Source of the DNA: an uncultured delta proteobacterium
GTDB taxonomy: Bacteria; Desulfobacterota; Binatia; UBA9968
Length of the DNA stretch: 64,000 bases
Assembly (NCBI GenBank): GCA_963745035.1
Contig: CAVUVW010000014.1
Coordinates: forward strand, 640,001-704,000
Direction of reading: 5' to 3'
In this document: piece after piece, positions 1-64,000 of the stretch
Layout of the letters: each line of letters begins with the position of its first letter
Numbering within the stretch: position 1 is the first letter of the stretch
Translations under genes and position numbers: made by a program
Notes under the pieces: generated by a model
Seen by the model: the letters and a program-made list of their open reading frames with translations, nothing else
Told to the model about the DNA's origin: nothing
Database searches by the model: none

Positions 1-1626
1 CGACTGCGCCTTGCGCAGCAGTATTTTTTCGTCTCCTGCTCGCTGCAGGACATGATTCGTTTGCACTTGATACAGGGAAAAAATCTCGACGAGTTCGATT
101 CCTGTTGGGCGGCTCAGTTGAACGACACCCATCCCTCGATTGCGGTTGCGGAATTGATGCGGCTTCTGGTCGACGAGCACGTGATGGATTGGGATCGAGC
201 CTGGACAATTACCCAGCGGACTTGCGGCTATACCAACCATACGCTGCTTTCCGAGGCCCTGGAGAAATGGCCGCTGGCGCTTTTCGCCAAGCTTCTGCCG
301 CGTCATCTGGAGATCATTTATGAAATCAACCGCCGTTTCCTCGATGAGTTGCGATCGCGTTATCGAGCCGACGATGAGCTTCTCCGGAGTCTTTCGCTGA
401 TCGATGAAGCGGGAGAAAAATATGTGCGCATGGCGCATCTTGCCAGCGTCGGCAGTCACGCGATCAATGGAGTCGCGGCGCTCCACACCGAGCTGCTCAA
501 ACAGACCGTGCTGCGCGATTTCTACGCAGTCGCGCCGGAAAAATTTTTTAACGTGACCAATGGCGTAACGCCGAGACGCTGGATCGTGCTCAGCAATCCG
601 AAGCTGAGCGCGCTGATCACCAGTAAAATCGGCGATCAGTGGATTGCGGATCTTGAAGAAGAGCTGGAACGCATCGAGCCGTTCGCCGTCGATCCCGCTT
701 TTCAGCGCGAGTGGCAAGCGATCAAGGCCGAGAACAAGTGCGCCTTGGCCGGCTTTATCAAGGAGCGGGCGGGCATCGTTGTCGATCCCCAGTCGCTCTT
801 CGATATTCAGGTAAAGCGCTTGCACGAGTATAAACGGCAGCATTTGAACGTACTCTACGCGATCACTCTTTATAACCAGCTCAAGCGCAGTTCCGGAGCG
901 GCGGCCACGCCCCGGACGGTGATCTTCGGCGGCAAAGCGGCTCCCGGATACCGCATGGCCAAGCTGATCATCAAGCTGATCAACTCAGTTGCCGCGGTCA
1001 TCAATCAAGATCCAATAGCTTCTCAGGTCCTCAAGGTGGTCTTCCTGCCAGACTTCAACGTCAAAAACAGTCAGCGCGTCTATCCTGCCGCCGATCTTTC
1101 CGAACAGATCTCCACCGCAGGGAAGGAGGCTTCGGGCACGGGCAATATGAAATTTGCCATGAACGGTGCCTTGACGATCGGCACGTTGGACGGCGCCAAC
1201 GTTGAAATCCGCGACGCCGTGGGCCATGAAAATTTCTTTTTCTTCGGTCTTGACGGCGGAAGAAGTTGCAAAGCGCAAGACCGAGCGGCTACAGCCCGCG
1301 CGATCATTTATGAAGCCAACCCAGCTCTCCGCGAGGCCATCGACCTGATCGATTCGGGATTTTTCTCCAACGGCGACCGCGAGCTTTTTCGCCCGCTTGT
1401 GGAATCGCTGCTCAATCGCGACGACTACATGCTCTTCGCCGACTATCAGGCCTACGTGGACTGCCAGCAGCGAGTGAGCGAAGCGTACCGAGATCAGAAA
1501 AACTGGACGCGCATGTCGATCCTCAACAGCGCGCGCGTCGGCCGCTTCTCTTCGGATCGCTCGGTGCGCGAATATTGCCGCGACATCTGGAATGTAAGCC
1601 CGATCACAACAACAGAGGAGAAATAA
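1..1626 (+). CDS. glgP: Glycogen/starch/alpha-glucan phosphorylase, 5'-truncated by window edge
   Basis: Motifs QLNDTHP, YTNHT, VTNGVTPRRW, QVKRLHEYKRQ and the PLP-site EASGTGNMKF..NGALTIGTLDGANVE. The frame is open upstream of 52. A locally scrambled segment lies at 1249-1310. Confidence 0.97.
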   Translation, partial: RLRLAQQYFFVSCSLQDMIRLHLIQGKNLDEFDSCWAAQLNDTHPSIAVAELMRLLVDEHVMDWDRAWTITQRTCGYTNHTLLSEALEKWPLALFAKLLPRHLEIIYEINRRFLDELRSRYRADDELLRSLSLIDEAGEKYVRMAHLASVGSHAINGVAALHTELLKQTVLRDFYAVAPEKFFNVTNGVTPRRWIVLSNPKLSALITSKIGDQWIADLEEELERIEPFAVDPAFQREWQAIKAENKCALAGFIKERAGIVVDPQSLFDIQVKRLHEYKRQHLNVLYAITLYNQLKRSSGAAATPRTVIFGGKAAPGYRMAKLIIKLINSVAAVINQDPIASQVLKVVFLPDFNVKNSQRVYPAADLSEQISTAGKEASGTGNMKFAMNGALTIGTLDGANVEIRDAVGHENFFFFGLDGGRSCKAQDRAATARAIIYEANPALREAIDLIDSGFFSNGDRELFRPLVESLLNRDDYMLFADYQAYVDCQQRVSEAYRDQKNWTRMSILNSARVGRFSSDRSVREYCRDIWNVSPITTTEEK

Positions 1627-1649
1627 AGATAGGGCTCAGCGGTATTCAT

Positions 1650-1752
1650 CTCTCGCAAAGACGCAAAGAATGGAGATTAAAGGTGCCAAACCAATTGTAA
1701 GAGATTTTGTTGTTCTCCTCTTAAACTTGGCGTCTTTGCGCCTTGGCGAGAG
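1650..1752. repeat. REP/MITE-like intergenic inverted repeat
   Basis: ctctcgcaaagacgcaaaga (1650-1669) and tctttgcgccttggcgagag (1733-1752) are reverse complements with 2 mismatches, around an AT-richer spacer. Confidence 0.65.
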
Positions 1753-1820
1753 GTATTTTCGTATTTCCGGTTCATGTCGCGCGTGGTGAGTTTGGACTTC
1801 GTGCTGACTGGAGAACTTCA

Positions 1821-1982
1821 ATGAACGGCTCTGCGGTCAAAACAGGCTCGAGCGCTCCGCTCCGCGCTACTGTTTATCCGAGCGGTGTCAACTTTAGTAT
1901 TTTCTCGAAGAACTCCACCTCGATCGAACTTTTGCTGTTCGATGATGAGAGCGCCGCATGACCGGCAAGGGTCATCGCCTGA
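1821..1982 (+). pseudogene. glgX: N-terminal remnant of glycogen debranching enzyme (isoamylase)
   Basis: [52 protein letters not shown] matches the GlgX CBM48 start (G...PLGAT...GVNFS.FS......ELLLFD). An in-frame TGA follows, then truncation just before the xfp RBS. Confidence 0.8.
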
Positions 1983-2001
1983 AGAAAAAAAGGAGGGCGA
2001 A

Positions 2002-4389
2002 ATGAGCCTATTACCGAATGAAATGAAAAGTCCGTTAACCAGTAAAGAGCTGGAACTGATGAACGCCTATTGGCGAGCGTGTAATTACCTTTCCGTGGGC
2101 ATGATCTATCTGAAGGACAATCCACTGCTCAAAGAGCCCTTGAAGACAGAACATGTAAAGCACCGGTTACTCGGCCACTGGGGCACGAGCCCGGCGCTTT
2201 CCTTTGTGTGGGTTCACTTAAATCGGATGATTGTCAAAGAGGATCTTGACATGATTTTCGTGGCCGGCCCGGGCCACGGCGCGCCCGGGGTGTTAGGGCC
2301 GGCCTATCTCGAAGGCACTTATTCCGAGATCTATACGGACAAAAGCGAGGACGCGGAAGGAATGCAGAAGTTTTTCAAACAGTTCTCCTTTCCCGGCCAT
2401 ATCGGAAGCCATGTCACTCCCGAAACTCCTGGCTCCATCCACGAGGGCGGCGAGCTCGGTTACAGTCTCTCGCACGCCTACGGCATGGTGCTCGACAGCC
2501 CCGATCTCATCGTCGCCTGTGTGGTCGGCGATGGTGAGGCGGAGACCGGGCCGCTCGCGACGGCGTGGCACTCCAACAAATTCATCAACCCCGTTCGAGA
2601 CGGCGCAGTACTGCCGATCCTAAATTTGAACGGCTACAAGATTGCCAATCCAACTATTCTTGCAAGGATCAGCCACGAAGAGCTTGAGGCGCTGTTTGTC
2701 GGCTATGGTTACAAGCCGTATTTCGTCGAAGGCGATGATCCTACGCAGATGCACCAAAAAATGGCCGCCACGTTGGAAGAGGCCATCGGCGAGATCCGCG
2801 CGCAGCAGAAAAGCGCGCGCGAATCGAAAAACCCCGTCCGTCCGCGCTGGCCGATGATTGTGCTGCGATCACCCAAAGGTTGGACCGGGCCGAAGGATAT
2901 CGGGGGTCACAAGGTGGAAGGCTTCTGGCGCTCGCACCAGGTGCCGTTTTCCGACGTGCGGGACAACCCCGCGAACTTAAAACTTCTCGAAGACTGGATG
3001 CGCAGCTACAAACCCGAGGAGTTGTTCGATGCAGGCGGCAAACTTAAGCCCGAACTCAAGGCGCTGGCGCCCAAGGGCAATCGGCGCATGAGCGCCAACC
3101 CGCGCGCCAACGGCGGGCTCCTGCGCAAAGAACTCAAGCTTCCCGATTTCCGCACTTATGCCGTCGAGGTTCCGACCCGCGGCACGATCGAATACGAGAA
3201 TACGAAACCACTCGGCGAATTTCTGCGCGACGTGATGAAGCAGAACATGACCAACTTCCGCGTTTTCGGCCCCGACGAGACTGCCTCCAACCGGCTCCAG
3301 GCGGTTTACGGCGCAAGCAAGAAAACCTGGATGGCAGAAATGCTGCCGGAAGACGCCGATGGCGGCGAGTTATCGCGCGACGGCCGCGTCATGGAGATGC
3401 TTTCCGAGCACACCCTGCTGGGCTGGTTGGAGGGATATCTGCTCACCGGGCGGCACGGATTTTTTCACACCTACGAAGCCTTTTCCCACGTCATCGATTC
3501 CATGTTCAACCAGCACGCCAAGTGGCTCGACATCTGCAAGAACCACGTGCCCTGGCGCGCCTCGGTCGCCTCCGAGAACATCCTGCTATCGTCCACCGTC
3601 TGGCGTCAGGACCACAATGGCTTTTCGCATCAGGACCCCGGTTTCATCGACCTGGTCACCAACAAAAGCGCAAGTGTGACGCGAGTCTATTTGCCGCCTG
3701 ACGCCAATACGCTGTTGTCCGTTGCAGATCATTGCCTGCGGTCAACCGACTACATCAACGTCATCGTGGCCGATAAACAGAAACATCTGCAATTCACCAC
3801 CATCGATGAGGCGGTCGTGCATTGCGCCAAGGGCGTCGGCATATGGGCGCGAGCGAGCACCGATGCGGGCGAGGAGCCCGATGTGGTTTTAGCTTCCTGC
3901 GGCGACATCGCCACGATGGAGGCCTTGGCGGCGGCCGCGATCTTGCGCGAGCGTGCGGCGGATCTGAAGCTCCGCTTCGTCAACGTCGTGGATCTATTCA
4001 AGCTACAGCCGTCGTCCGAGCATCCGCACGGCTCCAGCGAGCGCGAGTTCGACAGCCTGTTCACCACCGACAAGCCGATCATCTTCAACTTCCATGGTTA
4101 TCCCTGGCTGATTCACAAACTCTCCTACCGTTTCAAAGGGCACGACAACCTGCACGTGCGCGGCTACAAGGAAAGAGGCAATATCAACACGCCGCTCGAG
4201 CTTGCGATGCTGAACGAAACTTCCCGGTTTCACTTGGTAATCGACGTGATCGATCGGGTGCCAAAGCTGCGCACCAAAGCGGCGCATTTAAAAGAGGAGA
4301 TGAAGAACGCGATCATCGACAATATGCGCTATGCGCATGAGCACGGCACCGATCGGCCGGAGATTGCCAACTGGACTTGGCCGTATTAG
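2002..4389 (+). CDS. xfp: Xylulose-5-phosphate/fructose-6-phosphate phosphoketolase
   Basis: [21 protein letters not shown], ThDP motif [27 protein letters not shown] at 1991 supports ATG 2002. Confidence 0.96.
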
Positions 4390-4505
4390 GAATGCGGAGT
4401 TCGAAATGATCGTGTTGTCGGCGCCCCTCGCGGCCTTCCCGGCGCCGACCGGTTGCGCGTCCGGTGTCGAAGCAGCCGGAAACTCGACTACGGGAGAACC
4501 TGACC

Positions 4506-5882
4506 ATGAATCCTGAACAGGCAGACGCGCTGGTGTTTTTCGGAGCCACCGGCGATCTCGCGCACAAGAAAATATTTCCCGCCCTTCAAGCGCTCGCCCA
4601 AAAGGGCAATCTCGAGATGCCGGTCATCGGCGTGGCGAAAGCCGGCTGGACGCTCGAGCAACTGAAGGCGCGCGCCAAGGACAGCGTCGAGCGGTACGGC
4701 GGGCTCAAGCCGGACGGTTTTGCCCGCCTGAGCGGCAGCTTGAGGTACATTGACGGCGACTACGGCGATGCGGCGACTTTCCAGCTGCTGCGCCACCAAC
4801 TGGGCGGGGCGCGGCATCCGCTTCACTATCTTGCCATCCCGCCAAACTTGTTTTCGACCGTGATTCGCCATCTCGGGGAATCGGGTTGTGCCTCGGGCGG
4901 CCGCGTTGTCATCGAGAAGCCTTTCGGGCACGATCTCGCGTCGGCGCGGACGCTGAGCGCCGCGGTGCACGACAGCTTCCGCGAAGCAGACGTGTTTCGC
5001 ATCGATCATTATCTGGGCAAGAACACGGTCCAGAACCTGCTTTTTTTCCGCTTCGCCAACTCGTTCCTCGAGCCGCTTTGGAATCGGCAGTTTATCGAAA
5101 GCGTCCAGATCACCATGGCGGAAGACTTCGGCGTCGAGGGACGCGGCAAGTTTTACGATGAAACGGGCGCGCTGCGCGATGTCGTGCAGAACCACCTGTT
5201 GCAAGTTCTTTCGAACATCGCCATGGAGCCGCCGCCGGGCCTGGATAGCGAAATGCTGCGCGACGAAAAGGCGAAAGTGCTGAAAGGGATTCGGGCGCTC
5301 GAGCCGCGCGATGTGGTATGCGGCCAGTTTCGCGGGTATCGCGACGAGCCAGGCGTCGGCGTGGACTCGCGGGTCGAGACCTTCGTGGCGCTCAGGCTGG
5401 AAATCAACTCCTGGCGCTGGAAGGGTGTGCCGTTTTACATCCGCGCGGGGAAGCGCCTGCCGGTCACAGCCACCGAAGTCATCGTGAAGCTGCGGCAACC
5501 GCCGGCGGTCTTTTCGCCGCTACCGCCGCCGCCCAACTACTTCCGCTTCCGCGTGACGCCGAATCTGGTGATCGCAATCGGCGCATCGGTCAAAAAGGCG
5601 GGTGATCGGGCCGAAGGGCAACGGGTGGAGCTCGTGATCAGCGAGGAATCCGATCCTGCGGAGATGGGCGCCTACGAGGAGCTTTTATTCGACGCCATGC
5701 GGGGAAATCCGGCGCGTTTTGCGCGTCAAGACTATGACGAGGAGGCCTGGCGCATCGTTGATCCGATCTTGGGCCAACTCGTTTCGGTTTTCGACTACGA
5801 CCCTGGAACCTGGGGACCACTCCAGGCGGACGCTCTGGTCGCACCCGACGGCGGATGGTTCGATCCTGCGGCGGGTCGATAA
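4506..5882 (+). CDS. zwf: Glucose-6-phosphate 1-dehydrogenase
   Basis: [46 protein letters not shown]. Confidence 0.96.
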
Positions 5883-6022
5883 TCGCAAGCGGCAGCCGGT
5901 TAGAAGTAGCGCCGACTGCGATCCGCAGCGAGCTCTTGAACATGCTTGGCGAGGAAGGTGCTAGACTAAACGGCGTTACTTCTTCAAGGTTGATTGGCGC
6001 GTCTTGTGCTCGGTTTGATTCG

Positions 6023-6050
6023 GGTATATTGGACCAAAGTCCAATATACC
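6023..6050 (+). promoter_or_regulatory. Palindromic operator copy 1 (TATTGGAC-CAAA-GTCCAATA, extended to 12-bp arms)
   Basis: GGTATATTGGAC CAAA GTCCAATATACC is a perfect inverted repeat, intergenic, and the core recurs in the window. Confidence 0.8.
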
Positions 6051-6382
6051 AGGTTTGGACGGTGCGCTAGAAAAATTTATCCGGACTATGAAGATATGCG
6101 GCGGCCGCGTCAAGGCGTGCCTATGAACAGCGGGATCATCGATGTCACTTAACAAAAGCGCTTGACCGACGCGCGCGAGGCATTGCGAAATTGCCAAAAA
6201 TTCAGATATGTTTGGCGCACAGTTGGAAGAGCGTGGGGCACAGCAGCGTGTTGATCGCTGCTATTTCCGGCATTGATGTTGCGCCGAACGCAGCTGTTGC
6301 GCGAGAGTGACGCTCTTTCATCTTCGAAGACCCCAAACGGTGTAGTGCAAGAGTCGCCATGCGAAGCGACAAGGGGGAAACG

Positions 6383-7529
6383 ATGAGCTCAACAAAAAAC
6401 GCGTGCGGGTTGCCTCTCGTCCTTTTGCTCGGGGGTTGCGCCACCGTTTCGGGGAGTTACCCTTTCCTCAACCCTACTCAGCCTACTTCCCTCTTTGGCG
6501 CTCTGACCCCCTCCACCAGCGCCTCGGTCCAGGGGCCGACGAGTTCTCAGCGCAGTTCATACGCGTGGGAAAAGGCAATGGAAGGCATGGTGATGGGCGC
6601 CGCCATGGGCGGGATTTATGGCGCCGGCGGCGGATTGGTGCTCGGCCTGCTCACCGGTCTTTTTACCGCCGACTCGCATTACACTCAGCGCAACACGCAA
6701 ATCTCGTCAGAACAGGAAAAAGATAAGCTGCTCGAAGCGAAGATCGAACAGGAGCTGGAACGACACAGACAGCTCGAGGCGCAGCTGGTCAATCCCGCCG
6801 TCGGATCAAAGTCGGCAAACCCAAGCGGGACCATCGCCACGCTCCGGAGAGTTGGCTTCTCCGGTGCTCACCCCCGTCGCCTCGACCTCGCCCAATCGCG
6901 TCGCTTCCTTGAGTCGGGCCGAAGCCCCTGCCCAGTCGCCAAGTAGGCCGTTTAAAAACGTCGAGGTCAAAGACATGAACGGCGACGGCATACCCGACCT
7001 GTGGATATATTACAGCCCCGCAAAGCCTGGCGAGATCGTTCGGCAGGAAGAAGCAACGCACGGAGATGGCAGAGTCGACACCTGGAGCTATTTCAGAGAC
7101 GGCAAACTGGTGCGTCGGGAGATCGATAGCCGAGGCAAGGGTGTGGCAGACACGGTCTACTTTTATGAAAACGATCAGTTGGTCCGGGAGGATCGTGATG
7201 AACTCGGCACAGGCCACGCTAACTTCCGTGCCTTTTACCAAGGTGGTCGCCTTGCGAAGGTGGAGAAAAATAGTAATGGCAGCGGCAGGACAGATCGGTG
7301 GATCTACTACGATACCAGCCAAAACGGCGAGATCGTACTAAGGGAAGAACAGGACCTGAACGGCGACGGCATCATCGATGTGTGGTCCCACTACGAAAAT
7401 GGACGTCTCGCGCGGCGCGATTTAAACGCCGTTGGACTGGAAGTGCTCTCTCAGAAGGATCAGCCTCCCCCTTCTCATGCCGTTCCCAAACAGACTTACC
7501 AACCTAAGCCTCCAGGCAACAGAGGCTGA
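6383..7529 (+). CDS. Putative lipoprotein with glycine-zipper/coiled-coil N-terminus and DxNGDG-repeat C-terminus, split by one frameshift near 6800
   Basis: ORF 6359-6946 has lipobox LGGC and GAAMGGIYGAGGG. Overlapping ORF 6618-7529 has DMNGDGIPD, THGDGRVD, NSNGSGRTD and DLNGDGIID repeats. Confidence 0.65.
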
Positions 7530-8074
7530 CGAAAAACTCGGGGTTCCAAGAACAACTCCCACGCAAGCGCGTCACACATGGGAGTTGCCTCGAAACGTTC
7601 TCCTCATCAACCAAGCCTCGGCGCTTGAGACGCTGCAGGGGGTTCTCATTCTCGATGCTGCGCCACCCTCGTCAGGCGGCGCTGGCGATCAGCTGCCGGT
7701 GAATATGATTTTTTTATGAAGTTACGATTGTGTCACACGATCGTAACAAGACTCGGATACTGCGAGCTGAGGTTTGGAACAGGATTGGACAGGCGAGCCG
7801 AAAGGCGTGCGAAAGCGCGTACCACCCACCAAGCAACGGTTGTGCTCCGAGCTGGGCCCCCTCGGCTGGCACTGTTGAAACCGCGATCGACTCGAAATGG
7901 AAGCCGATCATGGCGAGGGTGACGAGGCTTCGGTCTACCGAAGCCTCGTCACCCTCGTCCGTAGGACGTGAACGCCGCAGCCGTGCTCGACTCCAGCAAA
8001 CGTAAACCGTGATCGCTTCGCCCTTGCGTCGTTGATCGCGGCTACATGTCCGCTGGCCGGTGTTCATACCCCGC

Positions 8075-8482
8075 TCAGTCGTATCCCCAAACTTTGATGG
8101 TGGCCGTCGGTTTATTATCGAGGATCTTGTACTGGACCGCCACCGACGTGAGGGTCGCCTCGCGTCCTGGAGCGTCCTTCTCAGCCGTTTGTCCTCCCGA
8201 TTTCACGACTCCGACCTTCGTGATGGTGTCGTCCTTACGACCCTTCCAGCGGAGGACGACCTTCGTGATCTCCACGTCACCGCCCTCGACCGAGATCTTC
8301 ATCTTCTTGATGTCCTCCTTCCACATCTTCCCCGCTTCGGCCTTGATGTCCGTGTTTGGATCGGTGGCCTTGATCATCTTCTCGCTTAGCACAAACCACT
8401 CGTCAGCGCTGGCGCTGCCAAGGGCGACCAGCGAGAGGACCGATGCGAAGCCAACGGCCCTCCCTAGATATCCTATCTTCAT
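8075..8482 (-). CDS. Secreted hypothetical protein (possibly DUF2541/YaaI-like beta-sandwich)
   Basis: Signal peptide ending ASA, Lys-rich mature domain, AGGAG RBS upstream. Confidence 0.7.
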   Translation of the reverse strand: MKIGYLGRAVGFASVLSLVALGSASADEWFVLSEKMIKATDPNTDIKAEAGKMWKEDIKKMKISVEGGDVEITKVVLRWKGRKDDTITKVGVVKSGGQTAEKDAPGREATLTSVAVQYKILDNKPTATIKVWGYD

Positions 8483-8493
8483 CGTTTCTCCTG

Positions 8494-8675
8494 TCCTTTC
8501 TGATCCCCGTTAGCCGGAGATCGTTGCGCCTACCGCTTGGTGCGAGTTATACAGCGGCGGGACTGTCTGTGGAATATTAAACAACCTTTATTGTTCCCCT
8601 CCTTTCTGATCCCCGTTCGCACGAGATCGCTATGCCTATCGCTTGATCGAGTTACATAGCGGTGGAGATATCTGT
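8494..8675. repeat. Degenerate direct repeat, two ~76-bp copies (8494-8570, 8600-8675)
   Basis: Both copies begin tcctttctgatccccgtt and share gagatcg..gccta.cgcttg..gagtta..agcgg..tctgt. Confidence 0.8.
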
Positions 8676-8870
8676 AATTCTGGCTCGATCATTAGACTGT
8701 CTGAAAGCGTTGAGCATAGAAGTGTCAACTTGCCTGCGTCTACTCTTCTGCAGCGCGCGGCTTAACTTTATTGGATGGCAGACAAACCATTTCGCCACCT
8801 GAAAGGAAGATAATCTCCCGGGCAGTATTGGGGTCCACCAGCGTTCTACCAAAACCGGTGAGCCTGTGTG

Positions 8871-8890
8871 TATTGGCCTTTGGTCCAATG
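8871..8890 (-). promoter_or_regulatory. Palindromic operator copy 2
   Basis: TATTGGCC TTTG GTCCAATG (spacer reads CAAA on the minus strand), upstream of minus-strand gene 8075-8482. Confidence 0.7.
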
Positions 8891-8996
8891 GTCTTTTATC
8901 CATCGCGCCTTTCGCTCCATACGTCGATTCTTGTCGAAAGACTCCGAGAACATTTTGAAGCCGGCTAATGTGATATTTCCTTTTCGCTGGACATCT

Positions 8997-9644
8997 TTAC
9001 GGAGTTCTTAATGCCTTGCCACTAACGCTCTCATGCAAATCTACGTTGCTATTGAGAGCAGTCTCGGTTTCCATCGCTGCCACAAGTTCTTTCGAACCTG
9101 AGCCCCAGCGGGAGACAGAACTGAGCGCCTGGGTGAAGGGAATGTTTAGAGGGTGCACGCGTTCGCGGGTGAGAATGTAGACCGCTCCAGCGAAGGGCGT
9201 CGGCACTGAGGGCACAAAAACCGTGAAGCGCCCGTCCTCTAGTTCTTCGATAATAAACGCGGGGACGAGGGCCTCCTCAATCTCGACTAGCGCCGGCTTC
9301 CACGCGGTCTCCTCGTTCTCGCCCGCCAGGCGTTGAGTCAAACTCCGAAAAAGCGCATAACCCGGCATTCTTTCAAAAAAAGCTTTCTCGATTCGCTCCC
9401 GCATCGCTCGCCCTGCGCGCGTACGGACGGCAATGCCAATGAGACAACAGAGAATCACGACGAGGAGAAGAGAGAGAAGGCGCTCAGCGGGGAGCCACTC
9501 CGGGAGCAACATGGCGAATGGCCGCACAAAGCCGACTACCGATTGCATCGCCTTGAGTAGCAGCAGAATCGTGAGATAAAGGGGCACGACGACGAGCAAG
9601 CCGGTAACAAACGCGCTCACAACGAATTCACCGTACTTTTTCAT
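8997..9644 (-). CDS. DUF502 family membrane protein
   Basis: N-terminal TM helices (GLLVVVPLYLT) and C-terminal VFVPSVPTPFAG motif typical of DUF502. Confidence 0.8.
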   Translation of the reverse strand: MKKYGEFVVSAFVTGLLVVVPLYLTILLLLKAMQSVVGFVRPFAMLLPEWLPAERLLSLLLVVILCCLIGIAVRTRAGRAMRERIEKAFFERMPGYALFRSLTQRLAGENEETAWKPALVEIEEALVPAFIIEELEDGRFTVFVPSVPTPFAGAVYILTRERVHPLNIPFTQALSSVSRWGSGSKELVAAMETETALNSNVDLHESVSGKALRTP

Positions 9645-9736
9645 AGCCGGCCTTTCTCGGTATGGAGATCAGCGATCAGAAACAAAATATCCGAGTTGAT
9701 GACTCGCCTTACTCTCATAATCCCGCCACGGCTCCT

Positions 9737-11287
9737 CTATAATTGGTCCTCAATCGGCAGCATGCCGATGACGCCGATGAGAACCCTGTACAAGAAACCT
9801 GTTTCCGGATCTCTGTCGTACTCTACTTTTTCCTCGTTGTTCTCAGCGCTCCACACCAGATTATCGTCCTTGTCGAGCGTGACGCGAAAGGCGCTGCCGG
9901 GGGAGATCACTTCATCCATCAACTCTCCCACCCGGCCGGCAATCTCCGGACTGTCGATCATCACACCGATCTCGGTGTTGAGGACCGCCGATCGAGGATC
10001 GAGATTGAAACTGCCGATGAACACGGACTTGCGGTCGAACACCAGGGACTTGGCATGCAACGCAGCTCGCGATTTACCCGCCAACACCGACCAGATCCGT
10101 GGGATATCGGTATCCGCACGCAGCTCGTAGAGCTCGACGCCGGCATTGAGCAGTTTCTTGCGCGTATTGACATAGCCCGCAAGCGCAGGGATCACGTCAT
10201 GAGAGGCCGCGGAATTGGTCAACACGCGCACCTTGACACCGCGCGCCGTGAGTTGTCGCACCCTTTCGATCGTCGGGTCGCCCAGCACGAAATACGGCGA
10301 CTCGATCAACAGTTCGCGCTCCACCTCATTGGCCCGTTGGCGCAGTGCCGTAGTGATGACGGCGTCCGCATCGGCGGTAACCCTGGAGGGATTCTCGACG
10401 AAAACTTTGCCCGGGGCCCAGGTGAATGTGTCCCGGATCTCGACCAGACGCGAGCGAAGGTCGGCGAAATGTTCGTCGATGGGATAGGGATAGCCGGTGG
10501 CAGTGAGTTTTTCCTCTAATCGTTTCCTGAAGCCCTGCAAATGCCGTTCGGTCGCGCGCTCTTCCACGACCGCAGCGACGGGTAGTGCCCACTCGCTGTT
10601 CCAGAACCGATCGAAGCTCGCCGATAACTCGTTGACGATCGGACCGGCGCTCATAACATCGAGATCCACATAGTTATGGTCCTTGAGCACGCCAAAATAG
10701 ACGTCTGCGATGTTGCGTCCGCCGACAATTCCCACGGCGTTGTCCATGACGAACAGCTTGTTGTGCATCCGGTGGTTGACGCGGCCAAATTCGGCCAAGA
10801 AGCTCATGATGCGCCAACGCCGGTTCCTGACCGGGTTGAAGAAACGAATCTCGATGTTGGGATGGGCGTCGAGCGCCGCAATGTTGGCGTCTCTGGTTTC
10901 CGACATATAATGGTCGTCGATCAACAAGCGCACACGCACGCCGCGGTCCGCGGCACGCAGCAGCCGGTCGGCCAAGATCAGGCCGGTGGTATCGCCATCC
11001 CAGATGTAGTACTGCCCATCGAGCGTCTTTTCGGCTAAGTCGGCCATCGCCAGCCGAGCCATAAACGCCGGACCGCCTTGCCGAATAACAGCGAAGCCGG
11101 ATAACCCCGGATGTTTGTCGGCCGCTTCCTGAAACAGCGCGCCGACGCTAGTGGCTTGCGGATATGCGAAGGTATTTGACGGCGTGCGCGGATAATCCCA
11201 GATTATCGTCGGACTGCACGCGCTCGCAAGCAAGGCAACTGCGAGAATCAGGAACGTGCTTTTGGACAAGTAACATTGAGTAAACAT
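9737..11287 (-). CDS. clsC: Phospholipase D family protein, cardiolipin synthase ClsC/YmdC-like
   Basis: Two HKD motifs (RMHNKLFVMD..GGRNI and LHAKSLVFD..GSFNLDPRS..LNTE), plus lipobox LASAC. Confidence 0.85.
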   Translation of the reverse strand: MFTQCYLSKSTFLILAVALLASACSPTIIWDYPRTPSNTFAYPQATSVGALFQEAADKHPGLSGFAVIRQGGPAFMARLAMADLAEKTLDGQYYIWDGDTTGLILADRLLRAADRGVRVRLLIDDHYMSETRDANIAALDAHPNIEIRFFNPVRNRRWRIMSFLAEFGRVNHRMHNKLFVMDNAVGIVGGRNIADVYFGVLKDHNYVDLDVMSAGPIVNELSASFDRFWNSEWALPVAAVVEERATERHLQGFRKRLEEKLTATGYPYPIDEHFADLRSRLVEIRDTFTWAPGKVFVENPSRVTADADAVITTALRQRANEVERELLIESPYFVLGDPTIERVRQLTARGVKVRVLTNSAASHDVIPALAGYVNTRKKLLNAGVELYELRADTDIPRIWSVLAGKSRAALHAKSLVFDRKSVFIGSFNLDPRSAVLNTEIGVMIDSPEIAGRVGELMDEVISPGSAFRVTLDKDDNLVWSAENNEEKVEYDRDPETGFLYRVLIGVIGMLPIEDQL

Positions 11288-11361
11288 GTTTCACTCTCCT
11301 GGTAAGACACACGCCCCAACAGATGGGGCACCAGTAATTTAGCAGGGAGTAAATACAGAGC

Positions 11362-11409
11362 TATTGGACTTTGGTCCAATACGGCGGCTTGTTGGACCAA
11401 AGTCCAATA
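11362..11409. promoter_or_regulatory. Palindromic operator copies 3 and 4, back-to-back in a divergent promoter region
   Basis: TATTGGAC TTTG GTCCAATA (11362-11381) and TGTTGGAC CAAA GTCCAATA (11390-11409). Confidence 0.85.
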
Positions 11410-11615
11410 GAGCGGAAGTCACCCCGCTGATAGGCCGTATCTGGACCTAGTGATGCTTCGATTGACTGCAACGGAGGCGGAGCTGGTCGGAAAGAACTGT
11501 GCCCTACACGTGCAGCGGCAAAAACAATTCGCAAACCGGCTTCAAACCCTAGCACCAAATCCAAGTCACGATGAAGTCGCGAATCTCAGCGCAGGGTAAG
11601 CTACAGGAGGTAGAA

Positions 11616-14372
11616 ATGGTCACTAACATCGTCGATGTCACCGAGCAGAAGCGGCTCAACGAGGCACGTGAGGTGGGAATCCCGTGGAAGAAATGGGGGC
11701 CCTATCTCAGTGAACGCCAGTGGGGGACCGTGCGCGAGGACTACAGCCAGGACGGCAACGCTTGGGACTATTTTTCCCATGACCAGGCGCGCTCACGGGC
11801 TTACAGGTGGGGTGAAGACGGGCTTGGCGGACTGTCTGATGACAAGCAACGGTTGTGCTTTGCGCTGGCGCTGTGGAACGAGCGCGACCCAATTTTGAAA
11901 GAACGCCTATTCGGACTCACCAACAGCGAGGCGAACCATGGCGAGGACGTCAAGGAGTACTACTTTTATCTCGACAGCACGCCGACGCACTCGTACATGA
12001 AGTACCTCTACAAGTACCCGCAGCGGGAGTATCCCTATCGGGATCTTATCGAGACCAACCGGAGGCGCTCGCGGGAAGATTTTGAGTACGAGCTGCTTGA
12101 TACCGGCATCTTTGACGACGATCGGTATTTTGACGTGTTTGTGGAGTACGCCAAGGAAGGGCCGGAAGACATTCTTATCCGGATCAGCGTCCACAATCGG
12201 GGGCCCGAAGCGGCCCGGCTGCGTGTTTTGCCGACGCTGTGGTTCCGCAACACTTGGTCTTGGGGCGATGACGATCGCAAGCCTGCGCTGCGCAAAGCGG
12301 GACCTGCCGCTATTCAGACTTCCCACGATGAACTCGGTGAGTATCGGCTTTATTGTGACGGCGAGCCGGAGTTGCTCTTCACCGAAAACGAGAGCAATGC
12401 GCACCGTCTGTCGGGTCAACCGAACGGCTCTCCCTACGTCAAGGACGCATTCCACCAATACGTCATCTCGGGACGCAGCGACGCGGTGAATCCGGCCAAG
12501 ACGGGAACCAAGGCTGCGGCCCACTATGTTCTCGAGGTGCCCGGCGGCGGCGACAAGACCGTTCGCCTGCGTTTGGCCGCCGGCGAGACAAAAGATCCGT
12601 TTAGCGGTTTCGAGAAAATATTCACAAGCCGCATCGCCGACGCCGACGAATTTTACGAGCGGGTTACGCCGACGTCGCTGAACGAAGATCAGCGCCGAGT
12701 GCATCGCCAGGCGCTGGCGGGAATGCTGTGGAGCAAGCAGTTCTACTACTTCGACCTGGAACAGTGGCTGCGTGAGCACAAAAGTCATCCGCTGCTGGAG
12801 TCTGCCCGTAACAACGTGCGCAATACCGAGTGGTTCCACATGCTCAATGCCGACGTGATCTCGATGCCGGACAAGTGGGAGTATCCGTGGTATGCGGCCT
12901 GGGATCTGGCTTTTCATACGATTGCCCTGTCTCAGGTGGATTTTGATTTCGCCAAAGAGCAGTTGCTGCTTATGCTGCGCAGCCTGTACTTCCACCCGAG
13001 CGGGCAGATTCCGGCCTACGAGTGGAACTTCAGCGACGTCAATCCGCCGGTGCACGCCTGGGCTACGCTCTGGCTATACAGCTACGAGCGGCAGCTGGGC
13101 CGGGCCGACCTGCGGTTTCTGGAACGTTCGTTTCAGGGCTTGATGCTGAACTTCAACTGGTGGGTCAATCGTAAGGATCCTGCGGGACGTAACGTCTTCG
13201 CGGGAGGATTTCTGGGACTGGACAACATCGGCGTCTTCGACCGCAGCGCGCAGCTCCCCACGGGCGGCTCGCTGGAGCAGGCGGACGGCACCGCCTGGAT
13301 GGCGTTTTACTGCCAGAACATGTTGGAGATGGCGCTGATACTTTGCGAATACGACCCGATGTACGAAGAGATCGCCTTCAAGTTCCTCCAGCATTTCATG
13401 TGGATCGCCTATGCGATGGACCGGGTCGGTGAGCATCACGACGAGATGTGGGATGAGCAGGATGGCTTTTTCTATGATCTGCTGCGGTTGCCGGACGGGC
13501 AGGCGATGCGTTTAAAAGTAAGGTCGCTGGTCGGGCTGTTGCCGCTGTGCGCGTCGACGGTGATCGAGGCGAGCGATGCGACTCGATTTCCAAAACTTAC
13601 GGAAATGATCGCGCTGTTCCGCAAACGCCATCCCGAGTTGATTTCCCAGGTTGCCCCAACCGACGCCGGGTTTATCGGCTATAAAGAACGCCGGCTGTTA
13701 TCGATCTTCAACAAGAAAAAACTCGAGCGTGTGCTTGCTTACATGCTCGATGAGAACGAGTTTCTCGGGCCCCACGGCATACGCTCGGTGTCGCGCTATC
13801 ACCTGGAGCATCCGTTTGTGTTTCATGTCGGCGGTCAGGAATACAAAGTCCAGTACCTGCCGGCCGAATCGAATACCGGGATGTTCGGCGGCAACTCCAA
13901 CTGGCGCGGTCCGGTATGGATGCCGGTCAATGGGCTGATCGTCCGGGCGTTGTTAAACCTGTACACCTTCTACGGCGACGAATTCAAAGTTCAATGCCCG
14001 ACGGGTTCCGGGCGCTACATGACGTTGTTCGAGGTGGCCCAAGAAATCTCCCGCCGGCTGACCAGCACATTTCTCCGTGATAAGAACGGACAACGGCCGG
14101 TGTACGGCGGTACAGCCAAGTTCCAGGAAGATCCGTACTGGCGCGATCTGATTTTATTTTTCGAGTACTTCCACGGCGACAATGGCGCAGGGCTGGGCGC
14201 GAGCCACCAGACGGGATGGACGGGTCTGGTGGCGCCCCTGCTAGATTTGTTTGGGCGTCTCGATGCTAAGACCGTGCTTGAGACCGAACGCGGGCACGTG
14301 TTCGCCCGGGTCGTAAGGGAGCAGGTGGGCGGAGAAAAAACGGACGGGAAGGAAGCAGGGGCAATGCGCTAA
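11616..14372 (+). CDS. MGH1-like / GH63-related glucosidase
   Basis: WGPYLSERQWGTVREDYS, SMPDKWEYPWYAAWDLAFH, GGNSNWRGPVW, EYFHGDNGAGLGASHQTGWT. AGGAGG RBS before ATG 11616. Confidence 0.9.
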   Translation: MVTNIVDVTEQKRLNEAREVGIPWKKWGPYLSERQWGTVREDYSQDGNAWDYFSHDQARSRAYRWGEDGLGGLSDDKQRLCFALALWNERDPILKERLFGLTNSEANHGEDVKEYYFYLDSTPTHSYMKYLYKYPQREYPYRDLIETNRRRSREDFEYELLDTGIFDDDRYFDVFVEYAKEGPEDILIRISVHNRGPEAARLRVLPTLWFRNTWSWGDDDRKPALRKAGPAAIQTSHDELGEYRLYCDGEPELLFTENESNAHRLSGQPNGSPYVKDAFHQYVISGRSDAVNPAKTGTKAAAHYVLEVPGGGDKTVRLRLAAGETKDPFSGFEKIFTSRIADADEFYERVTPTSLNEDQRRVHRQALAGMLWSKQFYYFDLEQWLREHKSHPLLESARNNVRNTEWFHMLNADVISMPDKWEYPWYAAWDLAFHTIALSQVDFDFAKEQLLLMLRSLYFHPSGQIPAYEWNFSDVNPPVHAWATLWLYSYERQLGRADLRFLERSFQGLMLNFNWWVNRKDPAGRNVFAGGFLGLDNIGVFDRSAQLPTGGSLEQADGTAWMAFYCQNMLEMALILCEYDPMYEEIAFKFLQHFMWIAYAMDRVGEHHDEMWDEQDGFFYDLLRLPDGQAMRLKVRSLVGLLPLCASTVIEASDATRFPKLTEMIALFRKRHPELISQVAPTDAGFIGYKERRLLSIFNKKKLERVLAYMLDENEFLGPHGIRSVSRYHLEHPFVFHVGGQEYKVQYLPAESNTGMFGGNSNWRGPVWMPVNGLIVRALLNLYTFYGDEFKVQCPTGSGRYMTLFEVAQEISRRLTSTFLRDKNGQRPVYGGTAKFQEDPYWRDLILFFEYFHGDNGAGLGASHQTGWTGLVAPLLDLFGRLDAKTVLETERGHVFARVVREQVGGEKTDGKEAGAMR

Positions 14373-14482
14373 CTTGTGAAATGCTGCCCTATTTCAGAGT
14401 AACATCCATGCTTATCGTGCGAATCTATTTGCACGCTCGCGTCCAGGCAAGCTGAGAAAGAGCGACTTTAGAAGTTGCCGGC

Positions 14483-14873
14483 GTGAATATGAATTACTCC
14501 AACGGAATGAGGCCCAGTGTTCTTCTCTTGCTGAGCGTTCTTACACTTTATGGCTGTGAGGACCTGATTATACGCGACACGTCGAGCCTGCTCATCCCCA
14601 GGTTTCACCGGTCTGAGATCCTTGGCTTTGTGGCAGGATTTGGAACGACCTTTGCCGGCCGTACCAGACTTACTCGAAATGCTCAGGCGGCGGTCAAGCG
14701 CGGGGATGAACCCGAGGATGGCGGGTATCATCGGCGTCTTTCAAATCGCCTGGGTCTACTACGGTTTGTTGATTGCTTCGCGGCCGGTGATCGTCTGGAA
14801 CGTGATCGGGGTAGTGATCAATTTCGTCAACGTCGGCGCGTACCTATATTTCGTCCGCAACGCAAGGCAGTGA
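14483..14873 (+). CDS. SemiSWEET/PQ-loop family small transporter, one frameshift near 14657
   Basis: The joined frames read SEILGFVAGFGTTFA-AVPDL..RRSSAGMN..WVYYGLLIASRPVIVWN, the 3-TM SemiSWEET pattern. Confidence 0.7.
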
Positions 14874-14943
14874 GCACTGGAGTGATCGCGCCGACGGGCC
14901 GAGCGATGGAAGTTATTCTCAGATCGCGCAAGACATCAAGAAC

Positions 14944-15156
14944 GTGGCAGGGAAGGAGGATATTGATACTGAACTGATGCAGCTGGTTCTGGCCATCTTG
15001 AACTCGGCTGAAAATCTCAGGACCAACGGTCATCCCAAATGGAAGACCTCCATCATTCAAACCTATTTTCTCTACCGCGGTTATGAGCCGACCAATCAGG
15101 TGATTGAGACTTTCAATTTTCTCGACAGCCGGGGATACAAAATAACAAGGAAGTAA
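14944..15156 (+). CDS. Possible small hypothetical protein
   Basis: 70-aa GTG-start ORF with protein-like composition in an otherwise empty gap. No family recognised. Confidence 0.3.
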   Translation: MAGKEDIDTELMQLVLAILNSAENLRTNGHPKWKTSIIQTYFLYRGYEPTNQVIETFNFLDSRGYKITRK

Positions 15157-15428
15157 AAGCGTGCATGGATTTTCGCAGCGACCTTGCAATAAATTCGAAG
15201 TCGGCCCTTAAGAGCGGGGATTCGTCCGTATTACTTTCGTCTACAAATCTGTTCGCCGGAGCGCTGCAGGTCGCCCGCTTCTCGTCGTATAGAGGCCCGA
15301 AGGTTCAACGTGCCGAAATGTAATTGCCGCGCTGCGCTGCCCCCATCGGAGGGCAGCAAAGTCCAGGCGTGAAAGCTGGACGAGGAATCTGCGGTGAAAG
15401 ACTGCTATGAAGAAATGAAACGCAGATC

Positions 15429-16910
15429 ATGACGCAGCCTCACTATTGCTCGCTGTATCAAATCAACACACGTGTCTGGCTCACCGAATTGTCACAGAAG
15501 CTCGGGCGGCAAGCGACGCTGGATGACATTCCCGATGGCGAGCTGGACCGGATCGCCGAAATGGGTTTTGACTGGGTTTGGTTCCTGAGCGTTTGGCAGA
15601 CCGGCCCGGTTGCGCAGGCGATCTCGCGCGCGAACCCGGAATGGCGTCGCGATTTCGCCGAAACGCTGTCGGACCTTAAAGACGAGGACATCGCCGGTTC
15701 CGGGTTCGCCATCCAAAACTACACGGTGCATCGCGATCTCGGCGGTAATCCGGCACTGGCGCGTTTGCGCCAGCGGCTGCAAAAACGCGAACTGAAGGTG
15801 ATGCTCGACTTCGTGCCAAACCACATGGCGCCGGATCATCCATGGATCGACACGCATCCGGACTACTTTGTTCACGGCAGTGAGAGTGACTTGGCGCGAT
15901 CACCACGCAACTACTGCCGCGCGCAAACCAAAAACGGCTCGCTCGTGCTCGCCTACGGACGCGACCCCTACTTTGACGGCTGGCCCGATACGCTCCAGCT
16001 CAACTATGGCAATACGGCATTGCAGCAGGCGATGATCGGCGAACTGGAGAGGATCGCCGGTCAATGCGACGGCCTGCGCTGCGATATGGCGATGCTTGTC
16101 TTGCCGGAGGTGTTTGAACGAACCTGGGGTATCTCGTCGCAGCCATTCTGGCCCAGGGCCACCGACTCCGTGCGACGCAAGCACCCGAACTTTCAGTTCA
16201 TGGCCGAGGTCTACTGGGACCTGGAATGGACAATGCAGCAGCAGGGTTTCGATTACGCCTACGACAAACGGCTTTACGATCGGCTGCGCGAAGGTCATGC
16301 TCGGCCGGTGCGCGAGCATTTTCACGCCGGATTGGATTATCAAAACAAGCTGGCTCGATTCCTCGAAAACCACGACGAGCCACGGGCGGCTGCGACGTTT
16401 GCCCCAGAGATCCACCGAGCAGCGGCCGTGATCACGTTTCTCGCACCGGGGCTGCGGTTTTTTCATGAAGGCCAGTTCGAGGGCCGCAGGAAACGGATCT
16501 CGCCGCATCTGGTGCGCGCACCGGAGGAGCCGATCGATCAAGACGTCCATCAGTTTTACCAGCGTCTGCTTGCCGCACTGCGCGATCCCGCGGTGCGCAG
16601 CGGCGGCTGGCAATTGCTTGAATGCGCGCCAGCCTGGGAAGGGAACTGGACGTGGGATGGTTTTGTAGCCTTTGCCTGGCACGGACCCGGTGATGAGCGA
16701 TTGCTGGCGGTCGTGAATTATGCGCCGAATCAGAGCCAGTGCTACGCTCGACTGTGCTTTCCCGGGCTCCGTGGCCAGCAGTGGCGCTTTGAAGATTTGC
16801 TAGGTGACGCGCAGTACGAACGCGATGGGAACGACCTTGAGTCACGCGGGCTCTATCTCGATGTCGGCCCATGGTGCTATCACGTGTTTCGGCTTGAAAA
16901 ATTGTCGTGA
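15429..16910 (+). CDS. Alpha-amylase family glycosyl hydrolase (GH13)
   Basis: LDFVPNH, DGLRCDMAM, AEVYW and RFLENHDE, the GH13 regions I-IV. Confidence 0.92.
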   Translation: MTQPHYCSLYQINTRVWLTELSQKLGRQATLDDIPDGELDRIAEMGFDWVWFLSVWQTGPVAQAISRANPEWRRDFAETLSDLKDEDIAGSGFAIQNYTVHRDLGGNPALARLRQRLQKRELKVMLDFVPNHMAPDHPWIDTHPDYFVHGSESDLARSPRNYCRAQTKNGSLVLAYGRDPYFDGWPDTLQLNYGNTALQQAMIGELERIAGQCDGLRCDMAMLVLPEVFERTWGISSQPFWPRATDSVRRKHPNFQFMAEVYWDLEWTMQQQGFDYAYDKRLYDRLREGHARPVREHFHAGLDYQNKLARFLENHDEPRAAATFAPEIHRAAAVITFLAPGLRFFHEGQFEGRRKRISPHLVRAPEEPIDQDVHQFYQRLLAALRDPAVRSGGWQLLECAPAWEGNWTWDGFVAFAWHGPGDERLLAVVNYAPNQSQCYARLCFPGLRGQQWRFEDLLGDAQYERDGNDLESRGLYLDVGPWCYHVFRLEKLS

Positions 16911-16985
16911 GGCGCAGTTTGAGAATTTATTTTAGCGCTCGCTTGTACCTTTTGACGCGCCGACGACCGTCCTGCTGGCGCGCGA

Positions 16986-17789
16986 ATGTCATGCAACGGG
17001 AGCTCTATGACTGTTCCGACACCTCGCCAGATTGCCAGGCAGTTTACCGCTCACTATCAGCCGATCGTTGACCTCAACACCGGCGCCGTCTCCGGCTTCG
17101 AAGCCCTCGCGCGGGTGGTCGGCTCCGATGGAGCCACTAAAACCGCCGGCGTGATCATCGAAAAAATCGAGCGCCGCCCCGATACTTTGAAGGCGTTGAT
17201 CCGCACGATTCTGGCTTGTATCCGGCGCGATATGGTTCCGCTGTTCGAACGACACGACCATTTTTACGTGAGTGTTAACATTCCTCCGGTGATCCTGGGC
17301 AGCGGGGAGGTATTGCGGCTCGTGGAAGAACTGAAACTAGCGCCGTACCTGAGTAGAATTGCCTGCGAGGTGACCGAGCGGCAAGCGTTGACTTCGGTCG
17401 GACGCTCGGCGCTGGAGCGCGCCCGCCGTTCGGGAATCAAAATCGCCATCGATGATTTCGGCACCGGTCACAGCGGCTTGATGCAAATTGCCGGCCTCGA
17501 TTTCGACGTGCTGAAAATCGATCATTCGCTAATCGCGTCGATATTGACCAATCAGACAGCGGCAAGAATGCTGCGCGGCATAGTCGCGCTCGCCGCCGCG
17601 CTGCGTCTTCATACCGTGGCTGAAGGGGTGGAGACTTGGGAGGAAGCCTTTTTTCTGCGCGCCGCCGGTGTCGACGGCGGCCAAGGCTGGTTTTGGAGTA
17701 AAGCGGTGGCGGCTACGCAAGCGGCGCAGATGTTGGAGCACGGTTTTTTCTCTGCAGCGGATTCCCGAGCCGCCGCAGCAAAACACTGA
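16986..17789 (+). CDS. Stand-alone EAL-domain c-di-GMP phosphodiesterase
   Basis: YQPIV, EALAR, SVN, EVTE, IDDFGTG, KID, AEGVET, QGW. Confidence 0.9.
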   Translation: MSCNGSSMTVPTPRQIARQFTAHYQPIVDLNTGAVSGFEALARVVGSDGATKTAGVIIEKIERRPDTLKALIRTILACIRRDMVPLFERHDHFYVSVNIPPVILGSGEVLRLVEELKLAPYLSRIACEVTERQALTSVGRSALERARRSGIKIAIDDFGTGHSGLMQIAGLDFDVLKIDHSLIASILTNQTAARMLRGIVALAAALRLHTVAEGVETWEEAFFLRAAGVDGGQGWFWSKAVAATQAAQMLEHGFFSAADSRAAAAKH

Positions 17790-17799
17790 AAGGATTGGC

Positions 17800-18639
17800 A
17801 TGGCAGAACAAGCGACATTGGTCGCGCCTTTCGTCCGGTCGGTTTTTCATCCATCGGATTTTTCCAAGGCGAGTGAGTTAGCCTTCGCCCACGCCCTCGC
17901 CATCGCGCTCATCCGGAGAACGCAGTTAGTAATCATGCACGCGGGGCGCGGCACTATTGGCGACTGGGCTCGCTTTCCACCGGTCCGAGAAACTCTCGAG
18001 CATTGGCAGGTGCTTGCTCCGGGAAGTCCCCGCTCGGCGGTGTTTGAAAAGCTTGCGATAAGCGTCACGAAAGTGAATGCGCGCGGTGATCCGGTTCGAG
18101 CGAGCATCGATCAAATCAAGCAACAAAGGCCGGACCTGGTCGTACTCGCAACGCGCGGACGGCATGGTTTGCCGCTTTGGCTCAAGCCATCGGTAGCTCA
18201 GGCGATCGCCCGCCGGACCGAGGCAATGACGCTTTTTGTGCCGCGCGGCTGCCGCGGCATCGTGTCGGTGGACGGCGTCATTTGCCTGCGCCGCATCCTA
18301 TTGCCCGTCGATCACCAGCCAGATGCGCAGGAGGCCGTGATTCGCGCGGTCCGTGCCGCCGAGGCGTTCGGCGACGAGCCTGTAGAGCTCGTCCTGCTTC
18401 ACGTGAATGGCAGCGCAGTACCGCAACTCAGTCGGCCGCGAAGTCGGGCATGTGTCTGGAAGGAAGTACGGCGCCAGGGGGACGTCGTGCAGGCAATCCT
18501 CGATACTGCACAGGAAGCCGACCTGATTGTCATGGCCACCGACGGTCGGCAAGGATTTGTCGATGCGTTGCGGGGTAGTGTCACCGAGCGTGTTGTTCGT
18601 GCAGCACCCTGTCCGGTTTTGGCAGTACCGGCTGGATAA
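17800..18639 (+). CDS. Tandem universal stress protein (USP)
   Basis: HPSDFS, DLVVLATRGRHG..SVA, LLPVDH, DLIVMATDGRQG..GSVTERVVRAAPCPVLAVP. Confidence 0.92.
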   Translation: MAEQATLVAPFVRSVFHPSDFSKASELAFAHALAIALIRRTQLVIMHAGRGTIGDWARFPPVRETLEHWQVLAPGSPRSAVFEKLAISVTKVNARGDPVRASIDQIKQQRPDLVVLATRGRHGLPLWLKPSVAQAIARRTEAMTLFVPRGCRGIVSVDGVICLRRILLPVDHQPDAQEAVIRAVRAAEAFGDEPVELVLLHVNGSAVPQLSRPRSRACVWKEVRRQGDVVQAILDTAQEADLIVMATDGRQGFVDALRGSVTERVVRAAPCPVLAVPAG

Positions 18640-18753
18640 GAAAATTTTCTGCGCTCTTTTTACTCACGCCGTTAGAAGCACCTCGTTTCGAAAGCTTTCG
18701 ATCCTGTCATTCAAGTTTCGCTGGCATCGAAAACCAGCGCGCAGGGAGCTTCC

Positions 18754-18773
18754 TATTGGACTAAGGTCTAATA
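18754..18773 (+). promoter_or_regulatory. Palindromic operator copy 5
   Basis: TATTGGAC TAAG GTCTAATA, intergenic, upstream of 19025. Confidence 0.75.
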
Positions 18774-19024
18774 GATGGATCTCCGAGCCGTCCGGTATTC
18801 TTCCGTACCGATACAATCGCTAAAAGGTTTCGAGCTCACGTGTTTGGGGACGTAAAGGTGTTCTATACGTGCTGGTGTACAGCGGTGATCTGGACTGCGG
18901 AAATTGCTGGGCATCTTTCTAACGATGAACGCGTGCCAAGCCAAGATTGAGCGAAAGACACGCGCGAGGCTGTGATCCCTAAAGCCCATCACTTAGCGGG
19001 CAAACTGCGAGTTCGATCCGGGGA

Positions 19025-20089
19025 ATGTTGATGCAAATCTCCGATGTAGGCGAGCAGCGCCTCTGGCTTTTTTCGCCGCGGTTGGACCTTTGGCTGGCCT
19101 CAGCCGGAGCATCCGTCGGCTTGGTGGTGGCACTGCTGGTGGTTCACTTTCTGGGTGACCGGGAAATCGATGCTGTCGATTTTGTGCTCTCGGAGTTCCA
19201 TTTAGGAGCGACCTACCACGCCGTCATACAACGGCGACTTTGGCGCCGCCTGCCGCTGGACGTGCTGCTTGTGCCTTTGGCGATATTGACGATCACCTAT
19301 GCTCTTTCGATCAGCGGCCATGCGGTCTTGCTCACGTCCATTGCCATGTATGCCGCCGTCTGGCATCGAGGGCGACAGAGTGTGGGCGTTGCGCGTTTCT
19401 ACCAGCGCGCGATGGGCGGACCGGAATCGCGCGCGCATGCAGTGTTGTTTCGCGGCGCCATCTATCTGCCCATGCTGGCGGCGGCACTCGCCTATACGCA
19501 TCTGGCGCCGACACTCTACGAAGGCGAACCCTATTTCGCACTCGATAGCGGTGCGCAATTTACCAGCTTAGCCGGTATAGCCGCGGTTCTTTGGGTGATC
19601 TCGTACCTTGTGTATGCCGTTCGGCGCAACCGGCACGAGATAGCGGGCAAGCTCGGCGAAACGGTGGGCGGTATTCATTCCGGCGAGTGGTGGGTGGTGC
19701 TGGCGCATGCGGTTGCCTTCGGCAGCGGTTACGTACTCGGCGCATCCAACGCGTCGTTTCTGTTGGTACTCGCCGTGCATCACGAAGTGCAATACCTGTA
19801 TTTCACTTATGCGGTGAGTCGTGTAGCCAGTTCCTCTGATCAAAGCCTGACGAACAGGAATCCGGCCGTGAACCTTCCTCCGGCCCACTCGACGAAACCG
19901 CAGCGCCGTCTGCAATCCGAATGGAGGCATGCGGCAGCGTTTTCTATTTGGCCCGTGCTGGGTTTTGCCGGAGCCGCCGCTGGTGGTTGGTTGAACCTCC
20001 CGTGGCTGACTCCACTGGGAGCGGGCGGTCTCTTTTGCCACTACTGGCTTGACGGTCGCATTTGGACGCGGCGCTCGCTGAATGCCTAA
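19025..20089 (+). CDS. Polytopic membrane protein with conserved-looking His motifs
   Basis: Multiple TM segments. Motifs FHLGATY, WHRGRQ, HHEVQYL, HYWLDGRIW. Confidence 0.75.
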   Translation: MLMQISDVGEQRLWLFSPRLDLWLASAGASVGLVVALLVVHFLGDREIDAVDFVLSEFHLGATYHAVIQRRLWRRLPLDVLLVPLAILTITYALSISGHAVLLTSIAMYAAVWHRGRQSVGVARFYQRAMGGPESRAHAVLFRGAIYLPMLAAALAYTHLAPTLYEGEPYFALDSGAQFTSLAGIAAVLWVISYLVYAVRRNRHEIAGKLGETVGGIHSGEWWVVLAHAVAFGSGYVLGASNASFLLVLAVHHEVQYLYFTYAVSRVASSSDQSLTNRNPAVNLPPAHSTKPQRRLQSEWRHAAAFSIWPVLGFAGAAAGGWLNLPWLTPLGAGGLFCHYWLDGRIWTRRSLNA

Positions 20090-20182
20090 GGAGACTGGAT
20101 TATCAGGTGTTGGCATTCACAATCTGTAAAGAACATTTCGGCACAGAGTTGCGGGAGAGTCTCAATCGCTGAGGACAAGAGG

Positions 20183-21250
20183 ATGGGTGGAAAAATATTT
20201 TCAACGATAGCTCTGGTAACGCTCGGGTTGAGCGGCTGCGCCAGCATCGGACCGGGTACAGTCGCGCGCGATCGCTTCGATTACATTTCGGCGATTTCCG
20301 ATTCGTGGAAAGCGCAGATGCTTTTCAACCTAGTCAAGCTTCGCTACGGGGATGCGCCGGTGTTTCTCGATGTCGCCTCGGTGATCACCCAGACTGGTGT
20401 CCAAAGCACAGTAGGAGTTTCAGGTTCCTGGTGGCAAAATCCCTCTTTCTCATCCGCGGCTGTCAATGCCCTGGGAACTTATGGAGAAAAGCCCACGGTA
20501 ACTTACCTCCCGATGAGCGGCGAAAAGTTCGCTCGCAGTTTAATGACACCGATCCCACCTGCGGCGATTCTAAGTTTTCTCCAAGCCGGCTATCCGGCGG
20601 ATGTCGTGCTACGACTCACCGTGCATACCATCAATGGCATCCGTAGCCGCTACGGTTACGGTGCACGAATGCGCGAAGCTGATCCGGAGTTTTTTACATT
20701 GGTCGAGAAGCTGCGTAATCTTCAGCAGTCCGGACAAATCGGACTGCGGATCAAAAGGAGCGGCAGCGAGGCGGCGACGGCCATCGTATTTAGCAAGAAG
20801 TTGTCCCCGGCGATAGCGGCGGATCGCGACGACCTACGCCAACTCCTCGGTCTTAGTCCTGAGGCCGATGAATTCGAGGTAGTTTACGGCTCGGTGGCTG
20901 CGAACGACAGGGAGATCGCGGTGCTTACCCGTTCCGTTCTCGAAATCCTTACCGATCTCTCTGCGTATACCGATGTCCCAGCCGCCGACGTCGAACAAAA
21001 GCGCACGTTTCCGTCTCCTGCGCCGGAGATCGTCAAAGGTGCTCCCGTGCCACCGCTTATCCGAATTCTCAACTCCCCAAAAAAACCCGACGACGCGTTT
21101 GTTGCTGTGCCGTACGGTCAAACCTGGTACTGGATCGACGACAAGGACTTCGCCTCCAAGAGGCTTTTTTCTTTTATCATGTTCATCTTCACGCTCACCG
21201 AACCTGGAGACAAGCAAGGCGCGCCGATCATTACGGTTCCCGTCGGATAA
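20183..21250 (+). CDS. Hypothetical lipoprotein
   Basis: Lipobox LSGC, RBS agagg, 355-aa ORF. Confidence 0.8.
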   Translation: MGGKIFSTIALVTLGLSGCASIGPGTVARDRFDYISAISDSWKAQMLFNLVKLRYGDAPVFLDVASVITQTGVQSTVGVSGSWWQNPSFSSAAVNALGTYGEKPTVTYLPMSGEKFARSLMTPIPPAAILSFLQAGYPADVVLRLTVHTINGIRSRYGYGARMREADPEFFTLVEKLRNLQQSGQIGLRIKRSGSEAATAIVFSKKLSPAIAADRDDLRQLLGLSPEADEFEVVYGSVAANDREIAVLTRSVLEILTDLSAYTDVPAADVEQKRTFPSPAPEIVKGAPVPPLIRILNSPKKPDDAFVAVPYGQTWYWIDDKDFASKRLFSFIMFIFTLTEPGDKQGAPIITVPVG

Positions 21251-21357
21251 ACGAGAGAAGCGGCGCAAAGGCTCAGCAACATTGATCTGGTCGGTGGCGT
21301 CTGGCCTCGGCTAAACGGCAGTGTTGCGGCGAGTCAATAATTGAAGGGAGGCCAGAT

Positions 21358-22433
21358 ATGAGCGAACAAGAGAGCGACGTCACCCGCGTCGTTCTGGCGG
21401 TGCTGTTCATCGTCGCTTTGATCGGCTCTTCAGTGTGGATCTTGCGGCCGTTTATCGGCGCCATTGTCTGGGCGGCGACTATCGTGGTCGCCACTTGGCC
21501 CTTAATGATTGTTCTTGGCATGCCGACTGTGGAATAAGCGGTCTTTGCGGTCGCAGTGATGACGCTTTTGCTATTGTGTGTTCTGGTGCTGCCGATAACC
21601 TTTGCCGTGGTTACCGTCGTGTCTCATGTCGATGAAATCGTCGCCTGGGCTGGATCGCTGTCGTCATTGCAAGATTCCTGCACCCCCGGACTGGGTCGCC
21701 AACCTCCCTATGATCGGTGCCAAAGCCGTTGAGTTGTGGCAAAGCACCGCTGCGGCAGGAATTCAAGGATGCCACAATGAAAGCGGCGCCTTACGCGGGC
21801 GGCGTGATCCGCTGGCTTGCCACACAACTGGGTAGCGTAGGTGTGTTGCTTGCAGAACTCTTGTTGACGATTATTCTCGCGGCCGCCATGTACGCCGGCG
21901 GCGAGTCGGCGATGGCACGGCTGCTTCGATTCGGCCGGCGCTTGGCCGGTCGCGGCGGTGAGAACGCAGTACTTCTCGCCGGACAAACCATCCGCGGAGT
22001 CGCTCTGGGTGTCGTGGTAACGGCCATTACCCAAGCGCTTTTCGGCGGTCTCGGTCTCTTCATTGCTGGTGTTCCTTTCGCGAGTCTGCTCACTGCGGCG
22101 ATGTTCCTACTGGCGATCGCGCAGATCGGCGTGGTTCCGATTCTTGGCTCGGCGGTGGTGTGGGTCTACTGGACGGGCGAGTCGGTTTGGGGAACTTTCC
22201 TCCTGATTTGGACCCTCGTTGCCGCACCATGGACAACTTTCTGCGTCCCATTCTGATCCGCAAAGGTGCGGACTTGCCATTGCTCCTGATCTTTGCCGGC
22301 GTCATCGGGGGCTCTGATCGCCTTCGGACTGATCGGCATCTTCGTGGGTCCGGTTGTGCTCGCGGTAGCCGATAAGCTGCTGATGGCGTGGATCGACGGA
22401 GAAGCCAAAGAACAGATTCCCGAGTCCTCCTAG
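21358..22433 (+). pseudogene. ydiK: AI-2E family transporter YdiK-like, multiply frameshifted
   Basis: Pieces in different frames: WILRPFIGAIVWAATIVVATWP, GVALGVVVTAITQ, MDNFLRPILIRKGADLPLLLIFAGVIGG, FGLIGIFVGPVVLA. The breaks may be assembly errors. Confidence 0.8.
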
Positions 22434-22517
22434 CCCGCTTATTTCTGCATCGTAGTGCGCATGGCACCTTTTTGGTTCTCCGCCCTGGGGTTGAGCCATC
22501 GCGGTGCTGCTTCGGCG

Positions 22518-22537
22518 TATTGGACTAAAGTCCAATA
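22518..22537 (+). promoter_or_regulatory. Palindromic operator copy 6
   Basis: TATTGGAC TAAA GTCCAATA, ~105 bp upstream of ATG 22642. Confidence 0.85.
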
Positions 22538-22641
22538 TCCGTTGGCCGGTCTGTTCTGTTATCAAAGTCGGCATTGTTCAGGAACTGGCGATTCGGGTCG
22601 GATGAAAGTGAAGTGTTTTGCGAGGAGGAGGAGAAGAAGCC

Positions 22642-23151
22642 ATGCATATAAATAAGGTCTGCCAGTTGGCTGCGGCCGGATGGCTGGTTGCTTTGACTGG
22701 GTTCATCCAGCCCGGTTGGGCTCAGAGTAAATCAGCCCCGGGCGATAAGCCGGCAAGCAATTTGGAAATCATCCACGAGAAGCTTAAGGCGGATAAAAAA
22801 TTGATCGTCGCCAAGTATATGGAATTAACCGAGTCGGAGGCGAAGAAGTTCTGGCCGGTCTTTGAGGAATATCAAAGCGATCTTCAGAAAACCAACGAGC
22901 GTCTGCGGCGTTTGCTCGAAAGCTACGCTGCGGATTACCGGAACAAATCTTTGACGGATGAGAAGGCGAAGAAGCTCCTCGACGAATGGATTGTGATCGA
23001 GCAGGAGGAGGGAAAACGCCGCAGCACGTTCGCGCCGAAGGTGCTGCAAACGTTACCGGCAAAAAAGGCTGCCCGCTACCTGCAGATTGAAAACGAGTAC
23101 CGGACTTTGTTGCGATACGATCTTGCGGAGACGGTGCCGCTGGTCCGTTAG
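22642..23151 (+). CDS. Secreted alpha-helical hypothetical protein (paralog of 23920-24408)
   Basis: Signal peptide (GWA/Q), strong RBS, ADKKLIV..MELTESEAKKFWPVFEEYQ. Confidence 0.85.
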   Translation: MHINKVCQLAAAGWLVALTGFIQPGWAQSKSAPGDKPASNLEIIHEKLKADKKLIVAKYMELTESEAKKFWPVFEEYQSDLQKTNERLRRLLESYAADYRNKSLTDEKAKKLLDEWIVIEQEEGKRRSTFAPKVLQTLPAKKAARYLQIENEYRTLLRYDLAETVPLVR

Positions 23152-23227
23152 AAACGAAATAAAATTGACTCGAAATCGTTGCAACCGGTGATTCCACTGC
23201 CGATCCGCAGTTTCAAGGGAGAAAAAG

Positions 23228-23821
23228 ATGAGATTCGCTTATTGTAAAGCAAAGAGAATGCGCGCTGTGGCGGCTCTCCGGTGCGGTATCTTAATAGCGG
23301 CCGTCGCTCTGGGCATCAGTATTACGAGTCCGGTTCTGTCCTGGGCCGGGAGCGCTGCACAGATCGACCGCGACGCCACGCAGTCGTTAAACGCGCTGTA
23401 CAAAAACAATCCCGGTGCTAAAGCGCTGGCTGACAAGTCCGTGGCTGTGTTGGTCTTTCCCAGCATCGTCAAAGGGGGGTTTATCATTGCCGGCCAATTC
23501 GGTGACGGAGCATTGCGTAAAAACGGCAAGACCGTGGGATATTATCGATCGCTGGCTGGTTCGTATGGATTTCAGGCCGGAGCGCAAGCATTCGGCTATG
23601 TTCTATTCTTCATGGATGACGCCTCGGTTGCGTATCTCGATAAGAGCGATGGTTGGGAGCTCGGCACCGGACCCAGTCTGGTCGTGCTGGATGAGGGCTT
23701 TGGCAGAAACTTTACGACAACTACGCTGCAGAAGGGGGTTTACGCGTTCATCTTCGATCAGAAGGGATTGATGGGCGGTATTGGCATTCAAGGATCGAAG
23801 ATTACCAAAATCAATCCGTAG
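23228..23821 (+). CDS. Lipid-binding SYLF/YSC84-related protein
   Basis: LVFPSIVKGGFIIAGQFGDG, GSYGFQAGAQ, KGLMGGIGIQGSKI. Confidence 0.85.
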   Translation: MRFAYCKAKRMRAVAALRCGILIAAVALGISITSPVLSWAGSAAQIDRDATQSLNALYKNNPGAKALADKSVAVLVFPSIVKGGFIIAGQFGDGALRKNGKTVGYYRSLAGSYGFQAGAQAFGYVLFFMDDASVAYLDKSDGWELGTGPSLVVLDEGFGRNFTTTTLQKGVYAFIFDQKGLMGGIGIQGSKITKINP

Positions 23822-23919
23822 TGGAATCAACGGTGAGTGTGAATGTCAGTCGCGAGTGCTCGACTCCAGAGATAGGGTTGGTGTTAGTGTAACACCTGCA
23901 CTGAAACAAAAAGGAGAAA

Positions 23920-24408
23920 TTGATGAGTAGAGTTTATGCCACAGGAATCGGCGCTGCGTTGGCCATAATGTTTTGCTTTGCACCACTCGGCACGGCGCAG
24001 GACAAGCCCGCCGACAATATGCAAATACTGCGCGATAAAATCAGGGCCGACAAAAAGTTGGTCGTGGCGACAAATATGGAACTGACCGAGTCGGAGGCGA
24101 AAAACTTTTGGCCGATCTATGAGCAGTACCAAAAAGATCTGCAAAAGATCAATCAACGGTTGGTCAATGTGCTGGAGAGCTACGCCGACGATTTTAAGAA
24201 GAAATCGCTTACCGACGATAAGGCGAAAAAATTGATCGATGAAGCGTTGGCCATTGACCAGCGAGAGGCCGCCCTGAAGGGCACCTATGCTCCGAAACTC
24301 AGCAAGGCGCTGCCGACGATTAAAGTCGTCCGTTACCTGCAGATCGAGAATAAGATCAGGGCGGTCGTCCGATATGAAATCGCCTCGGGTGTACCGCTGG
24401 TGCGATAG
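23920..24408 (+). CDS. Secreted alpha-helical hypothetical protein (paralog of 22642-23151)
   Basis: Signal peptide. ADKKLVV..MELTESEAKNFWPIYEQYQ..RYLQIENK..VPLVR. Confidence 0.85.
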   Translation: MMSRVYATGIGAALAIMFCFAPLGTAQDKPADNMQILRDKIRADKKLVVATNMELTESEAKNFWPIYEQYQKDLQKINQRLVNVLESYADDFKKKSLTDDKAKKLIDEALAIDQREAALKGTYAPKLSKALPTIKVVRYLQIENKIRAVVRYEIASGVPLVR

Positions 24409-24615
24409 AGAGTGGCTGAGCGTCGCGGAGCGAGCGTCGGCTGATGAAGTGCAGAGAGAACCAAAGGGTTACTTACAAAATTTTTGTCGGAACCCTCACC
24501 CGACACCGACACGCGAAAACTGAAACCTCATCCCCCGTGCCTGATAGACACACGATGGACACGAACTGCGTGTGTCGGATCGCTGCACGGGCGTTCAGTT
24601 AGATAGGATACTGTT

Positions 24616-25479
24616 GTGAATTCAAAAAAGATCGCTTCTGGTTTACTGTTCGCGGTTCTGTCGCTTACTCAGTCGGTGATGGCCCAGGAACTGGACGGGA
24701 CGCTCAAGAAGATTAAGACCTCGGGCGAGTTGACGCTGGGTTATCTTACTTCGGCGCCGCCATTTTCATTTCCGGGGCCGGACAAACGGCCTGTCGGTTA
24801 CTCTATCGATCTCTGCACCCATATCGCCAGCAGCATTCAGAAACAGCTTAGCGTCAATCTCAAACTGAACTGGGTTCCAGTAACGACGGACAACCGGCTC
24901 GAGATGGTCGCATCCGGTAAAGTCGATATCGAATGCGGCACCAGCACGCAGACTCTTTTGCGCCAAGAGCGGGTCGATTTCAGCCTGATGACTTTCGTCG
25001 ACGGCGGCGGGTTGTTGACCAAAAAAGATCTTAGTCTACGCGCCGTCGCCGATCTCACGGATAAACGTATCGCTGTCATCCCGGGGACAACCACCGAAAC
25101 TGCATTGAGCAAATTTCTCAAAGAAGAATTTGTCAGCGTGCAAGAAGTCAAAGTCAAAAACCACGTTGAGGGACTTGCGGCGATCGAGAAGGGAGCAGCG
25201 GATGCTTTTGCTTCCGACCGCGGTATCCTCATCGGCCTCGTGGTAACGTCCAAAGACCCCAGTCTGTTCGCCCTGCCGCCTATTCTGTTCTCTTACGAGC
25301 CGTATGGTTTCATGGTGCGGCGCAATGACGCGGCTTTTCGGCTTGCCATCAATCGGGCGCTGGCCGGGCTGTACCGTTCCGGCGGTATCGTGACCGTGTA
25401 CGATCGCTGGTTCGGCGCCTTCGGCAAACCGAGTCAAGCTATCCAAGCCATGTACCTCCTCCATGGCTTGCCCGAATAG
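24616..25479 (+). CDS. Amino-acid ABC transporter substrate-binding protein (GltI-like)
   Basis: GTLKKIK, PPFSF, GYSIDLC, DIECGTS, RVDFS, GTTTE, SYEPYGFM. Confidence 0.88.
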   Translation: MNSKKIASGLLFAVLSLTQSVMAQELDGTLKKIKTSGELTLGYLTSAPPFSFPGPDKRPVGYSIDLCTHIASSIQKQLSVNLKLNWVPVTTDNRLEMVASGKVDIECGTSTQTLLRQERVDFSLMTFVDGGGLLTKKDLSLRAVADLTDKRIAVIPGTTTETALSKFLKEEFVSVQEVKVKNHVEGLAAIEKGAADAFASDRGILIGLVVTSKDPSLFALPPILFSYEPYGFMVRRNDAAFRLAINRALAGLYRSGGIVTVYDRWFGAFGKPSQAIQAMYLLHGLPE

Positions 25480-25531
25480 CTGAACCTGTTCGACCGAAAT
25501 CGCGCGGTCGCATGCTTTCGGACGGAAAACA

Positions 25532-25852
25532 ATGTCGCGATCGCCTCAAGAAACTGGTTCATCTGACGGCAATCGACGTTCGATCGCTCTGATTGCATCT
25601 CTGTCGGCGTTCGCGAGTTTCTGGGTGCTCGCAGGGCTTGCTGCTGCACACTCGGGATGGGTCGACGGCTACGGCTGTCATCGCGCCCCGGACAAGGTGA
25701 GCTATCACTGCCATGAAGGTGAGTTCGTGGGTCGAACCTTCAAATCGAAGGAGGATTTCCTGCGCCGCCTGCGTCAAGGTAAGTCCGAGCAACTCACTCC
25801 GCGGGGCAACCCCGCGCAGCCAGCTCCGCCGCAAAAAAGGATCGAGGACTAG
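25532..25852 (+). CDS. Small YHYH-like His/Cys secreted protein
   Basis: Signal-like segment followed by AHSGWVDGYGCH...YHCH. Confidence 0.65.
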   Translation: MSRSPQETGSSDGNRRSIALIASLSAFASFWVLAGLAAAHSGWVDGYGCHRAPDKVSYHCHEGEFVGRTFKSKEDFLRRLRQGKSEQLTPRGNPAQPAPPQKRIED

Positions 25853-25870
25853 GCCCGCGCGGGTAAACGG

Positions 25871-28800
25871 ATGAAATTGCTGCGCCGGTCGATCATCCTT
25901 TCTATCACCATCGGGTTTCTGTTTGCGGTCGGAGCGATTCTCGTTCCGCGCATCATCGACAGCCAGCTGATTCGCGATGCGATCAGGGCCGAATTATCCA
26001 AGCACTTCGACAACCACCTGGTGATCGGCCGAATCGCGGTGGCATGGTTCCCCCATCCGAGAGCGGTAGTCGAGGCTGCGGAACTCTCCTTCGGCGCAAA
26101 CCAGCAAGCCTCGATCCGTTCCCTCGAACTCTATCCGTCGTTTCTTGCTCTCCTCTCGGGTCGGCTGACGCCGGCGCGGGTGGTCTTGATCGAGCCTAAG
26201 CTCAAAATTCACTTACGGGTTGAGCCGGATCAATCGTTCGATCTCGACAGCATCGAGAAGAACATCGCTGCCGCACTCGCAGGACTCACCCGAGACCTCC
26301 GAACATCTCATATCGCCGTCATCGGCGGTTCGGCGGAGCTTGCCATCGACGCGAGACCTCCGGTCATTTTCGAAGATGTCTCGGCTCGAGCTGCTGCTTC
26401 ACCGGAAACATTAGAGTTCGAAATGAGCGCTCGCTCCAGCCTCTGGCAAGCCTTGGCCGTGAAGGGAAAGGTTTCGGCGGAAAGGCTGGCATTCCAACTC
26501 GACATCGCCGTCCAAAGACTGAAGATCAATGAGTCCCTGGCATTTTTCCCTTCCTCCGACTTCGGGTCCACGCCTGGCGGAAACGCGAGCTTTGAATTGG
26601 AGGTTTCCGGCGTGGGATTGCGCCGCGTGAAAGCTGCGCTTGGAAGTATCCCCGAGCCGTTGGTCATCGCGCGGCGCGGCCGTGGCGGTTTCTTTGAAAT
26701 CCAGCAATTAAAAGGCGCGATATCCTACGAAGAAGGCGGGTATGAACTCGACGTAGAGCAACTCGATCTCGCTTCACCGCGGCTCAGCGCATCAGGGAAG
26801 ATCCAATCTAAAGGTGACCGGATATCCGCAAGTATCAAAGCCCATGATCTGGATATCGCCGAGGTTCACCATCTCATACTTGGAATCGCCGATGGGAACG
26901 CGAATGTGGAGAATAGTCTCCGCTATGTTTCCAAGGGAACGATTGCTGATCTCTACATCCAAAGCGCTGGACGTTCGCTCGCCGAGTTAGCTTCCATCAA
27001 GAATATGGTTCTCTCTGGCAAGCTGCGAAATTGCAGTGTGGTGGTCCCTGGCTATGATCTGGAGCTGGAAAACGTCACTGCGAGCGTGCGCGTGGCCGAA
27101 AATCAGTTAAAGGCGGACAGCATAAGCGTAAGTCTCGGCGCCGTCCGCGGCCGCTCCGGCGCGCTCCGGCTCGGTCTGGAAGGGCGGCGAGCGCCCTTTC
27201 ATTTCGATGTCGAGGTTCAAGCCGGTGCACCCGAGCTGCTCGGCGTTTTGCACAAAGCCGCGCGCAGTGATGCCTTTCGAGCCGAGGTACGGAAGCTGCG
27301 TAACGTCGATGGCGTGCTCTCCGGCAGGTTGATCCTCGGCGAGACTCTCGATGCAATTTCCGTTGAGCTCTTGATCTCGGATGCCGACGTCCGTGCCGAA
27401 TACGAGCAGGTTCTGTTTCCCATCGCGATTCGAGATGGCCGGTTGAATTACGGGGGGAACGTTCTTCGCATCGAAGATCTCAGGGGCTCGGTGGGAAATT
27501 CCCGCTTCGATCTCGTTGGCATCACGTTCCATCATGACGGAAATCGCCGTCTCGATATCCAATCCAAGCGGACCTCATTGGATTTGCAGGAAGCGGAGGC
27601 TTTCGTTCGAATTGTTCCAGCTTTGCGGCGACAGTTCCAAAAGCTCAAGTCGGTGCGGGGGAGGGCCGAGTTGGCGGCTTTCACACTGACAGGGCCCTAT
27701 GATGATCCTTCGCAGTGGAGCTTTGCGAGCACGGGCAGTTTGGACCGAGTCGAGCTCCAGCACGACGATCTTCCTGCGCCCCTGACTGTGATCAGCGCGG
27801 GGTTCGACGCAAACCGGCAGCGGGTTCTGTTCTCCAATACGGACGCCACGATGTCGGACGCGAAATTATCTGCCGGCGGAAAAGTCGAATACCCGGCAGA
27901 ACAGCCGGTTCATGCCGAGATCAGCGGGCACGCAACCATTGGCGAACACGTGACCGAACAGCTCAGCCGCTCTGTCCAACTGCCGCAACAGCTACGGTTA
28001 CGCGCGCCGCTGGAGGTCGTTGCCGAGCGTCTCACATGGACCGCGGGCGGTGACACTTCATTCCTCGGCCAGGCTGCGTTGCCGGGCGGAGCGCTCCTGA
28101 AGGTCGATGCCGTGAAGCGGTCGCGGGAGCTCGTTTTGAACGATGTCACACTGGATGATCTCGAAAGACGCGCTCGGGTGACCCTTCACCTTGCCGATGA
28201 TCACTTTCTTTTCTCTTTCAACGGCGAGTTGACACAGGACACTATCGACAGCGTATTTGCCTCTCCGCCGATGCAAGCGGGTTTACTGCGCGGAGACTTC
28301 CAGGTCAGCGCTGTATGGGAAGATCCGATGACGATGTCCGCAACCGGCCAAGTGAGCGGCAGTAATCTATTCGTCCCGTTCGGAGACGAAAAAGCTCTGG
28401 TCGAAGAATTCAGCGTGGCGGCAAGTGGAGACCGCCTGCAGGTCCGATCGGCAGATTTGCTCTGGCGTGACAGTCGATTGCGGATGTCCGGCCAAGTGGG
28501 CATCGGCAAGGAGGTATTGCGCTTAGATTTAGATGCTACGGCGGACCGGCTCCGCCTGGAAGAGTTAAATCGGCTGTTCGACGACGCGAGGGACAAAAGC
28601 GTCCGCAGCGTTGCGCTGCCTCGTGTGGAAGGTAGAATCGGACTCAAGCTAGACAGTCTCGTGGCAGAAAGTTTCACCGTCGATGCCCTACAAATCGACA
28701 CTGCCTTCGCGCGGTCCTCCGTTAGAGCCGAAATCAAACGGGGCGTAGTCTGCGGCATCAACACCACCGGCCGTTTGGACCTCGGCGAGGGCGACATCGA

Positions 28801-29467
28801 TTTCGATCTCCGATTTATGGTCAAAGAGGGTGATCTTGAACCGACCACTGTCTGCCTGACCACTCAGCAAAGCGATGTAAAGGGTACTTATTCTTTAAGC
28901 GCACGGCTTTCCGGAAAGGGCAGCCGGCAGAACTTGCGATCGGCCCTCAAGGGCAATTTCCAACTGACGGCCCGAAAGGGCGAGTTCATCCGGTCCGCCG
29001 GTCTCGATGCGACGTTTGACTATTTGAATGACTCGGGCGACTTTGCGGTGGCGTTCCCGGATCTCAACAAGGAAGCCTTTGCTTATGAACTGCTCGCCGC
29101 AAAGGGAAGCATCGACGGCCAACGCTTGCAAACTGACGAAATTCTCATCCACGCCGCTCCGCTTATGATTGCCGGCCAGGGGACCTTTGATCTGCAGGAG
29201 AAACAGATGGATGCGAAGGGTCTGGTGTCGGTTGTATCGCCCGCCCGCCTGCTTATCAGACGCATTCCGGTGATCGGCGCGATCCTAGGCGGCTCACTCG
29301 TGGGCATCCCGATCCGGGTCAAAGGATCCTTTGATCGACCCGATATCAGTTATCTCTCGCCGGCAGACGTGGGCGCCGAGCTGGTGAATATTCCCTTGAG
29401 ACTTCTCGGAATGCCAATCGATGCGATCAAGGTATTCATCCCGAGCGGCACAAACGGCGACCCATAG
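25871..29467 (+). CDS. AsmA-like family protein (N-terminal TM, C-terminal AsmA_2-like region)
   Basis: 1198 aa, single N-terminal TM, beta-repeat body, C-terminal RRIPVIGAILGG..IPIRVKGSFDRP. Confidence 0.8.
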   Translation: MKLLRRSIILSITIGFLFAVGAILVPRIIDSQLIRDAIRAELSKHFDNHLVIGRIAVAWFPHPRAVVEAAELSFGANQQASIRSLELYPSFLALLSGRLTPARVVLIEPKLKIHLRVEPDQSFDLDSIEKNIAAALAGLTRDLRTSHIAVIGGSAELAIDARPPVIFEDVSARAAASPETLEFEMSARSSLWQALAVKGKVSAERLAFQLDIAVQRLKINESLAFFPSSDFGSTPGGNASFELEVSGVGLRRVKAALGSIPEPLVIARRGRGGFFEIQQLKGAISYEEGGYELDVEQLDLASPRLSASGKIQSKGDRISASIKAHDLDIAEVHHLILGIADGNANVENSLRYVSKGTIADLYIQSAGRSLAELASIKNMVLSGKLRNCSVVVPGYDLELENVTASVRVAENQLKADSISVSLGAVRGRSGALRLGLEGRRAPFHFDVEVQAGAPELLGVLHKAARSDAFRAEVRKLRNVDGVLSGRLILGETLDAISVELLISDADVRAEYEQVLFPIAIRDGRLNYGGNVLRIEDLRGSVGNSRFDLVGITFHHDGNRRLDIQSKRTSLDLQEAEAFVRIVPALRRQFQKLKSVRGRAELAAFTLTGPYDDPSQWSFASTGSLDRVELQHDDLPAPLTVISAGFDANRQRVLFSNTDATMSDAKLSAGGKVEYPAEQPVHAEISGHATIGEHVTEQLSRSVQLPQQLRLRAPLEVVAERLTWTAGGDTSFLGQAALPGGALLKVDAVKRSRELVLNDVTLDDLERRARVTLHLADDHFLFSFNGELTQDTIDSVFASPPMQAGLLRGDFQVSAVWEDPMTMSATGQVSGSNLFVPFGDEKALVEEFSVAASGDRLQVRSADLLWRDSRLRMSGQVGIGKEVLRLDLDATADRLRLEELNRLFDDARDKSVRSVALPRVEGRIGLKLDSLVAESFTVDALQIDTAFARSSVRAEIKRGVVCGINTTGRLDLGEGDIDFDLRFMVKEGDLEPTTVCLTTQQSDVKGTYSLSARLSGKGSRQNLRSALKGNFQLTARKGEFIRSAGLDATFDYLNDSGDFAVAFPDLNKEAFAYELLAAKGSIDGQRLQTDEILIHAAPLMIAGQGTFDLQEKQMDAKGLVSVVSPARLLIRRIPVIGAILGGSLVGIPIRVKGSFDRPDISYLSPADVGAELVNIPLRLLGMPIDAIKVFIPSGTNGDP

Positions 29468-29586
29468 ATTCTTCGACGGTCACGTTCCTAGGTGCAACAT
29501 CGAAAGTTAACGCACCGGAGCCACGCAAAGGCTATGTTGCACATTTTCAAAATAAGTGCCGAGCAGATTAGCGGAGGGAGGCGCTC

Positions 29587-29988
29587 ATGGACCGACACTT
29601 TACTCTAAAAATCATGGCGGTGTTGGCGGTCGCCCAAGGAATCGCCGGGATCCTGCGGGCATTTAATTGGATGCAAATCGGCGTCAATCTTTTTGGCCAA
29701 GGAATTTTGCTCCTGCCGCTCGTCGGTGCGGTGGCAGTCTTGCGCGGCCTTTTTATCTCTACCGTGGCGCTGTTTTACCTATTGTTTGCGGTCGGCGCGC
29801 TGCTCGGAAAACGCTGGTCTCGATGGCTCGGCTTAACTGCGGCAATCATCAACCTGCTGCTTGTCGCGAGCGTGCTCGTGCAGGGGGCAAATCTTGGAGA
29901 AGCGCTCGCTTGGTCGGTCATACCGGCGGTTCTCGTGATCTACCTGTTTTCAAAAGCCGGGGGGAAAGCCATCGACGCCGCATCATAG
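29587..29988 (+). CDS. Small 4-TM membrane protein
   Basis: Hydrophobic 133-aa ORF with GGAGG RBS. Confidence 0.75.
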   Translation: MDRHFTLKIMAVLAVAQGIAGILRAFNWMQIGVNLFGQGILLLPLVGAVAVLRGLFISTVALFYLLFAVGALLGKRWSRWLGLTAAIINLLLVASVLVQGANLGEALAWSVIPAVLVIYLFSKAGGKAIDAAS

Positions 29989-30000
29989 GGTGCCGGCTCG

Positions 30001-30020
30001 TGTTAGACCAACGTCCAATA
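30001..30020 (+). promoter_or_regulatory. Palindromic operator copy 7 (degenerate)
   Basis: TGTTAGAC CAAC GTCCAATA, 56 bp upstream of 30076. Confidence 0.65.
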
Positions 30021-30075
30021 GCCGATCCTTGGATCCTGCGATAGTTTCACAGCGAGCCTGATAGACAGAACCGGA

Positions 30076-31134
30076 ATGCTCGTGACAACAGCCGAGTCAA
30101 AGGAACGCACCTCTACCCGCGCCATCGTCGGCAGAAATGCGGTGCGTACTGCAACCCGTTTTCTTGCCGGCGCGCTCGTCTTGTTCAGTGCGTTGTGGGC
30201 CGCGGGAGCGATCTACTACGCGCCCATCCCGGGAGAGCATTTACGCGCCGCGCTCGCCGCACTTTGGCTGATCGCCACCGCTCTGGCCTTTGCTTTCGTG
30301 CGGCCCGTCGGTCGCGCCTTGGGCGGCTACCTGATCGCTTTTGCCGCCCTGGTTGCACTTTGGTTTCAGATTCCCGCTTCGAACGATCGCGACTGGCAGC
30401 CGGACGTGTCGGTTACGCCCTATGCGACGATCACCGGAGAGTTGATTACGATTCACGGCGTGAGGAATTTTGACTATCGGACGGAAACGGACTTCATGCC
30501 GCGCTGGGAAACGCGCACCTACGATCTCCGCAACCTCGATTCCGTCGATCTCATCGCGGTGTACTGGGCCGGCAAGGCGATCGCGCATATCATGGTGAGC
30601 TTCGGCTTTGCCGGCAAGGATTATGTCACGGTCTCAATCGAGACCCGCAAGGAACGCGGCGAGAATTATTCGACACTGGCCGGTTTCTTTCGCCAATACG
30701 AGCTGGTTTATGTGGTAGCCGATGATCGTGATGTCATTGGCGTGCGGACGACTTATCGCCAGCCGCAGGAAGACGTCTACGTCTACCGCGTGAAGGCGTC
30801 GCTTGCGAATATCCGCAGGGTCTTTCTCGACTATGTGAAAACCATGAATGACATGCGCGAGCGGCCGCGCTTTTACAATACGCTGACGACCAACTGCACG
30901 ACGACCATTCTCATGCACACGCGAGTAAATCCCGAGTCGCCGCCGATGTCGTGGAAAATTTTGTTGAGCGGCTACGTGCCGGAGTATCTTTACGAGTTGG
31001 GCAAGCTCGACGGCAGCCGGCCGTTCGATGAGCTCGAGCGTCTTTCGCTGGTGAACGCGCGCGCCCACGCAGCCGGTCGCGACGAAAATTTTTCGCGGCT
31101 CATCAGGAAGGGGCTTCCCCTGATTGCGCAATAA
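30076..31134 (+). CDS. DUF4105 (Lnb-like) domain membrane protein
   Basis: SNDRDWQPD, VRNFDYRTETDF, IAHIMVSFGF, FYNTLTTNCTT (His/Cys pair). Confidence 0.85.
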   Translation: MLVTTAESKERTSTRAIVGRNAVRTATRFLAGALVLFSALWAAGAIYYAPIPGEHLRAALAALWLIATALAFAFVRPVGRALGGYLIAFAALVALWFQIPASNDRDWQPDVSVTPYATITGELITIHGVRNFDYRTETDFMPRWETRTYDLRNLDSVDLIAVYWAGKAIAHIMVSFGFAGKDYVTVSIETRKERGENYSTLAGFFRQYELVYVVADDRDVIGVRTTYRQPQEDVYVYRVKASLANIRRVFLDYVKTMNDMRERPRFYNTLTTNCTTTILMHTRVNPESPPMSWKILLSGYVPEYLYELGKLDGSRPFDELERLSLVNARAHAAGRDENFSRLIRKGLPLIAQ

Positions 31135-31318
31135 GACAAAAGGGTCATGCCATGAATTCTCCAAAACTTTCCGCTTCGTTTCGGCGGCGGCTGAGCGAGA
31201 TCGCCATCGGCGGTAGTGACTCATGAGTCACTACCTATGACGAACCGTCAATCGATCAACATTTAGACAGAAGCAAATCATCCAAACGGGAACAATGCTC
31301 GGTATTCCTGGTGACCTC

Positions 31319-31497
31319 GGCATAGTCGCCGTGCTCAGCGACGGCCTGATTAAGACCGACGGCGTGGTCGCCTGCGAGAGCACGCACATCTTCGGAGTCG
31401 CCTCCGAGCTTTGTGGTCCGCTCCGGACACTCGCACCCAATCCCATCCGGAAACCATCGAAGAGGTCCGGCGCATCTTGCGGGAGCACGCCGGCATG
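31319..31497 (+). pseudogene. C-terminal remnant of an alpha/beta hydrolase
   Basis: Removing two +1 bases gives IVAVLSDGLIKTDGVVACESTHIFGVASELVVRSGHSTQSHPETIEEVRRILREH, a DGVV...SGHS...EVRRIL hydrolase tail. No N-terminus is present. Confidence 0.6.
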
Positions 31498-31892
31498 CGC
31501 CAGCGCCGAACTAACCCCGGCAGATCCAGCAATCTATACCTTCGGCTGCCGCGGAAACTGCGGCAGCTCCGACTCAGTAATCCCTGGACTGGTCGCTCGC
31601 GGTGAAAGAAGACATCGTCAGTTTGAACCGCTCGGATCGTCGAGACGTCCCGTCATGATCAACATGAATCGCGGAAAACCGTGTCGGCACCTCTCTTGCA
31701 TTTTGACCGCATTGGCTGCGCAGCGCAATTGACCGAAGGACTTTGGAATCAGAAACTGCGCATTTGTGGAATTCTACGGAACTTTTCTGTTTCGATCGAC
31801 TGCGCGCTAAACGCTGCCGAATTTACTATTTTTTCATACGCACGTAATTATTGCCGGCGAACACAAAACGAGAACCGGAGGAATAAGCTTCT

Positions 31893-32117
31893 ATGGCGGC
31901 GTGGACCTACAAAAATTATTCGATTATTCAGAAAAACCGGCAGAAGGCCCGGCGCTGGCTTTCGACCGCTACCTTTCGCACCCGCCGAGGCGAATTTAGC
32001 CTCACGGCCTACCCGTCGACGACGGAGGGTTATGCCAGCGAGATGAAGGCCCAGCAGGCAACTGAGAAGTTTGTGCAGGACCACATCGACAGAATTGCGC
32101 CGTACGAGCGACCATGA
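31893..32117 (+). CDS. Small hypothetical protein
   Basis: 74 aa, GGAGG upstream of the ATG, fills an otherwise empty gap. Confidence 0.5.
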   Translation: MAAWTYKNYSIIQKNRQKARRWLSTATFRTRRGEFSLTAYPSTTEGYASEMKAQQATEKFVQDHIDRIAPYERP

Positions 32118-32206
32118 CGCCGATTGAACCGCAGCACGCCGGCATCACAGAAAGACGGCGCGATTTGTCATTCGCGGCATAAATATTTGCAGCAAAAACG
32201 CCTAAA

Positions 32207-33067
32207 CTATCCGACCGCCAGCCCCACCACACCCAACACCATCGCGCAAGCACCCGCCAAGCGCCGCGGCACATCGCCCTCGCCGAGCAAACGGGCGCCC
32301 ATCGCCGTGCCGATGAGGATGCTGATTTCGCGCGCGGGCGCGACATAGCTCACCGGCGTGAACTGCATCGCCGTGAGCACGAGAATATAGGCGAGCGGTA
32401 TCAGCACCGCGCAGGCGATGGCCTCGTATTTGTGCTCGCGCCACTCGAGCACCGTCTGGTCCGAATACTTGACCGCCAAAGGTGTGAGAAGTAGCGCTCG
32501 TCCGACATTGGCGCCCCAATCGAGCACCAGCGGAGCGAGCCGGAAGTGGCTGACCGCCTGCTTGTCCCACAACGTATAAGCGGCGATAAAGAAGCCGGTG
32601 ATGAGCGCATAGAATATCGCGTCCCGCGCTCCGCCGTGACGCAACTGCGAGACGTTCGTCGTCAACACCAGTGCGCCGCCTACAATCAACAGCGCGCCGA
32701 CAAGCGCGATCGCCGACGGCCGTTCGCCGAGAAATAGGATCGCCGCGACGCTCGACAGCAGCGGACCGGTGCCGCGCGCCAGCGGATACACCAAAGACAA
32801 GTCGCCGGCGCGGTAACCCTGGTTGAGCAGCACAAAGTACGCGGTATGCAGGGCGGCCGAACCGGCCATCAAGCCGATCGTTACGAAAGTGATCTGGATG
32901 TCCCAAACTTTGATGATCGTGATCGTCGCCGGCGCGTAGAGGAGCGCCGAAAGAACCGCCACCAGCCAGGTAAAAGTAGGATGTCCGCTCGCCTGCTTGT
33001 TGAGCAAGTTCCACGTCGCGTGGATTACCGCGGCCGCCAGAATCAGCGTGAGAGCCCAGCCGGTCAT
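32207..33067 (-). CDS. EamA/DMT family transporter
   Basis: HATWNLL, YRAGDLSLVYPLARGTGP, YTLWDK, VSYVAPAREISI. Confidence 0.9.
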   Translation of the reverse strand: MTGWALTLILAAAVIHATWNLLNKQASGHPTFTWLVAVLSALLYAPATITIIKVWDIQITFVTIGLMAGSAALHTAYFVLLNQGYRAGDLSLVYPLARGTGPLLSSVAAILFLGERPSAIALVGALLIVGGALVLTTNVSQLRHGGARDAIFYALITGFFIAAYTLWDKQAVSHFRLAPLVLDWGANVGRALLLTPLAVKYSDQTVLEWREHKYEAIACAVLIPLAYILVLTAMQFTPVSYVAPAREISILIGTAMGARLLGEGDVPRRLAGACAMVLGVVGLAVG

Positions 33068-33088
33068 GGGAAAATTCGGACCTGGTAA

Positions 33089-33583
33089 CTAAGGGGCAGT
33101 GGCGGCGGGGACAATGACGGAATCGCCGACGCGGATGAGCCCGCCGGAGAGAATATCGGCGCGCAAACCACCGCGGTGAACCAGGCCGCGCAGCGCGCCG
33201 GGCGCGCTTAGACTTTCCAGGTGGGCGCACGGATCGCAGAGCCGCATGCCGCGCAGACGGACTTCGCCGATCACAAATTCGCGGCCGACGAGATGATTTA
33301 ACGCGATCGCGCGCGTGACGATGTTGCGCCGCGCTTGGGCCGGGGAGATGGCGACGCCATAGTCGCGCTCCAAAGCTTCCAATGCCTCGCTCTCGATCAA
33401 GGTGACTTCTCTTCCCGTGCCCGGATGGCTGGAATAGGTGCCAGTTCCATCGTGATAACGATCTCCCCGCAATCCTCTGCCGGCAACGACAAACGCGTTC
33501 GCGATCGACTCCATCGGGGCAGCGCCGGTTCTTGCCACGTGAATCGAAACGATCGTGCCTCGCTCCCTATCTGCGCACGTCAC
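33089..33583 (-). CDS. MOSC domain-containing protein
   Basis: GLRGDRY, REVTLI, RRNIVT, CDPC, RGGLRADILSGGLIRVGD. Confidence 0.9.
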   Translation of the reverse strand: MTCADRERGTIVSIHVARTGAAPMESIANAFVVAGRGLRGDRYHDGTGTYSSHPGTGREVTLIESEALEALERDYGVAISPAQARRNIVTRAIALNHLVGREFVIGEVRLRGMRLCDPCAHLESLSAPGALRGLVHRGGLRADILSGGLIRVGDSVIVPAATAP

Positions 33584-34437
33584 CGCTTTTTTGCAACCAA
33601 AGCCGCAAGCTCCGGCGTCTGCATGCTGTCCTTGAGCATATTGCAGGTGCCCTTTTCCAAAATTTCCTGCGCCAAGCGCTTTGTGGCGGTGATCGCCGCC
33701 TTGGTGAAGCCCGATCCGTAACTGACGCGGGCGACGCCAAGATCCTGCAACTCTTTAACGCTCGGTGATTGCGGACCGGCGAGGATGCTAATCGGCGCCT
33801 GGACTTCTTTCGCCACCGTGCCGATTGTTTCAGCCGAATGGAGGAACAGGTAAAAAATGCAGTCGCCACCCGCTTCGGCATAGGCGTTGCCGCGATGAAT
33901 CGCCTCATGGAGCGCCCTCTTGGGATCGTCGGGCATGACGTGGAAGGAGTCAACGCGTGCATTGAGGAAAAACTCGCTGCCAAGCTCGCGCTTGGTTTCC
34001 ATGACCGCTTTGATTTTGCGCAGTTGCTCGGAAAGCTCGACCAATCCGCCCTTGCTTTTCGACGCGCCGTCCTCGAGATTCATCCCGGCTACGCCGCGCG
34101 CCACTAGCGCGCGCACGGTGTCCCTCACGCCGACTTCATCGCCGTAACCGCGTTCGCCGTCGGCATTGAACGGCACGCTCACCGCCGCTGCGAAGTTGCC
34201 GCTGAGTTCAATAAATTGATCCCGGCTCATCATTTCGCCGTCGAGATATCCCACCGCCGCGGCGATGCCGCCGCTGGTGCCTTGAATCGCCTTAAAGCCC
34301 ATCTGCTCGAACAACAGCGCGCTCAAGACATCGTAGGCGCCCGGCATAATCAAAATCTCCGGTGCTCGGACGAGATCTCTGAGCTTCCGGCTTTTTTCAT
34401 TTGCCGCTGCAATCACAGCGGCCGAAACTGTTTCCAT
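33580..34437 (-). CDS. Isocitrate lyase/PEP mutase family protein
   Basis: PGAYDVLSA, DGERGYG, GMNLED, FLNARVD, AYAEAGGD, LGVARVSYG. Confidence 0.9.
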   Translation of the reverse strand: METVSAAVIAAANEKSRKLRDLVRAPEILIMPGAYDVLSALLFEQMGFKAIQGTSGGIAAAVGYLDGEMMSRDQFIELSGNFAAAVSVPFNADGERGYGDEVGVRDTVRALVARGVAGMNLEDGASKSKGGLVELSEQLRKIKAVMETKRELGSEFFLNARVDSFHVMPDDPKRALHEAIHRGNAYAEAGGDCIFYLFLHSAETIGTVAKEVQAPISILAGPQSPSVKELQDLGVARVSYGSGFTKAAITATKRLAQEILEKGTCNMLKDSMQTPELAALVAKKR

Positions 34438-34558
34438 CACGGCCTCCTTGAATTCAAGTGAATTGTGCCTTGTATCGTAAGGCCTAGGGGTTGCTCGAAG
34501 CAAGCGCTACCGGCTCTGAGAGCCGCACAGTTCGGTGCATGGGCGAAAGAGCAGATGT

Positions 34559-35923
34559 TTAAGATGTGCGCAAAGACGTCGCGTGCCACCGGTCCATGTG
34601 ATAGCGCTCCGTTTCGGAAAGCGCCTCGGCCCGGTAGAAACGGTCATAAAACTCGGTGTCGAGATGGCAGGCTTGAAAACCAAGCACTGTGCGGAAGGGT
34701 GGCATGTACGCGGGAAAGCGACCGTAGCGATTGTAAATATATTCGCAATACGCAGTTGTAGCTTCTACCGCCGCGGAGCTGATTTCGGCGACGGCGTTGG
34801 TGACCGCCGCCGGCTCGCGCCATGCGCTATGCGCCGCGCCGCCGCGGAACAAGCCGCGCGCGCCATATTTCGTTTGAACCACGGCGCGCACGGCTTCTTT
34901 CATGCTCGCGTAGTACGGCGGGCAGTAAGGCTGGAGTAAAATTTCATTGTCCTGTTCCAAGCCCAAAGCATAGGGAACGCCTGGATCGCGCCCGAGAGCG
35001 CGCATCAACCCTCTGGCGAAAGTACCGGCGCCGAAGTACCGGCTCGCCGGCATCTCGGCCATGCGAAATCCGAGAGCCTGAAACCAGGCGAATTCGTGCT
35101 CGGCAAAGTTGGCAAAGCCGCCGAGGCCGATGGCGTGCGACATCAATCCTAAATTTTGCAGCATCATGCCTTGCTCGACGGTGACGAGCTCCGCGACCAT
35201 GAGCTCCAGGCGCTGCACCGTAAACACGCGGCCACCGGCGGGGTCGTCATGCAAATGCCCGCCCTTGCTGCGCGCGAAACGGTCCAGACCAGCGGCGCGA
35301 AATCCCGCGCGCTCGTCAATCACAAATGCGCCGCTATGCTCGTCGAACACGTCGAGCAATCCGTTGATGTACATGAAAGTCAACTCGTTGATCGGCAAAA
35401 AATACGTCGTTCCCGGGGCATACAGAGACCAGCGGTTCACGTTGACGTTGAACATCGGCGCCAGCGGAGGCGCCGCGCGGCCGTCTTTGATCTTGACTCG
35501 CATGCGCCGGTACAGCTCGGTGAACTGCCGCTGCTGCGCTTGGTCGAGCAAGGCGTGAATTTCCTGCGGCGGAAAATCTTGCGGGCGCTTGATCAGGTAA
35601 GCGGCATCGTCGTTGATCACAACCAATGAGACGGTTTGTATGGCGTCGCCGCTGGCGATCGTGCGGCCGAGCGCGCGCGCCACGATGGCACCGCCTTGCC
35701 CTTCGGCAAAGGACAGGTCGAGTAGAGCGAATCCCGTGATGCCGCAGGCGGCGTAAGTCAGCAGCGCTTCTTCTTCCTCGGTCAACGGAAACGAACGGTG
35801 CCGGCTGTCGTAGGCCAGGGGCCCGCTTGCCATCTTCATGCCCAAACCAAAGCGCCGCGAGCGCCGCTTGATCAGCGCGTCGAGGAGCGGATAACCGGCC
35901 CATGGCAGGCTCGTTTCAGACAT
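34559..35923 (-). CDS. Nitroreductase-fold (SagB/ThcOx-like) uncharacterised protein
   Basis: LIKRRSRRF, RTIASG and QNLGLMSHAIGLGG resemble FMN-binding nitroreductase-superfamily motifs. Confidence 0.65.
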   Translation of the reverse strand: MSETSLPWAGYPLLDALIKRRSRRFGLGMKMASGPLAYDSRHRSFPLTEEEEALLTYAACGITGFALLDLSFAEGQGGAIVARALGRTIASGDAIQTVSLVVINDDAAYLIKRPQDFPPQEIHALLDQAQQRQFTELYRRMRVKIKDGRAAPPLAPMFNVNVNRWSLYAPGTTYFLPINELTFMYINGLLDVFDEHSGAFVIDERAGFRAAGLDRFARSKGGHLHDDPAGGRVFTVQRLELMVAELVTVEQGMMLQNLGLMSHAIGLGGFANFAEHEFAWFQALGFRMAEMPASRYFGAGTFARGLMRALGRDPGVPYALGLEQDNEILLQPYCPPYYASMKEAVRAVVQTKYGARGLFRGGAAHSAWREPAAVTNAVAEISSAAVEATTAYCEYIYNRYGRFPAYMPPFRTVLGFQACHLDTEFYDRFYRAEALSETERYHMDRWHATSLRTS

Positions 35924-36018
35924 AGGTACGCCTCCCAACCGGCGTCTTATCACAGATCATGGTGCGAGAGGCTGGGAGAAAAGCTGCCGCAGTAGGCTGT
36001 CCGTCAACGGTGTGTTTA

Positions 36019-36085
36019 CCGTTCATGGTTCGAAAACTTCGAACGGCTCCGCCTCAGCGGTTCGCCTTGGGGCTGTGTCGAAGGA
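36019..36085. repeat. Degenerate REP-like hairpin element
   Basis: ccgttc..ggttcga..cgaacgg followed by ttcgcc..gtcgaagg. Intergenic with imperfect stems. Confidence 0.35.
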
Positions 36086-36118
36086 CTCGCTCGATGATCA
36101 CGACTTTCTTTGGCGAGG

Positions 36119-37714
36119 TCACAAGCGAATCAAGCCGGCGCTCATAAGCGCCTGCCCGGTCAGCCCGATGCCAAAAAACACGATGAATGCTGACGACGTG
36201 AGCGGCAGCCAGCGGGTGAGTAGCTGTCCTTCACCCTGGAACCGTGCCATAAAGCGGCGCGCGTAGACCATCAGCAGCCCAACGGCGATCAGCACGGCAG
36301 CCAAGCCGACGCTAAAGGCCACGATCAGCAACAGGCCGAAGCCGACCCGCTGCAGTGACACCGCGCTCAGCAGGACGACCAGCGCAGCGGGACATGGAAC
36401 GATCCCGCCGCTGATGCCGAGCGTGAGAAGCTCCCGCGGCGACACTGCATGGCGATGATGATGTGAATCGCCATGCGCATGGTGATGGCCATGCCCGGAA
36501 TGATGGTGATGATCCTGATCATGATGACCATGATCAGGACGATGATGTGCCGCTTGTTTCACGCCAAGCCGGCGCACGAACAGAACGATGCCCAAAACGA
36601 TAATCATCACGCCGGAAGTTAGCGCCAGCCAGGGATAAAGTTTCTCCGGCACGACCTGCGCGGATGCGTAAAGCACGATGCCGCCGAGCAGGTAGACTGC
36701 GGCGGTATGCGATGCGGTGACGATAAGCCCAAGAAGCAAGGCGTGCTTCGCCGTCCCGCGGGAGCCGATGAGATACGCCGCCACCAGCGTTTTACCGTGG
36801 CCCGGCTCGAGAGCATGAAACGCGCCGAGGGCGGCGGCGACGAGCAGGGCAAATAGAATCATCGACCAGTTCAACTGTTTGGTCGCGATCAGCTCGGTAA
36901 AAGAATTCTTCGGCGTCAATTGCCGGTTTGGCCGCAGCGCAGGAGCGGGCTCTTCAATGCTAGATTCCGCCGCCTTACTCTCCTGCGGCGCGACGACTGC
37001 GGCAACCGGAACAGCCGGCGCGGCGGCTTTGGCAACGTCCGCGGCGACCGATCGACGGGACGGAACGACTGCGGACGATTCGTTCCTCACCGTTACAGCG
37101 GCACCCCCGACGGCGAAGCTCAATCTCACCTCCAATACCTGCGGTGGTGCATTCAGCAGATCGCTGGGATAGTCCGATAGTTGTGCGCTTTGGTCTTTGG
37201 CCGGCACCGAGCTTTGGATCAACGACGCACCATTCTCGGCGCCGGCGATCACTTCCTTCCAACCCGCGCGCCCGGGGAAATTTCCATCACGATAGAAGAG
37301 CTCGCGGCGTCCGGCCGGAGAATTGTCGAAGCTGCCCTTGAAGACAGTGCCGATTTTCATCGTCGGCAGCGCGCCCGCTCCTTCGGGAAAGAGAATCTTC
37401 CGAGACTCCAGGCGCAGCGGGATTTTTTTGCCGTCCACTTCGAGCTGCAAGCCGTCGCGCAGAGCCGCCGCCTTGCCATCGAGATAACTCGATACGCCGG
37501 GCGCACCGGGCGCCGGCGCAATGCCGTTCTGCTGGATTTCCTGAAAAGTCGGAATCTCCGCCATATCGACGATGTAGCGGAGCTCGACCTCGTCCTTGCC
37601 AACGCGCAGTGCGGAATACTGACTGATACTGAAATTGCCCAGCGGGTGGGCGGAAACGTCGGCGGCCCAGAAAAGCAATAAAGCGATCAAACCGGCCGTC
37701 GCTCGGGCGCGCAT
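36119..37714 (-). CDS. RcnA/HoxN-like Ni/Co transporter with N-terminal exported domain and His-rich loop
   Basis: FHALEPGHGKT, HTAAV, poly-His loop, GIVPCPAALVVLL, FSVGLA. Signal peptide followed by HPLGNFS. Confidence 0.88.
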   Translation of the reverse strand: MRARATAGLIALLLFWAADVSAHPLGNFSISQYSALRVGKDEVELRYIVDMAEIPTFQEIQQNGIAPAPGAPGVSSYLDGKAAALRDGLQLEVDGKKIPLRLESRKILFPEGAGALPTMKIGTVFKGSFDNSPAGRRELFYRDGNFPGRAGWKEVIAGAENGASLIQSSVPAKDQSAQLSDYPSDLLNAPPQVLEVRLSFAVGGAAVTVRNESSAVVPSRRSVAADVAKAAAPAVPVAAVVAPQESKAAESSIEEPAPALRPNRQLTPKNSFTELIATKQLNWSMILFALLVAAALGAFHALEPGHGKTLVAAYLIGSRGTAKHALLLGLIVTASHTAAVYLLGGIVLYASAQVVPEKLYPWLALTSGVMIIVLGIVLFVRRLGVKQAAHHRPDHGHHDQDHHHHSGHGHHHAHGDSHHHRHAVSPRELLTLGISGGIVPCPAALVVLLSAVSLQRVGFGLLLIVAFSVGLAAVLIAVGLLMVYARRFMARFQGEGQLLTRWLPLTSSAFIVFFGIGLTGQALMSAGLIRL

Positions 37715-37718
37715 CGTC

Positions 37719-39029
37719 CTATCTCCCTTCCGCGGATTGAGTCGCGGCGACTCGCGCGCTGTCGCCGTCCATCTGCTGCAGAATTCTCTGCGCCTGTTCG
37801 GCGAAAAGAATATGAAAGTGGGGATTGGTCACGAGCGCGCGGCTTAAAAATTTTCTTGCCTCGTCGAGCTCGCCCAGGCCGTAATGGATCATGCCGGCGT
37901 GAAAAAACAGCTTCGCATCACGGGTTCCGAGCTTGAGCGCTTTATGGATCGCTTCCCGCGCCGCTTTCAGCTCGCCGTTTTTATACAGGTTCCAGGCCAA
38001 GACATCGTATGCGTAGATATCGCGCCGATAGTCCAGTTCCCGCCGGGCCAGCTCCAGGCTTTCCTTCGGATTCATATCGTGATCGGCGTAAAAATAAGCG
38101 AGCTCGCGGTTGTAGAGCGCCTTATTGAGCGCGTTGAGCCTGCCGACGTATTCGACCAATGCGTATTGCTGGCGGGCCAATTCGGGCTTGCCGACTCTCT
38201 CGTAGATCTCGCCTAGCGCTGCGGCGTATTCCGGCATCGGCAAGATCGCGAGCGCTTTTCGATAAAGTTCGATGGCTTCGTCGTACCTTTTCTCCGCCGC
38301 GCGTACCTGCGCCAGGCCGGAGAGTCCACGATAGTAATTGGCATGGGTATCGAGGGATTGCCGAAAACAGGTCTCGGCTTTCTCCAAGTCACCGGCGACG
38401 AAGTGCTCCATACCGAGCTGCCACTCCGCCCACGCGACGCTTTCCGCGGGCTGCTTGGCGATTTTACCAGTGCCAACCGCCCGCTCCAGATCGGCGATCG
38501 CCCCCGCGCTATCACCGCGCAAGCTTTTCAGTCCCGCCAGCCGGCTATAGGAATATAAACTTTGATCCAGCTCCATCATGTAAGCGTAAGCCGCTTGCGC
38601 CTCGGCGTATTGGCCCACCTCCAAGAGCGCGTCGCCCAAGACACCGTAGGCATCGGCGTCTTCGCCATCTCTTTCGATCGCTTGGCGCGCGTAGAGCGCG
38701 GCGGGCGCGAACTCGTGGCGCGAGTAATGGACGTAGGCCAGATGGCGCAGCGCGCCGGCGTTGTGCGGCGCGAGCTGCAAAGTTCGTTTGAGCGCCTCTT
38801 CGGCGCGGTTGAAGTAACTTGGCTCGCCGGTCTCGCGGGCCTTGCGAATGAACGCGTCGGCGAGTCCCAAGTAAACGTTGGCGTTGCGCGAATGGCGCCG
38901 GAGCAATTGTTGGTAGTAAGCGATCTGGTTGTCGGTTCTAATCTGCTGCGCCACCGCTAAATGCGGTGTTACACTGAAAACGCCGAGCAGGACTAGCATC
39001 ATGGTGATCGGGCGTTGCTGGAAGTTCAT
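37719..39029 (-). CDS. Exported tetratricopeptide repeat protein
   Basis: Signal peptide and multiple TPR motifs (AYGVLGDALLEVGQYAEA, YDVLAWNLYKNG, FHAGMIHYGLG). Confidence 0.88.
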   Translation of the reverse strand: MNFQQRPITMMLVLLGVFSVTPHLAVAQQIRTDNQIAYYQQLLRRHSRNANVYLGLADAFIRKARETGEPSYFNRAEEALKRTLQLAPHNAGALRHLAYVHYSRHEFAPAALYARQAIERDGEDADAYGVLGDALLEVGQYAEAQAAYAYMMELDQSLYSYSRLAGLKSLRGDSAGAIADLERAVGTGKIAKQPAESVAWAEWQLGMEHFVAGDLEKAETCFRQSLDTHANYYRGLSGLAQVRAAEKRYDEAIELYRKALAILPMPEYAAALGEIYERVGKPELARQQYALVEYVGRLNALNKALYNRELAYFYADHDMNPKESLELARRELDYRRDIYAYDVLAWNLYKNGELKAAREAIHKALKLGTRDAKLFFHAGMIHYGLGELDEARKFLSRALVTNPHFHILFAEQAQRILQQMDGDSARVAATQSAEGR

Positions 39030-39094
39030 CGGGTCGCTCCCTTTTGGAATTGGCCGGAGGGAGAGATCACTCTCCGCTCCGGCATGAGATAACG

Positions 39095-40684
39095 TTACTG
39101 CTCGACGCACGGCGCTCCGGTCGACTGCACGCAGTCGATGTGCCGCCGGCCGCGGCCGTCATAGGGAGTCGGTAGATAGGGAAACTCCTTGGCGATGCCG
39201 TTCAAGGTCACATCGAGGCGGTTGCCGGCGATCATTCCATAGCCCGGCCCGTCACTGACGCCCGCGCCGGGCGCGCCGCCGAGGAAATTGACGCCGTCGC
39301 CGGCCAGACCCGCGATATAGTTGGCGCCGCCGACCACGCGCAACGCGATATCGGTGACATCGTCATTGGGTCGCCGGCCGTTAGGGAATCCGGCCGCATC
39401 GTCGGCCAAACCGCCGAGCCGTTTCTGGTTTTCCGGCTGGACCGGCGCCGCTTTCAAATTGAGGCGCAGCAATTCGGCGCACGGGCTCCCGCAGTTGTTG
39501 CCGCTCAAGGGCTGACCCGTATATTTTAGAAATACGCTCATCAAGTCGGTGCGCGGCGTCGCCGTCACCGGCACGCTGAAGATCAGCTCCAGCGCCAGCG
39601 CGATCGAGGGATTTTTGTAGAACTCCTGGAACTTCGCTTCGCCTTCCGGTTCTTGAGAGTTCCAGAAATCTTTCGCCGAAGTATCGATGATCAGCTCGTT
39701 CACCAGCGGATTGGCCAAGCGCGACACCTGAACCCACGGGCCGGCGAGTTTCGTCGTACCGTCGCCTTTTAACTGCTTGATCTTCTGTTTCGCGGTCGAC
39801 GCATACATGCCGATCACCGCTGCGGCGGTTTGCTCTGCCGACTTGCCGTCCTGGGTGATGCGCGTAATCGGCACCTCAATAACGATGCTGTTCACGTTGG
39901 TGCCGCTGAACCGGTTGATGCCGAACGGATCTCGGCCGTCGTTGCCGTCTTCCGCCGCGCTGAGCAACGGCGGGAAGCGGCGCAGGTTGGCCGTGTCGAA
40001 CACCGCGCCGAGATCAATGTAGAAAGTTTCCGCGCGCTGCCCGGCGAATACTTTGATGCCGGTCGAGGCGTCGCTGTAGACGCCTTGGGACGCCAGGTCT
40101 TCATAATTCTTAAAAGTTGCCGGACCGACGTTGCTCGGCACCGCGATGAGCTTTTGGCCTCTGAACAGCTCGGTGCGCTTTTTGCCCCGCACTTCGGTGA
40201 CCGTGTAGGTTTGCCGGCGGGTCAAGCCCTCGGAACCCGGGCCATCGAGCTTGGTAATTCCTTGAAGCTCGGCGACCGGAATCTTCGGATTGCCGACATA
40301 AGCCAGGGGAAATTCCAGTTGTCCCAACGCCGGCCGGTTTTCCGTCTTGAAGCGAAATTCGTAGACGATGTCCTCCGCCTTGCCGTCCTGATTGTTATCG
40401 ATGTTGACGGTGTACAGCACCTCGTCGTCGAAGTTGAAATAGTTCGGGCCGTCGGCCGGCTCTTGGCCCGGGATCACGTTCATGATGAACACCGCCTTGC
40501 TCGGATCCTGCCAGCTGCGAAAGGCGTAGGTGTCGGTGTTGTCCGCCGCCGGGTCGAGGGCGATGAGCGGTGCCTCCCGATGGCTGGCGGCGCCGGCCGG
40601 CGGAGTCATGGTTGCAAGCGCCATGAGCGCGCTCAGCAAAACAGCGGTGGCCCGATGGATGGGTTTTTTCTTGACGGATTGCAT
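39095..40684 (-). CDS. DUF4331 domain-containing exported protein
   Basis: Signal peptide, then ASHREAP..DNTDTYAF, QVSRLANPLVNE, GFPNGRRPNDDVTD. Confidence 0.9.
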   Translation of the reverse strand: MQSVKKKPIHRATAVLLSALMALATMTPPAGAASHREAPLIALDPAADNTDTYAFRSWQDPSKAVFIMNVIPGQEPADGPNYFNFDDEVLYTVNIDNNQDGKAEDIVYEFRFKTENRPALGQLEFPLAYVGNPKIPVAELQGITKLDGPGSEGLTRRQTYTVTEVRGKKRTELFRGQKLIAVPSNVGPATFKNYEDLASQGVYSDASTGIKVFAGQRAETFYIDLGAVFDTANLRRFPPLLSAAEDGNDGRDPFGINRFSGTNVNSIVIEVPITRITQDGKSAEQTAAAVIGMYASTAKQKIKQLKGDGTTKLAGPWVQVSRLANPLVNELIIDTSAKDFWNSQEPEGEAKFQEFYKNPSIALALELIFSVPVTATPRTDLMSVFLKYTGQPLSGNNCGSPCAELLRLNLKAAPVQPENQKRLGGLADDAAGFPNGRRPNDDVTDIALRVVGGANYIAGLAGDGVNFLGGAPGAGVSDGPGYGMIAGNRLDVTLNGIAKEFPYLPTPYDGRGRRHIDCVQSTGAPCVEQ

Positions 40685-40744
40685 GGTCGATACCCCCTTC
40701 ATTTGCGTTTGTGTTTTTCGCGTCGTTCGCTTGAGCTCGCCGCA

Positions 40745-41989
40745 CTAGTGCTGGGCAAAGCGCTCCGGGAATTGCTTGGCGATCGCCGTGCCGAGCGGAT
40801 CGGCGATCATCGCCATGTGACTGGCGGCCATGCGCAGATTCGCATAGACCTTCTGCCACTCGCGGGCAGCCTGAGCATCGACCACGTCCTTGAGCGTAAT
40901 GATGTGCCCTTTGACCAGCTCGGCCACAGTGTTTTTGGGCAGGTTCGGATTCGCCGAGGCCAAGAATGCGCCGAAGTCCTCGCTGTAACTAATAAGATCG
41001 TTGACCGCCCTATCCTGCTTGGCTTTGTCTTTCGCCGCGAGGCCGGTCGTATAGTCGACGACGAAACCGATGTGCTTGCGCCACAACGGCAGGAAGGCTT
41101 TCTCGGCGTCGGCGCCGTATACCGAGCCGATCGCTTTGGCGATGTCGATGGAATTTTGGTCCAGCGCATTGGCCGCGGCTTTGAACTCCGCTTCGCGGCC
41201 GCCCAGCGCCGAACCCGTGGCCATGGCTGCGATGATCGCATGCTCGCGCAGCGCCATGTTCAGCGTCGTGCGCAAGGTGGCGGCGGGAGCATCCGGCGCG
41301 CCGGGGAACCGATTGGGGAATTGCTTGGCGATCGCCGCGGCAAGGGGATCGCCGATCATCTGCATGTGATGATACGCCGAGCGCGTCGCCGCATACGCCT
41401 TGGGCCAGTCGCCGGCGGCCTGCGCATCGACGACGTCTTTCAAGGTAAGAATATGACCTTTCACCAAATCGCCGACCGCGCTCTTCGGCAGGTGGGGATT
41501 GGCAGAGCTGAGAAACGCGCCGAAGTCCTGGCTGTAGCCGAGCAAATCGGCGACGGCCTTGTCCTGCTTCGCCTTGTCTTTCGTCGCCGCGCCGGTGGTG
41601 TAATCGACAAAAAAGCCGATGTGCTTGCGCCACAAGGGCAGGAACGCTTTCTCGGCGTCGGCGCCGTACACCGCGCCGATCGCCTTTGAAATATCGATGG
41701 AGTTGGCGTCGAGACCGCCGACGGCGCCCTTGAATGCCGCCTCGCGCCCGCCGAGCGCATGACTCGTCGCCACCGCCGCGATCAACACGTGCTCGCCCAA
41801 GAGCGCGTTTAGATTCGATCTGAGGTCTGCCGCCGTCCACTTGGTATCCTTGGCGTCCGTCATTGAGCCATGCATCGAGTGATGTTGCATGGGTCCTGAA
41901 GATCGATCCCAGCCCGTCTGGCCGCAACCCGATGAAACCAGCGCAGCCAAGACCGATCCGCCGATGATTCGTGCAACTTTGCTTTTCAT
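40745..41989 (-). CDS. Lipoprotein with two tandem helical repeats carrying conserved His
   Basis: Lipobox SSGC, His/Met-rich linker MQHHSMHGSM, two repeats each with EH, LWRKHIG, GH and HM. Confidence 0.85.
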   Translation of the reverse strand: MKSKVARIIGGSVLAALVSSGCGQTGWDRSSGPMQHHSMHGSMTDAKDTKWTAADLRSNLNALLGEHVLIAAVATSHALGGREAAFKGAVGGLDANSIDISKAIGAVYGADAEKAFLPLWRKHIGFFVDYTTGAATKDKAKQDKAVADLLGYSQDFGAFLSSANPHLPKSAVGDLVKGHILTLKDVVDAQAAGDWPKAYAATRSAYHHMQMIGDPLAAAIAKQFPNRFPGAPDAPAATLRTTLNMALREHAIIAAMATGSALGGREAEFKAAANALDQNSIDIAKAIGSVYGADAEKAFLPLWRKHIGFVVDYTTGLAAKDKAKQDRAVNDLISYSEDFGAFLASANPNLPKNTVAELVKGHIITLKDVVDAQAAREWQKVYANLRMAASHMAMIADPLGTAIAKQFPERFAQH

Positions 41990-42022
41990 GTTTTCCCTCC
42001 CGTGAATTGCCCTTTTTTGGAT

Positions 42023-42411
42023 CTAGCGAACCAGCACCTCGCCGCGCATGTGTTCGTGGCGCTCGCAGAAATAGCTGTACGTTCCCGGCTGAGCGAAAGT
42101 GAAGCTGAAGCTCCCGCCTTTGCCGTCCAGGGACGCCGCAAAACCATTTTCTTTTTTCTCGGCGGTGACGGTATGAAGGATCTCGTCTTCATTGACCCAG
42201 CTCACCAAGGTTCCCGGCCTCACTTCGATCCGTCCCGGTTGAAACTGGAAAAGTTTAATCGCCACATTGCCGAGCGGTTGCGGCTTGGCGCCTTCGACAA
42301 CCGCCGCTGGCTTCAGCGGCTCGTCGTCGCATTCGTCATGGCCCAGGCCGGAGCGGCCCACGCCAATATCATCGCCGCCACGGTGGTGAAAACTCTTTGC
42401 CTGCGCTTCAT
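42023..42411 (-). CDS. Cupredoxin (plastocyanin/amicyanin-like), one frameshift near 42340
   Basis: Signal peptide MKRRQR..AWA in one frame. Mature WVNEDEILHTV..YSYFCERHEHMRG (type-1 Cu H/C/H/M) in the next. GGAG RBS. Confidence 0.88.
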
Positions 42412-42460
42412 ATCTTCTCCTTTTTTCTGTTTGCCGACCCGCGCTGCCTTCTGTGGTGCT

Positions 42461-42488
42461 CTACGGCTGGATTCGGGAACTTGGATTT
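42461..42488 (-). promoter_or_regulatory. Putative ECF promoter AAATCC-N17-CGTAG for the cupredoxin-DUF4331 operon
   Basis: Minus strand AAATCC(42488-42483)-17 nt-CGTAG(42465-42461). The same hexamer, pentamer and spacing occur on the opposite strand. Confidence 0.7.
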
Positions 42489-42534
42489 GGCGCAGCAAAC
42501 TTTTCGGCGTGAAAAGAATTTTCTTGGATCGAAT

Positions 42535-42562
42535 AAATCCAAACCGCCGGGTCCGAACGTAG
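42535..42562 (+). promoter_or_regulatory. Putative ECF autoregulatory promoter AAATCC-N17-CGTAG
   Basis: AAATCC(42535-42540)-17 nt-CGTAG(42558-42562), upstream of the cupin-sigma-rskA operon. Confidence 0.7.
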
Positions 42563-42636
42563 GTAATACAGGCGCGGTTTGCGCCGTTCGATCGAACCCG
42601 GTTATAGTGGCCCGGCTCAATCGAACAGGTTGGCCT

Positions 42637-43194
42637 ATGGATCACGACAACTGGTTGGATTTAGTGGATATTTACGCTGCAGGCGCATTGGACGGCGACG
42701 AACTTAGCCGCTTCGAGGCGCATCTCTCTGCGGGCTGCCTGCAATGTCAGGCGCGTATTCGCGAGACTCGGGAAGCGCTGGCAGGCTTATCGGCCACGCT
42801 TGAACCGATCACCCCAGCAGACTCGGTTAAGGCAAGGCTCTTGGAGCGCATCGACTCCGAAAAGCCGGGCTTGGTCTACATTCCCGCCAACGAAGGCAAA
42901 TGGATCGACGTCGAGCCTGGAATTGTCGCTAAGATCTTAAACCTGGATACCGAACGGGGGCAGGTCACGGCCCTTGTGCGCATGGCGCCCGGTTCAGCCT
43001 ACGCCGATCATCGCCATCTGGGAACGGAAGAGGTTCTGGTCCTGGAGGGAAGCTGCTATTGCGGCGGGCGCCTGCTGCGGCCGGGCGACTATCACCGCGC
43101 CGAGGCCGGCAGCATTCATCTCGACACGCGCACCGACGAGGGTTCGCTCATGCTGGTCACCGCGCCGCTGCAAAAGGAAATGCTTGCGACCTGA
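42637..43194 (+). CDS. ChrR-like anti-sigma factor (zinc-finger N-terminus plus cupin)
   Basis: YAAGALD..HLSAGCLQC and cupin HRHLGTEEVLVLEG..GDYHRAEAGSIH. Confidence 0.85.
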   Translation: MDHDNWLDLVDIYAAGALDGDELSRFEAHLSAGCLQCQARIRETREALAGLSATLEPITPADSVKARLLERIDSEKPGLVYIPANEGKWIDVEPGIVAKILNLDTERGQVTALVRMAPGSAYADHRHLGTEEVLVLEGSCYCGGRLLRPGDYHRAEAGSIHLDTRTDEGSLMLVTAPLQKEMLAT

Positions 43195-43237
43195 CTCCAG
43201 TGATAGCACGTACGCTGATTCAATCGGAAGATCGGTG

Positions 43238-43801
43238 ATGACTGTCGAATCAATGAGCAGTTCTATTTCTTTGATTCAAAGAATCGGCGCCCAAAACCGC
43301 GACGCGTTCAGCCAGTTCTACGACCGCTATTCCCCGATCGTATATTCCCTGGCACTGCGCATGCTGAGAGCGCAATCCGATGCCGAAGATCTGCTGCAGG
43401 AAGTCTTTCTGCAAGTGTGGCGCCAGGCCACAGCCTACAACGCCGAGCGCGGCAGCCCGGAGGCTTGGTTGATCAACATCGCGCGCAGCCGGGCAATCGA
43501 TAAGCTCCGTTCCATACGTAGAAGAGAAAGAAGCTTTGTTTTGACCGATGATCCGGCCGCGGCGGAATCGCCGGACAACGTGGAAACGTCCGCTGGAGAA
43601 TCGGAAACTCGCTTGGCGATGAACAGCGCCCTGGCAAGTTTACCGGAAGCGCAGCGGCGCGTGCTCGAGTTGGCTTATTTTGACGGCTTGAGCCAGACGG
43701 AAATCGCCGCTCGGCTGGCGGAGCCGCTGGGAACGGTCAAAACCAGAATGCGCTCGGGGATTCTGCGTCTAAGAGGTATGCTTGGAACCCAGGCTGCATA
43801 A
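43238..43801 (+). CDS. ECF RNA polymerase sigma factor (SigK-like)
   Basis: DAEDLLQEVFLQVW, AWLINIARSRAID, LAYFDGLSQTEIA..PLGTVKTR. Confidence 0.93.
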   Translation: MTVESMSSSISLIQRIGAQNRDAFSQFYDRYSPIVYSLALRMLRAQSDAEDLLQEVFLQVWRQATAYNAERGSPEAWLINIARSRAIDKLRSIRRRERSFVLTDDPAAAESPDNVETSAGESETRLAMNSALASLPEAQRRVLELAYFDGLSQTEIAARLAEPLGTVKTRMRSGILRLRGMLGTQAA

Positions 43802-44534
43802 TGGCCACCGAACATGAACATTGGCGCGAGTGTAGCGACATCTACGCCCTCGGCGCGCTCGATGGCGAGGAACTGAAGAATTTTCAAGCTCATCTCGCCA
43901 CCGATTGCCCGACTTGCGAAGCCTACGTTCGCGACAGGGGCGAAACTCTGAACTTGCTGCACCGTTCGCTCCGCCCGTTGACACCGCCATCTGCCGTAAA
44001 GGCGCGCATCCTCCATCAGATCGATAACGATGCAGCGGTATCGATCGCTGCAAGAACATCTTCGCGCCCGCAGCTTTGGCGTCGCATGGCGGGAACCATC
44101 GCCGCGGCAATAGCGGGCGTCGTTCTCGCCGGCGGCTACTTCCATTTTCGCTACGAGCCGCGCCATACGGTTTATAGCGCCGTCGTCAATCTGTTGCGCG
44201 ATCCGTCGACTCGAGATCTACCGCTCCACGGCGCCGGACCGACACCGCAGGCAAGAGGACGTTTTCTCTGGAACGCATCGGGCGAAGGGCATATTTTCGT
44301 GACCAATCTTCCCGCCGCGCCGACGGGAAAAATGTACGCGGTCTGGACCATCGCGCAAAGCGCGGCGCCGCGTTACGTCGGCACGGTCAAGACCGATGCA
44401 GCGGGCCAAGGCGGCCTGCACATCAACACAGCGGACAATGAGGTCCCGTGGAAACCTTTGCCGTCACCCTCGAGCCCGACGGCACCACTGCCGCGCCCAC
44501 CGGTCCCATGGTCCTCGTATCGAAGCAGTCGTAA
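43801..44534 (+). CDS. Anti-sigma factor RskA-like, one frameshift near 44445
   Basis: YALGALD..HLATDCPTC, TM helix, NLPAAPTGKMYAVW. The RskA tail FAVTLEPDGTTAAPTGPMVL is in another frame ending at TAA 44534. Confidence 0.85.
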
Positions 44535-44567
44535 ATCTGCATTGCGCTACGTTCACGTCCGCTAAAT

Positions 44568-45080
44568 TCAAAGATCACGAACATGATCAGGCTCTTCGGT
44601 TTTCCGAGCTGTTGACCGTTGCCTGTTGCCTGCCGCCTTCTTCCAAACCATTTTCCGATGGGGAATGCCGGCTTCTAGGAAAACCGGGCCGACGCAGACG
44701 AAACCCAGCTTCTCGTAGAAACCGATGACGGGAATTTGAGCGTGGAGATAAATCTGCCGCGCGCCAAGACGCCGCGCCGCAGCCACCGCTTGTTTGAGCA
44801 GCTTCGCCCCAACGCCCTGATGTCGAAATGATTTCAGCACCGCCATGCGCCCGATCTTCGCGCTGTCACGGCGCAGCACGAGGCGAGCCGTTCCCACCGC
44901 CCGGTTCGAGGCCAATGCGATGAAATGCCGCGCGCGATGATCGTCGTCGTCGAGCTCGATCTCCGGCGGCACGCCCTGCTCGCGCACAAAGACGCGCATG
45001 CGGATGGCGAAAGCCCGCGCCTTTGCCTCCTCCGAAGAAATCTGTTTAACCTGAAGCGTTTTCACAGACTCGCGACTCAA
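44568..45080 (-). CDS. GNAT family N-acetyltransferase (ElaA/YjcF-like)
   Basis: IRMRVFVREQ, IGRMAV..RHQGVG, LHAQ, FYEKLGF, EAGIPH. Confidence 0.9.
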   Translation of the reverse strand: MSRESVKTLQVKQISSEEAKARAFAIRMRVFVREQGVPPEIELDDDDHRARHFIALASNRAVGTARLVLRRDSAKIGRMAVLKSFRHQGVGAKLLKQAVAAARRLGARQIYLHAQIPVIGFYEKLGFVCVGPVFLEAGIPHRKMVWKKAAGNRQRSTARKTEEPDHVRDL

Positions 45081-45117
45081 ACTTCTTTCATCGACGAACC
45101 GGCGAAGGGATCAGCGC

Positions 45118-46161
45118 ATGAGCGCAGCGGCGAATTCTCCAACACCTCGGGTTACCTTCGGCGTTCGGGCACCCAACTCCGGGCCGCTGGCGACGCCCGC
45201 GTCGCTGGTCGAAGTCGCGCGCGAAGCCGAGGCCCTGGGTTACGATTCCGTCTGGGTGCATGATCATCTCACCTGGTCCGACGAAATCCACCGCACGCAT
45301 ATCTCGTCAGGCGCGGATCATGGCGCCGCCGGCAATCCAAGCCCGGATTTCTACGAAGCGATGACCTCGCTCGCCTACCTTGCCGGGCAGGTGCGCACGG
45401 TGCGCCTCGGCGTTGCCTGCGTGGTCGTGCCCTGTCGCAACCCGCTGCTCGCCGCCAAACAGATCGCCACTCTCGACGTGCTGTGCCAGGGCCGCCTCGA
45501 TATCGGCGTCGGCATCGGCTCGCCGTCGACGATCAAATCGCGCGAATATGAAACGCTGGGCGTCAACCGCAAACAGCGCGGCAAGATCGCCGACGATCAC
45601 TTGCGCGCGATGAAGACCATCTGGACAACGCACCCGTCGAGCTACGAAGGACCATTCGTGAGATTCACCGACGCCGCGATCTGTCCGAAGCCGTTGCAAA
45701 AACCCCATCCGCCGCTCTGGGTCGGCGGCTGGACCGAAGCGGCCATGAAGCGCACCGCCGCGCTCGGCGACGGCTGGCTGCCGGCCTGGCTCTTGCCGGA
45801 AGACATCGCCAAGCGCTTCCGCGAAGTCAGAGAGATGACCGAGCGGCACGGCCGCGACCCGGAAAAAATTCATCTTGGCATCGAAGTTTATGGCTGTATC
45901 GACGAAGACCCGGCCAAAGCGCGGCGCGACGGCTTCGGCACCTTGGCGATCGGCCAGAGCACCTTCGAGCGCTTTATGACAGTCGAACAACTGGCGGAGG
46001 TGAGCCTGATCGGCTCGCCGGAAGAGATTCGCCGCCGCGTGAAGGCGTACAGCGAGGCCGGCGTGTCGCATTTCGAGATCAAGTTTATTTACCCGAGCCT
46101 CGAGCGCCACTCGCAGATGCTGCGGCTCTTCGCCAAAGAGATTCTCTCCGAGTGGCGTTAG
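45118..46161 (+). CDS. LLM class flavin/F420-dependent oxidoreductase
   Basis: AEALGYDSVWVHDH, RNPLLAAKQIATLD..GRL, PKPLQKPHPPLWVGG, GDGW. Confidence 0.9.
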   Translation: MSAAANSPTPRVTFGVRAPNSGPLATPASLVEVAREAEALGYDSVWVHDHLTWSDEIHRTHISSGADHGAAGNPSPDFYEAMTSLAYLAGQVRTVRLGVACVVVPCRNPLLAAKQIATLDVLCQGRLDIGVGIGSPSTIKSREYETLGVNRKQRGKIADDHLRAMKTIWTTHPSSYEGPFVRFTDAAICPKPLQKPHPPLWVGGWTEAAMKRTAALGDGWLPAWLLPEDIAKRFREVREMTERHGRDPEKIHLGIEVYGCIDEDPAKARRDGFGTLAIGQSTFERFMTVEQLAEVSLIGSPEEIRRRVKAYSEAGVSHFEIKFIYPSLERHSQMLRLFAKEILSEWR

Positions 46162-46198
46162 CCATCCTGCGAACTGCGCCCTCAGCGAGGGGCACGAA

Positions 46199-46909
46199 TC
46201 ATTTCATCTCGCGCAGCAAACGACCGTAGCCGGGCACGGGACTGCGCATGCCCATGGCGCGCAGCGCTTCCCAAGTCCAAGCCTGCGTGTTGGTCACCAC
46301 CGGCTTGCCGCCGTCGTTTTCGATGCGCTCGATCACCGACGCCGTACGCCACTTGTTGCAAGGCAGGTACACGCCGTCGACGTCCGGATGCTCGCGCAGC
46401 AGAGCCGTGGCCAAATCATACCCGGTCTCCGGCGCGAGCTGCCAGATCACGTCCGCGTTGGGACAGCCCAGGCCGCGGAAGGCGACCACCTCAATGCCGT
46501 CATGGGCAAGAAACTTCACCAGGCGCTCGTCCTGATCTTCGGGAAACGGCGACGCCATCACCACCCGCTTGAGCCCCAGCGCGCGACAGCCGCGGGTGAC
46601 CGCGGTCAAGACCGTCGAAGCGGCAACCGGGGTGATCTGTTTCACCAGATTCAGGATCTCGCGATCCGAGCCCGGCCCTTTGTAGGACAGAAACAATTCG
46701 CCGGTGACCATCAAGAAATCCAGCGGCCGCTGCGCCAGCTCGCGCACCAGACCTTGAAAGGTCAACTCCGCGCGATGAAACTCATCGTCGGTATACTTGC
46801 CGACGTGTAGCGTCCGTCCTTCGATGCGGATATCGGCCGGAAAAATCTTGTAGACGTCGACCAAAGTCTCCTCGGTGGTGTTCGGCGAAATCAGTCCGAT
46901 CAGCTTCAT
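46199..46909 (-). CDS. Asp/Glu racemase - maleate isomerase/arylmalonate decarboxylase family protein
   Basis: IGLISP, ALGLKRVVMASPF, DGVYLPCN, GKPVVTNTQA, PGYGRLL. Confidence 0.85.
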   Translation of the reverse strand: MKLIGLISPNTTEETLVDVYKIFPADIRIEGRTLHVGKYTDDEFHRAELTFQGLVRELAQRPLDFLMVTGELFLSYKGPGSDREILNLVKQITPVAASTVLTAVTRGCRALGLKRVVMASPFPEDQDERLVKFLAHDGIEVVAFRGLGCPNADVIWQLAPETGYDLATALLREHPDVDGVYLPCNKWRTASVIERIENDGGKPVVTNTQAWTWEALRAMGMRSPVPGYGRLLREMK

Positions 46910-47078
46910 TGATCCTCCACGCTCGCATGCCGGCTCGGCTGCGGCTATCTGTTTCATCTACTCGACCGCGCGGCGGCTTTCAAATGTACATCGCAATTTT
47001 TTCGGACGGTAGCTGCGATTTCTGCCGGCGATGCGCGCTCATTCGCAACAGCTTCCGAGCTTTGCTAGTGTGGCGCCG

Positions 47079-47876
47079 ATGCCATCGATCCGCAAAGCTC
47101 TGACGATCGCCGGATCGGATTCCGGCGCCGGCGCCGGCATTCAGGCCGATCTCAAAACCTTCGCCGCCCTCGGCGTCTACGGCACCTCGGCGATCACCGC
47201 GATCACGGCGCAGAATACTATCGGCGTGAGCCAAGTTTTCGCTCTTAGCCCAAAGCTCGTCGAAAACCAGATTGACGCGATCATGGAAGACATCGGCGCC
47301 CACGCGGTGAAGACCGGCATGCTCGCCAACGCTGCGATTATCCGCATGGTGGCGAGAACCGCGCGCCGGCACCGACTCAAGAACCTTGTCGTCGACCCGG
47401 TAATGGTGGCAACCTCCGGCGATCTTCTGATCGAGAAAAACGCGGTGGCGGCCTTGCGCTCCGAGCTCATTCCTGTGGCGGCGTTGGTTACGCCGAATAT
47501 TCCCGAAGCCGCAGAGCTCACGGGGATGAAGCTTCGTGGCCGCGAGGATATTGAACAGGCCGCGCGGAAAATCGTTGAGATGGGAGCGCCGGCGGTGATT
47601 ATCAAAGGCGGCCACCTGAAAGGCCCGGCAGTGGATCTATTTTTCGACGGAAAAAAGCTCAGCGCGCTGCGCGCGCCGCGGATTCGCACAAAGAATACGC
47701 ACGGCACCGGCTGCACGTTCTCCGCAGCCGTCGCCGCCTACCTGGCGCGCGGCGCGGATCTGGAAGATGCCGTTCGTGCCGCGAAAAAGTACGTTACCGC
47801 GGCGCTCCGCCGCGGTTTCGCGGTCGGCGCCGGGCATGGTCCGGTGCATCACTTCTACCGATTATGGAGAAATTGA
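47079..47876 (+). CDS. thiD: Hydroxymethylpyrimidine/phosphomethylpyrimidine kinase
   Basis: LTIAGSDSGAGAGIQADLKTF, VKTGML, DPVMVA, TPNIPEA, NTHGTGCTFS. Confidence 0.96.
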   Translation: MPSIRKALTIAGSDSGAGAGIQADLKTFAALGVYGTSAITAITAQNTIGVSQVFALSPKLVENQIDAIMEDIGAHAVKTGMLANAAIIRMVARTARRHRLKNLVVDPVMVATSGDLLIEKNAVAALRSELIPVAALVTPNIPEAAELTGMKLRGREDIEQAARKIVEMGAPAVIIKGGHLKGPAVDLFFDGKKLSALRAPRIRTKNTHGTGCTFSAAVAAYLARGADLEDAVRAAKKYVTAALRRGFAVGAGHGPVHHFYRLWRN

Positions 47877-47888
47877 CGGTCGAGGATT

Positions 47889-47932
47889 GAGGATCGAGGA
47901 TGGAAGATCGCAATCCTCCATCCTCGATCCTC
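47889..47932. terminator. Heptamer-based 16-bp hairpin between convergent thiD and pyrF
   Basis: gaggatcgaggatgga (47889-47904) and tccatcctcgatcctc (47917-47932) form a perfect stem. Confidence 0.6.
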
Positions 47933-47975
47933 CGCTCTTTCGAAGCGCGCAAATCGCGGAAATGGAACTTAACCA

Positions 47976-48737
47976 CTACCGGTACCGGCCCACCTGCTCC
48001 ATGTCGGCGACGATGGCGCGCGCGGCGTCGACCGGGTTTGGTGCTTCGACGATCGGCCTGCCCACGACGATATAATCGACGCCGGCGCGCACCGCGTCCG
48101 CCGGCGTCATCACCCGCTGCTGATCGTTGCGATTGCTTTCCGCCGGACGGATTCCCGGCGTCACGATCACAAAGCTCGGGCCGCACGCGGCGCGAATGTC
48201 GGCGACTTCATGGGGCGAGGCGACCACGCCGTCCATCGCGGCTTCTTTGGTCAGAAGCGCGAGGCGCACGACTTGATCGGCGACTTTGCGCTCGACCCCG
48301 ACCCGCTGCAGATCGTCTTGATTCAAGCTCGTCAGCACCGTCACCGCCAGCATGATCGGCCGGCGCATTTTTTCCCGCCGGCAGACGCGCTCCACCTCTT
48401 TCACCGTCGTGCGCATCATTTCCAGACTGCCCGATGCGTGCACGTTGAACATTTTTACGCTGAGGCGCGTGGCTTCAATGGCGGCTTTGGCGACGGTGTT
48501 GGGGATGTCGTGAAATTTCAAATCGAGAAAAATTTCCCCGCCGAGCTGTTGAATCAGCTCGACCGCGCGCGGGCCGGCATGGGTAAAAAGCTGCTTGCCG
48601 ATCTTGAACATGCCGACTTCGCCGGCAAGCCGCTGGACAAGGGTCTTGGCTTGCTCCATGGAATCGACGTCGAGAGCCACGATCAGCCGGTCGCGCATGG
48701 GACCCCGTTTTCGTACCAGCTCGAGCTTGGACGCCAT
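47976..48737 (-). CDS. pyrF: Orotidine-5'-phosphate decarboxylase
   Basis: LIVALD, FLDLKFHDIPNTV, VTVLTS, VTPGIRP, VVGRPI. Confidence 0.96.
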   Translation of the reverse strand: MASKLELVRKRGPMRDRLIVALDVDSMEQAKTLVQRLAGEVGMFKIGKQLFTHAGPRAVELIQQLGGEIFLDLKFHDIPNTVAKAAIEATRLSVKMFNVHASGSLEMMRTTVKEVERVCRREKMRRPIMLAVTVLTSLNQDDLQRVGVERKVADQVVRLALLTKEAAMDGVVASPHEVADIRAACGPSFVIVTPGIRPAESNRNDQQRVMTPADAVRAGVDYIVVGRPIVEAPNPVDAARAIVADMEQVGRYR

Positions 48738-48741
48738 GTCT

Positions 48742-50469
48742 TTATACCTGGAGGGCTTCGCGAATGATTTGATGGATTTTGTCAGCCGCGCCCGCGGTGG
48801 CAATCTCCTCGATCCGGCCGTCGCTGCGCCGCCGCAGCTCGAAGTTGTTTTTCTCCAGTCCCTTGGCCCCGATCGTTACCCGCAGCGGTATGCCGATCAG
48901 ATCGCCGTCCTTGAACTTGACCCCGGGACGCTCGGCGCGATCGTCGAGCAGAACTTCCACGCCGCGCGCTTGCAGCTCTCGATAGAGCTCGTCGGTCGCG
49001 TCGCGAATTTTTTTATCGTCGTAGTTGATCGGCAGCAGCAGCACCTGAAACGGCGCGATCGAAAGCGGCCAGATGATGCCGTTGGCGTCGTGGTTTTGCT
49101 CCACCGCCGCAGCGACCATGCGGCTGATGCCGATGCCGTAGCAGCCCATTTCGATGGGCCGTTCGCGGCCCTCGGCATCGAGGTAGGTCGCGCCCATGGC
49201 TTCGCTGTATTTCGTGCCCAGGTAAAATACCTGGCCGACCTCGATGCCGCGATGGGCTTCGAGCGCGCCCGCCTCGCAGCGCGGGCAGGCGTCGCCGGCG
49301 CCGGGCAGACGCAGGTCGGCAAACGCCGTGGGCGTGAAATCGCGCTCTTGATCGACTTCGATGAAGTGCGCGTCGGGCTCGTTGGCGCCGACCACTGCGC
49401 CGCGCATGCCGTGAATGCCGAGGTCAGCGATCATGCGCAGCCGCAAACCGATCGGTCCCAAAAAACCCGGCGCCACGCCGGCCGAAGCGGCCACCGAAGC
49501 TTCATCCGCCAGGGTCAAATCTTTGCATTTCAAAACCGCTCCGAGCTTGAGCTCGTTGACTTCATGATCGCCACGCACCAGCGCCGCGACCAACTCGCCG
49601 CCGTCGGTCTTATAAACCAGCGTCTTGATAAACCGGTCGACCGGCAGCTTGAGAAAGTCGGCGACCTCGGCGACGGTCTTCTTTCCGGGCGTTGAAACTT
49701 TGGTCAGCTTCGGCGCTTCTTCCGCGATGTCGCGCGCCGCGGGCCGGAGCGCCCGCACCTCGGCCTTCTCGACGTTGGCCGCGTAGTCGCAGCGGTTGCA
49801 GCTCACGATGGCGTCTTCGCCGGATTCGGCGAGCACCTGAAATTCATGAGACTGGCTGCCGCCGATCGCGCCGGTGTCGGCTTCCACCGGGCGAAAGCGC
49901 AGCCCCGAGCGGGAAAAAATCCGCTTGTAGGTTTCGTACATGTTGTCGTATTCGCGCCGGCAGTCGGCCGCGTCGGCGTGAAAGCTGTAGGCGTCTTTCA
50001 TGATGAACTCGCGCCCGCGCATCAGGCCGAAGCGCGGCCGTACCTCGTCGCGAAACTTGGTCTGGATCTGATAGAGATTGAACGGCAAACCGCGGTACGA
50101 GCGCACCGAGCGGCGCACCAGATCGGTGATCACTTCCTCGTGGGTTGGGCCGAGGCAGAAATCGCGCTCGTGGCGGTCTTTGAAGCGCAAAAGCTCCTTG
50201 CCGTACATTTCCCAGCGCCCGCTCTCCTGCCACAGCTCGGCGGGAGAGCAGACCGGCAGCAGCAGCTCCTGGGCGCCGGCCCGGTCCATTTCCTCGCGCA
50301 CGATGCGCTCGACCTTGCGGATCACTTTCAGCGCCAGCGGAAAATAGTCGTAGATACCGCGGCTGATCTGGCGAATAAAACCCGCGCGCACCAGCAGCTT
50401 GTGGCTGACGACTTCGGCGTCCGCCGGATCTTCTTTCAAAGTCGGGATGAGAGTCTTACTCCAACGCAT
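48742..50469 (-). CDS. proS: Proline--tRNA ligase (with INS editing domain)
   Basis: LGPTHEE, KFRDEVRPRFGLMRGREF, GIEVGQVF, MGCYGIG. Confidence 0.97.
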   Translation of the reverse strand: MRWSKTLIPTLKEDPADAEVVSHKLLVRAGFIRQISRGIYDYFPLALKVIRKVERIVREEMDRAGAQELLLPVCSPAELWQESGRWEMYGKELLRFKDRHERDFCLGPTHEEVITDLVRRSVRSYRGLPFNLYQIQTKFRDEVRPRFGLMRGREFIMKDAYSFHADAADCRREYDNMYETYKRIFSRSGLRFRPVEADTGAIGGSQSHEFQVLAESGEDAIVSCNRCDYAANVEKAEVRALRPAARDIAEEAPKLTKVSTPGKKTVAEVADFLKLPVDRFIKTLVYKTDGGELVAALVRGDHEVNELKLGAVLKCKDLTLADEASVAASAGVAPGFLGPIGLRLRMIADLGIHGMRGAVVGANEPDAHFIEVDQERDFTPTAFADLRLPGAGDACPRCEAGALEAHRGIEVGQVFYLGTKYSEAMGATYLDAEGRERPIEMGCYGIGISRMVAAAVEQNHDANGIIWPLSIAPFQVLLLPINYDDKKIRDATDELYRELQARGVEVLLDDRAERPGVKFKDGDLIGIPLRVTIGAKGLEKNNFELRRRSDGRIEEIATAGAADKIHQIIREALQV

Positions 50470-50597
50470 ATCTGCTTACTTCGCCTCGTGGTAATCTTTA
50501 CCGCGCCTGGGCTCGCAATGCCGACGCCGACCGAGCTCGGCAACGCGCCGTGGTCCGCGCGCCGGCGAACTGAAATGCAATATAAAGGAGAGGGTAA

Positions 50598-51695
50598 TCA
50601 GCCGCCCGCGGCCGCCGCTTTCTCCGCGTCTTTTTCCACCGCCAGCTTCTGCACTTCTTCCATCAACGCATCGACGATTTCGGCTTCAGGGACTTTGCGA
50701 ATGACTTGGCCACGCTTGAAGATGAGACCGATGCCCTTGCCGCCGGCGACGCCGAGGTCGGCGGCGCGCGCTTCGCCCGGGCCGTTGACTTCGCAGCCCA
50801 TCACCGCGACGTGAATATTGAGGTTGCTGTAAGGCAGCATTCGCTGTTCCACGGCCTCGGCCAAGCCGACGAGATCGACGTCGGCGCGCCCGCACGATGG
50901 GCAGGCGACGAAGGTGAGGCCTTCTTTTCTGAGCTTGAGCGCCTTGAGGATCTCGGTGCCGACCCGCACTTCCTCCACTGGATCGGCCGCGAGCGAGACG
51001 CGAATGGTATCGCCGATGCCCTCGGCAAGCAGCGTTCCCAGGCCCACCGCCGACTTGATCGTGCCGATCGACGGCGTGCCTGCTTCGGTCACGCCGAGAT
51101 GGAAGGGATAGTCCACCTTGTCGGCAAGCATGCGATAGGCTTCGATCATCATCAGCGGATCCGAGGCCTTGAGAGAAATCTTGATCTCCTGGTATCCGAC
51201 GTCTTCGAGGATATGAATATGGCGCAGCCCGCTTTCGACCATGCCGGCGGCGCTCGGCCCGTCGTATTTCTGCAGCAGATCTTTTTCCAAGGAACCGGCG
51301 TTGACGCCGATGCGGATCGGAATTTTCCGCTCGGCGGCGGCCTTCACCACCTCTTCGACGTACTTGCGCGCGCCGATGTTGCCCGGATTGAGCCGCAGGC
51401 CATCGACTCCTTGCTCGATGGCGAGCAACGCCAGCTTGTAATTGAAGTGGATGTCGGCGACCAGCGGGATGCGAATTTTTTTCTTGATCGCGCCGAGCTG
51501 CTCCGCCGCTTCGCGCACCGGCACCGCGCAGCGGACGATCTCGCAGCCGGCGGCCTCGAGGTCCCAGATCTGTTGCACCGTCGCGCGCGCGTCGCGCGTG
51601 TCGGTCTTGGTCATCGACTGGACCGTGATCGGCGCGTCGCCGCCGATCTGGACCTTGCCCAGTTGAATCTGCCGGGTTTTGCGTCGTTGAATCAC
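50598..51695 (-). CDS. ispG: 4-hydroxy-3-methylbut-2-en-1-yl diphosphate synthase
   Basis: VQSMT, PLVADIHF, RLNPGNIG, HLGVTEAG, CPSCGR, MGCEVNGPGE. Confidence 0.97.
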   Translation of the reverse strand: MIQRRKTRQIQLGKVQIGGDAPITVQSMTKTDTRDARATVQQIWDLEAAGCEIVRCAVPVREAAEQLGAIKKKIRIPLVADIHFNYKLALLAIEQGVDGLRLNPGNIGARKYVEEVVKAAAERKIPIRIGVNAGSLEKDLLQKYDGPSAAGMVESGLRHIHILEDVGYQEIKISLKASDPLMMIEAYRMLADKVDYPFHLGVTEAGTPSIGTIKSAVGLGTLLAEGIGDTIRVSLAADPVEEVRVGTEILKALKLRKEGLTFVACPSCGRADVDLVGLAEAVEQRMLPYSNLNIHVAVMGCEVNGPGEARAADLGVAGGKGIGLIFKRGQVIRKVPEAEIVDALMEEVQKLAVEKDAEKAAAAGG

Positions 51696-51763
51696 GCCTT
51701 CAATATAGAGAACGGCTGCTGGTGGGTCAACAAAGATCGCCGGCAGCGCGGCGAAAGCACCGG

Positions 51764-52576
51764 CTAGTTGTCTTCATCGATTTCCGCGGGCGCGGACGCC
51801 GGCTCGGCTTTGCCGCCTTTGACCGGCGCTCTGGCGCCCGGCCGCTCGGCCGGCGCGTCGTCTTTCTTCCGGCGATCGCCTTCGGGGATGATCAGCAGCC
51901 GGCGGTACGCTCCCTGACCTAGGCTCTTGGTCGAAACCCAGGGATCATCCTGCAGCGCGGCGTGAATGATGCGGCGGTCGGCCGCGCTCAGGGCGTCCAC
52001 CGTGACGGTTTTTCTTTGCCGCTTGGCCTTTTCCCCCAGGCGCAGCGCCATGTCTTCGAGCGACCTGCGCCGCCGCTCGCGATAATTCTCAACGTCGACG
52101 ACGATATGCGGGCCTTCACCGCCCGGGCGCTCGCCGGCGATGCGCGTAACCAGATACTGCAACGCTTCCAGAGTCTGTCCCTTGCGGCCGATCAACAGGC
52201 CGCTGTTTTCCGCCTGGACCTCGAGAACGGTCTCGTCGCCTTGCGCCGAAGACTTTTGCCGCACCGTCGCTTTGACACCCATCAGCTCGAGAATATCTTC
52301 GAGGGTTTTCTGCGCTTTTCGAGCAAGCTCGGTCGCATCGACGGCTGCGGGCGTCGGCTGGGCCGATGACGGCGCCTTATCGGAACTTTTGGGAGGCAAA
52401 ACCGACTGTCTGAGCTCCGCGCGAATCCTGGCCTTTTGGGCGCCGAAGCCCAAAATTCCCTTGCGACCCTCGGTCACGACCTCGACGGTGATTTTCTCGC
52501 GCTCGACGCCGAGCAGTTTCAGGGCGTTCTCGATCGCCGCATCGATGGTATCGCCTTCGGTCTCCACGAAATCCAT
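51764..52576 (-). CDS. jag: RNA-binding protein Jag/EloR (Jag_N-KH-R3H)
   Basis: GRKGILGFG, LLIGRKGQTLEALQY, RRIIH. Confidence 0.93.
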   Translation of the reverse strand: MDFVETEGDTIDAAIENALKLLGVEREKITVEVVTEGRKGILGFGAQKARIRAELRQSVLPPKSSDKAPSSAQPTPAAVDATELARKAQKTLEDILELMGVKATVRQKSSAQGDETVLEVQAENSGLLIGRKGQTLEALQYLVTRIAGERPGGEGPHIVVDVENYRERRRRSLEDMALRLGEKAKRQRKTVTVDALSAADRRIIHAALQDDPWVSTKSLGQGAYRRLLIIPEGDRRKKDDAPAERPGARAPVKGGKAEPASAPAEIDEDN

Positions 52577-52597
52577 AAATCCGGCCCTTCCCAGAGG

Positions 52598-54226
52598 CTA
52601 ATGTTCGTGGCGGTTGATCCAATATTGCTGGCCGATCGTGAGGATATTGTTCACCAGCCAGTATACAGTCAAGCCCGCGGGAAACGACACGAACATGAAG
52701 GTAAATATCAAGGGCATCAACATCATGATTTTTCGCTGATTCGGATCTCCGGCGCTCGGCGTCATCCATTGCTGGATGAACATGCTCGCGCCCATGAGAA
52801 TCGTCAGCACCGGGATGCCGAACTGCCAGCCGCCGACGGCCAGCGGCAGCGACTCCCAGTCCGGCCGGGAAAGGTCTTTGATCCACAAAAATGGCGCATG
52901 GCGCAATTCGATCGGCGTGCTGAGCGCGTTGTAGAGTCCGATGAAAACGGGAAACTGAAGAACCATCGGCAGGCAGCCGCCCAGCGGGTTGACCCCGTTG
53001 CGCCGGTAGAGCTCCATGATTTCTTTGTTGAGCTTTTCCTTGTCGCTGCCGTAGCGCTCTTTGAGCTTTTCCATCTGCGGCTGGAGCTTGGACATCTGTT
53101 TCATCGAAACAAAGCTCTTGTGCGTGAGCGGCGCCAACAACAATTTGATCAGCACCGTCAGCAGAATGATGTCCAGACCGTAGCTGCCCGTGAAGCGATG
53201 AAAAAAGTGCAGGACGTAGAGAAACGGGATCGAGGCGAAACCGAAGTAGCCGAAGTCGATGGCCCGCTCCAAATCTTTGCCCACCGCCTTCAGGATGTCG
53301 AGCTCTTTGGGGCCGATAAACAGCGTGAAGCGATCGCTCGAACCCGGCCCGCTTAACGCCGCGACCAGCGCCGTGCCGTTCTGCCCCACGGAGACTTTGT
53401 GATGGGCGCCATTTTCCGGCATCAACGCGAAGAAAAAATAGGTGTGGCCGAAGCCGGCCCAGGACACATCGCCGGTGAACACATGTCCTTTGGCCGCGTC
53501 CGCCGGCGCTTCGCGCCTGATCTTGTTGTCGACCAAAGCGATAAAACCCTCGAACGGCGCGTCGTAGTTGTGCACCGCGTGGTCCGCCTTTTCCGTGATG
53601 CGCAATTCGGGGACTGGCGCGGCGCCGGACGGCGCTTTGACCGAAAGCTCGAGCTGGATCGGGTAGGCGGAGCCGGAGAAAGTAAATGACTTGGTGATGA
53701 TCGCGCCGTCGGCGGTCTGAGCTTGGAACCGTAGGGTTCCTTGGGCTTCGCCGGTCAACTGAAGATCACCACTTTGCGCCGAGTAAACCAGTTCCGCGTC
53801 GTTAAACGGCTGCGGCGCTTGCCACGAAACTCCTAAAGGCAGCGGCACGCCCGGCGCGGCCTGCACCATCTCGAAGGGCGCGCTGTTGTCGGCCGCGGAG
53901 GCGCGATATTTTTTGAACTTGAAACTTTTCAGCCGCGCCCCTTTCGTCGTGAACAGGGCGACGTAGTTTTCGGTCTCGACTTTAAAGTCGCGCGCTGCCT
54001 GCTCGCCCGCGCTCTTTGCCGGAGCGGGTTGCAGCTCTGCGGCGGACTCGGGAACTTTCGTGTCCGAGGGAGCCTCGCTGGTTTTTGCCGGATCTCTTTC
54101 CGCCTTTTCCGTCGGCGGCGGCGTCGGAGGCGTGGATGGCGCAGGATAAAATCGTGAAACCACCTCCTGGTAGATCACCAGCACGAGAATCGACAGCGCG
54201 ATGCCGAGAATTGCCCTTTTGTCCAT
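52598..54226 (-). CDS. yidC: Membrane protein insertase YidC
   Basis: LFIGPK, IDFG, NPLGGCLPMVLQFPVF, FPAGLTVYWLVNN. Confidence 0.97.
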   Translation of the reverse strand: MDKRAILGIALSILVLVIYQEVVSRFYPAPSTPPTPPPTEKAERDPAKTSEAPSDTKVPESAAELQPAPAKSAGEQAARDFKVETENYVALFTTKGARLKSFKFKKYRASAADNSAPFEMVQAAPGVPLPLGVSWQAPQPFNDAELVYSAQSGDLQLTGEAQGTLRFQAQTADGAIITKSFTFSGSAYPIQLELSVKAPSGAAPVPELRITEKADHAVHNYDAPFEGFIALVDNKIRREAPADAAKGHVFTGDVSWAGFGHTYFFFALMPENGAHHKVSVGQNGTALVAALSGPGSSDRFTLFIGPKELDILKAVGKDLERAIDFGYFGFASIPFLYVLHFFHRFTGSYGLDIILLTVLIKLLLAPLTHKSFVSMKQMSKLQPQMEKLKERYGSDKEKLNKEIMELYRRNGVNPLGGCLPMVLQFPVFIGLYNALSTPIELRHAPFLWIKDLSRPDWESLPLAVGGWQFGIPVLTILMGASMFIQQWMTPSAGDPNQRKIMMLMPLIFTFMFVSFPAGLTVYWLVNNILTIGQQYWINRHEH

Positions 54227-54237
54227 GGATTGAGAAT

Positions 54238-54459
54238 TTACTTCACTGGATCATATCCGCCGGGATGCCAGGGATGGCAGCGGCCGAGCCGGCCGCAACT
54301 GAATGCGATTCCCTTGAGAATGCCGTGTTTTCGAATGGCCTCTTCCGTGTAAGCCGAACAACTGGGATAAAAGCGGCAGGCGCGCGGCAGGAGGGGCGAC
54401 ACCACGGCGCGATAAGCGGACAATAGTCCGAGCGTGAGCGCGCGCATCATGTCGATCAC
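54238..54459 (-). CDS. yidD: Membrane protein insertion efficiency factor YidD
   Basis: CRFYPSCSAY, RCHPWHPGGYDPV. Confidence 0.95.
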   Translation of the reverse strand: MIDMMRALTLGLLSAYRAVVSPLLPRACRFYPSCSAYTEEAIRKHGILKGIAFSCGRLGRCHPWHPGGYDPVK

Positions 54460-54839
54460 GAGGCGCGGCGCAGCGATCGATCGGCAAACGCCCGTACGAG
54501 CTCACTTGCGACGGCACGCCCGGCAAGGCCCGCGGCACTCTTGCGCGCGATCACGAGAAAATCCGTGCCCGGCTGCCAATCCGCGCGCCGGCGGCGAAAG
54601 AACTCGCGCACTTGCCGCTTGATGCGATTGCGCGTGACGGAATTGCCGACTTTGCCGCTGACCGTGATCCCCAATCGACACTCCTGCCCGCCGTTCCCGC
54701 CGCTGATGACGACGAAATTCGTCGACTGAAGCTTGGCGCCCACCTGAGACAATTTTTGGAATTCCCGACGCTTGCGCAGCCGCGCCGTTTTCGGCAGCCG
54801 TTGCGAGCCTGTTAACGTCATTTCCTGGATAGGGATCAA
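54456..54839 (-). CDS. rnpA: Ribonuclease P protein component
   Basis: [25 protein letters not shown]. Confidence 0.95.
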
Positions 54840-54997
54840 GTCCGCGCGCGTTTGGGCGGCACGCTGACGGTCAAGCGTTTGCGGCCTTTGGCGCGCCGCC
54901 GCTTAAGCACCTTGCGCCCGCCCGGAGTTTCCATGCGAGCCAGAAAACCATGGGTGCGCTTGCGCCGGATATTGCTCGGCTGATAGGTTCGTTTCAT
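54836..54997 (-). CDS. rpmH: 50S ribosomal protein L34 (53 aa, absent from the ORF track)
   Basis: Manual translation: [53 protein letters not shown]. Confidence 0.96.
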
Positions 54998-55071
54998 AGA
55001 GATACTGCTCCCTTAGGCCGCTTGTTCGGCCAAGTGTCTATATCAATCATACCGACCTGAGGTTGTCAATT

Positions 55072-56079
55072 TTAGCCCGCCTCGGCCTTCAATGAACGCA
55101 GCATCAAGTCTTGCACGGCATCAGCGGGCTTTTTTCCCCCGTACAACACCGCGTACATCTGATCGACGATCGGCATCTCCACCGCCAATTTTTTTGCAAG
55201 CGCATGAAGCGAACGGGTATTGCGCACGCCTTCGGCAATCATCCGCGTCGAGGCGGTAATTTCCCGCAGGCTCTTTCCCGCCGCGGTCTGCAAGCCGACG
55301 GCGCGGTTGCGGCTCAAATCGCCGGCGCAAGTCAGAACCAGATCGCCCAATCCGGGTAATCCCGCCAGGGTCAGCGGGTCGGCGCCCATGCGCACCGCCA
55401 AGCGCGTCATTTCGGCGAGCCCGCGAGTGACGAGCGCCGCGCGGGCGTTTTGCCCGAGCTGCAAGCCGTCGCTGATGCCGGCGGCGATGGCGATGACATT
55501 TTTTACCACCCCGCCGATCTGCACGCCGGTCACATCGGCGGACGTGTACACGCGCAGATTGCCGGTGCTGAGGGTCTGCTGCACCGAGCGCGCCACAGCG
55601 TCGTCGTAAGCGGCGACCGTAACCGCGGCAGGGAGCTGCCGGGCGACTTCCAGCGCGAACGTCGGACCGGAGAGAAAGGCGTGACGCGCCTTGCGCTCGG
55701 CGCCGAAAATATCGATGAAAAGCTCCGCCATGGTGCGCAGGCTCTCTTCTTCGAGTCCTTTGGTGCCGCAAAGAAGCGTTGTGTCCGCGCCGAGCTTGGA
55801 TGCGACCGGCGAGAGCACCGATCGCACCACATGCGACGGCAGGGCGCAGATCACCAGCGCTTTGTCGCCCACCGCGTCGTCCAGCGACCGAGTCGCTCGA
55901 ATGTTGTGTGGCAGTAAGACGCCGGGAAGGTAGGTTCGATTTTCTCTTTCCTCGCCGATGGCGCGAAAGCTGTCGTCGCCGTGGCACCACAGCGCGACGT
56001 TCTCGCCCTTGTCGGCGAGCAACTTCGCCAGCGCGGTGCCCCACCCGCCGGCGCCGATCACTCCGATCCTGGTAGTCAT
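55072..56079 (-). CDS. gpsA: NAD(P)H-dependent glycerol-3-phosphate dehydrogenase
   Basis: GAGGWGTALA, TKGLE, SGPTFA, KNVIAIAAG, GLGDLVLTC..SRN. Confidence 0.96.
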   Translation of the reverse strand: MTTRIGVIGAGGWGTALAKLLADKGENVALWCHGDDSFRAIGEERENRTYLPGVLLPHNIRATRSLDDAVGDKALVICALPSHVVRSVLSPVASKLGADTTLLCGTKGLEEESLRTMAELFIDIFGAERKARHAFLSGPTFALEVARQLPAAVTVAAYDDAVARSVQQTLSTGNLRVYTSADVTGVQIGGVVKNVIAIAAGISDGLQLGQNARAALVTRGLAEMTRLAVRMGADPLTLAGLPGLGDLVLTCAGDLSRNRAVGLQTAAGKSLREITASTRMIAEGVRNTRSLHALAKKLAVEMPIVDQMYAVLYGGKKPADAVQDLMLRSLKAEAG

Positions 56080-56137
56080 GACTTGATTGGGAATAGGGAA
56101 GCTGCGGCAGCGCGCGAGCGGCGCTGCCGGATGGCGA

Positions 56138-58603
56138 TTATTCTTCGCCCTTCTCTTCGATCTCGTCCTCTTCTTCCTTCTCCGCCAGGCGCGCCAGCGA
56201 GACCACCCGTTCGCCCTCTTCGAGCTCGATCAAACGCACGCCCTGGGTGTTGCGCCCGATCAGGCGAATGTCCTTGATGCGCAGGCGGATGATCTTGCCC
56301 CTGTTGGAGATCAGCATGAGCTGATCGTCTTCGCCGACCTGCTGCACCCCCGCCACGCGGCCGGTCTTGTCCGTGGTCTTCATCGTGATGATGCCCTTGC
56401 CGCCGCGCGACGTGAGGCGATACTCGTCCATCTCGGTGCGCTTGCCGTAGCCGCCTTCGGCCACCGTCAGGATGTCGCACCCGAGCGTGAGGATTTCCAT
56501 GCTGACGACTTTGTCCTCGGCCTCGAGCTTCATGCCGACCACCCCGAAGGTGCCGCGCCCGGTGGCGCGCACCTGCTCCTCTTTGAAGCGGATCGACTGG
56601 CCGTCGGCGGTGGACAGGATGATCTCCTGCCGCCCGTCGGTGAGGCGCACACCGATCACCTCATCGCCGGCTTCCAGGCCGATGGCGCGGATGCCGCTCG
56701 GCCGCGGATTGGCGTAGGCCATGAGCTCGGTCTTTTTAATCAGGCCGTTCTTGGTGGCGAAAACGATGTAGCGCCCGTCCACGAATTCCTTCACGGACAA
56801 AAACGCCGAAACCTTCTCGCCGGCCTCGAGCTTGAGCAGATTGACGATCGGCTTGCCGCGCGCGGCACGGCTCGCCTGGGGCAGCTCGTGGACTTTGATC
56901 CAGTAGACTTTCCCGATGGTGGTGAAAAACAGAATGTAGGAGTGCATCGACGCGATGAACAGGTACTCGACGAAGTCCTCTTCTTTTGTCGTCGTACCGA
57001 TCTTGCCTTTGCCGCCGCGCCGCTGCGCCCGGTAGAGACTTACAGGATTGCGCTTGATGTAGCCGTCATGAGAGATCGTCACCGCCATATCCTCATCGAC
57101 GATCATGTCCTCGACGGAAATGTCTTCCGAGCGATCGACGATCTGGGTGCGTCGCTCGTCGCCGTAGTTCTTTTTGATTTCCTGCAGCTCCGCGACGATG
57201 ATCTTGTAGATTTCTTTTTCGTCGGCGAGAATCGCGCGCAGCTTGGCGATCACCTCGAGAGTCTCGCGGTGCTCCTCCATGATTTTATCGCGCTCCAAGC
57301 CGGTCAGGCGCTGCAAGCGCAAATCCAAAATCGCCTGGGCCTGAACCTCGCTCAGGGCGAAACTCGCCATCAGGCCCTCTTTGGCGAGCCTCGGGTCAGC
57401 GGAGCCCCGAATCAGCGCGATCACCGCGTCGAGGTTGTCCAGCGCGATGCGGTAGCCCTCTAAAATATGCAGCCGCTCCTCGGCTTTGCGGAGATCGTAC
57501 GCGGTGCGGCGGGTGACGACCTCCTTGCGGTGCTCGATGAAGGCTTTGAGCGCTTCCTTGAGATTGAGCAGCTTCGGGCGGCCGTCGGCGATGGCGAGCA
57601 TGTTGACGCCGAAGGATTCCTGCAGTCCGGTGTGCTTGTAGAGCTGGTTGAGAATGATTTCCGCCACCGCGTCGCGCTTGAGCTCGATCACGATGCGCAT
57701 CCCTTCGCGGTCCGATTCGTCGCGAATGTCGCCGATGCCCTCGATCTTTTTTTCGTTCACCAGCTCGGCGATCTGCTCGATCAGCCGCTTCTTGTTCACC
57801 ATGTAGGGAATTTCGCTGATGATGATCTGCTCCCTGCCGGTGCGCTTGACGGTCTCGGTGAAGGCCTTGCCGCGCATCTGAATGATACCCTTGCCTTCAT
57901 TGTAAGCTTGAACGATCGCTTCCTTGCCGTGAATAAAGCCGGCCGTGGGAAAGTCCGGCCCCGGAATGTGCTGCATGAGCTGCGCGACCGTCATTTCGGG
58001 ATTTTCGATGAGCGCCACCAGCCCGTCGACGACTTCCGTCAAGTTATGCGGCGGGATATTGGTCGCCATGCCGACCGCGATGCCGGCCGCGCCGTTGATC
58101 AATAAATTCGGAATGCGCGACGGCAGCACCGCCGGCTCTTTGAGCGAGTCGTCGTAGTTCGGCAGAAAATCGACGGTTTCCTTCTCGATATCGGCGAGCA
58201 TCTCTTCGGCGAGCGGCGTCATGCGGATCTCGGTGTAGCGCATCGCTGCCGGATTATCGCCGTCGATGGAGCCGAAGTTGCCCTGGCCGTCGACCAGCGG
58301 GTAGCGCATGTTGAAATCCTGCGCCATGCGCACGATCGTGTCGTAGATCGCCGTGTCGCCGTGCGGATGATACTTACCCATGATGTCGCCGACCAGGCGA
58401 GCGGATTTTTTATACGCCCTGTCCGAGGTGTTGCCGGCGTCGTACATGGCGTAGAGCACGCGCCGGTGCACCGGCTTGAGCCCGTCGCGGACATCGGGCA
58501 GCGCGCGGCTGATGATCACGCTCATGGCGTAGGCCATGAACGATTCGCGCATCTCCTCTTCGATATAAACCGGTACTTTTTGCGGTTTGATGGTCGCTTC
58601 CAT
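56138..58603 (-). CDS. gyrA: DNA gyrase subunit A
   Basis: [29 protein letters not shown], GyrA-box QRRGGKG. Confidence 0.98.
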
Positions 58604-58640
58604 GAATGATTCGCTCGTGCGAGTTGCTCGCGGGGTTCTC

Positions 58641-58687
58641 AGCGTTCAAACGACTTGAACGCTTGAACTATTGGAACGGCTTGGACG
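58641..58687. repeat. Short ttgaac-unit repeat/hairpin between gyrB and gyrA
   Basis: agcgttcaa/ttgaacgct stem followed by ttgaac, ttggaac and ttggac units. Confidence 0.45.
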
Positions 58688-61162
<2,475 letters not shown>

Positions 61163-61329
61163 TTAGAAAGATTTAGCAACTTGGTAAATAGTACCTGAAA
61201 CGAGCCCGAAAGTAAAGCATAAAGAGTTTCTTAAGCAATTGAATTATAAGAGAAAAATAGCCAGTTTTCGGCCTTATTCCAAAACCGGGCCAAAATCGCC
61301 ATCTCAGCGTGCAGAGAGGTTGACAGCAT

Positions 61330-62052
61330 GTGATGCGTAGGCGAAAAGAATTGCCGTGCAAACTCGTGCTTGCCGCTTTCAAGTTTTTGACAATCTGGGG
61401 TTCCTTTGGCGCAAGGAGTCCGACGCCCGATACCATTGGCAGGGCGGCAGGATATTTTATTTATGTCGGTTTGCTTCTTGGCTTGCTGCTCGCGCTCGCG
61501 AATTACGTTCTGGCGTCCCACCTTGATGTGGGGATTCTCGGTCTGGTTCTCGTCGCGCTTTTGATTACAGCCACCGGCGCGCGCCATTTGAGCGGCCTGA
61601 AAGATAGTTTTACGGCGCTCGGTGGATTCGATGGAGAAGGGAACGAGGCTTTGGGTTTCGCGACCGTCGCTTTAGTCATTCTGTTCAAGAGCGCGGCAGC
61701 CGAAAGCATGGATGAAATCGCGACCCTAAGCTGGCTGCTCACACCGGTTTTGGCGCGCTGGGGCCTGGTGATTTTTCTCTACGGCTACCATACACGCTTT
61801 GACGAGACCGTCCGCCAAATTGCCGAGCATACAAATTTCGTTCCGGTGCTCGCAAGCACTACGGCAACGCTCGCGCTGTTGGCTTATTTTTTGGGCCGCA
61901 AGGGACTTTGGATCGCGCTCGCCGTGTCGATCTTCGCATTATCGCTGCGCGCGCTTTTCTTTAGGCGGCACGCGGTAGTCTCTCGGTCCAACCTCGGCGC
62001 CGTCGTCGAGCTCGGCGAAGCGCTGAGCCTCGTCTTATTGGCCTCCTTGTAA
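61330..62052 (+). CDS. cobS: CobS-like (cobalamin-5'-phosphate synthase family) membrane protein with degenerate motifs
   Basis: AFKFLT, VGLLLG, TGARHLSGLKD (cf. TGGLHLDGL.D), NLGAVVELGE (cf. D.LGA..E..E). Confidence 0.7.
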   Translation: MMRRRKELPCKLVLAAFKFLTIWGSFGARSPTPDTIGRAAGYFIYVGLLLGLLLALANYVLASHLDVGILGLVLVALLITATGARHLSGLKDSFTALGGFDGEGNEALGFATVALVILFKSAAAESMDEIATLSWLLTPVLARWGLVIFLYGYHTRFDETVRQIAEHTNFVPVLASTTATLALLAYFLGRKGLWIALAVSIFALSLRALFFRRHAVVSRSNLGAVVELGEALSLVLLASL

Positions 62053-62077
62053 ACCACAAGCGCCGTGCTCCGCCAAA

Positions 62078-62953
62078 ATGGAACTACTCAAACCTCTCTC
62101 TCCCGTCATTCCCGTCTTCTTGCTGATCGCGGTGGGCTTCCTGTTCGCTCAATGGAAAAAGATCAGCTTGAGCTCGGTGACTGAAATCGTCGTTTACCTG
62201 GGCACGCCCTCGCTGGTATTCGGCTCGCTCGCGAGCAAACCCCTTCATCCGGCCGATATCGGCGTGCTTTGCGCCGGCACCTTGCTGATCTTTGCCGGCG
62301 TCGGCCTGCTGATCCGCTTGTATTTCTTGTGCTTTCGCTTCAGCTCGCGCGGCTTCGCCCTGCCGGCTTTATTCATGAACGCCGGCAATATGGGCATTCC
62401 ACTGGCCTTGTTCGCTTTCGGCCAAGCCGGTTTTCAACGCGCGACCTTGATGTTCGTCATCATCACGTTTCTGCAATATTCGCTCGGGATCTACATCCTC
62501 AACGGCCGCAGCAACTGGACGGAAATTTTTCGCCTGCCGTTGATCTATGCCGCCTTGGCCGGTCTGTGCGTTAATTTGTCGCAAGTAAAGATTCCCGAGC
62601 TTCTGCTGCAACCGGTCACCATGCTCGGCCAGGCGATCATACCGATCATGCTCATCAGCTTGGGATACCGGCTGCGCCAGGTGGAGTCGCTGCAGCTCGG
62701 CCACGCGCTCGGCGGCGCGCTAGTGCGTATTCTCGGCGGCTTCGCCGCGGCGAGCATCGCGGTGTATTTGATCGGCGCCGAAGGCGTCAACCGCCAGGTT
62801 TTGTTGCTCTACGGCGCGCTTCCCGCGGCGGTCGTCAACTTCATCTTGACCGAAAAATATCGCCAGGATCCGGCGCTGGCGGCATCCATCGTCGTGCTCA
62901 GCACGTTTCTGTCGATATTCACGATACCGATCGCCCTTTGGTTAATTCTGTGA
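62078..62953 (+). CDS. AEC (auxin efflux carrier) family transporter
   Basis: PSLVF, FMNAGNMGIPL, PIMLISLG, PAAV..A.IVVLST. Confidence 0.9.
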   Translation: MELLKPLSPVIPVFLLIAVGFLFAQWKKISLSSVTEIVVYLGTPSLVFGSLASKPLHPADIGVLCAGTLLIFAGVGLLIRLYFLCFRFSSRGFALPALFMNAGNMGIPLALFAFGQAGFQRATLMFVIITFLQYSLGIYILNGRSNWTEIFRLPLIYAALAGLCVNLSQVKIPELLLQPVTMLGQAIIPIMLISLGYRLRQVESLQLGHALGGALVRILGGFAAASIAVYLIGAEGVNRQVLLLYGALPAAVVNFILTEKYRQDPALAASIVVLSTFLSIFTIPIALWLIL

Positions 62954-63200
62954 AGTAATCGCCGCTTGGCCGTCGCCGACAACGCCGGGACGACCTTACG
63001 GCCGCAAGATCTACCGTGATTGGCGGCGATCTGATGAAGGAGAGTCGAAGTTGATTAAATCGAACAGGTAGAAATTTACAGGATAAAAGCAGCTCGAGAA
63101 GTCTGTTCTTCACGTCAATGAAACTTGGGGTCAGGAAGTTTGCGGCACATACCGTTCTGTCAGCGCAGATTCAAGTAACCAAGAGCGGCTCAAAGTTAGC

Positions 63201-63229
63201 TTGACAAGCTTTTTCGCGCATTATAGTTT
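63201..63229 (+). promoter_or_regulatory. Putative sigma-70 promoter for the riboswitch-led transcript
   Basis: TTGACA at 63201 and TATAGT/TAGTTT at 63222-63229, directly before the riboswitch. Confidence 0.6.
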
Positions 63230-63244
63230 CCGCCTACAAATTTC

Positions 63245-63404
63245 ACGGCGTTAGGTTCAAAGGGAAGCCGGTGAAAATCCGGCACGGTCCCGCCACTGTG
63301 ATGGCTACGAAAGCCGCAACTAGCCACTGTCCTGAGTTAAAGCTAGGGATGGGAAGGCGCGGCGAGTAGAAAAAAGCCTGAGTCAGGAAACCTGCCTAGC
63401 GCGT
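63245..63404 (+). ncRNA. Cobalamin riboswitch
   Basis: aaagggaagccggtgaaaatccggcacggtcccgccactgtg ... gccactg ... gggaagg ... B12-box agtcaggaaacctgcc. Confidence 0.93.
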
Positions 63405-63474
63405 TACGACCGGCCTCTCCGGAGAAGAGAGAAAGGTTTCCATATCTTTCCCACTCGGTTGAGGCCAATCGGCG

Positions 63475-64000
63475 ATGATTATGAGATTGGTCTCTTTCTT
63501 TGTTCTCTCTGTAGCTTTACACGCCGCCGCACTGGTTTATCCCGTTTCATTCGGCGGCCGAAGTCAGGTGGAACTGATCGAGGCAACTATTTTGCCAATC
63601 GAGCAAGAATCGATTGGCGAAATAGGCGACGGCGGGAGCGCAAATCCGGCGCTGGCGGCCCGTGCGAAGCCGGCGAAGCGCGCAGCGCGGGCTGCTCGGG
63701 CCAGAGCCCTATTGGAGCCAACCGCGATGGCCCCGGCGCCGACAGCGATCAATCACAGCAGCGACGCAGAGCCGAAGACCTTGCCTGTCGAAACATCAGA
63801 CGGGCCGAGCGACGGCCGCATTGCGTTAGTTTCGGCAATCGCAAATTCCGCCGCGACTCAGAGCGGCGCGCTCTTGGGTTCCCTCGGCAACAGCGTAAAG
63901 GGCAGCGGTACGAGCGGCAATGCAAGCGGTGGCAGCGGCTTGGGATCGTCAGGCACAGCTTCCGGGCAGGGCTCGGCCGAGAACGGCGTCCTCGCCACCC
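63475..64000 (+). CDS. TonB-family energy transducer, 3'-truncated by window edge
   Basis: Open frame MIMRLVSFFVLSVALHAAALVYP with a TonB-type SxxxH TM motif and an Ala/Pro/Gly-rich linker, downstream of the B12 riboswitch. Confidence 0.65.
   Translation, partial: MIMRLVSFFVLSVALHAAALVYPVSFGGRSQVELIEATILPIEQESIGEIGDGGSANPALAARAKPAKRAARAARARALLEPTAMAPAPTAINHSSDAEPKTLPVETSDGPSDGRIALVSAIANSAATQSGALLGSLGNSVKGSGTSGNASGGSGLGSSGTASGQGSAENGVLAT

Follow-up and report, generated by a model that had tools for sequence, protein, structure and literature searches.

The palindrome TATTGGAC-YAAR-GTCCAATA is probably the operator of a FixJ-subfamily regulator (NarL/LuxR-class HTH) that would govern a gene block of the low-oxygen-activated type. 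As judged from sequence comparisons, this FixJ-type regulator most likely switches on about two dozen promoters that carry the box in an uncultured soil bacterium, in front of genes for anaerobic respiration, the cell envelope, and storage. No published description of the palindrome was found.

The window, that is, the whole 64-kb stretch of DNA analyzed, contains seven copies of TATTGGAC-N4-GTCCAATA, starting at positions 6027, 8871, 11362, 11390, 18754, 22518, and 30001. These are the same seven that a previous sequence-only reading had listed; they were recovered with the pattern TATTGGACNNNNGTCCAATA, for which up to three mismatches were tolerated and zero to two were found, against a chance level of 0.06 on average and 1 at most (100 dinucleotide-preserving shuffles). 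In agreement with that reading, the rest of the window past 30,020 yielded no match to TATTGGACNNNNGTCCAATA with up to three mismatches, all seven boxes lie outside the ORFs called by a crude codon-usage gene caller, and the first downstream ORF begins 55-390 nt from each box. The spacers are, in order, CAAA, TTTG, TTTG, CAAA, TAAG, TAAA, and CAAC; TTTG occurs exactly at the two sites (8871 and 11362) where the nearest gene is on the minus strand, so that the asymmetric spacer faces the target gene, as had been proposed. The features of the window are the following:

1..5882, plus strand: tail of a boxless stretch, with glycogen phosphorylase (ending at 1626), phosphoketolase (1885-4389), and G6PD (4464-5882)
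6027..6046, plus strand: box 1, TATTGGACCAAAGTCCAATA, 0 mismatches, facing lipoprotein-like ORFs (6359-7529)
6068..6073, plus strand: putative -10 of box 1, TAGAAA, starting 22 nt past the box, at the fixed spacing
8871..8890, minus strand: box 2, 2 mismatches, minus-strand spacer CAAA, facing a minus-strand ORF (8075-8482)
8843..8848, minus strand: putative -10 of box 2, TAGAAC
11362..11381, minus strand: box 3, 0 mismatches, facing a PLD-family gene (9737-11287, minus) and a DUF502 gene (8997-9644, minus)
11336..11341, minus strand: putative -10 of box 3, TAAATT
11390..11409, plus strand: box 4, 1 mismatch, back to back with box 3, facing a GH63/MGH1-like gene (11571-14372), an alpha-amylase-family gene (15429-16910), an EAL gene (16986-17789), and a tandem USP gene (17800-18639)
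11431..11436, plus strand: putative -10 of box 4, TAGGCC
18754..18773, plus strand: box 5, 1 mismatch, facing a membrane protein gene (19025-20089), a lipoprotein gene (20183-21250), and a piece of an AI-2E-type transporter (21717-22256)
18796..18801, plus strand: putative -10 of box 5, TATTCT, offset 23
22518..22537, plus strand: box 6, 0 mismatches, facing a cassette (22618-23151), a SYLF/Ysc84 gene (23228-23821), 23920-24408, an SBP_bac_3 gene (24616-25479), and a YhdP-like gene (25871-29467)
22560..22565, plus strand: putative -10 of box 6, TATCAA, offset 23
30001..30020, plus strand: box 7, 2 mismatches, the final box of the block, facing an Lnb_N/DUF4105 gene (30076-31134)
30042..30047, plus strand: putative -10 of box 7, TAGTTT

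For the glycogen phosphorylase, phosphoketolase, and G6PD genes, the nearest upstream box is 25-31 kb away (at C14:614,669), a distance that makes it uncertain whether a box controls them. Two of the targets recur elsewhere: the SYLF cassette also adjoins a homologous regulator in a Paraburkholderia locus (L038), and a homologue of the Lnb_N/DUF4105 gene is preceded by a box in genome G003. Boxes 5 and 6 are spanned by two low-depth contigs from RNA libraries (Logan contigs, which show neither transcript starts nor strand) that could represent read-through transcripts or carried-over DNA.

The whole 7.43-Mb assembly contains 24 sites with at most two mismatches, 23 of them within C14:510,407-670,001 and one at C13:352,881. 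In the genome-wide weight-matrix scan that the sequence-only reading had suggested, these 24 sites scored 28.6-38.3 bits and the runner-up, located in coding sequence, 13.1 bits, a cleanly bimodal distribution that counts in favor of the operator reading. The lack of intermediate-score sites is odd for a regulon and is a point against it. The 24 sites are intergenic, save two within one over-extended ORF call, and at each of them (24/24) the A-rich YAAR center faces the downstream gene; a single orientation is also found at every regulator-adjacent site in other genomes. A symmetric dimer leaves this strict strand specificity unexplained, another point against an operator.

The 23 boxes on C14 belong to a 160-kb block (C14:510-671 kb) that is mostly co-oriented, with 97 of 115 crude gene calls on one strand. 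The extent given in the sequence-only reading needs correction, the window being only the right end, or last fifth, of the block. Boxes precede anaerobic respiration operons, in particular those for an FdnG-like selenocysteine formate dehydrogenase (which carries a Tat signal and, within the sequence HQARLUHSS, an in-frame TGA; tRNA-Sec was found in the genome) and for a fumarate respiration set. The respiratory genes of the block include Frd (fumarate reductase), aspartase, fumarase, and C4-dicarboxylate/DASS carriers, with NrfA nearby; in Escherichia coli, formate dehydrogenase and fumarate respiration genes belong to the anaerobic regulon. Also encoded in the block are envelope and lipid functions (OprB and OmpA porins, Mla-like transport, PLD, patatin, YhdP-like, and DUF4105 proteins), ion and bicarbonate functions (SulP, carbonic anhydrases, and MscS), polyphosphate kinase 2 (PPK2), glycosidases, USP and EAL proteins, and two cNMP-binding proteins.

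The left edge of the block, 120 kb 5' of the window, probably encodes the regulator of the boxes; there, a FixL-like multi-PAS histidine kinase (C14:515,370-519,149) is directly followed by a FixJ/StyR-like regulator gene (C14:519,224-519,868). A NarL/FixJ-type regulator located outside the window had been predicted, and this pair fits the prediction. A box sits 65 nt 3' of the regulator stop codon and 39 nt 5' of a gene for a stand-alone receiver that keeps the phospho-acceptor Asp. The best NCBIfam models are FixJ for the regulator and FixL for the kinase, with scores below the equivalog cut-offs (216 vs 255 bits and 422 vs 850 bits, respectively). The closest solved structure is StyR (9e-16 for the DNA-binding domain), and the best regulator homologues come from Candidatus Binatia, in line with the non-actinobacterial host assumed previously. 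The full-length regulator matches StyR at 6e-59, FixJ at 2e-43, and DevR at 2e-9, which rules out a DosR orthologue. Its recognition helix reads EKT[IV]KVHR vs PRT[VI]EV[HY]R in FixJ. The kinase has a FixL-like core (7e-57), and its PAS residues 757-878 can be aligned to the DosP and FixL haem-PAS domains, with the proximal His (DosP position 77) kept and an Arg 20 residues on; by this alignment, the kinase is a probable haem oxygen sensor. The presumed oxygen signal in the present genome rests on this single aligned PAS domain. Together with the boxes in front of anaerobic respiration operons, the alignment fits the low-oxygen-type program envisaged in the sequence-only reading.

Past the box, a -10-like TAnnnT starts at a fixed spacing of 21-22 nt. 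Of the 24 sites in the present genome, 16 have T at position 22 and 17 have A at position 23; among 47 regulator-adjacent boxes of other genomes, T occurs at +22 nt in 33, A at +23 in 36, and T at +27 in 38. The box center is 31.5 bp 5' of the TAnnnT, which puts it near -43, over the expected position of a -35 element. No conserved -35-like hexamer was found there; the last two box bases and offsets 1-4 read TA-[T/G][A/C]C-N. A box lying over an absent -35, with its center near -43, is placed as an activator site would be.

The order regulator, box, receiver recurs in many phyla. Among 80 loci with regulator homologues of 50-74% identity, 48 carry a box (at most two mismatches in 12 core positions) no more than 450 bp past the regulator gene and in constant orientation, compared to about 1.5 expected by chance under equal base frequencies, an adjacency that fits the proposed transcription-factor operator. 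The box-bearing loci come from Binatia, Acidobacteriota, Verrucomicrobiota, Planctomycetia, Zixibacteria, Krumholzibacteriia, Omnitrophota, Methylomirabilia, Burkholderiaceae, and others; in the remaining 32, no box with up to two mismatches follows the regulator, and many of these have a diverged Burkholderiaceae form. The ORF 3' of the box encodes a stand-alone receiver in 39 of 60 cases examined. The helix EKT[IV]KVHR (35 loci) pairs with the canonical box (0-2 mismatches in 24/35) and EKTIKIHR (25 loci, Burkholderiaceae) with the variant GTGGAC...GTCCTA, whereas no box (4-5 mismatches) accompanies QRTVEIHR (three loci), ERTVKAHR (one), or EKTIEFHR (one). On sequence comparison, the box co-varies with the recognition helix, a co-variation confounded with phylogeny because the variant represents essentially one clade. 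At the genus level, we searched 24 genomes, including the unpublished G005, for the box and the regulator. Boxes, in 1-16 copies, are present in all 12 genomes that encode a regulator orthologue (at least 52% identity), and six of the 12 without an orthologue also lack boxes. No full regulator was found in G011, with 13 boxes (88% complete, about 680 contigs), and no regulator in G006, with three boxes (99% complete). In G003, G004, G014, G018, and G019, the boxes are clustered 3' of the regulator, on its strand.

Several other explanations of these observations can be considered. The same system could respond to a signal other than oxygen (NO, CO, redox, energy state, or an envelope cue) and serve a general stress or stationary-phase program, which we consider rather unlikely but worth keeping in view. 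The kinase input domains vary by phylum (PAS only, MEDS+PAS, dCache+PAS, or Reg_prop/Y_Y_Y), while the regulator, box, and receiver are constant, so that an oxygen signal cannot be general; moreover, most targets (envelope, transport, and storage) have no obvious tie to oxygen, and the neighbors that recur across phyla are PPK2, SYLF, sulfatase-like proteins, and RND/OEP efflux, not respiratory genes. In the present genome, however, the FixL/DosP-type His...Arg haem pocket seen in the alignment and the formate dehydrogenase and fumarate respiration operons behind boxes speak for oxygen. It is improbable that the regulator acts as a repressor which occludes the -35 and releases the promoter when unphosphorylated. 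Occupancy of the would-be -35 position can indeed block RNA polymerase, but a promoter that lacks a conserved -35-like hexamer should be weak without help; furthermore, FixJ and DosR are activators. StyR, the closest solved homologue, is described as activating, in its phosphorylated form, from a high-affinity site that lies about 40 bp 5' of the start (PMC2442086).

A different factor, such as a CRP/FNR-type dimer on TTGGA-N6-TCCAA, with the FixJ-like regulator a mere conserved neighbor, is very unlikely. Although a CRP-like 5-6-5 reading of the box, at a class-II position, is feasible and two cNMP-binding proteins are encoded within the block, no HTH was detected in either of them, no DNA-binding protein other than the FixJ-like regulator accompanies the box across phyla, the box form co-varies with the recognition helix of this regulator, and palindromes of GerE-type dimers usually have 6-4-6 geometry. 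The lxa locus of Burkholderia, a low-oxygen gene cluster that is reported to use an Anr-like motif (PMC3721108), is a precedent for the CRP/FNR option. We assign still less probability to a role of the palindrome in RNA, as a 5'-UTR hairpin (8-bp stem, 4-nt loop) for transcript stabilization or protein binding: such a role would account for the strand-specific center and for the inclusion of boxes 5 and 6 in RNA-library contigs, but the depth and nature of those contigs weaken the latter point, the TAnnnT lies 3' rather than 5' of the box, the stem is conserved in sequence with no compensatory changes, and the box co-varies with a DNA-binding helix. Least credible of all is that the palindrome is a repeat of the REP, MITE, or integron attC type, dispersed in a cassette array. 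The many near-identical copies between co-oriented gene groups, in a genome without weak copies, are compatible with a repeat, but the repeated unit is only 20 bp, with flanks unrelated save for the -10, the copies lie 5' of genes at promoter distance rather than 3', distant phyla have the same box next to the regulator in one or a few copies, and no tRNA gene was found in 20 kb spanning the left edge of the block or in one internal 20-kb stretch.

Under the favored model of activation by the FixJ-type regulator, the kinase would respond via the haem-PAS-like domain to a gas or redox cue, of which a drop in oxygen is the likeliest, and, from what is established for the family, would phosphorylate the regulator. 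A regulator dimer would bind the palindrome and recruit sigma-70 RNA polymerase as a class-II-type activator, with the geometry observed, and the 24 box promoters would drive the mostly co-oriented block. The first box, after the regulator gene, would drive the stand-alone receiver, whose probable role is feedback on the kinase or removal of phosphate, in the manner of Caulobacter FixT.

The present system resembles FixL-FixJ (rhizobia, Caulobacter, and the Burkholderia cepacia complex) in the best models, the kinase core, and the haem-PAS His and Arg. Another likeness is the stand-alone receiver under the predicted control of its own system, as reported for the feedback inhibitor FixT in Caulobacter (PMC7078487). 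By contrast, the present box bears no relation to TAAGTAATTTCCCTTA, the FixJ site published for fixK, and the conserved FixJ regulon is described as essentially fixK and nifA, acting via a FixK cascade (PMC4999443), whereas the present regulator appears to drive 24 promoters directly. No FixK-type factor was seen in the present system.

The likeness to DosR that the sequence-only reading had emphasized is partial. DosS and DosT carry GAF domains, whereas the kinase here uses PAS domains and has no GAF, and the regulator is much nearer to StyR and FixJ; a haem-based sensor (putative here) and USP among the targets are shared. The 20-bp palindromic geometry with the common GGAC-N4-GTCC core holds in comparison with the DosR consensus, given as TTSGGGACTWWAGTCCCSAA (PMC2275270, PMC2703886), but the flanks are TTGGAC here, not GGGAC. 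Three DosR residues are described as contacting bases, Lys179, Lys182, and Asn183 (PMC4082495); both lysines align with helix lysines of the present regulator (query 1-46 to DevR 150-195), and Asn183 is replaced by Val. The target content differs for the most part from that of the Mycobacterium tuberculosis DosR regulon.

StyS-StyR and TodS-TodT of Pseudomonas, whose regulators are FixJ-type, control styrene and toluene catabolism through double-sensor kinases, and the palindromic StyR operator also has 6-4-6 geometry. The present system differs from these in operator sequence, in targets other than aromatic catabolism, and in a kinase with a single HisKA/HATPase core. Finally, the lxa locus of Burkholderia cenocepacia is described as about 50 contiguous low-oxygen-induced genes, including USPs and storage, transport, and regulatory genes, with the motif TGA-N6-TCA, ascribed to Anr/FNR-like regulators, at 17 intergenic points (PMC3721108). 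With its GerE-type box and about three times larger size, the present block is an analogue of lxa in layout, not a homologue.

A search of the window with TATTGGACNNNNGTCCAATA, allowing up to three mismatches, returned exactly seven matches, which start at 6027, 8871, 11362, 11390, 18754, 22518, and 30001, carry 0–2 actual mismatches, and leave the sequence beyond 30 kb without a box. The chance expectation is 0.06, and the maximum in 100 shuffles was 1. The spacers read CAAA, TAAG, TAAA, and CAAC, and TTTG at the two sites with a minus-strand target gene. In every point checked, this re-search bore out the box count, positions, spacers, and orientation given by the sequence-only reading. The whole assembly (7.43 Mb, 28 contigs) contains 24 boxes with at most two mismatches: 23 within positions 510,407–670,001 of contig CAVUVW010000014.1 (C14), a 160-kb stretch that we denote the block, and one at position 352,881 of another contig (C13). 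The window (C14:640,001–704,000) thus takes in no more than the right-hand end of the block. We then scanned the genome with a weight matrix built from the 24 sites and found them cleanly apart from background, at 28.6–38.3 bits versus 13.1 bits for the next best match of the 7.4 Mb, which lies in coding sequence. Given this gap, weak copies of the box are absent from the genome.

The boxes are predicted to be real operators, and their placement is strongly non-random. With a crude gene caller based on codon usage (coding fraction 0.76), 22 of the 24 are intergenic, the other two (C14:554,601 and 554,766) falling inside the over-extended 5' end of a single ORF call. In all 24 cases, the gene that follows is encoded in the direction given by the A-rich strand of the box centre, and it starts 39–460 nt downstream. 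The pattern named beforehand as speaking against a regulon, with copies lying equally in coding or convergent regions, was not seen. By the same crude calls, the plus strand carries 97 of 115 block genes; about 81 (at least 80) follow a box co-directionally and without interruption. Integron attC sites or REP-type repeats were considered as another source of a recurrent palindrome and rejected: the copies lie upstream of gene starts, not at cassette 3' ends, and their flanks are unrelated. No integrase families were found in Pfam scans of the block.

Alignment of the 24 sites revealed, in otherwise unrelated flanks, one short element about 20 nt downstream of the box, with T at offset 22 in 16/24 sites and A at offset 23 in 17/24. 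The pattern is more sharply drawn across 47 independent boxes of other genomes, of which 33 have T at offset 22, 36 have A at offset 23, and 38 have T at offset 27; G at offset 20 is also frequent there (25/47). This TAnnnT is a predicted -10 hexamer. As it starts at offset 22, the box centre would precede the hexamer's first base by 31.5 bp and sit at about -43 in inferred numbering. The aligned box flanks contain no conserved -35-like hexamer at the expected place; the box, as a putative activator site, would replace or overlap the -35 at a fixed distance from the -10 hexamer, which is class-II geometry. From this fixed spacing, the predicted layout is an activator-dependent, class-II-type sigma-70 promoter.

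Pfam scans over about 120 ORFs of the block identified a two-component system at its left edge, together with a receiver gene:

C14:515,370–519,149, kinase, 1259 residues, with an ABC_sub_bind-like region, four PAS domains, HisKA, and HATPase
C14:519,224–519,868, regulator, Response_reg and GerE domains
directly behind the box that lies 65 nt past the regulator stop codon, stand-alone receiver, 146 residues, acceptor Asp kept

A NarL/FixJ-type regulator encoded outside the window had been anticipated, and this FixJ-like gene with its FixL-like kinase and adjacent box fits that expectation. Among solved proteins, the regulator matches StyR (6e-59) and FixJ (2e-43) far better than DevR/DosR (3C3W, 2e-9), and the DNA-binding domain alone shows the same order (StyR 9e-16 versus DosR 0.007–0.03); orthology to DosR was rejected on these values. 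The top NCBIfam models are FixJ for the regulator (216 bits, cut-off 255) and FixL for the kinase (422 bits, cut-off 850). The regulator has no close paralogue in its own genome. Just left of the block, C14:504,090–509,813 (4090–9813 of the fetched locus L001) encodes a 1907-residue protein with two UvrA_inter and two UvrA_DNA-bind matches, suggestive of a double-length UvrA-like ATPase.

In its core, the kinase resembles FixL (7e-57). PAS residues 757–878 matched haem-PAS domains, those of DosP at 4e-16 and of FixL at 1e-13 to 2e-14, and scored highest against an unnamed multi-sensor kinase entry; no GAF match was found in the kinase at E up to 1e-5. DosP position 77, its proximal haem ligand, is matched by the His of GAHPAH; 20 residues further on comes an Arg, and DosP Met95 is matched by Ala. 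With this spacing, the His-Arg pair presumably corresponds to the proximal His and O2-contacting Arg of FixL, so the pocket looks FixL-like and is a candidate haem site. Kinases accompanying homologous regulators elsewhere carry MEDS, dCache, Reg_prop/Y_Y_Y, or PAS-only inputs; with input domains differing so widely, the output module appears to be conserved and the signal not.

The units preceded by boxes were listed from left to right using Pfam scans and the crude gene calls, and their control is predicted from box position:

Mla-like ABC lipid transporter, possibly continuing into the kinase and regulator genes
receiver, DUF3300, DUF2950, B12-radical-SAM protein, MASE1-PAS kinase
patatin, MltF-like protein, FGE-sulfatase, SBF, sulfatase
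HAD, beta-carbonic anhydrase, SulP
divergent unit, MlaA, GH63-like protein, and PPK2 on one side; DUF3604, PPIase, and HupE on the other
OprB porins, CusF-like protein, sulfatase
OprB, alpha-carbonic anhydrase, MscS
DUF4410 and glycine-zipper proteins
SpoIIAA-like protein, SDF carrier
RND pump in pieces and OEP, NrfA further on
Tat-signal FdnG-like molybdoenzyme with in-frame TGA, NrfD-type subunit, DASS carrier
fumarate reductase, aspartase, DASS carriers, fumarase, then a long boxless tail (PPK2, MgtC, SulP, glycogen phosphorylase, phosphoketolase, G6PD)
seven units in the window, one per window box
on C13, OmpA protein and a second PLD

Judged from these annotations, a coherent set for anaerobic respiration is predicted, made up of formate dehydrogenase, nitrite reductase, and fumarate reductase together with the enzymes and carriers that feed it; the remaining targets point to remodelling of envelope, ions, and reserves. 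The FdnG-like molybdopterin oxidoreductase (C14:603,364–606,435; L006:3364–6435) was called as two ORFs separated by one in-frame TGA at codon 205 (HQARLUHSS), with a Tat-type signal ahead of it. This gene very likely encodes a selenocysteine formate dehydrogenase; a tRNA-Sec gene is present at positions 371,273–371,367 of contig C17. The RND operon directly behind a box (C14:594,266–597,849; L005:14266–17849) consists of a CusB-like fragment of 119 residues plus three ACR_tran ORFs that match model positions 46–327, 428–504, and 868–1020, and represents either a decaying pump or MAG-assembly frameshifts; box-preceded homologues in two congeneric genomes (G003 and G019) are full-length, at about 412 residues. 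The boxless plus-strand stretch C14:614,669–646,027, which includes window positions 1–5882, spans 31 kb and about 25 genes and would be served either by other promoters or by very long transcription units.

Soil and rhizosphere RNA libraries cover small shares (up to 0.20) of window 9000–15000. Four RNA libraries yielded short contigs, 95–99% alike, over window 5500–25000, Logan contigs showing neither starts, strand, nor level; two low-depth contigs run across boxes 5 and 6. At window 11359–13962, RNA-library contigs pile up on the GH63/MGH1-like gene, with a summed word depth of 50–330 versus 0–5 on its neighbours; the pile-up probably stems from many relatives, may reflect parts conserved among them, and need not indicate high expression.

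Within the genus, the core TTGGAC-N4-GTCCAA was found in 18 of 24 congeneric genomes at 1–16 copies (0–1 for the reversed control), as well as in 2/5 genomes of a second family and 0/11 of a third. Orthologues of the regulator, with 52% identity or more across about 200 residues, turned up in 14 of 30 congeners. Among 24 genomes searched for both, all 12 with an orthologue have boxes, and 6 of the 12 in which none was found have no boxes. The others are G011 (88% complete, about 680 contigs), with 13 boxes and a receiver gene beside a box; G006 (99% complete), with three boxes; G013, with three matches, one of them canonical; and G001, G016, and G022, with one match each. These genus counts take in an unpublished genome (G005; eight boxes, orthologue present, and a box between the regulator and receiver genes on its contig C295), on which no other claim rests. 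In five congeners (G003, G004, G014, G018, and G019), the boxes share the regulator's strand and are clustered downstream of it, within 35–100 kb. The comparison of orthologous promoters that the sequence-only reading had envisaged, made in five relatives with a crude first-ORF-after-box rule, showed that the receiver (5/5), OprB porins, DUF4105, DUF3604, sulfatase, OmpA, and two unnamed families are box-preceded in common. Many targets are singletons, some of them spurious ORF picks.

Scanning species-representative genomes with the regulator yielded 80 loci, 49–74% identical. The best homologues come from two Candidatus Binatia MAGs; further loci belong to Acidobacteriota, Verrucomicrobiota, Planctomycetia, Gemmatimonadota, Zixibacteria, Krumholzibacteriia, Omnitrophota, Methylomirabilia, Rokubacteria, and gamma- and betaproteobacteria, including many Paraburkholderia. 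A box (at most two mismatches over 12 core positions) follows the regulator gene within 450 bp in 48/80 loci, always in the same orientation and with a YAAR centre; by our own estimate, assuming equal base frequencies, about 1.5 chance matches would be expected. Many of the other 32 loci show a visibly diverged box, such as the Burkholderiaceae form, in which G replaces T and T replaces A at the outer core positions. A stand-alone receiver is encoded by the next ORF past the box in 39 of 60 tested loci, some of the 21 misses being wrong-frame picks in GC-rich DNA. Recognition helix EKT[IV]KVHR (35 loci) occurs with the canonical box and EKTIKIHR (25 loci) with the variant, and no box accompanies QRTVEIHR (FixJ-like, three loci), ERTVKAHR (one), or EKTIEFHR (one). 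Direct recognition would predict just such co-variation, although only one clade carries the variant. In five genomes from other phyla, 1–4 sites were counted, all beside the regulator, except for Pararobbsia with about 10 dispersed sites. On these counts, the large contiguous regulon appears to be an expansion specific to this Binatia lineage.

Some neighbours recur as well. Polyphosphate kinase 2 adjoins the regulator module in Acidobacteriota and Burkholderiaceae (loci L015, L038, and L085; L038 has a box in reversed orientation 83 nt ahead of the PPK2 start) and is encoded twice in the Binatia block (C14:548,851–549,666 and 632,936–633,847). In the window, paralogous secreted proteins of about 170 residues without Pfam match (22618–23151 and 23920–24408) flank the SYLF/Ysc84 gene, and a cassette of similar build, with a SYLF gene between two genes of unknown function, lies beside the homologous two-component system in Paraburkholderia (L038:1494–3861).

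Taken together, the data support a FixJ-subfamily regulon with a DosR-like box, derived from a small cross-phylum module that would have grown here to a 160-kb block. The sequence-only reading, a NarL/FixJ-type regulator running a DosR-box-like regulon of the hypoxia/dormancy type, is thus supported, by evidence drawn from sequence throughout, and can be narrowed: the likeness to DosR covers the box and perhaps two base-contacting lysines, and the regulator is FixJ/StyR-like. A stronger version appears to us possible, if somewhat doubtful: one FixL/FixJ-type haem sensor would directly command a contiguous 160-kb co-oriented hypoxia domain of 24 near-identical class-II promoters, with at least 80 genes co-directional behind a box. 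An old three-gene module shared across bacteria, comprising kinase, regulator, box, and feedback receiver and controlling 1–4 promoters in other phyla, would have grown into this domain within a single Binatia genus. The strictly strand-specific AA centre of the otherwise perfect palindrome would then serve as a direction signal, setting for a symmetric dimer the way in which RNA polymerase is fired.

A precise predicted operator and promoter architecture can now be assigned to a FixJ-like subfamily that has neither a name nor an equivalog model and whose carriers, mostly uncultured, are soil and sediment bacteria from ten phyla or more, so that the regulon of an orphan two-component system may become predictable in any genome. 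For Binatia, a class known only from metagenomes, the targets point to facultatively anaerobic life in which respiration linked to formate, fumarate, and nitrite would be turned on as a single block. Such close physical linkage of a regulon to its own regulator is extreme, and the block may therefore help to explain the clustering of regulons. In cultured Paraburkholderia, where the module is present in slightly diverged form, the model is directly testable.

The box description was not found in print among freely available articles on DosR motifs outside actinobacteria, FixJ sites, and Binatia FixLJ, and a search of the literature for box spellings gave unrelated primer matches only. The system resembles FixLJ in its predicted haem-PAS-like kinase, FixJ-type regulator, and receiver under the system's own control; in Caulobacter, FixT is a receiver under feedback control in FixLJ (PMC7078487). 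It differs in that the regulator and kinase fall below the FixJ and FixL equivalog cut-offs and the box is unrelated to the FixJ site TAAGTAATTTCCCTTA, as published in PMC4999443, by which the FixJ regulon is tiny and works through FixK. No HTH was detected in the cNMP-binding proteins of the block, and one of them, encoded at C14:578,905–579,552 beside two boxes, was dropped as a CRP/FNR candidate for this reason. The likeness to DosR lies in the box length and the GGAC-N4-GTCC core, whereas the fifth base and the flanks differ (TTGGAC/GTCCAA here versus GGGAC-N4-GTCCC in the DosR box). The base contacts of DosR are Lys179, Lys182, and Asn183 (PMC4082495); K30, K33, and V34 of our query fall on DevR 179, 182, and 183, so that two of three would be kept (ungapped aligned ranges, in which tags may shift the chain numbering). 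DosS and DosT are GAF-haem kinases, in contrast to the PAS kinase without GAF found here. StyR, the nearest structural relative of the regulator, activates from about -40 (PMC2442086). Unlike in StyR/TodT systems, the partner here has a single kinase core rather than a double sensor, and the targets concern respiration, envelope, and transport, not aromatic catabolism. The Burkholderia lxa locus, ruled out as a homologue by the Anr-like motif described in PMC3721108, is the nearest analogue in layout, the Binatia block being about three times as large.

Follow-up and report, generated by a model that had tools for sequence, protein, structure and literature searches.

The SigK/RskA pair of Mycobacterium tuberculosis belongs to the ECF18/ECF19/ECF214 clade, in which the gene for an RskA-like anti-sigma is at +1 of the sigma gene and the promoter elements have ATC at -35 and CG(TA) at -10 (PMC7826278, PMC7509140). 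DUF4331 and DUF4394 are among the neighbours listed for ECF18 subgroups, and DUF4331 also for ECF214s1 (PMC7826278, PMC7509140). The inducing signal of SigK-type sigma factors is still unknown (PMC7509140). The locus described here has the same arrangement, but its predicted targets are metal-binding modules, whereas those of the clade are fasciclins. It lies in a window of 64,000 nucleotides (positions 640,001 to 704,000 of contig CAVUVW010000014.1, assembly GCA_963745035.1). The eight genes of 36119..44534 are real, belong to the Candidatus Binatia genome of a soil bacterium, and sit where a preliminary description had placed them; their coordinates also bear out a regulator trio (ZAS-cupin, ECF sigma and RskA-like protein) divergent from five minus-strand genes. 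The gaps between the latter, from permease to cupredoxin, are 4, 65, 60 and 33 nt. Export signals were assessed by eye, by hydropathy and by conservation. Our preferred reading, held at slightly under an even chance, is that one SigK/RskA-type sigma serves two modules through predicted promoters placed back to back: a trio that captures Cu (or Ni), and a redox pair of a cupredoxin and a three-histidine (His3) helical bundle.

The first regulator gene encodes a ZAS-cupin, a soluble ChrR-like anti-sigma (42637..43194, plus strand; Cupin_7 4e-21, zf-HC2). The Cupin_7 domain is present and the protein scores 34.4 bits against ChrR (TIGR02451), below the cut-off of 124.5; its zinc finger is H-x4-C-x2-C, whereas that of ChrR is H-x3-C-x2-C. 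The gene is found in 7/12 loci of the genus and is therefore an optional member. Next is the SigK-like ECF sigma (43238..43801, plus strand; Sigma70_r2/r4), whose best NCBIfam matches, PRK12519 (185 bits) and SigK (167 bits), are both below cut-off. Since this sigma contains no cysteine, the SigK-type thiol-disulfide switch cannot operate here. The two conserved sigma-4 cysteines of ECF18 are absent as well; ECF19 is not defined by them (PMC7826278 supplement). The missing cysteines and the additional soluble ZAS-cupin upstream distinguish the locus from SigK/RskA of M. tuberculosis. The RskA-like membrane anti-sigma (43801..44534, plus strand; RskA_C 3e-9, H-x4-C-x2-C finger) has one TM segment, and its gene is at +1 of the sigma as in ECF18 and ECF19 (SigK/RskA type). 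It has a one-base frameshift near 44442, after which the C-terminus of its relatives is read in a shifted frame ending at 44534. The cupredoxin gene also has a one-base frameshift, near 42347, which puts the signal peptide (ATG 42411) out of frame with the residues HDE. Relatives of both proteins are intact (8/8 for RskA, 6/6 for the cupredoxin). Near-identical contigs from other runs carry the extra base (at 44442-44445 in X1, X2, X5 and X7, and near 42347 in X5 and X2); therefore, on sequence comparison, both frameshifts are most likely assembly errors.

Two predicted ECF promoters of the form AATCC-N17-CGTA lie between the gene groups, one for the five-gene operon (42462..42487, minus strand) and one for the regulator genes (42536..42561, plus strand), the latter implying autoregulation. 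The motif fits ECF18/19 promoters, which have ATC at -35 and CG or CGTA at -10 (PMC7826278 supplement). The same motif faces the operon in 16/17 other loci and the sigma gene in 15/17. Upstream of the bundle module, ATCC-N16/17-CG[TA]A is found on the sense strand in 27/27 Methylomirabilota loci, compared with 0 on the antisense strand and 0-5 at other spacings. In Actinobacteria it precedes 11/16 cupredoxin-linked bundle loci versus 0/12 unlinked ones, and 18/30 DUF4331 loci. Counted over the whole genome, the 9-base motif stays close to background (94 matches at spacings 16-17 versus 29-49 per control spacing), and only its position and conservation make it informative. Because the promoter-like motif is common to both modules, they likely form one SigK/RskA-type regulon. 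Elsewhere in the genome, a DUF4394 gene is preceded by another such pair of back-to-back motifs, and calling the system self-contained was therefore too strong.

An ECF-linked, extracytoplasmic, metal-themed gene set, as proposed in the preliminary description, is supported and recurs in other genomes; its two modules are mostly found apart. The locus is two separable modules and not one five-part machine. Among the 12 genus loci, six have both cupredoxin and bundle, and five with full context have neither. DUF4331 loci lack a cupredoxin in those 5/12, in 18/18 actinobacterial loci and in 8/8 further loci. The DUF4331-TPR-permease trio spans four phyla, mostly without cupredoxin and bundle; it is complete in 15 of the 18 actinobacterial loci, none of which has bundle or cupredoxin. 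The cupredoxin-bundle pair, in turn, mostly occurs without DUF4331. A same-strand cupredoxin adjoins the bundle in 38/58 loci, all 38 with a C-x-H-x-M loop, and 13 of 43 long homologues scanned are bundle-cupredoxin fusions. The other 20/58 have no cupredoxin within 1.5 kb, many of them keeping all three His. Of 201 actinobacterial genomes, 45 contain DUF4331 and 42 the bundle; the two are adjacent in 0/21 genomes having both. The bundle is in 36/151 Methylomirabilota genomes, 25 of the 36 showing no DUF4331 (these genomes are incomplete). Locus and genome counts include kin and are not independent of each other.

These distributions bear on the model first put forward, a fixed assembly line of five proteins, with DUF4331 as the metalloenzyme, the TPR protein and permease as maturation factors and the cupredoxin as electron partner. 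The tight packing of the five genes here and at related loci agrees with it, but the cupredoxin is missing at most DUF4331 loci and its constant partner is the bundle. We consider this model improbable, and the DUF4331 protein itself (39095..40684, minus strand; PF14224 E 1e-112) adds to the doubt. Its predicted mature start, after a predicted AxA-type cleavage site, is A-S-H, an ATCUN-like X-X-His tip whose third-position His is invariant in 94/94 rows. This tip, with ten near-invariant acidic residues, could build a site, and many Asp are invariant; however, there is no conserved Cys or Met and no invariant His beyond the tip, which speaks against DUF4331 being an enzyme that receives electrons from the cupredoxin. 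The AF2 model (pLDDT 87, pTM 0.91) predicts a beta-sandwich core. A Foldseek search gave no match at E 0.001, and the CBM9/DOMON-like fold matches are weak and within background. The best are carbohydrate-binding sandwiches (7uwu, Z 6.7; 4jpq and 1i82, Z 5.0), and the DOMON-type haem subunit 2ivf_C (Z 5.2) would suit the metalloenzyme model.

The carbohydrate-binding matches would also suit the least probable alternative, which we regard as very unlikely: that DUF4331 is a calcium- or carbohydrate-binding surface protein, or that the bundle binds Zn, Fe or haem, the metal-capture theme being partly coincidental. His3 sites in designed coils bind Zn and Co too, and the His, Met, Tyr and Trp of the bundle could ligate haem. 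Against this alternative, the bundle is tightly linked and fused to type-1 copper domains, and three different operon proteins have an N-terminal His. The earlier claim of a His near position 1-3 thus stands for the cupredoxin, DUF4331 and the permease, where it is conserved, and fails for the TPR and bundle proteins.

The TPR protein (37719..39029, minus strand) has many TPR Pfam matches and an N-terminal hydrophobic segment at 8-26, either signal or anchor. Its gene immediately follows DUF4331 in 11/12 genus and 17/18 actinobacterial loci, and the protein is likely a scaffold. The last gene of the operon encodes an RcnA-like NicO permease (36119..37714, minus strand; NicO E 9e-17, DsbD_2 4e-7). 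Its best NCBIfam match is PRK10019 (RcnA), at 138.6 bits against a cut-off of 195 that is not reached. The permease shares with this Ni/Co efflux protein a PCP motif, a HALEPGH-type first-helix motif (at 300), which we take to be that of the RcnA family, and a His-rich loop (390-422; 18 His in 40 residues). The RcnA likeness and the poly-His loop of the preliminary description are thus real, but the permease is not HoxN-like: the second-helix signature of HoxN/NiCoT importers, HA-x-DADH, is absent from its translation. That signature is found in a second permease of loci L198 and L199.

Unlike RcnA, the permease carries an N-terminal exported domain of about 200 residues plus a linker. With the cleavage site judged by eye, this domain starts His-Pro-Leu-Gly, and HP[LM]G is found in the N-domains of 33/35 relatives. 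It matched nothing in Pfam or, by sequence, in the PDB, where the search missed 9GCE both for this domain and for the His1-HupE/UreJ-2 controls; a profile comparison with the Ig-like domain of Ang-1/Ang-2 gave E 0.26. The anglerase-permeases Ang-1/Ang-2, as the abstract and section 8 of PMC12537917 present them (structure 9GCE), likewise fuse an exported His1 domain to a Ni-type permease. They sit on HupE/UreJ-2, whereas the membrane part here is NicO/RcnA-like (NicO, DsbD_2) with a His-rich loop, and those two parts of the paper describe no DUF4331-TPR or His-bundle partner. The same source reports that His1 domains on related permeases bound Cu2+ best.

An unlikely alternative keeps the same modules and regulon but makes the set one for Cu/Ni tolerance, with the bundle as copper buffer or store and the RcnA-like permease as exporter. 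The RcnA efflux match and the 18-His loop argue for it, as does an ECF18 member that works in Ni/Co resistance (PMC7826278 supplement). Against export, a His1 protein of HupE/UreJ-2, an uptake-type family, fills the permease slot in 5/7 proteobacterial DUF4331 loci. The storage half is judged by the bundle protein itself (40745..41989, minus strand), a probable lipoprotein with two repeats. CopM and Csp are the comparison proteins for a buffer or store. The homologues have 1, 2, 3 or 4 bundle units per chain, which suits capacity; however, one predicted site per 180 residues makes a poor store, and the invariant second-shell Trp, Tyr and Asn suggest a tuned site. Csp copper storage proteins are Cys-lined four-helix bundles. 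The bundle as a Csp was rejected, its single Cys being in the lipobox and its helices numbering six per repeat.

The bundle matches no Pfam or NCBIfam family, and a fold search (Foldseek, VIA) gave no convincing structural match; ferritin-like, hemerythrin and CopM/DUF305 helical metal proteins are absent from its Pfam matches and from the Foldseek/VIA matches listed. The AF2 model (pLDDT 97.4) has six helices per repeat, and the sequence has a 56/112-residue periodicity (z about 4). Each repeat is thus predicted to be a six-helix bundle with a hidden 56-residue three-fold symmetry. The pseudo-three-fold set is His67/His123/His179 in repeat 1 and His250/306/362 in repeat 2, is present in 237/273 repeats, and lies mid-helix on the buried face; a second in-register set is Asn96/Tyr152/His208-Met209. 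Covariation pairs 123-179 and 67-120 connect helices 1, 3 and 5, with weak scores (0.16-0.17). Judged by symmetry, helical face and covariation, the three in-register buried His are likely a His3 metal site, and together with its type-1 partner the bundle may act as a copper redox protein of a new kind.

That partner is a secreted amicyanin-like type-1 cupredoxin (42023..42411, minus strand; Copper-bind 3e-11, above cut-off). Its ligands, of the pattern His...Cys-x2-His-x2-Met (H56, C92, H95, M98), are invariant in 48 rows, and 6/6 genus cupredoxins have a His after the signal. It falls below the amicyanin equivalog (TIGR02657) cut-off (41.6 vs 110.2 bits), and its nearest solved relatives by profile are the C-terminal domains of copper nitrite reductases (9cck, 6hbe) and amicyanin. 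The likeness to nitrite reductase could point to a regulon answering nitrosative or oxidative stress; the cupredoxin-bundle pair would then be a copper enzyme with nitrite, NO or superoxide as its substrate. This is decidedly unlikely: domains of the amicyanin type are generic, with amicyanin itself scoring almost as high, the motif is not found upstream of globins, the globin and P460 genes are unmatched in this genome, and the sigma has no redox cysteines. The bundle was also ruled out as a copper nitrite reductase, being all-helical; the likeness is limited to its small cupredoxin partner.

Under the preferred two-module reading, RskA or the ZAS-cupin would release the sigma on an envelope or metal/thiol signal, and the sigma would then transcribe in both directions. 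The X-X-His tip of DUF4331 and the His1 domain of the permease would bind Cu(II)/Ni(II) extracytoplasmically, with the TPR protein as scaffold, and the permease would move the ion through the inner membrane, with import slightly the more probable direction. The type-1 copper of the cupredoxin would exchange electrons, either way, with the His3 copper centre of the bundle, and within the regulon this pair would be the part that does redox work or uses copper. Several points count against this reading: the permease families are Ni/Co transporters, the closest named one (RcnA) is an exporter, some bundle loci have no nearby cupredoxin, and the motif is near background genome-wide. A bolder, speculative proposal makes the bundle a natural copper redox enzyme of a widespread class not yet described, with a His3 type-2 Cu centre in a single-chain pseudo-three-fold six-helix bundle, its own type-1 cupredoxin feeding it and Cu supplied by the co-regulated ATCUN/His1 module.

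Each of the two modules is common among soil lineages that are abundant and for the most part uncultured, and neither has an assigned function. The analysis narrows a "metal operon" to specifics: three identified His in a small soluble protein, its proposed electron partner and a defined promoter motif. The shared promoter would give SigK-type sigma factors a concrete metal-linked regulon outside mycobacteria, and a natural His3 helical copper site, if real, would be of interest to bioinorganic chemists and enzyme designers.

The closest counterparts of the redox pair are amicyanin (1aac), the C-terminal cupredoxin domains of copper nitrite reductases (9cck, 6hbe) and designed His3 proteins. 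The first two share with the cupredoxin here a small type-1 site whose loop is C-x2-H-x2-M; that cupredoxin differs in its extra His-acidic N-terminal tail and in its partner, an all-helical His3 protein instead of methylamine dehydrogenase (amicyanin) or a cupredoxin-fold enzyme (nitrite reductase). In copper nitrite reductase the type-2 site lies between cupredoxin-fold domains. The de novo three-stranded coiled-coil His3 metalloenzymes (TRI/GRW-H; PMC13262294) have three parallel helices with one His each at one level, as is predicted here. The likeness to these designs is one of analogy, not homology, and the metal site of the bundle is a predicted one; the bundle is natural and a single chain, has three more helices wrapped around it that add Asn/Tyr/His-Met, and has its own type-1 copper protein as partner (PMC13262294 for the designs). 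If the bolder proposal is true, the three-stranded His3 copper catalysts made by design have their natural counterpart in the bundle, and the bundle and cupredoxin together are a convergent answer to the type-1/type-2 architecture of nitrite reductase.

The five genes of the minus-strand operon (window 36119-42411; intergenic gaps of 4-65 nt) encode a cupredoxin, a two-repeat helical His-bundle protein (the bundle, 40745-41989), a DUF4331 protein, a TPR protein and a permease. A 225 nt divergent gap separates them from three plus-strand regulators (42637-44534). Pfam and NCBIfam call the NicO permease, TPR, DUF4331, cupredoxin, ZAS-cupin, SigK-like sigma and RskA, and assign no family to the 414-residue bundle. 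DUF4331 and the bundle are each single copy in this 7.4 Mb genome (28 contigs); among named organisms, Candidatus Binatia are its nearest relatives. The reading that we tentatively prefer is that a SigK-type sigma would switch on two modules, activating a DUF4331-TPR-permease trio that captures copper/nickel in the envelope together with a redox pair formed by the cupredoxin and the predicted His3 site of the bundle.

The cupredoxin and RskA genes each have a one-base frame offset, in the signal peptide and the C-terminus, respectively. The reading frames are intact in relatives (cupredoxin 6/6, RskA 8/8). Since near-identical contigs of other public runs have an extra base at both sites, a reading as pseudogenes is rejected. 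The offsets are read as assembly errors, with private mutations a possibility. Contigs from three metatranscriptome runs span scattered pieces of the locus at low depth, and scans for sigma-70 promoters and terminators gave matches at or below chance. Downstream of the operon is a 454-residue protein (34559-35923, minus strand) without a Pfam or NCBIfam match, whose N-terminal RRSRRF stretch may be reminiscent of nitroreductases; proteins 59-84% identical to it likewise follow the operon in loci L023, L026, L038 and L045. A small unnamed family with a weak DUF5729 match is inserted within the operon in two other loci (L022:10674-11096, L029:7399-7887) and has many paralogues in this genome (15 matches).

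The genus comparison covered 12 loci from 11 other genomes. DUF4331 is followed by the TPR gene in 11/12 and by the permease in 10/12, the misses being at contig ends; a divergent sigma is found in 11/12 and the ZAS-cupin in 7/12. The cupredoxin and bundle are both present in six of the loci and both absent, with full context, in five; the remaining locus has neither within 4.5 kb upstream. The preliminary description had suggested one self-contained system, possibly with DUF4331 as the metalloenzyme, the cupredoxin as electron partner and the TPR protein and transporter as maturation factors. The recurrence of the trio agrees with part of this proposal, but the joint absence of cupredoxin and bundle from 5/12 loci speaks against a single five-protein line, which is now improbable.

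The two modules were also compared across phyla. In an even sample of 201 actinobacterial genomes (phylum taken as Actinomycetota), DUF4331 is found in 45, the bundle in 42 and both in 21, where they are never adjacent. Eighteen DUF4331 loci with 7 kb flanks, picked from the top 30 for long contigs, contain TPR in 17 and the same His1-NicO permease in 15, and none contains a bundle or cupredoxin. The gene-neighborhood check suggested in the preliminary description gave a divided answer: the trio recurs in the genus and in actinobacteria, but the other two genes do not accompany it in 18/18 actinobacterial loci. Pseudomonadota have a DUF4331 match in 11/301 genomes; the permease slot is His1-HupE/UreJ-2 in 5/7 of their loci, and neither bundle nor cupredoxin occurs in the seven. 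Within the phylum of this genome DUF4331 is found in 4/301 genomes, two of them weak matches. With kin counted as independent, DUF4331 is carried by 21/42 bundle-positive vs 24/159 bundle-negative actinobacterial genomes and by 11/36 vs 14/115 in Methylomirabilota; no conclusion draws on these two comparisons. The actinobacterial, bundle-locus, motif and DUF4331 tallies include up to four loci from unpublished genomes (G413, G453, G485), which does not affect the conclusions.

The 58 top-scoring bundle loci (30 actinobacterial, 28 Methylomirabilota) were taken with 1.5 kb flanks; a same-strand cupredoxin adjoins the bundle in 38 of them, and all 38 have the type-1 loop. The two are fused in 13/43 homologues chosen by length or name, for example in P0086. 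Among solved structures the cupredoxin profile matches best two copper nitrite reductases, in their C-terminal domains (9cck, 6e-25; 6hbe, 2e-18), and amicyanin (1e-17). Two Methylomirabilota loci have a third gene order, DUF4331-TPR-permease-second permease-bundle. The second permease, flanked by the His1 permease on one side and the bundle on the other, is a smaller NicO-family protein with a RHALDADH motif (L198:7878-8567, L199:7954-8646).

The divergent gap has AATCC-N17-CGTA on both strands. The window contains four matches vs 0.66 expected, the other two within genes. AATCC/CGTA at spacing 16-17 faces the operon in 16/17 and the sigma in 15/17 other loci. Sense-strand matches to a relaxed motif (ATCC-N16/17-CG[TA]A) were counted up to 520 nt upstream. 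This motif precedes the bundle in 27/27 Methylomirabilota loci (1/28 dropped for a short flank), with antisense controls of 0 and six other spacings of 0-5. In actinobacteria it precedes 11/16 cupredoxin-linked and 0/12 unlinked bundle loci (2/30 dropped) and 18/30 DUF4331 loci. The loci of both modules share the motif, so the two carry one promoter-like signal even though many genomes keep them unlinked, and one regulon over both is predicted from these sequences. The whole-genome scan was near background; the regulon is not defined by the motif alone. The supplement of the ECF reclassification (PMC7826278), which names the DUF4331 family, gives TGCATCTT/CGTA for the ECF18 promoter and ATC/CG for ECF19, and its listed ECF18 neighbors include DUF4331 and DUF4394. 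Elsewhere in this genome, another AATCC-N16-CGTA pair, again back to back, precedes a gene for a secreted DUF4394 protein (G000:C14:798141-799078; L151:5201-6082), and the motif is retained before the orthologue in L024. This gene is likely a further member of the regulon.

The preliminary description had pointed to the response of SigK/RskA and ChrR systems to redox/oxidative signals. The sigma has zero Cys, so the disulfide switch described for SigK (PMC7509140) is ruled out. Both anti-sigmas, RskA-like and ZAS-cupin, contain H-x4-C-x2-C. One related locus has two tandem sigma-RskA pairs divergent from the operon (L045:4323-7858). This genome has a further ECF sigma and anti-sigma, divergent from a secreted repeat protein with a C-terminal cupredoxin domain (G000:C19:34894-37575).

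The bundle belongs to a nameless family of 2,067 representatives (50% clustering). The AlphaFold2 model (141 sequences) has a pLDDT of 97.4 and six helices per repeat. Conservation over 279 aligned repeats is E66 88%, H67 95%, N96 94%, W120 98%, H123 92%, Y130 94%, H179 92%, H208 73% and M209 78%. The profile is most self-similar at offsets 56 (z 3.97) and 112 (z 3.89), the two best of 120; therefore, each repeat consists of three helical hairpins, in which H67/H123/H179 and likewise N96/Y152/H208 are equivalent. The first three His are all retained in 237/273 repeats and lie mid-helix, 8-36 degrees off the hydrophobic face, and H208 is on a helix flank (96 degrees). Covariation joins helices 1, 3 and 5 (pairs 75-190, 68-182, 67-120, 123-179 and 124-183), and pair 65-206 packs helix 6 onto helix 1. 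From this we infer that three parallel helices form a core holding a predicted His3 site, with three outer helices around it. The full ten-residue signature is present in 60/81 repeats of cupredoxin-linked loci vs 18/40 of unlinked loci; in the latter, Gln frequently replaces His208.

A Csp-type copper store is rejected because the bundle has no Cys apart from the one in its lipobox. A lipobox-like Cys is found, by a loose pattern, in 84/113 close homologues. Natural single-repeat bundles occur (L026, L031, L032), and the single-repeat forms of the genus are without this Cys. A divergent actinobacterial subfamily (L107-L121), mostly without an adjoining cupredoxin or the motif, often has one degenerate repeat, and often Gln in place of His208, and may have another function. 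Other homologues carry an additional Cu_amine_oxidN1, LysM or sortase domain as a fusion (P0300, P0372, P0379, P0394, P0268, P0279); the fusions to Cu_amine_oxidN1 explain the misleading database name "copper amine oxidase".

PDB sequence searches with the bundle, DUF4331 and permease, and with their profiles, gave nothing significant, and Foldseek gave no match at E 0.001 for the bundle or DUF4331 models. The best VIA-align matches of the whole two-repeat bundle (Z 9.2 and 8.8, designed proteins; 8qad, a six-helix barrel, rmsd 4.9 A) are within background, as is the best match of the whole 497-residue DUF4331 model (Z 6.7). These searches used whole models undivided into domains and are not proof of new folds. 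With the bundle and with the N-domain of the permease, ESM Atlas returned nothing but unnamed clusters, plus a weak DUF1007 lead at 0.77.

The DUF4331 model (pLDDT 87) is a beta-sandwich with helical additions, and its weak fold matches are CBM9/DOMON-like. His3 of the predicted mature protein is invariant in 94/94 rows (ASH, SSH, ANH, GGH). An X-X-His N-terminus is an ATCUN-like Cu/Ni-binding tip, and the predicted mature start would give DUF4331 such a tip. Among 34 distant rows there is only one other conserved His (78%) and no conserved Cys or Met, and ten Asp/Glu besides E5 are conserved at >=95%. Because of this pattern, a metal-catching tip with an acidic calcium/sugar/metal site fits better than a multi-His redox center. 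A different cofactor, such as Zn, Fe or haem in the bundle, is the least probable of the readings considered.

The exported domain of the permease starts with His-Pro in 33/35 relatives. The transporter had been described as RcnA/HoxN-type; its membrane part is indeed RcnA-like, but a HoxN-type importer is ruled out by the absence of the HoxN signature. RcnA exports, and metal buffering with efflux is an unlikely though serious alternative to capture; in other loci the equivalent slot is occupied by uptake-type families. A nitrosative or oxidative stress enzyme is rather unlikely and draws on P460 and globin passenger genes at related loci. At L025:10976-11400, the slot that holds the cupredoxin and bundle in other relatives is occupied by a gene of the cytochrome P460 family, preceded by a motif of its own. 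In five loci the next gene after the permease encodes a secreted truncated globin (Bac_globin; L027:4167-4634, L047:14753-15223, L026:5672-6073, and partial in both L028 and L030); it has no upstream motif and no match in this genome.

The literature searched, with most subscription journals and supplements outside its scope, gave no functional description of the trio or of the cupredoxin-bundle module and no six-helix copper bundle; a main-text search for DUF4331, PF14224 and DUF4394, with supplements mostly outside it, gave nothing. The present analysis is the source of the three-fold reading of the His3 site and of the predicted promoter common to both modules, and the unnamed bundle family is a candidate for a new metalloprotein class. 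The permease shares its architecture, an exported domain with His1 on a permease, with the anglerases, which are described as binding Cu2+ at 62-74 nM, with Ang-1 also binding Ni2+ at 220 nM (PMC12537917); homology of the N-domain to Ang domains was not detected in insensitive tests. The predicted arrangement in the bundle is similar, by analogy only, to designed three-stranded His3 coils, which are described as binding Zn, Co or Cu and as mimics of anhydrase, nitrite reductase and superoxide dismutase (PMC13262294).
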